Origin: Rhina ancylostomus
Taxonomy: Eukaryota
Assembly: GCA_030265395.1 (NCBI GenBank)
Contig: JARFYF010000071.1
Coordinates: 9,949,144-10,013,143, forward strand
Length of the DNA: 64,000 nucleotides
Direction of reading: 5' to 3'
This document shows positions 1 through 64,000 of the stretch, in pieces (the first letter of the stretch is position 1; each line of letters opens with the position of its first letter). The notes under the pieces are model-generated. The model did no database searches. It had not been told where the DNA came from and saw only the letters and a list, made by a program, of their open reading frames with translations. A program made the translations under genes and the position numbers.

Positions 1-793
1 CAGTTTTACTGACATTTTACTTCGCCGAAGAGGGTCACTTGGCCTTGGAATATCTGTATTACTGCAAGCAACAGAAGATAGGAGCGCGATGTTCCGATAA
101 GTTCAATACCATTCAAACGTTTAACTGACGATCAACGGAAAACATGATCATAGTCGCTCTTTACGAAACAAAACTGCAGACGAGTGTCCCACAATCGAGG
201 ATATCAAAGCCGTCAGAAGATACGCAGCACAATGGGCGAGCCTCAGCTGTTGACTTCACAGACCTGACATGCAGGCATACTGAAGCCCTTGATACTTCAC
301 TGATCCTGACCAGTGTACCTGGCACGGATATGATGCTTTGAGCACGATAGCAACCTTTAATTAGGCACCTATTATATCTCGCTCGACCTCAGATACTGGA
401 ATGCTGAAGTAATAAAAGAACAACAAACAGTTCTGCGAAAACAGGCACTAAATAAGTCTTTTTCTATTCAATGGGGGTTTCTTTTATGGTAAACTAGTTG
501 TGTTTTGCTGCGCACTGAGAAAGCATTTGTCAACCATTTACTTACGAAATGCACATTCCCTCTTCTAAGCTGTTTTTAAATTGCCCACAGTGGACTTCAA
601 CCTCATGATATATGGGTCAATGGTCCTGCAGTGAAGATAATAATAAAATCGCTGTTGCCTGATCTGTGGAATCAGGTTCCCGACATACCTAACCAATACG
701 CACTGGTATCTGGACACAACAGTCTCCTAAGCCGGAAATAAAACCGGCATCAACTAATTTTTCTGAAGTTCAACGTATCGGGATTGTATGTTT

Positions 794-3304
794 TCAACCG
801 ATTTTCCCATTTAGTATAAACATATATTTCGCTGCATTCATCAGTTCCTCCCTAAATTTCCTCTGTGTCAGTCCATAGAGACACGTATTGGTGCAGGTAC
901 TGAGAAACTGTAACATAAACCCAAACTGTTGCAGGATATATCTCCGTGTGCTGTAATATCTGCCTGAGTAGGAATAGTTCTCAGATTGCCACTTCATACT
1001 GTGTATAAAAATGGGTATCCACAGTAAAATGAATTTGGCTAATAGAATAAGCAACAAAATCATTGCCTTTCTCCGTCTGTCCACCTCTGTATCCTTCTGC
1101 TGCTCGCTGTTGTTCCGGAGTCCCTGGTGAACTCGATTTGCAGCTATAATATTTCTGATAGTTAAGGTATTGAACAGCAGGATTAAACAGATTGGTCCTT
1201 CCGGAGTCACAATAACATCATATAACTGGTAGGCTCTCCAAGCGGGTGGCATTAAGTATTCAGCCGAGGAGACTCAGCTCCATGGATCCACAGTAAAGCA
1301 AAATGGAATAGCCCGAGCACAGCACCCTGTACACACTGCTACTCTCACCACAGTCGCTGTTCTCTCGGTGAAATATCGTTTCCACAACTTCTGACAGCAG
1401 ATGGCGACGTAGCGATCGAAAGTGAAAACAACTGTGAACCAAAGGGAACATTCGGAGATTGCAACCCGAAAGACAATCATCACCGCGCACACTGGAGTTA
1501 TGAACACGAATTTAGCGAACAGATAGATATAATTAACCTACTGCAGTATAAGAGCAATGACAACGCACAACAGACCTGCTGCCGCCATGGCCTCCAGGTA
1601 GCGAGCGATGCATTTGTAGAGACCACATTTTCCGCGGAACAGGATAACAATCGCCGTTAAATTAATTGCATGAAATGATAAAACAGGATGTTACGTATCA
1701 ACGGGCCTATATTCTTCAATGTGTGTTGATTTGCGCAGAAAAAGAATGATATTCCGCATCGGGTCACAACCTGGAGCTGCTACCACTGAACCAACGCGCC
1801 TGCCGTGACCGCGATGGGGTCCGATGGCCGACCAGGCTGACATTGACCAAGCGACGTACAACTGGGACCTCGCCAGTTTAACGCTCTGAAGAAAATCGAC
1901 AGGACGGAAACCTATTGAGGCTGAGCTATGTTCTAATATATCTCAGATTCTGTCAAGCAATTGAAAGATAGCCGGATACATTTGCAGCTGCACCCAAAAG
2001 GGAGGGAATCCAGCGTTGTCACGATTGTTTCAATGGGTTTGAAAGAAATTGAAAGCTATGCCTAACCATCAAGGTACACAAAATGAAGAATCACTTAGTT
2101 TAATGGAAAGTATAGAAAACGATAAAAGAAGAATCGAATAAACGGGATGATTAAAATAACAGGATACAAATTCTACTGCCCCTCTCGTCAGAGGAAAGAG
2201 CTGAAGGGCGCGCTGAAAGACGAAACGTGCCAGTGATGCGGATACGGTTGCAGAACAGTGAGGACGACAACATTGTTCTTGAATGGAAAACACAGATAAA
2301 TAACTAACAGACAAAACTGTTCTTTAAATTAAAAAAAAAGTAGGGACAAAAGTAAGCAGGTCATGTTTGTTTATGGAACAACAAATGGCATTTGCCAAGG
2401 TAACCGACATGAAAAAATATTTTGAGGAACTTCGCAATGACGGTAACATTGGAAGGTAATTGACAGGAATTCGAAAGGGCGGTGAAATGACATTACCAAT
2501 GATATTTACCCCGATGCACAAAGTACTTTTGGTGTATTCTGTCAGATAAAGAGTTTGGGTCAGTGCTTTGTGCCCTGACAATTAACCGACTCCCAACTTG
2601 CGGAGAGACGGTAAAATTATAGTTTCTTCAGTTTGGGATGACGGAAGAGGAAGAACTCCACTTACACTGAGAGACAGGAAGAGCTGGCGACAGTGTTGTG
2701 CTGAGTGGCGTGCTACATGGAATCGTTTCCCTGCTTTCTCTTCGCTCTTTCAGTCAATCTTCAGGCTATAGTGAACACAAATGTGCTGGAACTGCCTGAG
2801 GCCAGAGCGGACTCAACAGTGACAAGGTCTCAACTGGCAAACCACATACGTCTCAGCGCCAGCGAGTCCTCACTACCTTTGTAAGGAAGTAACATGGTGC
2901 GAAATCTTATGGACTGTGAGCTTAGTAATCACGCTTAAACATCTCTGGTAGTCGGCGGTGTTAATAAGAAAAATAAATGTCTATTCCATGCTATGGTTGA
3001 TCAGATAGAAATATACTTCAATGTATTGATTTTTTTCTCCAATTAACATGCAGAATCAAACCATTAAAGCAACACAAATTACATTTTAGAACGAAATAAT
3101 CGAATCGTTTTCTTTTCAATTCCCACTTCTGAAATAAATCAATGCACTGAGCAACTGGAAATTGACGGCTCATGCATGATACCGCAAGGGTAATGATAGA
3201 GCCACACAAACAGCAGACGAATTCGAGACCTTACCAGGAATACCGATCGCTGCAAGTACAGGATAGTAGATTATGACAATGCTGTAAATAGCTGGATATC
3301 CCAT
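794..3304 (-). pseudogene. GPR139-like class A GPCR pseudogene, copy 1 (exon 1 3304-3235, exon 2 1665-794)
   Basis: Exon 1 reads MGYPAIYSIVIIYYPVLAAIGIP+G followed by a GTAAG donor. Exon 2 has TFDRYVAICC, LLWIP and STCTNTCLYGLTQRKFREEL. The acceptor reads CAA instead of CAG, and there are in-frame stops TAG (1540-1538) and TGA (1276-1274) relative to the intact copy. Confidence 0.9.
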
Positions 3305-3373
3305 ATTCTTCACGAAGCAGCGATGAGTTGCACAAAGCTCTCCAAGGGCCCACATGCTCTGTTTCAGGGAGCC

Positions 3374-3450
3374 CTTATACAGCAGGAGCAATGTCCTTGC
3401 AGCCAATTAGTGTTCTCTCAGTCAGATTATTAACAAACCACTGAACAAAT
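3374..3450 (-). promoter_or_regulatory. Conserved proximal promoter of the minus-strand GPCR paralogs (TATA-like, CCAAT/homeodomain-like, Fox-like motifs)
   Basis: GTATAAG lies ~70 nt upstream of the ATG, followed further upstream by CTAATTGG and TATTTGTT. Order and spacing are the same at 12603-12680 and 35129-35210. Confidence 0.45.
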
Positions 3451-4409
3451 ACATCGTGTGGACTATTTCCATGGCGACATTGTGCAATATATCTAATTCT
3501 ATGAAGCATATTGTAAACAGTTTAACTGAATGTTGTTTTTAAATAGTTGCAGTGGAGGACGCTGCACTTTCTGCTCCCTGCCATGAAGCCTGAACCGTTT
3601 GAAAAACGTTTTTTGTCTGTTGATTCGTTCTTGATTACAAACGCCATGGACGTAGAATGAAGCGATTTTAATGCAGCAGGTGAAATGAGAGATAAGCCTC
3701 CCTGGGAGTGGATAGCTGAGCCACGGTCTTATCTTTTAATTCACTGCTGTAAGCCACAGGCACACACGGATATGATATAAAATAACAGGTTTGCTACAAC
3801 CCTTCATGTCTCATAATATCAACATGTGCAGAGCAATCTGAGAACCGCTTATGATGCTCCGGATAGCCATGCAGTTGTCACGCAGCTGGTGGCAATGTGT
3901 GCACAGATTGACAGCAGTACTTCACAGTGTATATTTGGTCCACTTAGCCTATTTCGCATCCATGAGCGTTGCTGTTGGCCTTGTTTATATATTTAAAAAA
4001 TCTCTGATTTATCTGCATTACTTCTGCAAATATTTCATGCGTTCGGATTCAATCGATACATATGTCTTTCCAGGAAAACCAACAACCTATTCTCGTGTCC
4101 TTCTGCCAGTAACCTTCTCCCAATACACCACCACGAATCTATTCGGATTTTATTTGCCTCGTTTTTGCTTCTACCCAAATAGTCTCGTAAGTATTTCCTT
4201 CCAATTTGACAATTTCTTTCTGAACCCCACTATTTACTTTGTATTTATAATATATTGCAATGAAGTTCATTTCAACCTTGTTTTATCAGCCTCATTTTGC
4301 ATTTCTATCAGCTGGACAAGCACATTTTCCCTTGGGTAATCAGCACTGATCAGTCCTGGACAGACTGAGAATCTCAGCATTGACATCACGCTTTCACCGG
4401 TCGTCCCTC

Positions 4410-4485
4410 TGTCACAATGTTGATCCGGAGCAAACTCACAGAGAACCGAAATGCGGCACACCGATACAAGACTGGAGTCAGGATA
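4410..4485. mobile_element. LTR end (same family as the solo LTR at 60404-60814), cut by an assembly gap
   Basis: Starts TGTCACAATGTTGATCC and matches the reverse complement of the right end of the 60404-60814 element. Confidence 0.75.
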
Positions 4486-4798
4486 NNNNNNNNNNNNNNN
4501 NNNNNNNNNNNNNNNNNNNNNNNNNNNNNNNNNNNNNNNNNNNNNNNNNNNNNNNNNNNNNNNNNNNNNNNNNNNNNNNNNNNNNTAATCCAGATCTGGC
4601 AAATTTTACACGATGCCGTAATCTCTTTCTGTGTCCATACCGACTCTGTGCGCTCTCTCGATCCTTAGTAGGAGACAGGGACGAGTTCCCGCCGCGCGAT
4701 GCAGCAATAAGGTGGAATTGTCACCGGAACCTGTCAAAACCTGCACTGGCTTCAGGTCTGATTAGTAATTTATTTCCTTCCTTTTGTCTTTCTTCCAG

Positions 4799-6092
4799 TT
4801 AACATGGTGGCGATTTCGAGACTGTCCCGAGAAAAGTTCATTCTGTTGAAATGCATCACTCGCTAAATGGTGGGAATGGAAACGGAAGGTCGACTGGTCG
4901 TTATATCGGACACCCTGCTGAGGTGAACTGATGTGATTTATTTTCTACGATAATTCCTCCGCATGACTCCCGTGTGCAGTTATCTAATATGTCTCATGTT
5001 TACAAGCACCGAGGTCTCTATCTGTTTGACAGTCGCTTTCTCCATCGATCGATTTGTCGCCATTTGTTGTGAGAAGCTGAATGCAAAATATTGCACTGAG
5101 GGAACGGTGCCTGTGTTTATCGGGACAGTGAGCATGCTGGGCTGTTCAGAGACTGTCCCAAGGTTCGTTACATACGAGCCTGAGGAACTAATTGATGATG
5201 TTCTCTGGAACGTGTTCTTAAACTGAGCTTCAGTAAATACTCCGCGTGGGCGATATTTGAGCTGTTAATCTGCATTTTAACCCCATGCTTCCCGTTCCTT
5301 CTGATTTTCCTTCTCAAAGTTCTGTAACAGAGGTGGACTGCTCTGATTTATTTTCCACGATCATTCTTCCGTATTACACCCGTATGCCGTATCGATCTAT
5401 GGCTAGTTTTTGCCAGTACTGCGGTTTCTGTCTGGCTTACGGTCGCATTCACTTTTGATCGTTTTGTGGTTATTTCTTCCGAGAAGCTGAAAACAAAATA
5501 TCACACCCAGAGAACGGCGGCTGTGTTTATTGGGAGAGTGAGTGTGTTGGGATGTTCAGAGACTTTCCCTTGGTACTTTATATACGAGCCAAGAGAAATA
5601 ATTAATGGTGTTCCCTGGGAATGTGTCCGTAAACACAGCTACACCACATCCCCTGCATGGGCAGCATATGAGATGTTCCACCGCATTTTAACCCCATATG
5701 TCCCATTCCTTTTGATTTTACGGTTCAATGCTCTGACGGATTTTCGCAACCAGTCGAGTCCACAAGGGGCTCCGAGGCTGCAGCAATGGAGAGAATGATA
5801 AGGACACGGAGATTAAAAGCGACGGAAATCCCTCGTTTTACCCTTCAGTTTAACCGTCAGCTTTATACTGTTGTGGGTTATGCAGGTGGGGTTTTACCAA
5901 CGAATTTCAAATTTTACCGGCAAATTTGCCACAATCTTGTCACAGATCCTCGTTACATCTCTGAAAACACGGTGGAATGTTGCAGCTTCTAAGTTTCTGC
6001 ACCAACAGGTGGCGCAGAGCGAATTCCGAGAGGAGCTGAAGAATGCGGTGAACTACCCGCTTATTCGGATTATGGCAATCATTAAATCATAG
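4799..6092 (+). pseudogene. GPR139-like GPCR exon-2 pseudogene, copy 2, with an internal ~410 bp duplication
   Basis: A polypyrimidine tract and CAG acceptor are followed by NMVAISRLSREK...CITR*. The TM3-TM5 block occurs twice (SIDRFVAICCEKL and TFDRFVVISSEKL), and the C-terminus is FREELKNAVNYPL. Several stops and frameshifts. Confidence 0.85.
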
Positions 6093-6176
6093 GAAAAAAA
6101 TGCGTCAAACAGTGTAATTAAATCTAACTCCCTGCCCCCTAACGTCTATCCCAGACCGGGGAGAAAGTGGAAATTC

Positions 6177-6600
6177 TGTTACCTGTTGACCCTCACAATG
6201 TTTGGTAGTAACACAATAAACATCCTACACGGATTTATCACGGCTTGGTGTGGCATCTGTTCTGCCCAACGCCGAAAAAATCTGCACAGAGATATGAATA
6301 AACTAATTCCATCCCCCCCTCCATGGATTCCGTGGAGACCTCCCGCTGGGTCGGTAAAGCAGCCAACGTGTTCAAAGACACCACCCACTCCAGACATTCT
6401 CTCTTTTCACCCTTTCACTGTGCAGCAAATATAACAGATGGAAAGCCCGTACCACCATAGTCAAAGGCAGATGCTATCCCACTATCAGAAGATTGAACTA
6501 ACCCTAACCCTATGAATAGAAATTAGCTCTATGGATGGCATGTAAACAGAAGTTTTCACTCTCTCTTTATACGTGCGACAAAATAAACCAATTATAATCA
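6177..6600 (+). mobile_element. Degenerate Rex1/Babar-like LINE 3' fragment
   Basis: Resembles 23280-23850 (ITAWCGICSA, CACCCACT...TTCTCTCTTTT) and ends GTGCGACAAAATAAACCAAT. Confidence 0.55.
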
Positions 6601-6829
6601 CAATTGTGAACAGAACTCTGCAACACACATTTAAAACATCATCACGACTTTACCCCCAGCCTCACCATCCCTGAGATATCCCGTTTACCTCAGACACGCT
6701 TCCTTAACTTACTTCTAATCCTGACACCAGATAGTTACCTCTGCTTCCAATTCTGACACAGCGTGTTCGACCTGCAGCGTTATCCATGTTTACCCTCTGC
6801 ACATGCTGCCTGACCGATTGAATACTTAC

Positions 6830-8070
6830 AGAGTTTTTCTCTCTCTAACTTCTGCTGCTCTGTCTCTCTCTCTCGCTTTCTGCCTGCCTGTCTGTCCGTC
6901 TATCTGTCTTTCTCTCTCCCTCTCACCATGACTACTACCCTTTACCTTCTCTTTCTCCCTCTCGCTCCCGACTATCCACGTTCCGTATCTATTCCGCTTT
7001 CCTTTTCTGGATCCTGACCCTGAGACCCTACGTCTTCTTGCTCTTCGTTCAGACATCTCACGTATTTAGCGATTTTGCAACGTGCAATTATTATCTTTGA
7101 AATAACTTTCAAGAACATAACTAAACTGTTGATTTATTGTTGATAAACCAATATTAAATCTCACTGCAGCTTCCTCTGTTTCAGGGAATAATAATCCCAC
7201 TATTTCAATTATTTCGCACAGCTGGAGTATCTCAGACCTGGAAATATCCCCATAAATCTCTTCGTCCATCACTACAATCTCGGCTGTTCTGCAATTGGGC
7301 CATTACCAGAGACACTGAGCGCAGAAACAGGCTCTTCGGCACCCTGGGTCCGCATTTCAATCACCTATTTATTTCGATCCCTTTTTATTCTCCCTATATT
7401 CCCAGCAAACCGTTCCCCATATTCTTCCACTCACAGACACACGACGAGCATTTTACAGTGCAAGTTACCCTACCGACAGATGTCCTCTTCTACCTTGGAA
7501 ATACTCTCGGGTGCAGTTGTCCTAGTTACTGCTGAAAGTCAGTTATTATCTGCAAACCGACATGCACACGAGGGGCCTAGTGTCCTTCTCGATGAGTTGT
7601 AAAACAAAAGCAGAACATGCTGAAAATGCTGATCAGGCCAGGCTGCATCTGTGGGAAGAGAAAGAAATCCACCATTTCAGATCAAACACCACACGTCAGA
7701 ACTGAAAATGGGACAAAAATGCAGAGTGGGATTTGACCTGAAACAGTAACTCTGTTTCCATTCCCAGGGATGCCGGCAGATATATTCTGTATTTCTACTT
7801 TATTTTATATATCCAACACGTGTTTTATTTTCACCTACTTTCAGATATAAAATTCGACCATTTGCTCCGGACCCGAATCTTGCGGCTCAGAGTGTGTGAG
7901 GTGCACCTGTCATTCATTGAACCCCTGAGAGTGTCGGCCCACGCTGCTGAAGTGTGTCCACACATTTCAGAGCCCTGGTGAATCTTTGCCGCAGTCCTTA
8001 GGTCACAGGTGTAAACTTCCACAGATAGCTGACGCACCTGTACTCAGGAAGCCATGGATCTCCCCCGGCA
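6830..8070 (+). repeat. ~1.2 kb block duplicated in direct orientation at ~41720-42970
   Basis: Collinear shared words include AATCTCTTC.TCC.TCACTACAATCTC.GCTG, GTCCTCTTCTACCTTGGAAATA and GAGTTGTAAAACAAAAGCAGAACATG. Confidence 0.85.
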
Positions 8071-8177
8071 AACGGCGNNNNNNNNNNNNNNNNNNNNNNN
8101 NNNNNNNNNNNNNNNNNNNNNNNNNNNNNNNNNNNNNNNNNNNNNNNNNNNNNNNNNNNNNNNNNNNNNNNNNNNNN

Positions 8178-8291
8178 ATTCCTTCCAGTTACTGCCTGTG
8201 TTTGTCCTGAGGAAGTATCCTGACTCCAGTCTTGTATCAGTGTGCCGCATCTGGGTTCTCTGTGAGTTTGCTCTGGATCAACATTGTGACA
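8178..8291. mobile_element. LTR end (same family as 60404-60814), cut by an assembly gap
   Basis: Ends ...GGATCAACATTGTGACA and is nearly identical to 55876-55989. Confidence 0.75.
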
Positions 8292-9620
8292 GCAGACGCT
8301 GCATCGCTTAAGTTGGCAAGGTATAGATGGAGAGGGTCGTAATTCCACGAACTTGGATCAGTGTGACTGGGCAAATGGGTCAATATGGACATTGTGTTCC
8401 GAAGGACCGGGTTCTGTGCTGTTCTATTGCCACTCATGCTTCAGAACTTGCCGCATCGCCGCTGGATGTTGTTTGATGGAGTCAGACGCAGGTTAATGAT
8501 AAACGTCATATATCCCTTTTCCTTGAGCAAGTTTGCTGCTAACACGTGCTCATTACTATTTATTGAAGGTAAACGCCAGTTCATGATGACGCCCTTGATA
8601 AGTGGTGTTGATCGCACTAAAGTTCAAAATATGTATTTTCAGATGACTTCGTGTAAAATTATATTAAATATACAGGTTATGTGAGCTGCAGTGAATTGTA
8701 TTTTGAGCATAAATAATCTCACAGGAAGCTTTCATAGTGCCTATCTTCACAAAACTCCGCCCCAAACACATACACACCGCTTCTTCACACATGCTGCAGC
8801 ACTAGATATCCAACAGTAATATTCTGTCTTGGTCTTACTTGCGTTGGTACGGACTGGACGGGCCGAATGCACTCGATCCGTACTGAAACCTTTCTGAGAT
8901 TACGTATTGAGAACCTTCTTGTGGATTCAGAGCCGCACGGAAACCGGCAGAGTTTCGGTTGCACGCACAGACTTGGGACCGGATGGAGCAGGAGAGATTC
9001 AGCGGTTTACCTGGACGAGGAACCTGACGAAACTCCAGCCCCCAGTTGTCTCGGTTGCCGCTTCCATGCTCCAAGCCTCTTCACGAGGAATGCCATCAGT
9101 TTCCCGGATTCCACAACCAACCAGCCGCCTCTGCCGCTTGTCTCCTGCCACTAACAAGGTCGGGCACATCAATGGCTCAGCTCTCACAACGGGACAGGAT
9201 GAAGTGAGAAATAGAGCAAACGATAATTCGACAGTTGTTGTATCCCATAGATATCAGATGGAGGAAATCAGAAATAATAAAAAATACATAAAAATGCTGC
9301 GAAAGCAGACACAAAAATATGTTGCGATTTTGCTTCCCTACGAAAAAGGCATTTGTCAACCATGTGTTCATCGTATGAAAACTGACAGATTCCTGTTCAC
9401 ATTCTCACTTCTGAGTTACCCTTTCATCACCCACAGTGGTATTTAATCGCAAAATATATGGGTCAATAATCCTGCAGTGAAGAAACTAATTAAATCACTA
9501 TTTCCCTAATCTTCTGAATCAGTCCTTGCAATCGAAACTAACCAATTCCAGTGTTATCGAGAAACAGCAGTGTCCAAAGCCCCACATAATATAAATACAT
9601 CGGAATAATTGTTTCAAAGA

Positions 9621-12533
9621 TCAAGGAATCGGATTTGTATTTAATTTACACAGCTGCCTATTCAATGTAAACAGATATTTCACTCCATTCTTCAGCTCCT
9701 CCCTGAATTTCCATTGCGTCAGTCCATAGATACACGTGTTGGTGCATGTACTTAGAATCTCCAACATAAACCCAAACTGTTGAAGGACATATCGCGGTGT
9801 GCTGTAATATCTGACTGTGTAAGAATAGTTTTCAGCTTGCCAGTTCATAGTGTGCACAACACTGGGCATCCACAGTAAAATGAAATTGGCTGATAGAGCG
9901 ACAAACAAAATCATTGACTTTCTCCGGTTCTCCATCTCAGGATCATTCTGATTCTCACTGCTGTTCCGAAGTCCCCGACGTACTTTATTTACTGCTATAA
10001 TATGTCAAACTGTTAATGTATTGAACAGCAGAATTAAACAGAATGGGAGTACTGGAGTTGCGATAACGTCAAACAAATGGAAGGCTTTCCAGACCGGTGA
10101 TGTAAAGTACTCAGCTCTGGTGACACAGCCCAAAGGATCCACTGCAAAGGAAAATGAAATAGCTTTGGCACAGCTCGCTGAACTCACTGTTACTATCAAC
10201 ACAGTCGCCGTTTTCTCTGTGCAATATCGTTTCCGCAGCATTTGGCAGCAGATGGCGAAGTAGCGATCGAAAGTGAATGTAACCGCTAACTAAACGGAAC
10301 AGTCCGCGGATGTGACCCATAGAATAAGTACCACAGAGCATACCGGAGCTACGGAGAAGACATTGGTGTACAAATATGTATAGTTAATCTGCCCTAGTAT
10401 TACAGCGACGACAACTACCATCAGATCTGCTGCCGACATGGCCACCAGGTAGCGAGTGATACACTTGGTGAGACCACATTTTCCGCCGGACAGGATCACA
10501 ATCGCCGTAAGATTAACTGAAAGTAATGATAAGACTCAGAGTTATTTTCCAACGGCCCCGAGTTGATCAGTGCGGCTTTATTTGCATCATAGCAACAATA
10601 CTTCGGATCTCTGTGTGGAGTCACCTCCTGGGAATCAGTCCACCTACCCTGACCGAAATGGGATGCTATTGGAGGTCAGACACTCACACCACTCGCGATG
10701 TACAGCTGACGCCTCGCCAGTTTCAAGCCCTGAAGTCAACAGACGGGATGGAAAACTGGTGAGCGAGTTTTCCTTAAGAGCAGGGCTCCCAAGGTGATTC
10801 TGCTCAGCAGTGAACACAGGACAGGATACCTTGTATATGGCCTCCAAGGTTACTGCATTCAACGCGGTCTCTGTTGTTTTCATGGCGTCGGTGAATCGCG
10901 TGGAACGGTACATGCAGTGCAGTTGTTTGTTTTAATATTACATTTCTTGACATAATTGTGTTGTTTCAAATAAACTGGCCTTCAGTTGGGTGCCTTTCAA
11001 ATGAATATATTTACTAATTGCATCCATAAAAACCTTTAATATATCGCATCTAATGGAGAGGAATGTTTGGAGACGAAGAAAGAAAGACAGCCATGTGACC
11101 TCAAGAGATATCAATATTCTCTCCAGGAATCCGCGGGCAGGGAGGCACATCATCCCGCTTAAAGTCAGCTGTCACCCTTGGTCGTACTTCCTCGTGAAAC
11201 GGAGATATCAGCGAGGCGTCCCGAAAGTAGGGAGTTGTAGAGTGGAAGGTCAATCGAATGCGCGAGTACCGCGCGGGACGTGGAAATCAAAGGTTGTCCT
11301 GAGAAGCGTAATCAATGGAACAATTATGGGAATTGACTTGTTCATGGAAAATCTGTGAGGATTTGAAATAAATGCCCATCCACAGAGGTCCACATAATCG
11401 TTAATCATTTCGTGAGCTGGCAAAAGACGCAGACGATGAACTGGGTGGTCAATATAATGAAACACAAATTATACGCCTCCTCCGTTCAGCGGAAGGAGTT
11501 GAACGTCGGGTTGAATAAAGACAAAGAGTCAGCAGAGCGGAAAGGGCTGCTGACGCGACTTATGGGACGACACTTCTTTGGAGAAACACAGATAAGTAAT
11601 TGGCAGACACAATGACTCTTTTTTGAAGAGCAAATCAGGGAGTTCTCAAGCAAACAGTTACGGTTCGATGATGGACCACTGTATGACACGTTCCAAGGAA
11701 ATAGAGGTACTTCGGAATGACAGTAACATTAGTACGTAGTTGGACAGTAATTTCGAAGGGCGATGATATGGTATTGTCATTTATTTCTTCACTGACGGAC
11801 AAGGCGCGTTTGGTGTATTCTGCCGGCCAACAGAGAATGGGTCATTACCTATTCCCTCACACTGAAACGACACAGACTTGCGTCGAGAGGGTACAATTAG
11901 AGTTCCCTCCGGTTTGGATGACAAGGGAGGAAGAATTTCATTTCCATGCAGAAACAGGAAAGCTGTTTGTAGTTTTGGGCTGAAGCGAGCGGTGACAGGA
12001 ATTCTCCCTGTATTCAGCCGTTCCTTCGGCCAATCTTCACGTTCTTGTGTATAGAGTTGCGCGGGGTTGCCCGAGGCCAGAGCAGACGCTGCAGCAACGA
12101 ATCTCAACTGGCAAATAACCCACGTCTCCGTGCCGGTGCATTTTAACTGCTGTTGAGGGGACGTTTGGATTGCTGCGGAACCTTATCGTCAATGCGATTT
12201 GCATGCATAATTGATAATATTGTTGCTCGTAGGCGTTAATAGAAAAATAAATTTCTATTATATGTTTAAATTTCTCACGCAAAAAATATGTAAATGTAAG
12301 AAAAATATCACTGACATTCCCAGACAACAGTACGCCTTTAAAGCAGCATAAATTGAATTTTAAAGCGAAATGATGTAATGGGCTGACCATTTGGATAATA
12401 AGACACGGTTAATTTACGATGCCGCAAAGGTAATACAAAGACAGAGCTGTGCTGATAGCTTACCGGGAACAACAACCGCAGCAAGCACAGGATAGTAAAT
12501 TCTGACAATGTGAAAAATTGCTGGATATCCTAT
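9621..12533 (-). pseudogene. GPR139-like GPCR pseudogene, copy 3 (exon 1 12533-12464, exon 2 10516-9621)
   Basis: Exon 1 starts ATA (ATG lost) then GYPAIFHIVRIYYPVLAAVVVP+G with a GTAAG donor. The CAG acceptor is intact. Exon 2 stays in one frame with two stops (TAG 10292-10290, TGA 10007-10005) and has GKCGLTKCITRYLVAMSAADL, TFDRY and STCTNTCIY. Confidence 0.9.
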
Positions 12534-12849
12534 TTTCCACCGAAAGCAGTAAACCTTTGTACAAAACGCTCCAACTGTTCACATTAACTGATTCAACGAT
12601 GTCTTATACACAAGGCGGTATGGATATCTAGCCAATTAGCGGCTTCCAAAGTCGCATTAGCCATTAGCCACTGAACAAATACTTTGGTTGAACTATTTTT
12701 ACTCATTGTGTCATTGTGCAATATATTTAACTCTTCGAATGATATGAGACGTAATTTACTTTAATTTTGCTTGGATATATTTAGTGACAAACGTTGCAAG
12801 TTTTACTTTGTGCCATCAAGTTTGAGCTGCTGAATCAATTCACACCGTA

Positions 12850-13366
12850 TGTAGTAACGCTGAAGATGAGGAAAGGATGGCTTCCACAACAGGAGAACCA
12901 CCCTGAACACACCTCAAAATCCACAGTGGACTACCTCGACAGGCGCAAGCTGAAGGTTTTGTCATGGGCTTCACAGTCCGCCGACCTAAACATCATCGAA
13001 CATCTGTGGAGAGACCATGCAAGACGGCCCAATAATCTCACAGAACTAGAAGCCTTTTGCAAATATGAATGGGCGAAAATCCCCCCAAAGAATTGAAAGA
13101 CCCTTAGCTGGCTACAGAAAGAGTTTACAAGCTGTGATACTTGCCAAAGGGGGTGCCCAAACTTTTGCCGCGGGCGCTTTTACTGTTTGGTTATTTTGAA
13201 ACTGTAAAATATGGAAATAAAACAATGTAACCTTGCTTGAAATATTAAAGAAATGTGTCATCTTTAATTTTAGGCTTTTGAAAATCGGGTCATTTTTTAC
13301 TTGCTTAGCTGTTCACTGTACCAGAAATTTTGACCAGGGGAGCCCAAATATTTGTATGCCACTGTA
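12850..13366 (+). mobile_element. Tc1/mariner remnant: transposase C-terminus plus right terminal inverted repeat of the IR/DR type
   Basis: QQENHPEHTSKST...WASQSADLNIIEHLW matches the Tc1 DD34E motifs QQDNDPKHT and WPSQSPDLNPIEHLW. CCA.GGGG.GCCCAAA..TTTG occurs twice (~13144 and ~13334), and the element ends CACTG|TA. Confidence 0.85.
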
Positions 13367-14234
13367 TTTAAGATGGTTCCTGAGGAGCACTTGATCCGCC
13401 GGGAGGTCTACGGGCTAAATACTCGCAGAATAATTCCTAAGGATGTGTGTGTCAAGGTCAGCGTGGACCGGGGGGGTGGAAGCACATGTTTCTCTGCTCA
13501 TCGAGTCCACGAATGTCAAGAAGAGTGGCGGATCAACAAAATCATAAACGGACAAAAGTAGAAAACACTGGAAAAATCTCAGCAGCTCAGATAGAATCAG
13601 TGCAAATAGAGTCAGTCAGTGTTTCGGTCTGCTTCGTTGGAACTGCAATTGGTTTCAGGTACCGCTCATCAACTCTGAGGAAGTGGAACAGTGATCATAG
13701 CTGTCCTTTCCAACAAGAGGAAATTGGGCCTTGATGGGAGCCTCACTTCCAGCCGGTCTTTGAACAAAATTCGTGACTAAATCTCTGAAGTGAAGACTCA
13801 TAATGGCAGATCAATCACTACTGTATTAATCTCTCTGTACCCAGTTGTAGCGTCCTTGGCTACTCTCCACATTCTACGTTCCAACTAATCTTTTCTGGTA
13901 TATTCAAATATAGCGATTGCACCTTGTCTCATCACCCAAGTCGGTGACATTAATTGTGAAGCGTTGAAACCACGCGCTAATTCTCTGTGCCGCACCAGTC
14001 GTTACACCTATAAAAGAAACGACCCATGTGTGCTGAGTCTCTGCTTCACGATATTTTCTGTTGAATTTTCATGTGCCTGCTCTATTCACGATAACGTTAC
14101 CTCTTACACCACATGCTTTCACATTCTGCAGTAACTATTGATTTTACACAATGTCAACATCTTGTGGAAATCCAAGTATCAGACATCCCGGATCTTCTTA
14201 ATCTACAGCAGACAGAATACCAACAAAGTGATCA

Positions 14235-14458
14235 TGTAGCGGCGAGCTACGATGAATAAAGACACGAGACGATGGTTGAAGTCAAAGAGTTGAATCAAGG
14301 ACTAGGGCGCGCTGGCGTCACGGGCGGGTCACATAACCTTCTCGCGCGCGGGCTTTCCAGCCCAACGAAGAAGAAGGAGTGCGCACGCCATCTTGGATCG
14401 GGGTCTCCGACGACGCTCGCGAATGGGGGAGCCTGTTCGTTAACGGTAAGTCGCTACA
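14235..14458 (-). mobile_element. 3' LTR of the Gypsy retrotransposon
   Basis: Has 7-bp inverted termini TGTAGCG...CGCTACA and a G-rich polypurine tract immediately 5' on the minus strand (14463-14470). Confidence 0.8.
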
Positions 14459-17200
14459 TAAACCCCCCCCACACACACACACACACAGAACCGGCGATAC
14501 CGTCGCGAAAACCAGAATTAAATACATTATGAGTTGGGTGGCCTGCTCCTACGTCGCGCTGGCTGGACCACGATCGGTTGGTCCAGGTCTAAATGAGCCG
14601 GCTTCAGCCGGTCAATTGTAAAAACCTCCTAGCGTCCCCTAATGTCCAACACAAACGTAGACCCATTGCCCTTGACTACCTGGAATGGTCCTTCGTACCA
14701 CTGCTGCACGGAGTTCTGTGTGCGCCCCTCCTGACAAAGACAAACTTGCAGTCTCGGAAGGATGTCGGCTTCCGTGTCGGGGTTTGTCCGTGCCGCATAG
14801 TGGGAATCGGGGTCAGGTTGTCAAGCCGTTCGCGTAAACGGTGGAATTTCGCAATAGGTTCTTACACTGGCCCCCCCCCAGGGGCTGGTAGGAACTCGCC
14901 CAGGACTACAAGAGCGTTCCATTAACCATTTCTGCGGAAGAGGCATTCAGGTCCTCTTTTGTTGCAGTACGTATCCCTAGCAGGACCCAGGGGAGTTCGT
15001 CCACCCAGTTGGGCCCCGTAAGGCGGGCCCTGAGTGCCGATTTCAGGTGCCGTTGGAACCTCTCTACCAGCCTATTGGATTGCGGATGATAAGCGGTGGT
15101 GAGGTGGATTTATGAACCCCACAAGTCGGCGACCGCAGACACAGGCCGGAGGTGAATTGAGCTCTCCTGTCCGTGGAGACATGGGCCGGGACACCGAAAC
15201 TGGCCACCCAAGTTGACCAAAGGGCCCTTGCGTAGGACTGGGTGGAGGTGTTCGCAAGTGGAATGGCTTCAGGCCAAAGGGTGAAGCGGTCGACAAAGGT
15301 GAGGAGGTACCGCACTCCTCGGGAGACTGGGAGGGGGCCGCCAAGGTCGACATGGATATGGTCGAACCTCCGGCGTGTAGGTGGAATATTCTGCAGGGGG
15401 GCCTTGACATGTTGCTGTACTTTGGAGGTCTGGCAGTGTGCGCAGGATCGGGCCCACTCAGAAACCTGCTTACGCAGGCCGTGCCAGACAAGCTTGTCGG
15501 ACACCATCCGGACAGTAGTCCGGCTGGATGGGTGTGTCAGGCCGTGGATGGAATCAAAAACCCGTCGAAGCCAGGCAGCTGGAACGATAGGGCGGGGTTT
15601 AACGGTGGAGATATCGCAGAGCAGGGTACGTCCCCCGGGATCGACCAGTAGGTCTTGCAGTTGCAGGCGGAGAATGTAGTACGATAGATGTCCGTTCGTT
15701 GTGCCTCCGCCAAAGCGCCAAAATCAACCCCCCGGGACAAGGCTTGGACGGCGGGCCGTAAAAGTGCATCCGCAACCAGATTCTTCTTCCCGGACAGATG
15801 GCGGACGTAGGTGGTGTGTTCCAAAATGTACGACAATTACCGTTGCTGCCGTGCTGACTAGAGATCTGAAACTTTGTGCAAAGCGAAAGTTAACGGCTTG
15901 TAGTCGGTGAAAGCTGTAAACGACCTGCCCTCGAGGAAGTATCGGAAGTGTCTGATGGCCAGGTACAGCGCCAACAGCTCGCGTCGAAGGCACTATATTT
16001 GAGCTCTGGTGGTCGAAGGTGTCTGCTGAAGAACGCCAGCGGCTGCCGACGCCCTTCAATTAGTTGCTCGAGAACGCCTCCGCTCGCTGTGCTGGAGGCA
16101 TCGACCGTGACGGCGGTAGGGACGTCCGTATGAGCATGTACCAACATGACCGCATCTGCTAAGGCCTGCTTGGTTTGGACAAACGCGGTGTGAGCCTCCT
16201 CTGACCAAACAATGTCCTCTATTCCACCTGACAGGAGAGCATACAACGGGCGCATGATGCGGCCTCGGATGGTAGTAACCGGCGATAAATACATTACCAT
16301 ACCGAGAAATTCCTGGAGGCCCTTGACAGATGTGAAGTGGCGGTTGGCATCGACATTTGCAGGCAGGGGGAAGACGCCATGTTTGTCGATCCGATGGATC
16401 AGGAAATAAACTGTCTCGAGCCCGAACTGGCATTTAGCCCGGTTGATGGTGAGACCGAAATCATTCAGGCGAGAACAGAGTTGGCGGAGGTGTGTGAGAT
16501 GTTCCTGGCGACTGCTGGCGATTAAGATGCCATCGAGGTATATGAAGATGAAGTCAAGGTCGCTCCTGACCGTGTCCATCAGTCGTTGGAAGGACTGAGC
16601 AGCGTTCTTGAGGCCAAAGTGCATCCGGAAGAATTCAAAAAGACCAAAAGGTGATAACAGCTCAGTCTTTGGAATGTCGTCCTGATGCACCGGGATCTGG
16701 TGACAGCCGCCGACCCGGTCCACCTTGGAAACAATGGACCGGCCGTGCAGGTTGGCAGCGACGTCCTGAGTGTGCGGCACGGGGTACCGGTCTGGGGCAG
16801 TTACGTCGTTCAGGCGTCTGTAATCGCCGCAGAATCGCTAGCCCCCGTTTGCCTTGGGGACCATGTGTAGCGGAGAGGCCCATCGGCTGTCCGATCTGCG
16901 GATGATCCCCAACTCCTCCATTCCATTGAATTCCTCCTTTGCGAGGCGGAGCCTGTCCGGACATCGCCGTCGGGCGCGAGCGTGGAGGGATTGGTAATGC
17001 GATGCTGTGTTTGGGCATGGTGGTGGAGAACTGCGGCGTGAGCACAGACCGGAACTCTGCCAGGACCATGGCGAACTCGTTGATCGACGTTGTGACCGAG
17101 TCGAGGTGTGGGACCGATAGTCTGGCTTCACCCAACGAGAACATTAGGAAGGTCCTGTCATGTACCGAACGCTTACCCGGCAGGTCAATCAGCAAACTGT
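14459..17200 (-). mobile_element. Ty3/Gypsy pol remnant (RT, RNase H, integrase), 5'-truncated and frameshifted
   Basis: RT: WASPLHMVPK, MHFGLKNAAQSFQRLMD, FIYLDGILIAS. RNase H: VDASSTASGGVLEQ...PLAFFSRHL. Integrase: HGLRKQVSEWARSCAHCQ, HIHVDLGGPLP, STDRRAQFTS. Confidence 0.93.
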
Positions 17201-17759
17201 TGTCTGCTGATCCCAGCAGACGGAACTATCTACGGCAAACAGTAAACTAATATTGTTACATTAATCATGGTATAATTTCAATCTGAAGCTTCTTGCAGTT
17301 TCCCACAGCCTCCATCGCCCTGGCGGGCACGATGTGCAGCTGCATCAGTCTTCTCCGCCAGTGACATGGGCAAATTTCACAACAGTCTACAGTGTGTCTG
17401 CGTCATGTTCCAATATCGTAGCAGGTGGCGTCTCCATAACACTGACGCTGGCTCACTGGATAATAAATAGAGGGAGAACCGTGAACTTATTCACCCACAA
17501 TTAACAGAAAGTCGCTGCATAAAGAACAGGAAGAGTGGCCAGGACTCCACCCATACTGACCCGGTCACCACAAAATGAACAACAACGCGCCATTCCTCAT
17601 ACTGACCAGATCAATATATTACCCTCCCTCAACCGAAGCTCAGATGGTGAGGACTTTGAAATTTATTATCCAGAATACGCAGTGACTGTTCACTCGTCAG
17701 GCATCTTGACCGGACCAGGGAATCACTGCTTCTCACCTGAACTTGAACGGAGAGTTAGC

Positions 17760-18200
17760 AGATGGAATTTAATCCCGACAAGTACAGTACAAGCTTGGAC
17801 ACCAAATGAATGTCAGCGAATAGAGAGACCTGGTGTTGCTAGTCACAGTTCACTGAAAGTGAAAACAGTGGTCCATATCTTGGTGATGAAGGCAAATGGC
17901 ATAGTCGCCTTCATTGGTCGCGACATGGAATACAAGGGTGCGGACGTTGCAGTAATCCAAGCACCACAGGAGAGGAAGGATAGATTCTACCGCAGAGAGT
18001 CGAGAGCAGATTCGCTGGTGTGTAGCCGAAATTGGTGGATTTCAGTTCCTGCGAGAGATTAGATTGGCTGGGTTTGTTTTTATAGCTGTTAGTTAAATGT
18101 ATGACGTCATGGGGACATATACAGGAATGATCGTTCAAACTTTATGCCAACCATAGTGGTACTGAAGCAAGATGGCAGAGGTGAGACGAATGGATTTTAA
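17760..18200 (+). mobile_element. Degenerate CR1 LINE fragment
   Basis: VMKANGIVAFIGRDMEYKG is typical of the CR1 ORF2 C-terminus. Confidence 0.55.
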
Positions 18201-18775
18201 GGGTGATCTAATTAGTGGGATTTTTAAGACAATCGTTTGTTTGATCCCAAATTCATGTCATAAAAGAAACAAATCGACACGGTCCAATCCCTTAATTTCC
18301 AAAATCTCTATCACCACAATCTTAGTCATCCATCTCAGAAATCAGCTTCACAGTAACGTCAGATTAATTGATTGAATATTACAGAATTTCTATCTCCGTC
18401 CACTAATCCATAAAAAAATGAATCATCTGCATACTTAGTTTTGCGGGAACAGAATTCCGAATGAAACGTCCGGAGTGCATCAGCACTGCAGGTAGGTGCC
18501 TGACCCTATTGGTCCATCTGACTGTATATAAATCCACGACATGAGCATCCGTGCTGATTGGTTGCCCCTCCGTGCTGACCCATCCGTCCGGATACAAAGG
18601 GGCTAACTGCTGATGTTTATTCAGCGAGTTTTATTAACATCAGTCAAAGAGGAGTCACCAGGAGTTTCCCAATTCTATGAAAAGGAGTTCATTTTCGACG
18701 AAAAATCACAGACGGGGGGAGAATCCCCTGCGTCACTGATAGAGAGCAACGGCTCCATAGAGGAAGAGGACAATT

Positions 18776-20839
18776 ATGAACAAACTATAAAGTGGGTTGT
18801 TACATTAAGGTTTGAGAATCTGGGAACAGTAGAGTTTGTAGTCACCGATTGGAATCTGGGAACAGTGGAGTGAGGTGTTCCAGGAATATGTCAGAGTCGG
18901 AAAACAGTAAACCCGAATTGTATAGCAATTGGAAACGGCGTATTTCCATCGTACCGGTATATTTATTTTCGAATTATCCTCGGATAGTATTTTAGAGCCT
19001 GATCTCTAATTTACTCCGGAGTATTCGGCACGTGTATTAGCCGATGCTCGCTGTTGCTACTGTTCCAGGTATATCTCTGTCTCAACATCCGACCAACAAA
19101 CAGGTGAGAATCAGTGGTTAAGGGGTCCGGTAAAGATGCCTGACAAGTGGACAATTCATTACGTGTTCCAGTTAATGAAGCGCAAAGCCATCACTAAGTG
19201 AGCTTCGGTCGAGAGAATTCAAATACACAAACCTGTTCTGTGTGCGGAGATCAGAGTCTTGAATGGCGTGTTATTAACCTTCGTTTCTCAAATAATTTTT
19301 AAATATATCCCTGACATGTTCCCAACTACTTTTATTAAATCGATAACTGCTGCTGCCGTGCGTCTGATCATCTGTACCCACCTGTCAGAACTGTCTACGG
19401 CAATCAGTAAGCCAATTTAATTTTTACCAATGATCGCATTTAAATCTTGAGAAAGATCGTTTCCCACCGCATCCATCCACCTCCCAGGAACTCCGTGAGA
19501 CTGAAGCAGACTGTTCCCTCGGGAGTATGCAGTGTGGCTGCAAAACGTTTCTTATCGGAAGCAATTTGCGGCCCGATAAAATGACGCTGAATAACTGGGT
19601 AATAAATGGAGGGTGGAACCCAAAACAACACAAATTCACTGCATGAAGAAAATAAAATGTGACCGCATCTCTGACGTACACTAACGCAACTTCACGAGGT
19701 AATGAAGTGTGAGTTCATTCTCCATGCTGAACTCCCATGGAGCAGAAAATAACAATAAGGACGAGGAACAAAGGCCGAACCCGCACATTGATCAAGTCAA
19801 AGTATGACCATTTCCTCAAACGAAGCTCTGTCATTAAGGAATTTCTGCGTTATTGACTGGGACACTGAATGAATTATTCGCTCATAAGACATCTGTACCC
19901 GAGCCGGCAGCCAGGGCTTCTCACCTGTTTATTGGTACCGAGTGTCCACTTAATAGTTGATTTTACTGAATTGTAATCCAGCGCACAACTCGGCCCCAGG
20001 TGCATTAAATTCGAATTATGAATCAAAGATCTGTCTTGTACTTTTGATTTAGCTCTCAGTGAAACTGCTAAAGTTCTTCCAAGCCCTCTGTCACGTTTCC
20101 TTTTATTTCCTTCCTCACAGTGAACGTGCTGACGATTGTGATCCCGTCCGGGGAAAAGTGCGGTCTCTTCAAAGGTGTCACTCACTACTTGGTGGCCATG
20201 CCATCGGCCGATCTGCTGGTAGTTGTCCTCGACTTGATACTGAAACAGATTCCAGTTTTTCGTCCAGATTTTCGTTTTGTGTTGTCAGTCCCTGTGTGTA
20301 ATATTCACGCTGTCCTACTTTACGCAGCCACCGACTGTTCTGTCTGGTTCACCGTCACTTTCACTACTGATCGGTTTGTGGCTATTTGTTTCCAGAATCT
20401 GAAAACTAAATATTGCACCGAGAGAACGGCGACTGTGGTTCTCGGAACAGTGACTGTGATGAGCTGCTTAAAGAACATTTTCTGGTATTTTCTGCTCTCA
20501 GGATACTACCAGTTAATTAATCTCCCCTGGTTTTGCTATGAAAGACCTGGTATTTTTATGTTAAAGGCTTGGACTGTGGTCGAATTCGTCCATTACCTCC
20601 TCACCCCTGTGATCCCATTTGTCCTCATTCTCCTACTCAGTGCTTTGACCATCAAACGTGTTTTACTAGCGAGCAGAGCCCGCAGGAGACTCCGGAGTCC
20701 CAGCTCTGAGGACAATCCTAGAGACCCTGAGATGGAGACCCGCAGGAAATCCCTCATTTTACTGTTGGTTGTGTCGGGGAATTTAATCCTGTTGTGGGCG
20801 TTGTTTACGGTGCATTCTGTGTGGATCCTGTCCACATAA
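18776..20839 (+). pseudogene. GPR139-like GPCR, copy 4: damaged exon 1 (ends 19068) and open exon 2 (20121-20839) truncated after TM6
   Basis: Exon 1 ends IRHVY*PMLAVATVP+G|GT with TAG at 19038-19040. The acceptor is TTCCTCACAG. Exon 2 is open for 239 codons (EKCGLFKGVTHYLVAMPSADL, TTDRFVAICF, RRKSLILLLVVSGNLILLW) and then stops at a CR1 fragment, with no TM7. The 5' boundary is uncertain. Confidence 0.8.
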
Positions 20840-21200
20840 AAGAATAAAATTATGAGAGGCATCTCATAAGGATAGTCAGTCAGAATCTTATTCCCGCGGT
20901 CGAAATGCAAAATACTAATGGGCACGCATTAAATATGAAAGGGGAAAAGTTCAAAGGAGATGTGCGGGGCGAGTTTTTACGCAGACTGTGGTGGGTGCCT
21001 GGATTGCACTGCCAGGGTTAGTGGTGGAAGCAGATGCGTTATGGCCTTTAAGAAGATTTCAGATAGGCAAACGGATATGCATACAGTCGAGGGATTTGAA
21101 TCCTGTAGAGACATCTGAGATGTAGTTTAATTTCGCATCGTGTTAGGCATGGACATCGTGAGCCCATGAGCTTATTCCACTGACGGACTGTTCTATGTTT
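20840..21200 (+). mobile_element. CR1 LINE 3' end abutting the truncated GPCR
   Basis: TAAAATTATGAGAGGCAT...GGGGAAAAGTTCAAAGGAGATGTGCGGGGC...GTGGTGGAAGCAGAT...CTGTTCTATGTT. Confidence 0.75.
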
Positions 21201-21917
21201 TACATTCCATCAGAAATGCAGCTCTCACTCCTTGCTTACCTCGTCTTTTATCTGTACCAGGGAACATGGAGCGTCCAGTCCTGCCTATCCCACAACCATG
21301 TGTAAGTGTTATGATCTGGCAGGCCTATGTAGGCATTCATGCCCATGTTCAGCTGCTTACCTGTCAGGCCTCTTACATTAAAATAAATGTAGTTCAGCCT
21401 ATCAGGTCTTCCTTACTTCCTGTGCTGTCCTTGTCTATCCTTCCCACTTGCTTTGCTTATTTCAACTTCTCTAGTTGCCTCAACTTTCTCAGCAGACACA
21501 CTCCTGCTTTGAGAACCATTCTCTGCTAATATAGTTTAAACCATCCCCAGTAGCACAAGGCCATCTCCCCAAACGTGCAGAAGCAACCATGGAGGAGAAA
21601 ACGTACGACAGCGAGAGCCGGGAGGGGAGTGGTCATGGTCTAGATCACGTCGATATGAAGAAAGAGAAAGTATTGTGTGTTTTGTAAAACATTAAGATCG
21701 AAAATATCTCAGGTTCTGATGGAATTTATCACAGGACGCCGTGGGAGGCAAGGAAGGTGATTACTCCGGTCATGACAGAAGTCATTCTATACTCATTCAG
21801 GTGCGTAAATTTTACGGGGAAGCTGGTTAGGCTGGTACCTCTGGGGCGTCGGAAGCTGAGAGGTGGCTTTAAGGAGATACGTTTCTCTTTAAGGCCTCCT
21901 TAGAAGGCTCAAGGTAG

Positions 21918-23853
21918 TCACACCATACTGAAGGGCAGGACTGCTGCACACAAATCTGATGATCCATATCTGAACAAGAATTCGAGGTATGACCTTCGGA
22001 AAGTTATCACGGATGCCAAGCGGCAATACCGACTCAAAATAAGAGTCCCTGACCAGCCGTCAGTTATGGCAGGGCTGACTCGCCATAATAGGCTACGAGA
22101 CAAAGTCAAGCTGCAGAACCAACAACAGCGCATCCCTTCCTCATGAACTTAACGCATTCTATGTGCATTTTGAACAAAAGGGAAGTGGATTGTCACCATC
22201 CACCCTGACAGCCATCAACGCAGATGAACCTATGATCAGAGTGGAGGACGTAAGGTCAGTCTTCCGGAGAGTGAACACAAGGAAAACACCTGGCCTAGCT
22301 GGTGACTCTGGCCGTGTGTTCAAATCTGTGCTGACCAGCTGGCAGAAGTATTTGTGGACATATTCAACCTCTCCCTTCTTCAATCTCAGGTTCCCTCCTG
22401 TTTCAGTAAGATCACTATCATCACGGTACCGAAGAAAAGCAAAGTAGCATGCCTTAATGGCAACCGACCAGTGGCTGTGACATCCAGCATTATGAAGTGC
22501 TTTGAGATGTTGGTTATGGCACGTATCACCTCCAGTTTACCAAACAATCTGGACCCATTGTAATTCGCCTATCGCCGAAAAATGTCTACAACGGTTGCCA
22601 TCTCCCTCCCTTACACTCAGCTCTGGAGCAGCTGGACAGTAAAGATACCCACTTGCGACTATTTTTCATTGACAACAGCTGTGCATTCAATACAATAACC
22701 CCATGGAAGCTTGTCACCAAACTCCGAGACCTAGAACTCAACACCTCTCTCTGTAACTGGATCCTTGACGTTCTAACAAGCAGACCGCAATCAGTGAGGA
22801 TAGGCAGCAATACCTCCGGCACGATTATTCTCAACACTGCTGCCCCACGAGGCTGCGTCCTCAGCCCTCTACTCTACTCCCAATAAGCTCATGACTATTT
22901 GGACGGATTCTGCTCCATCTCTTTCTACAAGTTTGCAGATGATACCACCGTTGTAGGCCGAATCTCAAACAGCGATGAGTCGGAGGACAGGAAGGAGATA
23001 GAGAGCCTATTGGAATGGTGTTATGTAAACAAACTTCCCCTCAATGTCAACAAAACAAAATAACTGGTCATTGACTTCAGGAACGGGGACGGTGTATATG
23101 CACCTGTCTACATCAATGGTGCTGAGGTCGAGAGGGTTGACAGCTTGAAGTTCCTGGGAGTGAACATCACCAACATCCTGTCCTGGTCAAATCACGTAGA
23201 TGCCAAGGCCAAGAAAGATCACCAGACCCTCTACTTCCTCAGGAGCTAAAGAAATTTGTTTTTTCCCCTTTGACTGTCACCAACTTTTACAGATGCATCA
23301 TAGAAAGCATCCTATCTGCATGTATTACGGCATCGTACGGCAACTGCTCTGCCCATGACTGCAAGAAACTGTAGAGAGTTGTAGACACAGCCCAGCGCAT
23401 CACGGACACCAGCCTCCCCTCCTTGCATTCTGCCTGTAACTCTCGTTGTTGTGGTGCAGCAGCCAACATAATCAAATACCCCACCCACCTGGGACATTCT
23501 ATCTTCTTTCCTCTTCCATCGGGCAGAAGATACAGGAGTATGAGGGCACACACCACCAGACTTGTGCAGCTTCTTCTGCACTGTGCTAAGACTATTGAAC
23601 TGTTCCCTTATACAATTAGATGAACTATGACCTCACGATCTATCTTGTTGAGAATTTGCACCTGATTACACGACACTTTCCCTCAATCTGTGACACTTTG
23701 TACTGTTAATGTTTTTATCTGTACTACGTCATTGCACTTGTATTACGCAATGTCATTTCACTGTTTAATGAATTGACCTGTACGATCGGATTGTAAGAAG
23801 ATTTTCACAGTACCTCGGTACAAGTGACAATAATAAACCAATACCAATACCAA
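21918..23853 (+). mobile_element. Rex1/Babar-like LINE, 5'-truncated, with decayed RT
   Basis: [43 protein letters not shown] and YKFADDTTVVG; 3' tail AATAATAAA(CCAATA)n. Confidence 0.9.
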
Positions 23854-24674
23854 TTTAATAGATTTCCAATAAGAGGTAATCAGATGTATTTCTGGGTGAA
23901 GTGTAATTAATGTTATTTACATGAGCTCCATGAGTCAACAATGACTCGCGTGGAAGACTGGACTGAAATGGTGGAGGTTATGGTATGTAGGACACGTTGG
24001 TAAATTAGATACAAAATTATCTCAGTACAGGAGTCAGAGGATGTGGAGGCGGCCGTTGTCAATTGGGAGCATGTAATACCAGTCATGCCACAGGGCTCTG
24101 TGCTGTGAAACTAAACATGTGTAGTTTCTCAGATCTCCTCAAACGTATACTTCTGCTCTCTGATTTTAGACGTCCCTTTTTCGGAGAAAAGTCTCTCATT
24201 ATCCGCCTATGTGTTCCGGTAATAATTAGATGCTTCTGTGTCAGACCTCTGCGGTCAATATTTGTTGTGTTTGCGCTTTTGTTATATTCTTTCAGCTCAA
24301 AAGAAGACTGAATATGTCACTGACTTCACGAGAACGTCGTAAGCAGTCGCAAGTACGTCGTACTATAGTCGAGAAAATAAAATGCTTGCCTCTGGGAACC
24401 TTTGGCTCTGAGTTTATCTTGTTTCTCCTTTCCTGTAGGAATTCTCAGGTTCAGGAATTGATGTTGCTCTCCTGTGCAAATAGAAATAATAAAACGAAAT
24501 ATAAACTCAGGTTCTGGAAATCTGAAGAGAAAACAGAAAATACTTGTCAGCAAGCATGTGACGAAAGAGCTTCGGAGTTTCTTTTTAGGGACCGAGACCC
24601 ATCATCAGACATTTGAAGTCAAGTCGTTCTGAGGTAGGTTCCCATATCTGAAACTATAAAACAATTTACAACAT

Positions 24675-25720
24675 GGAACATGGAAAAGTAGAGCACAGGA
24701 TCAGCTCTTTCGGCCCACAATGTTGTGCAGAAACTAATACAGCAAGTGGCGAAATACCAAACTAAACAAATATTTTCTGGAAGGATAATGGCCATATCCT
24801 TCCATTCTCTGCGCATCCACGTACATACGCAAGTGCCTTTTAATCGCCTCTGTCGCATTGGCCTCTCTTTCCCCCCACCCCCGCCTGGCACCGCACTGCC
24901 TCCATTCTCTACTGTCTGAGCAAAAAAACTTGATCCACATATTTCCCTTGAACTTACCGCTCTCATCTTGAATGCATGTCTTCTAGTATGAGACTTTTTG
25001 AACATGTAAAATACATATCGTCAGTTTACCCTATCTGTGCCTCTCATAATCACATAAACCTATGTCAGATCTCCCGATCCAGAGTAAACAACCCACATTT
25101 CTCCAACTTCTCCTCATTGCACATGCCCTCTAATCCAGGCAGCATCCTGGGAAGTCTCTTTTGCATTATCTCTAACCCTCTACATCCTTCCTCTGACGGG
25201 GCGGACAAGAATTTAATGCAGTGGTCGAAGATGCGGCCTAACCGGCTGAGTATTAAAAAGCTGTAACATAACTTCATGACTCTTGAACTAAATCCCTAGA
25301 CTAACAAAGTCAAGCATTTCCTACGCCTTCTTTAACACCCTAGCAATCTGTTAAGTTCCTTTGAGGGAGCTCTGGACTTGGCGCCCTGATCACACTGTCG
25401 ATGCACAATACCAAGGGTCCTGTTATTAACTGAAAACTGTTGCTTTTCGTTTGATCTCCCAAAGTGTAACACTCACTTGGCCGAATTAACCTTCTACTGC
25501 CATTTCTCCGCTAATATTTTCCACCAATATGCACACTGGCAATGCCCTACATTATCCATAATACCACCAGCAATTTTTGTATTGTCAGCGGACTTACGGT
25601 ATATATATAGCAAGTTCGCTGACGGTACAAAGTTTGGCGGTGTTGTGGTTAATATATGCACATATACACATATCACAAACCGCAAAGATCATAGTACGGA
25701 TCCCGGAGGAACACCACTAG
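24675..25720 (-). mobile_element. CR1 LINE 3' fragment
   Basis: Minus-strand KSADNTKIAG and MQKRLPRMLPGLEG...LEKCGLFTL, plus a CR1-type 3' stem-loop tail. Confidence 0.75.
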
Positions 25721-26487
25721 TCACAGATCACAGCGAGAATGTCTCTTCTCTTTTCCTAAATGCTGCCTGACCTGCTGAGTGTTGCCAACATTTTATGCTT
25801 ATGTCTTCTCAATGGTCTCCCTCCTTCCTGTGTAACCTTCTGATAAATTTGGGCGAATATGTTCCATTATTAACTGGCAGTTAAATCTATTCTCTCTGTC
25901 TTCACTGAATCGAGAGAATTGTCCGTGTGTGACCTTATGGTCCAAAGACAACAAAAGGCTTCCTTCTTGGGGATCTGAGGTGCACTTCAGGCGTCTATTT
26001 ACAATGATGTCAGTTCCGTCCTCATATGGGTCAACTGCACTGGGTCACTTGTCAATCAGTTCTCACAGAGGCCGACTTCCCTGGCATGTTTCCAGAAGAG
26101 AACTTTGGATCAAAAGAGAGCATGTCATGCCCATGCGCAATGGACAAAACACGATGGGATTCAGTGATGACAAATTCCTTCATTGTAACCAGCTAATTGA
26201 TAGCGTATTCTATTCCAGAATCTCTGTGATTTCCAACTGGGCGTTTTGACATATATATAACGAAGTTTTTATGGCCTCCTAACAGCCTGTCTCTGCCTCT
26301 TGCCGACCGAACCTCGACATCAGGACGAAACGATCTGCATCGCAGAGTCGCGATGATTTATTTTCTGCATTGCCCTGCGAACCGCAACCGGCCAAACATT
26401 CAGATGATGGCACACAGTGTTCTCTTTCTGAAGTTGGACACTGAGAAACACTGGCCAGTGATGCCCATTCTGATTAGTTTGTTACAG

Positions 26488-27364
26488 TGAACCCAGCGGC
26501 GATAGCGATGCTGGCCGGTGAAAGAGAGGTCTCTGCGTCTGCACAATCTCCTAGCTGGTGGCCAAGGCAGCCACCGATCTGCGAACAATGGCTATCACGG
26601 TCATACTGAAGCGTATCAGCTTTTACTTCCCTGATCCTCTCTGGATATCCACCCACTCTGCTGTGTTATGACTTTTTCTCATGTGTGTGTCCAGGGATTG
26701 TTCTGCCTGCTTTATCTTCACTTTCAATTTCGATCGCTTTGTTCTTTTTGTTACCACATGATGAAAACGAATTATTGCACAGGAGAAACTGCGGCATGGT
26801 TCGAGCAAAAACTGGGTTTGCACTCTGTTTTTACCACTTCCCCTTCTGTTTCATATTTGACTCTCAAGACATAATTCACGACGTGCCTTGGTACTGTGAT
26901 AATAAATCAAGCTGTTAAACAGAGTCAGAGTGGGTGATATTTAGTACGGCTGATAACATTATGAACCCATTTCTCCCATTTGGTTTTATTTTATTGTTCA
27001 GTGTCCTGACAGTCAGGCACATTTTATTGACTATTCGTGTCCGTAAGGTACTGAAGGGTCCAAATGACCGGGGGATGGAGAGCTGAAGGAAGGTCTGTAA
27101 TTATATTCTTCACCATATCCGAAAACTTTATTGTTTTGTGGTCAAAGCTGTTCTCGAATTCTTGCAATATGATATTGCTGGAACAGATCCAAATAAGTAC
27201 AACGATTTCGAAGAAAGCTTTGGAAACTCGGATATATGCTACAGAATTTATCGTTACGCACGAACACGTTTATTAGTGGGGTCAATCAATCATATTTCAG
27301 ACAGAAGTTTGCGAAAGAGGTGAAATATCCAATATCTTCCCTCATTCGAATCATTAATAAATGA
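26488..27364 (+). pseudogene. Heavily decayed GPR139-like GPCR exon 2, copy 5
   Basis: Acceptor TTTGTTACAG|TG AAC. Recognisable remnants are LVAKAATDL, TTTCGATCGCTTTGTT (FDRFV), KTNYCTGETAA, IIHDVPWYC, RSVIIFFTISENFIVLW and EVKYP. Many indels; exon 1 not identified. Confidence 0.75.
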
Positions 27365-30300
27365 AACCGCTGAACACTGGCAAACAGCGCCTCTGCAGCG
27401 GGGGACAGGAGAATCAGTGTATTTTACAGAGGAACGTCCAATGATTCGAAAATATTCCGAGTAACGCGTTATCACAGCTGTCTGTGTAACTGACACTTGG
27501 AGTCCACACTGCGCCTGAAGTCACCTCTGTGTAACATTACCAAAGCAGCCTTCCACCACCTTTGTTATGCCCATGCTCGCCTCTACTTCACCTAATGTGC
27601 GTTCTCCCCACCAATTTCCATCTTACTTTTCTTAATAACAGTCAAAGCTGACAATCGATTTCTCCTCTCCGTTCCGATTCCCGGGGCTGCTATTCTACAA
27701 GATCTTCGGCTGTGATGAAACTCCTCTTCGAAGCCCCTCTGCGTCTGACATTGACATTTGATTTCTGAAACTGCAGAACAGTGCGGAATATTTGCATTTC
27801 TCTAATCCTGGTGAGGAAGTAAAGAGTTAAGAAATTGTGACTGCGCATATAACTGATGAAAGAAATACCCTTTAAGCAAGAGCAAGCAAACCACTGACTC
27901 AGGACTAGATGGTAATTACTATGTCCGGACTTGGTTGCAAGCCAATTACACTTGATAATAAGAGTACTAGTTACATTTAACAGTGAGTAGGAAGAAGAAT
28001 GAAGGTGATACCTGTCTTTGAATCTCTTGATTATAAATCAATTATACTGAACAATAGGTGCGATGTCTGTCTCGGGATCTATGAGGCCTGACCGAAACTC
28101 GCGGCGCCGCATTCATTCAGTGTGCATAACAATATCTGTATAAATTACAGTCTGCTCCTTTGTATTGAGGATGCCTCGGTTAGCGACTCTCAACGAGTGC
28201 TGACGGGACTTCTCCCTGGCGGTATACTGAAAATAAACGCGTTTTACTAAATCAACCTGGTGGCACTGTGTTACTTTGCAGCAGACAGAAGTGGGAACTT
28301 AAAATCGGGATAGCACTGGCCTTTGCAATTCCGGTAATTTTGATTTCTGTATTTCACTTTTAATTTATTCATTCGCTGTACACCATCGACTTTGATATAA
28401 CATTTCCTCAAATATCCAAGTAGCGCGTTTCGCAACTCCCTGTAACTTTATAATTCACAAAACTCCAGGCTGTCTTGACAGGACAGATGTGAGAGTGATG
28501 TTGCCGCTTCATCGGGTGGAAAGAATCCACGATCATTGGTTCAAAACATTTGGCCGTCTGTTCCTTGTGATCTGAGAAGAAATTGGTTCTCCCATAATCC
28601 TCGGAGTACTGTATCCAAGACGCCTGTGAATGTCAGTCGTCGAGAACATTCATATATGAGATCGGGAACGTTTACATATTTCGCGAATTCAATGCGGGAC
28701 ATGCGGGAATTTAAAATGAACCCCAATTAAATAAAGTAGTAACCAAACTGCTTATTAATCGAAGTTTTATCATAACTTGGGCCAAATTCTGTGTTGCCAT
28801 CTGCTGAAATATTGCGCGAATACGATCGGCTTTGTTTTGACTTTGCAATTCTTTCCTAGTTCCCTGTGACTTGTGAGGTTACACGTTCTCTGCTCCCTAC
28901 TTTAAAACTGTGCAGCTTCTTTCCGCTTCTCTCGCAACATGCGTCCTAAAACCAAACAAACTCCAAACATGTCTGCATTGAACATAACCAGACCGAGTCT
29001 GCCCTTTTCAACGGTAGCCGAATTCCTCTGAAATACATCCCGATTCCTTTCCTCCTCAATTTGTGAGAGCTCAAAATGTGCAGAGCACTGTATTTGGTGA
29101 AGGAGAGAAGCATTGGAATTTTACTTAATTCAGCAGTTCAGCAACGCGTTTACGCATAATGTAGCATACAACATGCTCCTCCCATTAATGCGAATGTCAT
29201 TGTTTAATTTCCCTTTCATTAATATTTTCCATGAGCAAAAAATTAATAATGATTTTGGGGAAAAGATGGACACCTGGGTGGGTTTGAAATCAGCCTCAAT
29301 CACGATAAATGACGAAGTGGGTTCGAGAGGCTCAACGCTCCACAGCCGATCTTCTTCCGCATTTTCCACAAATCTGCGTGTACCCATTTTGATGCGTTTT
29401 TATCTTTCCGTTAATAAGAACAGTGGGAACCGAGCCCATGTTATACACAAGTCAGTTGGAAACCAAGTGGATACCACTGCATTCTCCTCCCTCTCAATTG
29501 GCCGATTCCATATGACTGCTGACAGCTCTGTACCCATTCCATAAATTTTCCGCCGCTTCCTGAATTTAACCCATCATGTACTTCCCTGTGTAAGAATATT
29601 GTCACCCCTCAAATTCAGGTGTAACACGCCCTTCTGTTCAGGTCAACCCTTGCCCAGGAAGTGCTCTCAATGATATGAAAAGCTGAAGAATTCCCTCTTG
29701 CATTCATATGTCCTGCCATTTTAATCTCACCAGCAACTGCCACGAGGAGTGATTCTGAGTTTACATCGCTTGAGGTCCTGCAGAGCAATGTCCTACCTAA
29801 CTCATTACATTCCCTCTGCCGGACCCGAATATCCTTCTTACCTACGTCACTGATATCAACACGTCTGGCATCTATTGTTCTCACCTTCCACGTTCAAGAT
29901 GTTCTCTACCCGTTCTGAGACATCCCTGATCATGGCACCATGGAGGAAATTCATCATACATGGAAGAATCTACACAGTCTCTTGACTATCGAGCCACTGC
30001 TGTCGGCAAATGACTACCGTAGGCTGCCATTTGATAATAGTTAAACAGGAGTGCGGACACTGCGAATTGCTCTGATCCTGTGTCCTGTCATGCTGAGAAC
30101 CAGAAGAATGAGGGGCTTGCAAAGGCACAATATTCTGCCACTAAATTCTTTCCGAAGTGAAATGATACACGCTACGAATGGAAGCTTGCCACAGTTGCCT
30201 CCAGGTATCTTCAAGGTCATGACTCTGGAACTCATGAGTTCATTCATGTCCTCAAAGGTTGCTTCACACATCAGGACTGAGGAAGAGCAACCTCAACCTC

Positions 30301-32102
30301 GCCCCACCCCTCTTGGTCCTGTCATTGCCATAGCGAAGTAGAAAGAAATAACATGGCCTCTTTGAGCAAAGTGGAGAAAACGTCAAACGTGTACCGCGAA
30401 ATCGATATCTGACACACACCGATATCAAAAAATGATTCAGCTTTCGTCAGCGGATCTTTCAGCGTGGGTACGCCGAAAGATACGCCGAGTCGCTCTTTCT
30501 GCACCAACCTCGAGTGCCGTCTCTCGGAGCATTGTAAACTCTGGTCCCTTCATATTATATTTAGGTCTCCTGCGGAGAGCGTAACGATGGGTGGGTCCAC
30601 TTCAGAGAAATCCCAGGTGGTACAAGTGGTCACGTGACCGATTGGGAGATGTGCTCACCGGGCAGAGGTTTAAGCAATTAGGTGTGCTGCCCACCAGTGG
30701 GGTGAATGTATATGAAATCGTACAACATAGCTGGGTTGGGAATAAAGATCTTGAATTGTGAGTTCAAACATCACCTCGGAAGAGGAAAGTTTAATTCAAT
30801 GATATGCAGTAAAACAATCCTAGAGTCAGCAACGGCAACAAGCAAACTAAAGGAGTGTTGTGAATCATAGGTCTTGCATCCCTTTCTGTTGCTCTGGCAA
30901 CGAGCGATGGAAGATTCTTCAATAAACCTCCACAAGTCTCGGCCGCGACCACAGTTTGAAGGTAAAAGCTACACAGCCATTGCAAGAAAGGAACTCTTCT
31001 CAATAGACAGAGCGCGATACACACTCCTCCCCGCTGATATTTACGAAGCCTACGTGACAACAATTATTGACGTAGCTTCTCATATAACCATTCACATTTC
31101 TACTCCAAGTATCACTTCATAAATTGCAAAGCCCCCTTTTTAAAACACACATCAAACACCTCCCTTTTGCATGTGTAGTACCTCCTGTCACATGGAATCC
31201 CTTTTGAAACAGGATTAATCAATGGACTAAATAGAATATATCATTCCTCTATTCAAATCCGATGAGAACTATCTTGCTCTCTCACCCAACATACTACAAT
31301 CCCATTCTATCCAGCCTGTCTGTCTTCGCCAGAAGTGTAGGGAACGCAGGAATATCACACGCGGACATTCTGATCAATTTCATTCCGTTTACATCCAGTC
31401 CATTTAATTGAGAGTCATCTCCGTTGCAGACCTTTACTTGGCCTCGGAGCCTCTACGTTACAACAAACTACAAAAGAGAGGAGAGTGATAAGGTCATGGA
31501 AAGTTCTATATAGTTCTATCCTTTACTGATGATAAGCGTAAAGCATGAACATAGACCCAATTACCAAAGAAAAATTCAGAGGAGTATCCTATATTGGAGG
31601 ACATTAAAGGCGTCAGACAACACGAAATGCAATGGGTGAGATCACCTGAAGACGTCACATTCCGCCATTATAGACCAGTCAACGTTTGATGTTCGAACAA
31701 TGAAATAATTAAAAAGAAAACAATTTTCCAAAACCAGACACTAAAAAAATATTTCGGATTTATTGGGGATTTGTATCTTTTAGGTGAACGAGATGTATTT
31801 TTCTTCTGTTTTGAGCAGGTATTTGTCAACCATTTGTTTATTGCGATACGATAGATTTCCATTCACATTCTCACTTCTGTTTGTTTTTGTCAACGGTAGT
31901 GGAATTTAATCCCATGCTTTTTGGGCCATTCATCCTGCATTGAAGATAATAATAAAATCGCTGTTGCCTGATCTGCTCAATCCGTTTCCAGTATTAAATC
32001 TTATCAATATCCGACAGGATATAGAAAGAACAGTCTCTTCAGCAGCAAATAAAACAGACTTCCGAATCACTATTTCAGAAATCAACGATTCTGGTTTGCA
32101 TT

Positions 32103-32977
32103 TTATTTACCAAGTTGCCCATTTAGTGTAAATAGAAATTTCACTCCATTCTTCAGCTCCTCCCTGAATTTCCTCTGTGTCAGTCCATAGAGACACGTGT
32201 TGGTGCAGGTACTGAGAAACTCCAGCATATACCCACACTGCTGTAGTATATATCTCGGCGTGCTTAAGTATCTTTCTGTGTAGAAGTAGTTTTCTATTTG
32301 CCATTTCATACTGTGTACAAAATAAGGAATCCACAGCAAAATGAAATTAGACGACAGAATGAACAACAAAATCATTGACTTTCTCCTCTTTTCCACCTCT
32401 GGATCCCTCTCATTCTCGCTGATGTTTCGGAGTCCCCGGCGGACCCGATTTGATGCTATAATGAATCTAACAGTTAAAATATTAAACAACAGAATTAAAC
32501 AGACTGGTAATGCTGGAGTTACGATATTGTCACACAACCTGTAGGCTCTCCACACGGGTGACGTTAGGTATTCAGCTTTGGCGGCGCAGCGCCGTGGATC
32601 CACTGCAAAGTAAAGTGGAATAGCCCGAGCACAGCTCCCTGCACACACTGTTATTTTCACCACAGTGGCTGTTCTCTCGTTGCAATAGCGTTTTCGGAGC
32701 TTCTGACAGCAGAGGGCGACATAACGATCGAATGTAAAACCAACCGTGAACCAAACGGAACAGTCCGAGATTGCACTGCGTAGGACAAGGACCGCATTAC
32801 ACACCGGAGTTCTCAACAAGAAATTAGCAAACATATAGATATAATTAATCTGCTCCAATACCACAGCGACGACAAGGCCCATCAGATCTGCTGCCGCCAT
32901 TGCCACCAGGTAGCGAGTGATGCATTTGGAGAGACCACATTTTCCGCGGGACAGGATCACAATCGCCGTTAAGTTCA
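32103..32977 (-). CDS. GPR139/GPR142-like orphan class A GPCR, copy 6, exon 2 (apparently intact; spliced protein 314 aa)
   Basis: TTTCTTTCAG acceptor in phase 1, then an uninterrupted frame covering the rest of the 7TM bundle: VNLTAIVIL, AMAAADL, TFDRY, ECL2 Cys, LLWIP, STCTNTCLY and helix 8 FREELKN. A family-like paralog, not claimed to be the GPR139 ortholog. Confidence 0.88.
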
Positions 32978-34990
32978 CTGAAAGAAATGACAAAATATGT
33001 TGTTACTTCCCAACGGACCTAGATTGTTCAGTGTGAATTGGTTTCCACAGTGACATTAATTTTCTGATCGGACCACTGATAGGAACCGCCGCCAGGTGAC
33101 CAGGTCGCCTGCGCTGACCAAATATGATGTGGATAGTTCAACAGACTGAAATTGCCCGAGCGACGTACAGCTGAGTTCTCTCTAATTTCGCGTTCTAAAC
33201 TCAACCGACAGGAACAACAGCTGGAGGCTGAGACGAGAACATAGCGCCTTCGGGTGGTTCTGCCATGCTGTGTTCAGATGGCCCGATACAAAGCGGAGGG
33301 CATCCAGCGCAGTCTCTGTCATTTTACTGGGGTTGGCGACTTGCGAGAAACGGCACATGCAGTGGAATGATTTGTTTCAATTTCCCATTACTTGAAGTTT
33401 TCATTAACTGTCCTCAGTTTGGTCACTTCTGAAATGAATGTATTTAAGAATTGCATCTGCAAAATATCTTGAAAAAGTTACATCTGATTCCGCAGTTATT
33501 TGGAGTCGACGTGGAAAGCCTTTTGACGTCACAAGACATCAAATGACTCTCATGGATATTCGGGGACAGGGAGTCACATCATCCCCGTTAAAATAATACG
33601 TCACTCTCTGGCCGCACGGCCTTGAGGAACGGAGATACCAGCGAGATGTCCAGGACGCGGGAAGCCATAGGACAGAAGAGATCAATTGGGTGAGAGGTGC
33701 ATGGTGTGAAACACAGAAGTTGCCGGGACAGTTGTGATTAGTGAAACGATTGGGGAAACGAATACGTTCATAGAAAACCTGTTGGAAATTTTAAGTAATG
33801 CACAACCAGATCGGTCGATATCCCCAGTATAGTTTAATTGGATGGCAAAAGTGGAGAATTAGAGAAGAGTCACCAAATGATCGCGGTGGTTCAAGTGATG
33901 GCACACAAAACACACTCCTGCTCCCTGTAAGGGAAGGAGTTGATGTTCGCGCTGGACAGGGTAGAATCAGTAATGGGGAAATGGCTATAGAAACTGTTCA
34001 GAGGACAAAAGTAATCTCGTTTGGAGAAATACATATGAATAATTGACAGACATGACTGCTCGGTTTTAAAGAACAATAAAATCATTTTTGATTTCCTTGG
34101 CTGTGCTTTTCAACTATCAACGAAGACACAAAAAACAGACTCGTATTTGTTGATGGAACACCAAATCGCATTTTCAAAGTTAACCCAGAAAAAACCTTCA
34201 GAATAGAGATAATTCGCAATGACTACACTGGAAAACAATTGACGGGAATTCGAAAGGATGATGACATGACAGGACCATTTGTTCATATTTCGATGTATAA
34301 AATGCGTCCATTGGACAGACAACAGAGTTTGGGTCATTGCTGTTTGCCCTGATAGTTTGACGACACGGATTTGCGTGGGTCCGTACAATTACAGTTCGTT
34401 CAATTTGGTATGACAGCAGAGAAAGGACACCATTTACATTCCGAGATAAGAAAAGCTGCCAGTAATTGTCTCCCTGCTTTCTCGCCTCTCCTTCAGTCAA
34501 TCTTCAGGCTATTGTGAGCACAATTGTGCTGGGCCTGCCCGAGGCCGAGCGGACTCAGCAGTAAACAGGTCTCACCTGGCAAACCACACACCTCTCAGCC
34601 CCGGCAAGTCCTGATTGCATGTGAAGGGAGGTAACGCTGGTGCAAAATCTTACCGACTGTGCGCTTTGTAAGCAGGCATATATATCTTGCATTCGGCGCT
34701 GTTGATAATAAAATATTAATGTGTATTACGTGCTTTCGTTGATCAGACTTAAATATATCTAAATGTATTGAAAGTTTTCTTTAAATTGCTATACTGAAAT
34801 ACACTATTAAAGAAATATAAATTACATTTTAGAATGTAAAAAGAGCCTAATTTTCTTTTCAGTTCCCACATCCTGAAATAATGTAATAGACTGAGCATTT
34901 GGACAGCAAGACACGTTAATGTACAATGCAGCCAAACGTATTACATTACATGGAGCTGCAAATCATCAGCATTCAGTTCCAGTCCCTTAC

Positions 34991-35060
34991 CAGGAATACC
35001 GACCGCTGCAAGGACAGGAGAGTAAATTCTGACGATGTGAAAAATTGTTGGATATTCCAT
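34991..35060 (-). CDS. GPR139-like GPCR, copy 6, exon 1
   Basis: 70 nt encoding MEYPTIFHIVRIYSPVLAAVGIP+G with a GTAAG donor. The phase matches exon 2, and the same 70-nt exon occurs in copies 1 and 3. Confidence 0.85.
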
Positions 35061-36879
35061 TTCCCTCTTGCAGCAGCGATCAGTTGTACAAAACGTTCCA
35101 ACTGCCTCACGCTCTGTTTCAAGGAACTCTTGTACACCAGGTGGAAAATCTGTTAAACCAATTAAAGTTCTCATCAGTCAGATTATCCACAAGCCACTGA
35201 AAAACAAATAATGTGTGAAACGTTTTTGTTTCCACACTGGGACGTTGAGTAATATAGCGAACCCTTCGAGGGACATTACAAACAATTTATTTGAATGGTG
35301 TTTGGAAAGAATATAATGGAGGGAGTTACACGTTCTTTTCCGTGTCACGAAGTTTCAACCGTTTCAACAAAGTTGTTTTGCCCATGGTTCTTTCTTTTAT
35401 GTACCAAACACAATCCGCTTCAATTACCGATAAGCTATAACACAGATCGTATCACATGTACCAGCAGGATGAAATGAGTTTAATGTCGCAGGTGAAATGA
35501 GGGATAAGCCTTCGTGTGAAGATATCGTTCAGCCACCCTCTTGTCTTCCAGTTGGGTTTCATGCTGGAAGCGACAACCACGGGTGGTTGAGAGAATAAAT
35601 AACAGATATGCATTTCATTCCCGCATGTCGCATTACATCAAGAAGTGCAAACTGATGTGAGAACCGCTTGTGATTCTCCCCACAGATATTCAGTTGTCAG
35701 GCATCTGGGTGAAATGTGAACACAGTCTGAGAAGAGAACGTTTCTGTTTTTGGGAAGAGTCAATTTGGCCAACTCACTTTGCATTCAAGCACGTTGATGT
35801 GGTCCTTACTCAAATAAAGAAAACTGAAGTACATCATTTACTTTGAGAATTATTTCATAGGTTCGTATTCTATCAATAATTCTGACACGTCATGTCCTGT
35901 CGGAGCACAAATTTCCAGTAATAAGGGCTATTTTCTCTCGTGTCCTGATGCCGATATGCTTCCACCCACACACGACCTCGGACCACAGAAAAAAAGTATT
36001 TTTTTCATCTTTTGTTTATTTGTTTAACATTTTGCATGACCATATGGTGTGTCCGAACAAAATATTCAAAATATTGTCAATCACAGGCAGGTGAGACGTA
36101 AGCATTTTTGATAATGAATGTTGCTCGCACTGCACACCTCGTCGACACTTCCCAATGAAACTAACTCGCTAAATCACGATGTGACTGTCCCTCAGATACG
36201 ACCTCTCGTCACCGAGTCTCCGACGTGCGACAGCTCGGCCTCGTTGTCTAAATATTTCCCTCTCAGCTACAATTAATTGCTCAACCACGATGTATTTTGT
36301 ATTTATGTTATCTTAAAATGCATTTCAAAGCTGTGTTTATCAACTTCCTTTTACACTTCTGTGAGCGCGTAAGACAGCGTTTCCCACACCCAGTGGGTAA
36401 TTGGCCTGGTCCTGAATTCAGTCCTCAACATTGACATCAGTTTTCACCTGTCATACTTTACAGATTAGGCCAGGTTACGTAATACTGGAGAATAATGGAA
36501 TGGAGAAATTCAACCAAATAAGTTAAACACGCTGGGGATAGTGACTCGACCCTAACCCTAACCCCCATTTCTCTCACATGCTTCAAATAGCCAACAATTG
36601 CAAAACTGGGGCATCAAATAAATGTAAAATAAAGTAAGGACGATCGGGGATAAACCTTCCTGGCAGGCGATAGTTTGTCGCATTTTGCTTTTCAGGAGGA
36701 ATTAGTGTTGGAAGCAACAACTTCGGCCGTATGGTATGTTAAATGACAAATGTTTACCAACGCTTCAGGATACCAGGAAATCCAGAATAATATAGTATCT
36801 GCCTGCGATTCCGAGCACAGACAACCTGCTGTCTGGAAACCAGCTGCAGTTTGTACACAGCCAGAGAACAGCGCTGGAT

Positions 36880-37700
36880 GACATGAAAAGGATAATGCGA
36901 CCACTTCAATGCAGGCAAATAAGAAGTGTTGCATTTTGGAAAATCAAACCATGGTAAGACTTATAGCCGGGCTTTCCGGAGTGTTGTGGAACACATCCAC
37001 CTCGGAGTACAAGTAGATAGGTTACGGAAAGCGGCGTCACATGAAGGCAGGGAGATGAAGAAGGCAGTTAGAACACTGGCCTTCCTCAGGCCGGGCATTC
37101 GGTATTGGAATTGGGACGTTATGTTGCAGATCTACAAAACGTTGATGAAACCACACATGGAGTATTGCGTACAAATTTGGTCGCCCTGATATGGGAAATA
37201 CATAATTAAACTGGAATGAGTTCAGAGAAGATTTAGCAGGATACTTCCAGGATTCCAGGGCCTGAGTTAGAATGAGTGGTTGGCAGACCTGGAGGTTATT
37301 CTTTGGATTGTCTGAGTTTGAGGAATTACCTCACAGATTTGTATAAAATCCTGTGGGATATAGTTGGGCTGAATGGACATACCCTTTTCCCCAAGGGAAG
37401 GGAAGTAAAGATGTGAGGGCATAGGTTTACGGTGAGAGATGAAAGGTTTAGAAGATAAATGAGGGATCACTTTTTCACCCAAACGGTGGTGGGTGTATGG
37501 AATGAGGTGCCAAAGGAAGTGAATGAGGCAGTTACAATGACTCATTTAAAATACATTTGAACAACTACAATGATAAGGAAGGTTACGAGGGATATAAATC
37601 AAACGCGGGAAAATAGTACTGGATTGGTGGGCATCATGATCCGCATGGACGAGTTGGGCCGAAGGGCCTGTTTGCATGCTATAGTAATCTAATACTCTAA
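36880..37700 (+). mobile_element. CR1 LINE 3' fragment
   Basis: MLHFGKSN...DVMLQIYKTLMKPHMEYCVQIWSP; tail GGGCCGAAGGGCCTGTTT. Confidence 0.8.
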
Positions 37701-38571
37701 GCATTGGAACTTGCTCCTTAACAGGACTGTACAATTCCTTTCGCATCCATGATTGGTGATGCATTCTTTAGCTTCTATTTTGAAATCATTTATTTATCTT
37801 CATTACCCTTAGCAGAATTTTATTTTGAAGTCTTGTCAATAACTGACACACAAAATGTAAATATGAAATGACGATGGATCTTGCCTGTACTGATTATTTA
37901 GGGAATTTTCTCCTTGTGATGATCCCACAAGGTCGATCTCTTGTCACTTCTCTTCTGACGTGACATATTGGAACCATTTCTCTCTCAGTTTAAAATTTAT
38001 TCCTGATCCAAAGTGCATTGTGCATTTGTATTGTATTGGCATGACTTTTCTCTCTTTTTGTCCTAACATAGTTTATTTCATCGTTTTCATTCATTTGCTT
38101 CCGTTGCAACTCCGCCAAGCAGATCAACTGCATATGACAGAAGCAATCACTGCCCACCGTCCACGGGCACCATTACCGCTGATGTCATCCCATTCCCACT
38201 TCACTCATTCCGTTTGTTTCCTCCCCTCACCGAGACACCAGCCGCCATATTCTCCAACATGAGTTTTTCTTTTCGATATCCACAGTTGTGATGAAAGCCA
38301 ATAGCACGAAAATGTAACTTTGTTTCGCTTTGCAGTGTAGCCAACTGGACTGTTGTTATTTTCAGTTCATGTCAATTTCAGCATTTTGTTTGTTCACCGC
38401 TACGCTTTTGTCGAGAGCATTCGAGAAATGTTTGGATGTATGCAATAAACTTTCCTTGCAGACCTGAACTAACTTTATGTCACGGCGGTAAATAATCAGT
38501 GATCGGTATCATCATTTGCCATAAACATTTTATGTATTACAGACTAGGACTATTAGTGAGTGTCCCTTTTA

Positions 38572-38574
<3 letters not shown>

Positions 38575-38618
<44 letters not shown>
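38575..38618. repeat. (TG)n microsatellite running into a gap
   Basis: Pure TG repeat followed by Ns. Confidence 0.95.
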
Positions 38619-39157
38619 NNNNNNNNNNNNNNNNNNNNNNNNNNNNNNNNNNNNNNNNNNNNNNNNNNNNNNNNNNNNNNNNNNNNNNNNNNNNNNNNNN
38701 NNNNNNNNNNNNNNNNNNTCACACTAACTCACTTGATCACACACTGTCAGGGGCCTTCCCTTTGTTGGTCCTACCCCTCTCCCACTTCCTCTGCTACCAG
38801 AAAACAGGACAATTGTTTTCTGTCCTTCCCAGCTCTGATGGTGCCATCCACCTGAAATCTCAATGTTTCCTTTCCACGGACGCTGCCTGACCTGTTGTGT
38901 GTTTTCTGCATTTTCTGTTTTAATATAAGAGCACGGCTTATACAGCGAAGAATTCTTTATGCTTGGTTATAAGCTGTTATAAGCTGTTCACAACGAGCAC
39001 TATGTTTTCTCCTGAACTAAACATCTACAAAACTCGTAAATTTATTGAATAAAAATGAACTGTCAATTTAAATGAGGGGAGTTTTATTTGCGTATGGTAT
39101 GGTAGGTTCATGTCATAAAATTCACTGATGGAGAATCGTTGATACCAACAAGGGAAG

Positions 39158-39229
39158 CAGCAGAGGATGGTTTCGAACCATCGACCTCTGGTTTATGAGC
39201 CCAGTACCCCTCCGCTGCGCTCCTCTGCT
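39158..39229 (-). pseudogene. tRNA-iMet(CAT) pseudogene
   Basis: The reverse complement AGCAGAGGAGCGCAGCGGAGGGGTACTGGGCTCATAAACCAGAGGTCGATGGTTCGAAACCATCCTCTGCTG matches vertebrate initiator tRNA, with several substitutions in the D arm and anticodon stem. Confidence 0.8.
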
Positions 39230-39770
39230 GCTGAGAGAAAACGCGATCGCTGTGCTGTGAGTGATGTGCATTCTATACTATTTTTGACGATTATTTTTTT
39301 CCCCGAGTTTGCACCATCCCGTTGCTCTCTTCTTTATCTTTCTTTGGTTCTCGTGCCGCTTATATACTTAAAATCAAGAGCAAATCCAAATTCATTCTAT
39401 TTTAAGATCATCTGGGTTGCTTTAAAATATCGCGATCGTGGCTCACAAAGTAAATATTTCACCAGAAGTGATTTTATGTCATTCTCAAATAGAAGCAGGA
39501 AGCGGTGGAAATATCGATTCAGGATGAGAGATTTAAAGTAAATATTTCATTCCGGTGATCTTTCGTCATATCGGGGCAGGCGGAGACTCAATGACCAAGT
39601 ACCACTAAACAAGGATAATTAACATTTCTCAGTTCTGGCAGTCGGGAATGCTTGAAACCTTCGGAATAATTCAAAGCTGTTGTTGTTTCTTTAATTGTGA
39701 ACGGGAAGTGGAACATTGGGCTACCTTGTTCGGGAAATAACAAAGAGAGCTCCCAGTGATCTCCATGAAT

Positions 39771-40005
39771 GAGCGACCTGATTCCTTGGGGGCACTGAGG
39801 GGTTTGGCCCTGCGTCCCAGCGACCTGCCGGCAGAGGGCAGTGAGGGTCTGAATTTTGTGCAATAGCGACATGCCATCAGAGAAACAGAGATGAGTGGCC
39901 CTGTTTAACAACGACCTGTCGCCAAGGGCCTGAGGGGCCGGGCACTTTTTTACAACGACCTGTAGCCAGAGGGCACTGAGGCGCTGGGCCCTGCGTTCCA
40001 GCCGC
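39771..40005 (+). repeat. Tandem array of five 44-47 bp units with CTCF-like cores
   Basis: CGAC(C/A)TG occurs at 39774, 39821, 39867, 39912 and 39956, each followed by a variant of NNNCAGAGGGCACTGAGG...GGCCCTG. Confidence 0.8.
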
Positions 40006-40249
40006 ATAACAATTCATGAGTGATGTTGGTGCTTTGTGAAAGCATGCATTGAATCCATGTTCCATAATTTATGTGTTGATTTGATCACAAAGTGAATGTA
40101 AGGAAAGAAACGTGCTGCTTCTGTTGTGTTTCAGTACACGTGTTTTGTTGTTCGTGAATGAACTGTATATGTTTTGTTCTAAATTCAAAACAACAGGAAG
40201 CGCACCAAGCGGACAGCGATAGGCACAGCAAAAGCAGCCGGATCGCCGG

Positions 40250-40323
40250 CATCCCCGGGTGGGCTAGAACTGCCAACCTTCCAGTTAACAGCCGAAAACG
40301 CTGAACGATTGTGCCACAGAGCC
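40250..40323 (-). pseudogene. tRNA-Asn(GTT) pseudogene
   Basis: Reverse complement GGCTCTGTGGCACAATCGTTCAGCGTTTTCGGCTGTTAACTGGAAGGTTGGCAGTTCTAGCCCACCCGGGGATG. B-box and stems are mutated; TTTT lies downstream. Confidence 0.8.
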
Positions 40324-40471
40324 AACGTTAGGGAAACAGCAATAAATGGGCCACTTACGGGTCGGGAGTGTGTGACCAGTGATCGGTGCTGGAAACCGGC
40401 TTTTTATAATCTGCATCAATTATTTAGATCAGGGGGTCAAGGACAATATAAAACAGAAAATTCTGGAAACA

Positions 40472-40553
40472 CGTTGTCGGCAGGATTCGAACCTGCGCGG
40501 TGAAAACCCAATGGATTTCTAGTCCATCACCTTAACCAGTCGACTATGACTAC
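40472..40553 (-). tRNA. tRNA-Ser(AGA), divergent, probably a pseudogene
   Basis: 82 nt: GTAGTCATAGTCGACTGGTTAAGGTGATGGACTAGAAATCCATTGGGTTTTCACCGCGCAGGTTCGAATCCTGCCGACAACG. Anticodon and T arms are intact; acceptor stem and A-box are mutated. Confidence 0.75.
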
Positions 40554-40809
40554 CTCGATCCCCACAGCAGGGCAGAGAGAAGGACATTTTCATGGGATGT
40601 GATCAGTGTGGCCCGGTACGGACGGGCGGATCGATACCGAAATCAGGCACAGATCCTGAACTAAGAGAAAACAACTGCTGGAAATACTCAGTAGGTCAGG
40701 CAGTCTCTATGGAGCAAGAAACAGTGTTAACGTTTCAGGTCGGTGACCTTTAACCCTGAACTCCGACCGGGCAGTTGCGGAGCGAGTCTCTCTCAGAGCG
40801 GGACAGGGT

Positions 40810-40883
40810 TTCCTCATCCCGTCATCGATAAGAGAGTTCAGTTATCAACCGAATGATTGGTGGTTCGAGCCCAACCAGGTTCT
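40810..40883 (+). pseudogene. Very degenerate tRNA-Asn remnant
   Basis: The 3' half AACCGAATGATTGGTGGTTCGAGCCCAACCAGG matches tRNA-Asn; the 5' half and anticodon are eroded. Confidence 0.55.
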
Positions 40884-41719
40884 TGGCTGCTTCAGAGGGC
40901 AGTCACCAGTCAACCACATCAGTGTGGGTTGGAGTCACATACAGTCCAGAGCGGGTGAAGCTGGTGGGTTTTCGTCCCCCAGCACCCGGTAGTCAGCAGG
41001 CAGGAGAGACACAGAGTAAGAAACGTTCTGGTCGGTACATCAGAGGTCAGACTTGACTGTACCTGGATTTGGCAGAAGAGGTTCACCGGGATGTCGCCTG
41101 GGCCGTGGCGTTCTCATTAAATGAGACTGGATGTGCTGCCATTGTTTTCCTTCCTTGGTTGAAGTATGAAGAGAACTTGTTTTCGGTACAATAATTTGTC
41201 GGGTCATAAAGAGGTTGATAATAGGAAAAGTTTCCACACAGCAGCGGGACCCATATTAGAGGGCACAAGTTTAGTCCTGGGAAGTAGGCGATGCAGGTGG
41301 AGAGTCTACGCAAGGTCCGTAGACACACAATAAAGGGGTGGACCTGTAGAATTGTGGAGAGGCAGAAGGACCCTGGAGAATATGAGGACAGGTGCCTGAA
41401 GATATGAGGATGGCAGGGAGCTGTGCTGGAACTGTATAAAGACAAGTTTGGCCAAGCTGATGCTGTGTACAACGCTGGTGACCACACCACAGGCACACAC
41501 AGACACACCGACATCCGAATTAGGAGCAGGAGTCCCCAATCATCCGTGCAAGCGCACTCCTCCATTCAGTCAGATTAATCATGAGTTCATTCGAACCCTA
41601 ACTCCACATTCCCACGTACCGCGGTAACCTGTCTCTTCCTTCCGCAGGAAGTATCTGTCCATCTCTGCCTGAAATATGTTCAAATCTCGGTTCCCAACTC
41701 CCTTCGAGAAAGCGTGTCT

Positions 41720-42970
41720 GTATGTCGGTATCTCTATTCGACTGTCAAGCTGTTGATCTGAGTATCTGTCGTCCGTCCGTCTGTCTGCCTCTTTCCGTCT
41801 CCTCCGCTCTCTCTCTTCGACTGTCCTTTATCTTCGCTTTCTCCCTCTCGATCCCCGTCTGTCAACGTTCTGTAGCTCTCCCGGTTTCCCTCCCTGTATC
41901 CTGATTCTGAGACACGTTTTCTCCATACTCTTCATTCAAAGACATCTCTAGTATTTGCAACGTGCAGTTGCAATCCTTGAATTAACTTGCATGAACATAA
42001 TTAAACTGTTGTGTAAATGTCGATAAACAACTACTAAATCTCCCTGCAGGTTCTTCTGTTTCAGAGAAAAAATTAATATATCCCACTATTTCAATACTTT
42101 CCCGCAGCTGGAGTGTCCTAGAGCTGAGATATCCCCATGAATCTCTTCCTCCGTCACTACAATCTCAGCTGCTCTGTATTAGGACCATAGTTAGAGTCGT
42201 CGAGCACAGAAACAGGCCCTTTAGCACACTGGCTCCACACTTCAATCGCACATTTGCACCCATCCACATTGTTTTTCTCACCTTCCTAGAAATCCCATCC
42301 CCACATTCTGCCACTCAACGAAGCACAATGAGTATTCTACGGTGCCAGTTGCCTTCCCGACCACAGGTCCTCTTCTACCTTGGAAATAATCTCAAGTGAT
42401 TCTGGTTGCTGCTGAAAGTCAACGGATTATCTGCAGCGGACAGGCAAACGATGGGCCGAATTCCCTCTTTGCTGAGTTGTAAAACAAAAGCAGAACATGT
42501 TCGAAATACCGAGCAGGCCAGGCTGCATCTAGCGGAAGAGAAAGGCAGCGACCGTTTCAGATCAAACTCCCCTCGTCAGAACTGAAAAGGGGACAAAAGA
42601 TGCAGAGGGTGGATTTGACCTGAAGTATTAACTCCATTTCCCTTCCCACGGACGCGGTCTAGTCTGCTCAGTATGTCCATATTTCTGTTTATTTTATATA
42701 TCCACCATATGTATTCTTTTCACTCACTTCCAGAAAAATAAACTCGACCATTTTCCCTGGACCCGAAACTTGTGGGCCGGAGTGCGAAAGGAGCAATTCG
42801 ATCACCTCTCATTCACTGAATGCCGGAGTGTCGGCCGACTCTGCTGATGGCGCTCAGCACAGGACAGACCCGGTGAAACGTTGATGCACTCCCTCGGTCA
42901 CAGGTGTATCCTTCATCAGGTAGGGGCCCAGATCTGCACACAGGAGTCCGTGAGTCTTTCGGATCTCCCT
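41720..42970 (+). repeat. Second copy of the ~1.2 kb duplicated block (see 6830-8070)
   Basis: Collinear similarity throughout, including the CT-rich start and the inverted Penelope-like repeat pair. Confidence 0.85.
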
Positions 42971-43679
42971 GCCTGGAAGGGTCGTAGAAGCAGAAATTTG
43001 AATGCTTCTGAAGGCCATCATGGATAAATGTTCAATAATCTAGGGGTGGAATGACACCTGGAGAGGCGGGAATGTGGAGTTCAGTATCTAATCAGATTAA
43101 CCATGACCTTCCTGTTTGACGGAGGAGACGTGAGTGGCCGAGTGGTCTTATCCTGCTCCTGATTCGTATGACCGTATATTCTCGGTGCCGTCTCACGACG
43201 GTCCTGTTATAATTCCAGCGAGACGTGCTTGATCCGAGGTCCAAACCTTCTACATAAAGATCAACATACTGTTTCCCTTCCCACTTGCTCACCGACCTTG
43301 CATGTTAATGTTCAGGGTTTTGTGTGCAGGGACACCTGGATTCCTCAGAACACCAACACCATTCAATCACTCACCATTAAATAGGATCCCTTTTCTCAGG
43401 AGCATTCCACCATTTGCCACATTATATCCCACCCGCTGTGTCTCCACCCACTCCCTTCGCCTATCAGTAACCCCCTGAATCCTCTCCGCATCCTCTTCAC
43501 AACCCGCACTGACACCCAGTTGTGTGTCAGCAGCAAACCTGGGTACATTGTCCGTGAAAGTCAAGCAAACCGCAAATTCTGTAAATAGGAAGCAAGAACA
43601 GAAACCCGCTGAGGATTTCCACATTTTTTCTGTGTTAAATTGTCCGTGACTCCCTGATTTAAACCATTGACGTCGTCAG

Positions 43680-43976
43680 GGAAGTGTTGCGGTTAGCATT
43701 AAGCTATTACAGCGACAGCGACCCTGGATCAATTCATGTCTTTTTCTGTAAGTAGCTTGTACGTTCTCCCCGTGTGTCAGCGAGGGTTTCATCCTGGTGC
43801 TCCGGTTTCCTCCCACATTCCAAAGACCTACATGTCAGCAGCTGTGAGCTATGTTGGCCCTGTAAGAGTGGCGATAGTTGCGGGCTGCCCCCTGCACATT
43901 CCCAGTAACGCAAAAAGACTCATTTCACGGCGTGTTTCGATGCACATGTGAATAATAAATAAATATCTTATCTTAT
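43680..43976 (+). mobile_element. tRNA-derived V-SINE (HE1-like)
   Basis: V-domain TTGTACGTTCTCCCCGTG...GGTGCTCCGGTTTCCTCCCACATTCCAAAGAC with an A-rich/TCTTA tail. Confidence 0.8.
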
Positions 43977-44060
43977 ATTTTGAAAAGCCGGGTCCCAGCA
44001 CCGGTCCCTGGTCACTTCCTCTCATTCCGGGAATCCCCATTTTTCCGCTTCCTTCAAGGT

Positions 44061-44134
44061 GTCTCTGTGGCGCAATCGGTCAGTGCGTTCGGCTGTGAAC
44101 CGACAGATTGGCGGTTCGAGCCCACACAGGGACG
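44061..44134 (+). tRNA. tRNA-Asn body carrying a GTG (His) anticodon; possible pseudogene
   Basis: GTCTCTGTGGCGCAATCGGTCAGTGCGTTCGG-CTGTGAA-CCGACAGATTGGCGGTTCGAGCCCACACAGGGACG. Acceptor stem and A/B boxes are intact; there are two T-stem mismatches and one anticodon-stem mismatch. Confidence 0.75.
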
Positions 44135-45100
44135 CTGGCGATCTGGCAGCTGTTGCTGTGCATGTCATTGTCATCTGGGTAACACTGCGCTGTCCGGAGG
44201 CGACGCTTCTTGCTGCTGACTTCACTGGGCTCAGCGGGAGCCCTTCCTGCGGATATTCACTTCCGGACCCCCAATGTTCTGGTTCCCTTTTACCCGAATG
44301 TACGACTTCCATGAAGTAATATCCCTGGATCTAATCCGATTGAGTTTTGATTTTCTGGACTTGCCGGGTCTAACGTTGCAGGTTCATTTGCCAGTGGACC
44401 TGTCATTATTGACTGTGAGCCTGGCTCAATCCGATGGCAGGTAAGTAATTGAAACGTCAACTGGAAATTTCACCCGGCCGACGCTGCCCGAACTGCTGAG
44501 TTTTTTCCGCCGTTCGCTGTTCTTTTTTTATTTGAGACTGCGTTATGTTTTGTGTAAATATTTGCTTCATCCTCCGCAGTCCCAACGATTCTTAAACTAA
44601 CACAAATAACCTTAAATCTTAAACTCGAGCCAGGACTTGCCGTTGCCTTAAAATATACAGATCAGTGATGTGTGCGCCACGGGACAGCACTGTCCATCTA
44701 GACACCCGCGCTCTCTCTCGCCAACCACTGAATGTATCTGCGAAGGGTCAGAAATATTTCCAGTTACAGATGCAGAAATCATTGAGGGGCCACATCTTTG
44801 AACTAAACGGCTTGCCGGGTCTAATTGGAAAATACTGCCAATTCCATTTCCTTTTGGGATCTTTGATCGTTCAGATTGAGTTTAAATGATTTCTGCCCAC
44901 AACGGTTATGACGGGGTTTGGGGAGAGCGCAGAACAGGGGATTAAACTTGGATGATTAAAGATGACCGCATTGAATGCTGAAGTAGTGTCCATGGGCCGA
45001 AAGTATTACGCCAGCTCCTACTCTCCTTGTTTCATTGTCTGTGTTCTGTGTTCAGTGGTAGAGAGACGGGAGACAACTTCTGAAGCTACTCACTTGAGCC

Positions 45101-45172
45101 GAGGAAGTAGCTCAATGGGAGAGCGCATGCTTCGAATGTATGAGGTCCCGGGTAAAATACCCAGTGTCTCCA
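45101..45172 (+). pseudogene. tRNA-Ala(CGC)-derived pseudogene with anticodon CGA
   Basis: GAGGAAGTAGCTCAATGGGAGAGCGCATGC-TTCGAAT-GTATGAGGTCCCGGGTAAAATACCCAGTGTCTCCA; the T-loop/B-box is destroyed. Confidence 0.75.
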
Positions 45173-45708
45173 TGCTGATGACTCCATGCTGAATTTTAAA
45201 CTGTGAGAGGATATTTCCGTGGAAGTCAGAACCTGACAGTGAAATCCCGAGCCGCTGAGAGCGGAGAGGAATAAATCACCTCCAATATTGCACACATACA
45301 TAATACCTCAGTATCACACCGCCTTCACGAAGTTCTGCCACCGGTCGGTGTTTAGCGACAGTCGACTGCATGGAAGACGTTCACATGGCCTTGGAACGTC
45401 ACGGATACCACAAACAACAGCATTGCAGAAAGCGGGTCAAATAAATAACGAAACACTCATTGCTGATATCGGTATCCGTCTCGGTCCGAGGAAAGAGCGC
45501 ACAAAGATAATAACCGGCTGTGACAGGAAATAAGAACCATGAAGTGGAGAAAGAGAAATGTGTAACAGAGAAAGAAATGAGTAAGTCAAGAAAAAAAGAG
45601 AAGTCAGCAAAGTAAAGCAAGAGAAGTCAGCAAGTGAAAGGGAGAAAATGACAAAGAAAAAAGAACGAGGGGGATGAGCAACACCCACAGCAGAGCAACA
45701 TTTCCCAC

Positions 45709-45780
45709 AGCAGAGTGGCGCAGCGGAAGCGTGCTGGGCCCATAACCCAGAGGTCGAAGGATCGAAACCATCCTCAGCTA
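45709..45780 (+). tRNA. tRNA-iMet(CAT), near-canonical
   Basis: 72 nt, differing from the recalled vertebrate initiator tRNA at two positions (T-stem GAAGG, acceptor CTCAGCT), each giving an A:A mismatch. Confidence 0.85.
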
Positions 45781-47423
45781 TGCGTCTTCCTGTTGTCAGC
45801 GTTTCTCCAACCGCGCATTTTATAACGGGGGGGGCGTGATCTGAATTCACCAACACACACAAACACTGGGACCAGATCTGGGATAAAAATGAGAATGTTC
45901 CCATGAGCACAGTGCGTCACTGGGAAAAGGAGTGGGTGCGGGGGACATTCTCCAGCGTGATGCCTGGAATGGAACACGTGGAGAAACTGGATCGACTGGG
46001 TTAATGATCCTCGGAGGATGGAGGCTGCGGGGCTGTGCAAAATTATGGAAGAGATAGAAGGTAACTTTCGCCCGCAGCTGAGGTGTCTACAACTCGAGGA
46101 ACAACAAGGAAGGGGGTGTTTGGATTCAACCTGGGAGAACAGACTGAATGATCACCGTCACTAACCTGCCAGTTAAGTACCCTGGACCCTGCGGCGCTCC
46201 GCTGCTCCCCATTTGTCACTGTCTGCTGCCGCCGTGTTGATCTGGGAATTATTGCAACCATGAAATCCCGGTAAAGAGATTGTTGCATTTGAGGTAGGGA
46301 CCAACAAACATGAAGAGAAAAGAAATACCACACCTGACCTCTTTGCAAAGTCTACAGTTGAGTTTCACAAAGAGACAGAGTGAGCTGCTGGCTCTTCAAC
46401 ACGGAAGGAAATCTGACATTCCTTTGGCCAAATCAACAGGATCGGAAAGTCAAAGAGACTTCGGGATTGGATCAAATAACCCATCCAGGTGTAGGTGAAA
46501 ACATCGTGCGGTGCAAAATACCCCACAGTGGAAACAAAATGTTCCTCGCGTCATCCTCCGTCCAGGTCAGACGCTGTCGACTGTTCGTTACAATAAAGTT
46601 TGAACCAAAGAACAGCCCGGTTACAAAGAGAAGAAGACGGAGGAGACACAGAGGATGAAAGGAATGTCCGACGGCAGGACCGCGGAAAGAGGTTCCAATG
46701 AATAATGTTAACACGCTCATTTATTGAAATGTCGGGAATGGGTATCCGACTGGGTCGGAGAACAGAAAGCAGAGGAATAGTAACTGGGTGGGGCTAGGAG
46801 TAAGGAGCGAAGAAAGGAAAACAGTGTCGTGAAAAAGGATGACTCAGACCCGGAGGGCCTCTGCTTCAGAAAGCCTTTATTGCAGCATGATATCATGGAG
46901 AGCTCACACACCTAAAAGCCAAGTTCCGAAACTCTGCTCATCAAAGTATCACACTCATTTTTATACTTACAATATACGTGATAAAAAGCATTTACACAAC
47001 GCATTTACACCAATACCAAAGTTTCACAGCATATTCCAGGCGATAACCTGAAACATCTATCAGTTTAAAAATTACTCTGCCTGCAGCGACAGGATATATT
47101 ACGAAACAATGATTCCAAAGGAAAAAAAAACACGTCCTTCTTATAGTATAAGCAAGCATGGGAGTCAGTTACTTACACAGTAGCTCGGCACGGTCAGCTT
47201 GTTGGCAGTCCACCAAGAAATGGCTTTGACCCTTCTTAATAATGCTTTAAATTTTGTTCCACAGACAGGCAGGGGAAGAGAGATGGAAGGAAAATAGGCC
47301 GTGAAGGAAAGAGAAGTCAGAAAGAGGAGCGACATGATGTCGGTAAAGAAAATGACAAAGAAAGATGAACGAAGGGAATGAGCAACATTCACAACACACA
47401 AGGTGAGACATTGCTTAACCAAC

Positions 47424-47493
47424 AGCAGTGTGGCGACGCGGGAGCGTGCTGGGCTCATAACAGAGATCGGTCGATCGAAACCGCCCTCTGCTA
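47424..47493 (+). pseudogene. tRNA-iMet pseudogene
   Basis: AGCAGTGTGGCGACGCGGGAGCGTGCTGGGCTCATAACAGAGATCGGTCGATCGAAACCGCCCTCTGCTA, with a deletion in the anticodon stem. The upstream flank is homologous to that of the 45709 copy. Confidence 0.75.
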
Positions 47494-47714
47494 TTTATTA
47501 AATCAATTCACCGCCAACCAATTACCGTGGAAGGTTGATCGAAACTTCTTTCATAAAAACGCACCATGAATATGGGCAAGGAAATTGTCGGGCCGGTCAG
47601 ATATAACAATGGGAATAATGGCGGTGACCAGGATGTGTACGAATGTTTTGCAAGACAAGTTTTCACTGTACCTCGGTACAAGTGACAATACTAAACCAAT
47701 ACCAATACCAAATT

Positions 47715-48205
47715 AGATATTCCCTTTGAGCAAAAGGAGTGACAGAAGCCCTAAGCGGAGAGGAGAGGGTGCGGGGGAAATCACCAGCATGTTGTCTGAA
47801 GTGGAATGTTTCAGTTATGAGCAGAAACTGGATAGACTGGGGTTGATTTTCCATGGAGCGGGGCAGGGTTATGGGGACCTTGGAGAATTATCTCACAGTG
47901 TCAGGGGCGAAGATAGAGGGGAAACGGGTCCACATTACAGAGGAGTTTCAAACTAGAGGACATGAGAGGAAGAACTTCTTCACGAAGTGTATGGTTTGAG
48001 TCTGGAACCAACCCCTGAGTGGTGCTGGAGACAGGTAGTCTCGCGATATTTGATAAGTACTCAGACGAGCCATTGAATCGCCAAGGCACTGAGGGCAATG
48101 GAGTAAGTGCTGGAAGTGAGATTAGTTAAGATTGTTACTTGATGGTCAGTCTGGACATGATGAACCGAAGGGCCTGTTTCTGTGCTACATGATCCTGTGA
48201 ATCTA
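47715..48205 (+). mobile_element. CR1 LINE 3' fragment, preceded by a short Rex1-type tail (47655-47710)
   Basis: FSYEQKLDRLGL and a CCGAAGGGCCTGTTTCTGTGCT tail. Confidence 0.65.
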
Positions 48206-48670
48206 TATTACATCTGTCACAGCAGAAGAGAGGGTAACGTTCCTCTCGGAACGAAGGTGGAATGAGGGGAGTGATTCAAGACGGTAAACATACACCGAGC
48301 AGGGGTGAATAGACTGACGTTGCTCAATATGAAGACATCGTCTGTGGTATGTTAGGATGTGTCCCAATTTGTTGCGGGGATCTGGGTCAGAGTGAGAGCA
48401 GGAAGCTGCACTGATTTGTTCATCGCTTTTTCCCGGAAAAAGGTGAAGTATGGAAATTCTATTCCTGACCCATTGCGCAGCTCAGTGAATAATAATTCAA
48501 TAAACGGGGATGGGGAATCTCTCTTCTCAACAAGAACCATCGAATTAAATGCATTTAAGATCTTGCCGGAGAAGGTCACTCGGCCCCTTGAGTTCTGCAC
48601 GCCTTATTTCTGAAGAGGTTGATTTCCAGAAGTTTCAGTGTCCGAATTTTAAAACGAAACCTCTATGAGC

Positions 48671-48742
48671 TGCAATGCCCGGGGATCGAACCCAGGTCAA
48701 CTGCTTGGAAGACAGCAATGCTGACTAATCTACCACCATCGC
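48671..48742 (-). pseudogene. tRNA-Gly(TCC) pseudogene
   Basis: Reverse complement GCGATGGTGGTAGATTAGTCAGCATTGCTGTCTTCCAAGCAGTTGACCTGGGTTCGATCCCCGGGCATTGCA; the D arm is mutated. Confidence 0.8.
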
Positions 48743-48894
48743 CACACCAATGTTCAGGGTTCGGGTCCTTGACCGTGTCCAATGTAAACTGACTCTCTGT
48801 CTCAATCACCAGTTCTCGAGCTGCTTTCTGACAGATTAAAACAAAACAAAATACGACTTGTAATCCCGGTCATAATTTGAAGCAGGAAAACCAG

Positions 48895-48966
48895 CTCCCT
48901 TCGTGGAATTGAATCCCAGTCTCCCGGGGGACAGGAGGTTAATAGCCGTCCCAAGTGGACGAGTTA
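48895..48966 (-). pseudogene. Degenerate tRNA-Asp(GTC) remnant
   Basis: The minus-strand 3' half CCTGTCCCCCGGGAGACTGGGATTCAATTCCACGAAGGGAG resembles tRNA-Asp CCTGTCACGCGGGAGACCGGGGTTCGATTCCCCGACGGGGAG. Confidence 0.6.
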
Positions 48967-49249
48967 AAAAACTCGCGCTCTTCCGTTCAGGTACAAAACC
49001 TCGGCGGGGCGGAGCGCGGGTCGGAGATGTGAGCGGACAATGGATGATGTCGGTCATGAGTAATGAGAACAGATTATAGACAATTTTCCCACCAGCAAAT
49101 GTTGTGCGGAAGTATATCATGTGATTGGGGACATCACTGGCGATCGTGCACCTGGGACCAATGGGCGCACCTCTGCCCGGGAGAGCAGCTCCCTCCAAAG
49201 AAATTGGTACCATCTGCTGTAAGTACGGAGGTGACATTGCTTTCCCTGT

Positions 49250-49830
49250 CTTCCTCGTGTGAATAATTCAAACCAGGCCATGAAAACACTAATGCTGCTT
49301 TGTCCTTAAGCTGTATTCCCAGGATATGTCTGACAGGTTGTCACACGGGACTGGGCTCTTAACGTCAGTGGCAGGAAGACCTCAGTCAGCAGACCACCCC
49401 CCATCCCACAGAGCCTTTGCATCAGCTGCATCAAGCTTCCGTGCGTCCCTGTGCATGTAATCGTGAAGTCCGGTCTGTTCCAGTCAGCAGCATTCCCTGA
49501 TGGACATCTCATCCTACTTGGAGAACAACGAGTGTCAGGAACACCAAAGGTCGTCTTTCACCCAGCTGATGATGTTCCAGCAGCACCTGATGTCTGTCTG
49601 GGTGTGTCGGCGGGAACAGCCCGTATATCAGGGAGTTCTCTGTGACGCAGCTGCTCGGGAAGAACCTCGGTACGGACCTTTGCTTCCTTTTGCCGACCTT
49701 CCTGGGAAACGCACAGTCTACGAGGAGTTGGATGATCGTCTCATCCGCACCTCAGCCGTCCCGCAATGTGCAATGCCCATCCTGTCAGCACCTTACCACC
49801 AAGGTCAATGGCCGTGGGTGCAGGGAGCCA
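49250..49830 (-). mobile_element. Tx1-like LINE ORF2 C-terminal fragment
   Basis: The minus strand encodes RFFPSSCVTENSLIYGLFP...CCWNIISWVKDDLW. Confidence 0.6.
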
Positions 49831-51393
49831 TCACCGGTGCAATTCCCGTGCAATTGACAAACTGCGGTGCAATTCGCGTGCAATTCAGTTCCCGTGCAAT
49901 TGACGCACTGCGTTTATCTGGAAATATATCACAGGTTCTCCATTGGTCTTCGTTCTAAGTCTTTCCATACACCGCCAGCAGAGAGAAGCTACCTTCACAG
50001 TGGGCAATTGAGATTTGTAATAAATGCATCTTTGATAGAAACGCGTAGATCCTAAATAACTCAACAAATAAAATAAATGCGAGCGGCCCACTGTTAATCA
50101 AGTATACAGGCAGGACGAATCAGAGGACTGCCGACGATAAGAATGGGGAGTAAGAATGGGGATGGAGAGCATTGCAAACAGGTGGCAGCTGTTCCCAAGT
50201 TTTACGTCAATACAATTCACAGGAAAAGAGTCAAAATAAAATGTATGTCTGGGAGAGAGCAGCACACTCCCAAAGTGGTGAAAGTGTGTGAGTGGCAAAA
50301 GCGTGGTATTCGTGGTGGGCCTTTCTCCAAGTCGCCTTGGGCTGGAGATCAGCACGGGTTCACCAATGAATACTGAGTGGTGTTCTGCTTTCGGGAAAGG
50401 AAATGCTCTTGAAAGGTGGTGAAGCAGGAGTGAAGCAACTTGAGCAGCTTAGCAGATCTGCAATGCAAATAGATTGGAAATGAATTGAAAAGTGAGAGGA
50501 GAGTGAATGGAGACAGTGGCCCGGGATGTTTCGTATTTATGAGACCCAGTAACAATGTGGGCTTGTGACCTGGAAACCACAAGGACTGACCCGGGAGGGT
50601 TTCATGGAGGTAGAATCAGGCCGCGGGACTTCCAGCACAAGTATAGCGCGAGGCTAACACGTTGTCATTTTATGGCGGTTTGTTCTGTTGACTGCTAATA
50701 CGGTTGGATGATTATATAGGTCGCAATTTAAAGGGGAAAAAAAGTCTTAAAGTGAATAAGGAAACAGAATCATGGCTATTTGGTGCTGAAAGAGATATCG
50801 GTGGTACAACCTCCGGAAAGATCGTCGATTTGAGCTGAGTCAGGCAGGAAATAGCCTACAAAAATTGAGGTAAGATCAGAACATCAGAAAAAAACTACAA
50901 AACTCATCGTTATAGATGTTTGAATATATAAAAATAGAGAATGCAACAAATTCCATGGTGCGAGGTGAAGTGGTCAGGTCTTTCAGTTGGATAGTTTTAG
51001 GTGCTTCGGACCTAACGGCCCATGAATATGCTGGAAGATATCGTTCTTCCACCGTCCCAGTGTTGTGAATAGGGATTCTGTGTGTTCAACACAAGTGAAT
51101 CAAATATAAGTGCGGATATATTAATGTCTACAGGGATAACCGAATAGAGTATATTTTTATAACGTTCTGTCCTCAGCTGTTTCCATGAATTCCAGCACGG
51201 AATCCTCGCGAAAGCCAAAGGGAAGAATGAATCTTCCGCTTCAAGGAAGATGTGCACTTCATTTCAACTGCCAAGCTGAACTACCTTTCTTAATTTCAGC
51301 ATCGCAGTGTGCTCCGCCTAATGTTACGAATGATATCTAGTTCAAGCTGGTTATGAATAATACATGTTCCATGTCAGAAATAATACTTGAACA

Positions 51394-53390
51394 TAGAACA
51401 GAACAGCACAGAACAGGCCTTTGGGCCCATAATGTTGTGCTAACATAACTAATCCCTCCTACCTAAAGATTGCGCATATCCTTTCATTTTCTTCATATTC
51501 ATGCGCCCATCCAAGCCCCTCTCCTCCAAAGCCCCTGTCCTCCAAAGCCCCCAATGAATTTGTTTCCACCAACCTATCAAGCAAGGTATTCCAGGCATCT
51601 ACCACTCTCTGAGTAAAACAATTATCCCTCCCGTCTGTTGTGAACCTACCCCTTCCCACTTAAATGCATGCTCCTTGGTATTGGATCACTCAACAATGGG
51701 AAAATATATTGATTGTCCCTCATAATTTTACAAACTTCCAACTACTCAGCCCCCATCACTCCTTAGAAAAGAGCCCAAATTTATCCAGCCTTCCCTCATA
51801 GTGCATGCCCTCTAATCCAGGCAGGATCCTTTAAACCCTCCATTGCCCCCTCTCCAAAACCTCGACATCCTTCTTGTCGTGCGACCAGACTTGAACGCAA
51901 TACATGACATGCGGCCTAACCAGAGTTCTGTGGGGATGCACCTTAACTTCTTGACTCCTGTACTCAGTACCTCGAATAATGAAAGCAAACATCGCATAAG
52001 ACGTCTTCACCACCCAATCTACCTGTGCAGCAACTTTCAATGAGCCATAGACTTGCAACCCCACGTCTCTCTCCTCTTCAACACTGTTAAGGGTTTTTCC
52101 ATGAAGGATGAACTGCCTCTTGACATTAGTCTTACCAAGTTTCAACATCTCACATTTATCCGCGTTAAACTCAATTTCTCTGCGCACATCTGCAACTGAT
52201 CTATACCACGCTGTGTCCGTCGCCAATCTTCTGCATAATTGACAACTCCACCAATCTTGGTATCGTCTGCAAAATACTCATCCAGGTCATTTATGTGCAT
52301 CACAAAGAGCAGAGGCCCCAGTACGGATCCATATTGAACACCACTACTCACAGGCCTCCAGCCCGCATATGTCCCTTCAACCACCAACCTCTGTCTTTCA
52401 CGGGCAAGCCAGTTCTGGATGCACACAGCCTTTTCTCTCCTGAACCCATGCATCCGAACTTCCTTGGTGAATCTATTATGTGGGACCTTGACAAATGCCT
52501 TGCTGAAGCCCATGCAGATGTTATCCACAGCTGTACCTTCATCAAAATCTCTCTCGTCACGTTGTCAAATAACTCAGCCAGGTTAGTAAGACAGGACTTG
52601 CCCCGCACACAGCCTTGCTGTCTTCCCCTTAGGAAGCTAGAGGATTCCAGATGATCGTATAAACTCTCTCTAAAAAAATTCTCCAGCAATTCCCATACAA
52701 CCGACATGAGACTCATCGGTCAATAGTTCCCCGTGTTTTCTCTTATTCCTTTCTTAAGCAGTGAAGCAAATCAGCCACTGGCCAGTCCTCCTGTATCTCG
52801 CGTGTGGTCAAAGAGGACACAAAGGTACTGGTCAATAGCGCAGCAATTTCTTCTCTCGCCTACCTCAGTAATCTGGGGTATGCCCATTAGGGCCGGGAAA
52901 TTATACACCTTAATTCTGTCTAGGAGATCAAACACTATTTTCTCCTTGACATGAAAATGTCCAACAGGTTTACCCCGTCACTTCCAATTTCTGCGTCCTC
53001 TTTTCCCTTTCCAGGGTAAATACTGAAGAGAAATAAAGAACCTCGCCCACGTCGTCTGTATCCATACATAGATTCCCCTCTTTTACTTTTGTGTAGTCCT
53101 AAACTTTCCCTCGATATCCCCTTATTCACGAGGTAGGTACAGAATGCCTTTGGATTCTCCTTTGTCTTACTTGCTAAGGCTTTTCATGGCCCCTCCTGGG
53201 TTTCGTAATTCATTTCTTGAGTTCATTTCTAGCTTCTTTATAGTCTTCAGGTGGTCTATCTGATCCTATTTTCCGAATCTCTACAAAATTGTCCTTTTCC
53301 TTCTTGACTAAATTCATCACTTCCCTGGACTTTGGTTTGCCATTCATGTCTTTACTTCGGATCGTGACGTGCCTATCCTGTACCCTCGGT
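51394..53390 (-). mobile_element. CR1 LINE, decayed RT region to 3' end
   Basis: QQGCVRGKSCLTNLAELFD, FSKAFVKVPH, SGVQYGSVLGPLLFVMHINDLDEYFADDTKIGG and LVRPHVMYCVQVWS; TTCTA-type tail. Confidence 0.9.
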
Positions 53391-53399
53391 ACCCTATGC

Positions 53400-54035
53400 T
53401 TAGAGGGCATACTGACGCGCTGGTCTACTGAGGTAATATGCGTGGAACTGTGGATAAAGAAAAGGATAACCACGCGAATAGGACTCTATTGTCGACTTCT
53501 CCGTGGTGAGCGGGAATGAGAGGAATACGTTTACAGAAAGATAGCAAACGTTTGCAAGAATAAAATAAGGTTATAATTATCAGTGATTTTAACATTCTAC
53601 ATGTTCAGTGGGACTCCCAGATTGCGAACGGATTGGATGGGAGAGGCGTTGTTAAATATGTTGAGGAATGTTCCCTTAATCAATATGCAGGAGTCCCAAC
53701 TGGAGAGCGCGATACTGGATAAGTGGGAGGGTTTCAAATCTGAAACATTGAGAGTACTGAAACTGGATGTTCCAGTTAGAATGACTGACAAGGCGTCAGA
53801 AAGGGGGCACCTTGGTATCGAGGGATATTGAGGCCCAAATAAAGAGAAATAAAGTGTCGTATATTCGGTATCGGCAGTGTGGATGAAAGGAAGCGCCTGA
53901 GGAGCATAATAAATGCAAGAAAATAAAAAAGAGACATCAACAGGGCATAAGGTGGACACGACGTTGCTCTGGCAGACAGGGTCGAGATAATCCAAAGGGT
54001 TTCTATAGCTATATAAGAGCAAATGGGTTCTAAAT
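53400..54035 (+). mobile_element. CR1 fragment (end of endonuclease domain plus linker)
   Basis: EVICVELWIKKRITTRIGLYCRL, SDFN and NPKGFYSYIR. Confidence 0.7.
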
Positions 54036-54039
54036 GGAT

Positions 54040-55730
54040 CCTCAATACCTTTGAAATAATATTAAAATATCTTTCCAGTACTGTTCCAAAAGAGGACAGG
54101 ACCAAAACATGAGTGTCAAAGAGGACACATTTGATTTACATCTATCGCAGATAGGATTTATATGATTATAAAAACGAGCTAGCTTATCTTTGGACATGTG
54201 GGTCCTGTGAACTACCTTAAGCTGCATCAGCGAGTGTCTGGCACACATTGAAGATGTATTAACTAAATGAAGAATTTTCTTCCACGCCTCTGTAGGTATA
54301 GATATCTGGAGTTCGTTTTCCTATTCATTCTTGATTTTGTCCAGTGACTCTGGACGTATGTCCATAATTAAATCATAGATTATTGCTATTAAGCCCTTCT
54401 GATAAGGATTAAGACTTAAAATATTTTCCGTAGTGTCAGTTTTGTGAGGTGTTGGAAAAGAGGGTATGGATGTTTTTTTTAAAAAAAATCTAATTTGCAA
54501 ATATCGAGAAAATGTGTGATCTCGGCAAATTGTATTTCCTAGGCAATTGCTCAAAAGATGAAAAACAGTTATCGATAATTAGATCACGAAAACATACTAT
54601 TCCCTTCCTTTTCCATATGGAAAAAGCTGAGTTAACTCTGGATGGATAAAAGAAACAAATAGATTGAATAGGACTTGACAAGTTAAATTTATTCAATCCA
54701 AAAACATTACGAAATTGAAAACATATTCGTATTGTGTGTTTAACAATTGGGTTAGTCATATATTTACTTAATTTAGTAAGTGGAAAGGGAAGTGAAGTTC
54801 CAAAAATTGACGTTAATGAGAATTCACATGTTGATTAGTGCTCATGGTGTACACATTTAGGACATTGAATAACATCTAAATGTTGTAACCAAAAAATTAA
54901 ATATCTGGTATTAATTGCCCAGTAATATAATCTAAAGTTGGGTAAGGCCATGCCACCATTCTTTTTTAGTTTTTGTAAGTATTTCTTACTTAATCTTGGG
55001 TTTTTATTCTGTCAAATGTATGAAAGAATTTTAGAATCAATAGTGTCTAAAAAGATTTCGGGACATAAATTGGTATCACTTGAAATACATATAAAAATTT
55101 TGGTAAAATATTCATCTTAATTGCATTAATTCGGCCTACAAATGATAAAGACAGTGGATACCACTTAGTGAATAATTGTTTAACATGGTCAGTTAAAGGC
55201 AATAGATTCGCTTTAAATAAGCCCTTATGTTTCTGAGTAATTTTAACACCTAAATATATAAAATAGACTGTTACTAATCTAAAAGGTAGTTGCCTTTCAA
55301 TTGGGGTTTGCAAGATCAATGGAAAAAGTTCGTTCTTATTAAGATTTACCCTCTTACCAGAAAAAAAAATTAAACTGATCTCACAGTAATAGGACTACGG
55401 GGAGAGATTCATCTGGATTAGAGACATAAAGTAACAGGTCATCTGCAAAGAGAGATAACTTCTGAGTCTTATGTCCACGAGTAATACCACATATATTGGA
55501 AGAATCCCGAAGTGAAATAGCCAAGGGTTCTAAAGCAATATTGAATAATAAAGGACTAAACCGGCATCCTTGTCTGGTACCTCTAAAAAGCCTAAATAAA
55601 GGAGATCTGTGATTATTAGTAAGTAAGTTAGTAAGTAATTGAAGCCATAGGTGTATAATAAATCATTTTAATCATAGATATGAATTTAGGAGGAAAATTA
55701 AATTTTTGAAGTGCAGTATAAAGATATTCC
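54040..55730 (-). mobile_element. L1-clade LINE ORF2 fragment
   Basis: RGTRQGC.FSPLLFNIALEPLA, SADDLLLYV, GRINAIKMNILPKFLYVFQ and the zinc knuckle CDRCKSNVSSLTLMFWSCP. Confidence 0.9.
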
Positions 55731-55830
55731 NNNNNNNNNNNNNNNNNNNNNNNNNNNNNNNNNNNNNNNNNNNNNNNNNNNNNNNNNNNNNNNNNNNNNN
55801 NNNNNNNNNNNNNNNNNNNNNNNNNNNNNN

Positions 55831-55989
55831 AGATCCAGTTCGTGTTGGGATTCCTCTTCTGATCTCCGAGGCAAGATTCCTTCCAGTTACTGCCTGTGTT
55901 TGTCCTGGGGAAGTTCCCTGACTCCCGTCTTGTATCAGTGTGCCGCATTTGGGTTCTCTGTGAGTTTGCTCTGGATGAACACTGTGACA
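55831..55989. mobile_element. LTR end (same family as 60404-60814), cut by an assembly gap
   Basis: Collinear with ~60655-60814 and ends TGTGACA. Confidence 0.75.
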
Positions 55990-56599
55990 CATTCATCTTA
56001 TAGATGAATAATCTCACAGAAGAACCGGTTGTTTCGCATAGAAGCAAAGAAGTCGGGGTGCCTGCAATCCCTGTCATTGATGTTGGGTCGAAAAGGCTGC
56101 AACATTCCTGCAAGATACTTTTCACTGTTATCGGAATTTAATGAACTTTCCACGTCTTGAAACTGCCACGGAAGTTGGCTGAGCTGCAAAGCATTTCCAA
56201 TCGAATGTGTCTTTACATCAGACATGTGTCACGCATTTCCGCTGACTGGTGTGCGAGGACACGAAGGACGTTCCACCCACTGGAACGTTAATTATGCTGT
56301 TAGTAGTAGCTTCAGTTATTTCTGGGAGTTGTTGTTTCATTCCCATTTCAAATAGATGCACCCTAATGGTGCAGTGGAGTGAATAGAGGGAATGAATGAC
56401 CATTATTCTCGTAAATCCTCTCTGTAAGCGTGTCGGTACATTTTAACCTCTCATGTTTTACGTCTGTTTTATTGCAGTATTTATTTATTTATCCTTCAGC
56501 TTTAATTACACTTTCCCTTGCCGTGATATTAAACAGGTTTTCCAAAAATACCCAACGTAAAAGTGTAGACACCCACGACTAAATAAGTTTCCAATCCAA

Positions 56600-58000
56600 A
56601 CACGTCAACATTAAAAGCGCTACTGATAAAAGAAATTTAGTTTGGAGAAGATTTTGAATTTCTACCATTTATTCAGACCGTGCAGCAGAGTTGATTTCAT
56701 CAGAACTCCACTACTTTTCCGCTGTCAATTCAATTCAATATTTCTTTTTGGTTGTTCGGAGTGCCTATCCTTTTTGTTCCACAGCAACGTTCCCAATTTC
56801 AACGCGATCTCCCCAAGTCAGGTAATAACTGCAAGGAGAACTTCCGCTGATGTGACTGTTCTCATAAATAGTTAATTGGTACCGTTGTGTCACATCTATT
56901 ACCCGGTGAAGTTGCCCTTGAGCTTCCTTCACAGCGGTGGGCGGGCAGTCGAAGTCTCTCTTTTTTGAAGAACATCATGAAGCATGCCTTTTGGAATAGA
57001 ACGAATGAACATATTAGTTACATATTTAATTTCCGCGTTCACTTCAGAAGTTTTGAGGTGATGACAGCATTAGGGTGAGCTTTTTCATCTCCACATCATG
57101 AGTTTTTCTAATTCTTCTGTAAATGAGATGAGACGTTTTGAGCGATTGATATAATTTAGCAAGCAATGTCAACTGACGGTGCTACCACCTTGAAAGACAG
57201 TGCGAATGTCATGTCTTTTTGGTTTGAAATGCCATAATATCCTGCTGAACATCAATGTATTCTGTGAGCTTTCTATTCCATGCACTTTGTTATTATGTTC
57301 ACCACCAGGTCGATCCTTTATCATTTTCACAAAACACTATAATTTCCACCTTGAAACATCGCAAACTGCCCTGACATGAACACCGGCATCTGCAATTACT
57401 GTTCACTGATTAAGGTATCATAAGAATTAACGAGCCACATATGCAATGCTTGGAGTCCGGGATGCTGCAATAAAACGCCTGCGCTTATTCACCACAATGT
57501 TCAATGCTACATTTATTCTGTAAATGCTATCCGCTGTTCTTTTCCGGTTAACTCTCCTTCTGTCGCCGATATATAAGCCTGGATCGAATAGTGATGGCGG
57601 ATTCTTTACCCAGCAACTCGCGCATCACCGGGAAAAGTTTCTGCAACTCAAGGTGATTGCGTTAAATTCAGTGGCCGCTGCGTACTAGAAACCTTGATCG
57701 GAGATTCTTGATCTTTGCGTTTGGATCAATTGTCCAATAATAGTACAGAGTCAGAAGGGTGAAGCCGACAGATAATATTGAAACAAGAAAGGCTGATGGG
57801 CTCAGGCTTATTGACAATATGTGCATCAGAACTGCGGTAGGCAATTCAGCGAGGTAAGGTATCACACAAACCAGCGGATACACGTCTGAAGTGTAATTTT
57901 CCCTCACTGCAGGATTCTTGTATCGAAGAGATGAAAAATTGTCAGACGGGGTCCTTAAATATTCACATCATATTCGACGAGACACATTTACTCAGCTTAC
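56600..58000 (+). mobile_element. Possible very old hAT (SPIN/GTF2IRD2-like) transposase fossil
   Basis: Scattered motifs in plausible order: AMSTDGATT (~57163), LKHRKL (~57351) and a YTSEV*FSL...KLSDGVL C-terminal-like segment (~57880-57960). No continuous frame. Confidence 0.3.
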
Positions 58001-58942
58001 GTCTGCTTTCTATCAAGCTAATTTTGGATCTCATTTGCTAGCTAACCTGGTCATAGGAGATGTACTCAGTGTTCCGTTGTGTTTCCTGGCAGTATAATCT
58101 TTGCTGAATTCCACATACAAGTAGATCACTTTTTTACATTGGCAATGCATCTATGGCAGTCTCTATAAATGCAGAACCTTACAAAATATCCATAGTTAAC
58201 TGAGCACGTCACTTAATCTGGTGGGGATATATCGCCTGCAGAAGCAATGAGTTCTATGTTCCTATGAGTGTGGGTCGCTAACTGCAGTAAGCTAGAGCCG
58301 GCAGATTCCTATATTTCATTTGTAGACGCAGCAAGAACTGCCCAGGAGAGTGAGTGAAAAAAAAGTCTAGCTGTTCGATTTACGATATTGAAGCAACTGA
58401 AATAGTAAAACCTGGTTGACAAGAACGTGAATAGTAAATCCAGCAGAAGTTAAGACTTTGTTAAAAATGGTTGTAATTCTGATGAAAGGCACGGAAGTAT
58501 ATGCACTTACACTAGTGGGGAATAGATGGGAGTTGAAGGAGAAAATTTGTTTGAGATGGAAGAAACAAAATTCAGGCAGTCAACAAATGAAACTATCGGA
58601 ATTGCAGGACATTGGCCACAGCAAACTCAGATGGAACGTGAATCTTCCCAGACAGAATTGAGAACTAGAGAAACAACACAAGCATCTTACATATTGTAAC
58701 TAAGGGGAGTGTGGATAGAGACTCCCGGAGCCAGGGACGACTGTTTTCTGGCTTAACAAAATGTTGCTGAGGTTAGGAGCATTTTCCCCGGACACTGTGA
58801 TAAATCAGCGCTTGTGGACAGCAGCCGGGGCTAACCAGCATTCATTATTTAACTGGATGGTAGCCTCTGTTGCAGATACCCCAATGATTTTAAGGGACGA
58901 ATGTAACCCCGAAAGGACAACTGAGGAAGCAGGGCCAATTTT

Positions 58943-59195
58943 AGGGGCGGCACGGTATCGTATTGGTTTGCACAACGCTATTACAGCGCCAGCGACCCGG
59001 GTTAGATTCCCGCCGCTGCATGTAAGGAGTTTGTACATTCTCCCGTGTCTGCTTGGGTTTCCTCCGGGTGCTCCGGTTTACTCCCACATTCCAAAGACGT
59101 ACGGGTAGGTTAATTTGGGGGATTAAAAAAATGGGCGGTGTAGAATCGTTGGGCCGTAAGGGCCTTTTACCACGCTGTAAATAAAATTAAATAAA
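58943..59195 (+). mobile_element. HE1-like V-SINE with CR1-type tail
   Basis: tRNA-like head GGGGCGGCACGGT...GACCCGGGTTAGATTCCC, V-domain, and tail GGGCCGTAAGGGCC...AAATAAAATTAAATAAA. Confidence 0.85.
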
Positions 59196-59744
59196 ACATT
59201 AAGACAACGGATGGTTACGCCGCAGTTTCACCAACCAGGTGGAATGGGCGTTTCCAACGATATGAGAAGCAGTTAATTAGATGTTGTCGATAACAGGTCA
59301 GCCACTGAGCGCAACCAGTGATTGTGAACCTGCAAGCCGTGAGCAGGCTGCCGACTTGTTTGAGTTATCATATGGAGTGGAATGAGAAAATCGTCCCCGT
59401 GGCAAAGTACGAGCCAGCATCAGATTGACTGGAATCAATTAAAACGATCGGATTTTAAAATGATCAACTTTTCGAGAGTGAACAGTTGGCTGCAACAGAT
59501 AAAACTGTAGAAATCCAAGATGGATGAATGGCAGCCATTTGGCAAGGATGTAAAGCAAACGCAAGAAGTTGAAACATGCCCACTTGCATTGGAGATCAGA
59601 TAAAAGAGCATAGATTTCGAATAATATTTTGGATTAAATAACTCTAATATTAGGTTTCCCTTCCATATAATATGTCATTAAATCGTAAGTTTCGTGATTT
59701 TGGCTACATCGTGTAAAGGGACGATCGTGGAACTAAACAGAATG

Positions 59745-61530
59745 TAAATCTTTTTCTTTCAATATGTTTATTAATTCCAAATAGAAAAATACAAAGTACA
59801 CGAAACAAAGAGGAAAAACAAAATGTTACAAAATAGATCGTACTGAATCACATTTGAAATAACAATGCTTCATATTAATAAACAAAACATGATAACTAAT
59901 TAGTTTTAATAAATTGGAATAATTTTATTATAGGAAAAATCAAAGCACACTACTAAAGTTGAAGCTGTTTCGCAAAAATGACAAAAAAAACAAAGAATCA
60001 GTGGTTTGGAAAGTAGTTCAAAAAGGTTTCCCATAATATTTGAAAGTTCAGAATCGAGCCAGAAATAGAGCAACGGATCTTCTCTACATTTAGATATGAC
60101 GCAACATCCTGTAACCATTGAGCATGAGTGGGGGGAGTAATTTCCTTCCACTTACGCAATACAGCACTCTTGGCTACGTGAAATGAAGGCCAATATGTGT
60201 AAGTCGGAATTCTCCAGAATTGTATCATTTTTTCTCCAACTATCCTGAATAATGCAGTTAAAAGATTTGGCTTAAATGTATTTCAAAAAGCACGGAAAAG
60301 GTTTGAAATAACACTATCCAGTATTTTCCATAGTCGGACATGCCCAAAACATATGAATTAAAGAAGCCTCTTCTTTATTGTATTTATCACAACAAAGAGA
60401 TATTGTCATGGTTCCGAGTACTGGACCTCGATTTGGCTCCTTTGATGATATCTTGTTGTACAGAACATGGATTCCATGCTGGACTGATTGCATAATGACA
60501 AAAAACTGAGCCCCATCATGGGCATAGCTTAAGTACCTAGAGTCCTCCAGCACTAGTTGCCAGAGTATTAGTCAACCTTTTGGTATACTTTGGCTCCTGG
60601 CTGCTTAGAGTGGTCAACTCTAGAGCAGTCCTGCTTTCACTGTTTCTCTTTTGATATCCAATTCGTGTTCGGACTTCACCTCAGATCCCCGAGGAAAGAT
60701 TCCGTCCAATTTCTGCCTGTGTTCGGTCCTTAGGAAGCATCCTGACTCCAGTCTTGAACCAGTGTGCCGCATTTGGATTCTCTGTGAGCTTTCCCTTTGC
60801 TCAACATTGTGACAGATATCTCCGAATAGAAGAGCGATAACTTGTCTTTGAGTCACGGAGAAGAGCTCCGTGGACCATTTGAAATTGAAGGATTGAGTGA
60901 CGTGCACATAATGATGAAGTATTAACCAGTTTAAAAAAAAAATCTAAGTTTCCTCAGAAATTGAAATCTGCATATCATGTTCCCAAGCGTTTTAAATTTG
61001 GTCCAAAGGAAGCTTATTCGTTCCTGATAACCGACCATAAATTTGGATACTGAACCATGATAAAAAAAACTTTAAATTAAAAATTACATCTTGTAAGTTC
61101 TTATCAGGACTTGAGATATTCTTATGTACTTGAGATCGGAGAAAGTCTCTAATTTGCAAATTTCAAAAAAATTGAGTTTTTGGCAAATTATATTAAGTCG
61201 ACAATTGTTCAAACGTTGCCAAATGTGCTCCAACAAACAGATCCTGAAAACAAGCAATACACAAACTATCCCATTCTTTAAAAGTAATACACAAATAGGT
61301 GAAATGATTTCTTACAATTTTAAAAGGAAGGTTAATATCGAATGACATCAGATTGTTCAAAGGGAAAAGTTCGGTCTTGTGTAAATTCAGTTTATGTCCT
61401 GAACACTGGCGAAAACAGGAAATTAAAGAAAGCAGAGAAGGTACCGAAGTCTCAACATTAGAAATGATCAGCAATAAATCATCAGCATAGAGCGAAACTT
61501 TGTGGGTAACAAATATCTTTGTCATTAGTA
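59745..61530 (-). mobile_element. L1-clade LINE ORF2 3' fragment, interrupted by a solo LTR
   Basis: HKVSLYADDLLLIIS, CCDKYNKEEASLIHMFWACP and WKEITPPTHAQWLQDVASYLNVEKIR. Confidence 0.85.
60404..60814. mobile_element. Complete 411-bp solo LTR with a 5-bp target-site duplication
   Basis: TGTCA...TGACA termini with GATAT on both sides (60399-60403 and 60815-60819); the L1 sequence resumes across it. Confidence 0.85.
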
Positions 61531-62599
61531 AACAACCTCAAATGTATAATAACGTGTAAAAAAAGATCAAAAATCGAAGTACATAAATATTCAAAGTATT
61601 AGTAACGAGTTGGTGTAAATGTAAAGGGGTGGAATGCTATATGATGGAGAATTTTACAACAACTTTATAATTGGGTGAGAATGCTGATATTGCATATTCT
61701 GATAGTTCATTAATAGTTTGCGATATGTGCAATGAACATTTCTAAAACCATTGGTGTTGTAATGTTAGCTGTAAAACAGCCGGATTGAATTCAGTCTGTT
61801 CTCACGGTTTGTTGTGAAGCAGAAAAAAATCGCTACGTATCAGGAAAATATTTGTGTCACCTTTATGTACGAATGAGATTTTGCAACGGTCTGCATCTTT
61901 GTGCTGATATTGTGAATAGTTCCAAGGGCAATAAGCAGTGAAACAATGGTGCATTCGCAGGAACCCAGAAGTCCGTTTGGCTTGACAAGTGTGTCCCTCT
62001 TGGAACAGTTGAGTGGAATTCCATGTTGAACCGTTATCATAAGTTGAATTAACTGCTTTTGACGACTCTTGCATTTGCCATCTCCAAGAGTCTTCACCAG
62101 CAGTAGTTCTGTGGAAATTGTATTTACTTTCTTTGGATTAAATGTTTTCTCCTTGTACCTAATTGCATAACAAAAATAGTTCCGTAAACATATTGGCTGG
62201 ATCAGAATTATGTAGCAATCCGACGTTTTGTAACAACACGATAATTATTTCTCCCTCTCTGCAAAAAACAAGAAGAGTGGATGAAGCGAGGTCAAGTAAC
62301 CAAATGATGGGTTCATTAGATCCAACTGAGAGGAAGCCTGAGGACTGTGGACAGTTTGGAACCCAGAGCAGAGGGACCGAGGAATTATTTGCGAGGGTGT
62401 GGTGAAATAATTTTAGGGTGCATTAAAACGGCTGACTTCTCCATATATTCGAAGTTATAAACTCACTGAAGGCAGATATAAACGTCGATAATCAGAATTA
62501 TGGGGGGTTACGACAGATTTCATCGAAACCCAGTCCAATAAAAATAGTTTTGGACTGTTCTCACAGAGGAGAACACAAGTCACCTGCCAAAAGGAACAG

Positions 62600-62960
62600 A
62601 GAGGTTAGGGATAGGGAGATCGAGAAGGAAATTATGGACCTACTCATATCAGATATCCCCTCTACAGCCTCCAATATGATAGTCCTCCAACTCCGCACTC
62701 TTCTTTTCTGCATCTTCCCAAATATCCACAAACACCACTGTCCTGATAGGTCTTTTGATTCGGCTTGCTCTTGCACATTGAATTTATACCTTGCCTCCAT
62801 CTTGTCTCAATTTGTCCAGTCCCTTCCCACTTATATCAGGAATACGTCGGATGTCCTCCATCATTTAAAGAACTTCCGACTCCCGGAACCTTACAGCCTC
62901 ATCTGCACCATGAGCATCCATGGGTTAGTTTCTTTATCCGTTCCCTGGATGTGCACATCG
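62600..62960 (+). mobile_element. Penelope-like RT fragment
   Basis: IFPNIHKHHCPDR...SILSQFVQSLPTYIRNTSDVLHHLKNF...LICTM resembles PLE RT motifs LPKIHK..P.RP and LFTMD. Confidence 0.75.
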
Positions 62961-64000
62961 CTTGCAAAACGGACATTTATTTTCATCGCTAATCACCGTT
63001 GAGAAGCTAGTGGGAGCCTCCGTCTGATCCCATTGCACCCTGTCTGGTGAATGAATTATCACAGTGCAGCTGATTGAGAAGGATCGAGATTTTAGATCGG
63101 CGACAATGAGGGATGCATTTCCGGGTGGTGTACAGTTTGGACGAACCTGCAGGTGGTGATGATTCCAAAACGTTGCTCCCCTTGCCTTTCTCGATTGGAC
63201 AACTCTCGGATTTGCGATGTGTTATTGCATTAACCTGGTCGAGTAACGGACGCCCAGGTTATTAGTGTACATGCCACATTGTCTGTGCGCTAGTTGTGGA
63301 GGGAATGAATGTTTCCCGCAGTGGGCAGAGTGGCAATGAATGTAACTGCTTTGTCCTGGACGATGTCGAGCTCCTTGAATGTGGTTGAAGCTGAGCAGAT
63401 CCATAAGAATGAAGGTTACTCGATCATACTCGTCACCTGTGCAAAGGAGTAAATTTCATTTGGCGATCCACTCGCCACCGCATGCATAACGTTCGAACTG
63501 CTCTTACAGGCAAACGATCCATGTTGCTTAAATGATAGGTGGATGGTGAAACGCTGCATGTTAACGAGAGCGAACTCAACAATGGTAATGCCAGAAATAA
63601 CCGATGTGTTGTTACCAGGCATTTATTTTGCCTGCATTTAACAAACTAGATATTAAAGTGAATGAATACAAATGTGGCTTCCTGGAATACAGTATAATTT
63701 GTGTGAAGTTGCGACAGCAACTTGAACAGAATTATAAAGGAAGAGGAAAACCGAAGACTGGGAAAAAGGCTCTCTCAATATTGCAACAAGAAATGCAGCG
63801 GCACGTTGGCTTCGGCAGAGCAGATTGGGTGAAGCCGACGGAGGCGGCCTGCATTAATTTAAACATTTAAAGGAGGTTTGGGACAAGAATAACCAGCGGG
63901 AAAAGGGGAGGGTGGAGTGGAGAGCGGAATGGCCTAATGCTGTCTTTGGTAATCAACAAACAAAATCAAGATACATTTTGTTGTTTCCAGCAAATGAACT

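Follow-up and report, generated by a model that had tools for sequence, protein, structure and literature searches.

A large family of class A GPCRs, represented by six loci in the window (the whole stretch of 64,000 nucleotides of Rhina ancylostomus DNA analysed here), is likely to be a repertoire for chemical sensing that has been overlooked, in animals believed to be poor in such receptors. The genome contains 1,408 motif matches of the family, against 7 for the control, and the number of intact members is estimated as 340 (230-450). We see about an even chance that the family is a chemosensory repertoire, likely of the olfactory type, in which each receptor would recognise its own external peptides or small molecules, and would do so in olfactory-type sensory neurons.

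Receptor loci in the window

The receptor loci are listed in Table 1. They are found on both strands between positions 794 and 35060, and the cluster extends past the window on the left and on the right. A first-pass annotation had described six paralogs with only one intact, and this is borne out: copy G, of 314 amino acid residues, is intact, while the other five (A, B, D, E and F) are broken. The gene plan proposed for all six, consisting of a short exon 1, a phase-1 intron and a long exon 2, can be recognized in part of them. Exon 1 is clear in copies A, D and G and decayed in copy E; for copies B and F it was not found. The five intracellular motifs reported as conserved represent a consensus, with exact matches to all five only in copy D, to four in copy G and to one or two in the others. 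The extracellular loops do differ in length, as had been noted, but mainly between subfamilies (the G subfamily has an 8-residue deletion in ECL2). The internal duplication of copy B is old, with 74% identity across 407 nt.

Table 1. Features of the receptor loci in the window
Feature	Positions	Strand	Remarks
Copy A, exon 2	794..1665	-	pseudogene; lacks acceptor AG; stops at 1540 and 1276
Copy A, exon 1	3235..3304	-	homeodomain site and TATA box upstream
Copy B	4799..6090	+	pseudogene; internal tandem duplication; no exon 1 found
Copy D, exon 2	9621..10516	-	pseudogene; stops at 10292 and 10007
Copy D, exon 1	12464..12533	-	ATG replaced by ATA
Copy E, exon 1 and upstream region	18783..19068	+	decayed; 66-70% identity to E-subfamily loci
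Copy E, exon 2	20121..20836	+	ends after TM6; belongs to the E subfamily, which diversifies strongly
Copy F	26488..27350	+	decayed pseudogene with frameshifts; no exon 1 found
Copy G, exon 2	32103..32977	-	open, from second half of TM1 through stop; PF00001 match
Copy G, intron	32978..34990	-	phase-1, GT-AG, 2,013 nt, within TM1; matches GPR139 and the single-copy relatives in codon and phase
Copy G, exon 1	34991..35060	-	70 nt; 23 codons and 1 nt
Copy G, predicted promoter	35129..35210	-	degenerate forkhead site; homeodomain site at -104; TACA in TATA position, -74; putative function

Size and distribution of the family

Among the gap-free loci sampled, 18 of 33 are open. The members are grouped in clusters near scaffold ends, together with many pseudogenes, and many matches are located on small contigs of the assembly, which has 65,984 contigs. 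None of the receptor pairs among 61 receptors exceeds 95% identity; for these 61, though not for the small contigs overall, this argues against a count that stems mainly from haplotype duplication. The same genome has 3 OR matches (7tm_4 search; loci other than those of the family) and 33 class C matches. Members of the family occur in further sharks and rays and in a chimaera, and the earlier description of it as lineage-specific needs correction.

According to published work, cartilaginous fishes are poor in GPCRs (PMC8455134) and, for all the size of their noses, their olfactory repertoires are small (PMC10116579, PMC11979771). With hundreds of intact receptors that are diversifying, the family contradicts the former claim, whatever tissue it serves. 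If the family is olfactory, it is a new vertebrate chemoreceptor family and the smell of sharks and rays has to be read anew; an immune role would make it an innate sensor set of very large size. The first-pass annotation was aware of no description of the biology of these receptors, and in agreement with this no prior description of the family was found in the mainly open-access literature searched. The whale-shark supplements (12 of 24) and the catshark-cartilage supplements (8 of 8) gave no match to the family. Family genes may be listed in other supplements, such as that of the catshark atlas.

Receptor class and relation to GPR139

The receptors have the 7tm_1 domain, seven helices and the class A residues D2.50, DR3.50 and N7.49/Y7.53. 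PF00001 is the sole domain found in copy G at E<=0.01, and neither the domain search nor the tree places the family with the OR, TAAR, V1R, V2R or T2R receptors. The predicted model has a peptide-receptor fold with an ECL2 hairpin and a very short N-terminus. In a PDB search with the family profile, GPR139 is the best solved structure (62.5 bits) and the only molecule below 1e-10. Two other searches were rejected as family identifiers: with a single sequence the neurotensin receptor (37 bits) ranks above GPR139 (32.6), and in Foldseek GPR139 is 30th among near-equal peptide receptors.

Family members carry the NCBI label 'probable GPR139'. They are not orthologues of GPR139 or GPR142, since the true orthologues are found elsewhere in the genome with one match each and the family forms a separate clade. 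Identity to GPR139 is 21-27%. The phase-1 intron lies before the TM1 Asn at the same codon as in GPR139, and is common also to GPR142 and to both single-copy relatives; its AG acceptor is present in 59 of 61 family exons. The family has a TM3-ECL2 cysteine pair, which GPR139 lacks, and W6x48 is kept. PMC5430874 gives F109, H187, W241 and N271 as residues of the Trp/Phe pocket of GPR139. Measured against these (F3x33, H5x43, W6x48 and N7x38), none of the 61 receptors has all four, 2 have three, 26 have two and 33 have one; across the 61, the four positions show 39 residue combinations. The amino-acid pocket is not kept, and for this reason the sensing of Trp and Phe, the analogy drawn earlier from GPR139 and GPR142, does not carry over to the family.

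In the tree the family is one long-stemmed clade. The preferred tree joins it to non-mammalian GPR139-like orphans (clade support 98/94; sister branch 92/88), while the alternative grouping with GPR139/142 is not rejected (p-AU 0.059) and the stem is long. Judged from sequence, the family is best placed as the putative sister of these single-copy orphans. The first-pass label 'GPR139-like' needs correction in that the best-placed relatives of this separate clade are the fish, amphibian and reptile orphans and not GPR139/142. The orphans (coelacanth XP_005988539; polypterid and lamprey relatives) have the same intron, the short N-terminus and the cysteine pair. They are conserved, with each species of shark, bony fish, amphibian or reptile having about one, and two single copies with 29-36% identity to the family are kept in the Rhina genome; inspection by eye of the sequence upstream of these two did not show the motifs that are strong in family promoters. 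The orphans are probably the GPR210A/B of PMC6504862 and the 'Orphan 139-like'/NMOGPR of PMC5207463. The invertebrate FMRFamide-receptor-like/Srw receptors, which have expanded repeatedly (PMC11589774), belong to the same wider clade by features, but the tree places the invertebrate rows outside the family, and the expansion described here is an independent vertebrate event.

Selection on the inner and outer faces

Selection was tested in subfamilies E, T and G with our own grid codon model. Purifying selection acts on the inner face, where dN/dS is 0.21-0.32. Positive selection is strong in E (2dlnL 137 against a null maximum of 3.8), where 30 of 32 selected sites are on the outer face, 21 of the 32 in loops and 5 in the pocket. 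It is moderate in T (16.8 against 7.2), with all 6 sites on the outer face and 5 of them at predicted pocket positions, and marginal in G, the subfamily of the intact gene in the window (5.9 against 4.6; 1 site). A PHI-type test for recombination was not significant in any of the three subfamilies. The first-pass reading of a diversifying receptor family is supported: there are about 1,400 copies genome-wide instead of a few, dN/dS on the inner face is far from 1 and is accompanied by positive selection outside, and the tree does not place the family inside a characterised one.

Upstream motifs

Divergent subfamilies have in common a compact upstream architecture of forkhead, homeodomain, weak O/E-like and TATA motifs. 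In 54 promoters, with shuffled values in parentheses, forkhead-type motifs occur in 28 (1.8), homeodomain in 33 (13.8), TATA in 28 (10.7) and O/E-like in 8 (1.1); the motifs were chosen after viewing the first 24 promoters, and the promoters are related by descent. The O/E-like motif is absent from all 19 promoters of the G subfamily. Immune-factor motifs are not enriched in the 54 promoters (ETS 3, RUNX 2, IRF 1, octamer 9 against 15.9 shuffled), and NF-kB is found in 9 against 6.2. OR promoters are marked by homeodomain, O/E and TATA motifs (PMC12547500). In the same genome, V2R-type promoters have TATA in 5/5, homeodomain in 4/5 and forkhead in 2/5, and T1R-type promoters have octamers in 3/3. 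Forkhead, the strongest motif of the family, names no tissue. A Greek-Island-type composite motif has a register score of 6.65 against a background of 5.52 (20 sites, p=0.002); as the sites are non-independent and the yardstick is one mouse probe, this is a lead only.

Possible function

The family is large, clustered and of the birth-and-death type, and its ligand-facing residues diversify while the inside is under purifying selection, as in chemoreceptors. It resembles the OR, TAAR, V1R/ORA, V2R and T2R families in its clusters, pseudogenes and outer-face diversification and, in part, in its compact homeodomain/O/E-like/TATA promoter, and differs from them in its coding intron and peptide-receptor ancestry. 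A duplicate of a single-copy GPR139-like orphan may have changed fast on the chondrichthyan stem and acquired the compact promoter; the expansion would then have preceded the split of sharks, rays and chimaeras. All members could use one G-protein pathway, with specificity set by the pocket and loops. A further proposal, somewhat less likely than not, is that of an unrecognised chondrichthyan chemoreceptor family derived from a neuropeptide-type orphan, with hundreds of intact genes sparsely chosen in olfactory neurons, which would be the main smell repertoire instead of V2R and whose locus number rivals that of mammalian odorant receptors.

Several observations count against the olfactory reading: the little selection in the G subfamily, the loop-centred sites of the E subfamily as in host-pathogen arms races, the weak O/E-like signal and the presence of forkhead in just two of the five V2R-type promoters. 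The top 50 olfactory-specific genes of the catshark include no GPCR (PMC11979771), which holds for V2Rs too. The reads of three runs span the intron like genomic DNA, without a splice joint, and exon-junction matches from run assemblies number 0 of 116; both results are neutral on expression.

It is rather unlikely that the family is an innate-immune repertoire that leukocytes, mast-like cells or barrier cells use to sense peptides of microbes or parasites, in the manner of FPR and MRGPR. Those receptors are, like the family, clustered, fast-evolving class A receptors of the peptide-receptor type, but their repertoires are smaller than hundreds of intact genes. The loop-centred selection in the E subfamily and the high turnover would suit an immune role, and EBF is active in B cells too. 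Also in its favour, MAS1 and its relatives are reported absent from cartilaginous fishes (PMC8455134) and one OR subfamily is expressed in immune cells (PMC13113109). The lack of enrichment of ETS, RUNX, IRF, octamer and NF-kB motifs and the homeodomain and TATA architecture argue against it. MRGPR and FPR belong to a different class A branch. A non-olfactory chemical sense (irritant, itch, common chemical sense) in sensory ganglia, skin, gill or oral solitary chemosensory cells is unlikely. Its genomic and selection signature would be identical, the promoter is forkhead-dominated, and the MRGPRs of sensory neurons have a similar two-exon clustered layout; nevertheless the octamer of T1R-type promoters is not enriched in the family, whose promoters partly resemble the V2R type.

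It is quite improbable that the receptors serve endogenous or reproductive peptides in sperm, oviducal gland or brain, by comparison with the GPR139-allied invertebrate MIP/sex-peptide/FMRFamide receptor clade. The peptide-receptor fold, feature neighbours that include FMRFamide-receptor-like clusters and the expansion of FMRFamide-like receptors in a snail (PMC11589774) point this way; against it, a few endogenous ligands would not require hundreds of receptors, 40-90% identical to one another and with a variable pocket, and the single-copy relatives are still kept in the genome. A neutral by-product of chromosome-end segmental duplication, or an assembly artefact, is very improbable and already largely refuted. 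Among the matches listed, 51 of 90 are no more than 2 Mb away from a scaffold end, many are on small contigs, and most window copies are broken; the purifying selection on the inner face, the absence of near-identical pairs and the presence of the family in many other species speak against such an origin.

Copy Number and the Receptor Loci of the Window

The receptor repertoire of Rhina ancylostomus is real and very large, and receptors of this functional kind are already known; the repertoire itself is apparently undescribed. The literature searched gave no description of a chondrichthyan GPR139-like expansion. The available parts of PMC8455134 describe cartilaginous fishes as poor in GPCRs, while those of PMC10116579 and PMC11979771 handle the olfactory repertoire as four small families; 'gpr139' is absent from the available main text of the latter, and a term search of PMC11886862 gave no match.

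The six paralogs in 35 kb described in the first-pass annotation were recovered when the open exon of copy G, the last of them, served as tblastn query. Only G is intact, as had been claimed: it consists of exon 1 (70 nt), a phase-1 intron (2,013 nt) within TM1 and exon 2 (875 nt), and encodes 314 amino acids with PF00001 as the sole domain match. Copy A has lost its acceptor and carries two stops, D has lost the ATG and carries two stops, E terminates past TM6, B contains an old internal duplication and F is frameshifted. The shared short exon 1 was confirmed in part, being unambiguous in A, D and G and decayed in E, but it was looked for and not found in B and F. More copies occur in the 50 kb preceding the window, and an open one follows roughly 1 kb past it, near the end of the 10.02-Mb scaffold.

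Locations of the features discussed
Feature	Location	Remarks
Six receptor loci	window 794..35060	
Broken LTR-retroelement pol	window 15067-16837 (-)	RT, RNase H, integrase; between copies D and E
LINE-type RT fragments	window 22506, 52145, 61196	
Five tRNA genes	window 39157-45780	Met x2, Asn, Ser, His; directly past receptor cluster, near scaffold end
Orphan receptor L124	G000:C53:27.24 Mb	single-copy
Orphan receptor L125	G000:C2:82.06 Mb	single-copy
Three T1R-type genes, L216-L221	G000:C59:17.19-17.25 Mb	ATGCAAAT octamer in each promoter
Forkhead-type TGTTTRTT	~72 nt before TATA box	28/54 promoters vs 1.8 in shuffles
Homeodomain TAATTR	~29 nt before TATA box	33/54 vs 13.8
Loose O/E-like palindrome	~22 nt before TATA box	8/54 vs 1.1
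TATA box	~75 nt before ATG	28/54 vs 10.7

The genome-wide search proposed earlier gave at least 135 matches with query G (135 of 135 scored; 3,514 candidates) and 151 with query E, nearly all at other loci. Exact matches to a 29-base TM3 pattern number 503 (control 0), and a slightly tighter pattern, allowing up to two mismatches, gives 1,408 (control 7). The latter recovers all 51 independently found open exons and misses two of the seven pieces in the window; the loci therefore number at least 1,408. Forty loci were fetched from the first 100 listed exact matches, hand-picked across scaffolds; exon 2 is open in 18, cut by an assembly gap in seven and broken in 15. This sample gives a rough estimate of about 340 intact genes (230-450), ignoring exon 1 and assembly errors. 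Pairwise identity among 61 open exons is 40-90%, and no pair exceeds 95%. On 13 large scaffolds, 51 of 90 listed exact matches are no more than 2 Mb from an end, against 7.6 expected, a count that excludes small contigs and the partly listed scaffold C57 and in which matches are non-independent and ends may be assembly breaks. The same genome has at least three odorant-receptor and at least 33 class C matches.

Phylogeny and Relation to GPR139

In a tree of 46 rows (28 of 74 were left out as redundant or for time) the family forms a single clade of its own (support 100/100, stem length 1.36), and not a branch inside a characterised receptor family. Its sister is the coelacanth type (92/88), and both are nested in a vertebrate GPR139-like clade (98/94). 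The next branch is amphioxus, and GPR139/142 lie outside these groups. A constrained tree uniting the family with GPR139/142 is not rejected (p-AU 0.059). GPR139 is the sole solved-structure match of the family profile below 1e-10. GPR139 is without the TM3 and ECL2 cysteines, whereas the family has both.

The family had been called lineage-specific, which does not hold. Among the best 120 of 1,602 relatives, every named protein belongs to a ray, skate or shark, and almost all carry the label 'probable GPR139'; by these matches the genome itself would be that of a ray. An exon-junction search added a Callorhinchus milii member. Since ray and shark sequences are mixed within subfamilies and the chimaera rows are nested in the family, it had probably begun to diversify before these groups split. 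Many database gene models (P0001-P0211) have wrong N-termini or intron read-through, which hints at little transcript support at annotation.

The genome has one true GPR139, whose exon 1 lies some 47 kb upstream and whose intron has the codon and phase of the family's, and a probable GPR142 with an identical acceptor. A weak 7tm_3 match lies beside each, parallel to the human pairs GPR139-GPRC5B and GPR142-GPRC5C. A wide search with the ray GPR139 led to coelacanth, polypterid, lamprey and amphioxus 'GPR139-like' proteins, which outscore GPR139 on the family profile. The two such ray genes, L124 and L125, are conserved orphan receptors wrongly labelled GPR139 in databases. Sharks, bony fishes, amphibians and reptiles have roughly one orthologue of L124 (the coelacanth type) per species among the best 120 matches, whose named rows include no mammal or bird. 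The GPR139-like orphans are probably the same genes as GPR210A/B, named alongside GPR139/142 in coelacanth, gar and fishes in the available part of PMC6504862, and 'Orphan 139-like' and NMOGPR, listed in a table of PMC5207463.

Selection, Promoters and Putative Function

Copy number, selection and motifs are observed; tissue, ligand and coupling are inferred. Every intact gene would encode a receptor with a common signalling face and an individual pocket and loops; a common promoter would switch it on in olfactory-type neurons; the receptors would detect external peptides or small molecules. This is the most likely of the readings considered, and we give it an even chance.

Neutral origin is a weak reading and highly improbable. 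A purpose-made grid codon model (IQ-TREE branch lengths, 40 null simulations per subfamily, no synonymous-rate variation, uncertain ECL3 alignment) bore out the suggested contrast of dN/dS between outer and inner faces, with regions taken from AlphaFold helices and generic pocket numbers. Selection is strongest in subfamily E (18 sequences; 2dlnL 137 against a null maximum of 3.8; the outer face holds 30 of the 32 sites at P>0.9; outer/inner dN/dS 1.10/0.25), followed by T (13 sequences; 16.8 vs 7.2; six of six sites outer; 0.63/0.21) and G (23 sequences; 5.9 vs 4.6; one site; 0.53/0.32). Endogenous-peptide receptors are likewise a weak reading, and very unlikely. The protein of a Mobula member, as modelled by AlphaFold with pLDDT 83, has seven helices, an ECL2 hairpin, helix 8 and about four residues before TM1, and peptide receptors matched its fold about equally well; four pocket positions take 39 residue combinations among 61 receptors. 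None of the 61 retains all four GPR139 residues required for activation by Trp/Phe according to the available part of PMC5430874.

Immune sensing is possible, though unlikely; ETS, RUNX, IRF, octamer and NF-kB motifs showed no enrichment in the 54 family promoters. Chemical sensing in ganglion, skin or gill is likewise possible, though unlikely. Upstream of exon 1, subfamilies with only 40-50% protein likeness have a promoter layout in common, the one from which the proposed expression in olfactory-type neurons would be driven. The set comprised 54 of 57 promoters (three E-type were left out, their start being unsure, and most E-type genes lie outside it); motifs were chosen after inspection of 24 promoters. 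Counts of the four motifs in distal and intron controls are similarly low to those in shuffles. Copy G has TACA where TATA is expected. Available parts of PMC12547500, PMC5608512 and PMC7804114 describe OR promoters that carry homeodomain and O/E motifs along with TATA, and enhancers that contain a composite. The family register bears a modest resemblance to one composite probe. Five promoters of presumed V2R-type genes in this genome have TATA (5/5), homeodomain (4/5) and forkhead (2/5) sites, and no close O/E match.

In subfamily E, as seen in L032, L037 and L038, exon 1 runs to about 46 codons, double the usual length, and the upstream region has short motifs in repeated copies in place of an obvious common promoter. 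The octamers, seen by eye in the promoters of three genes that we take to be T1R-type, are likely POU2F3 sites.
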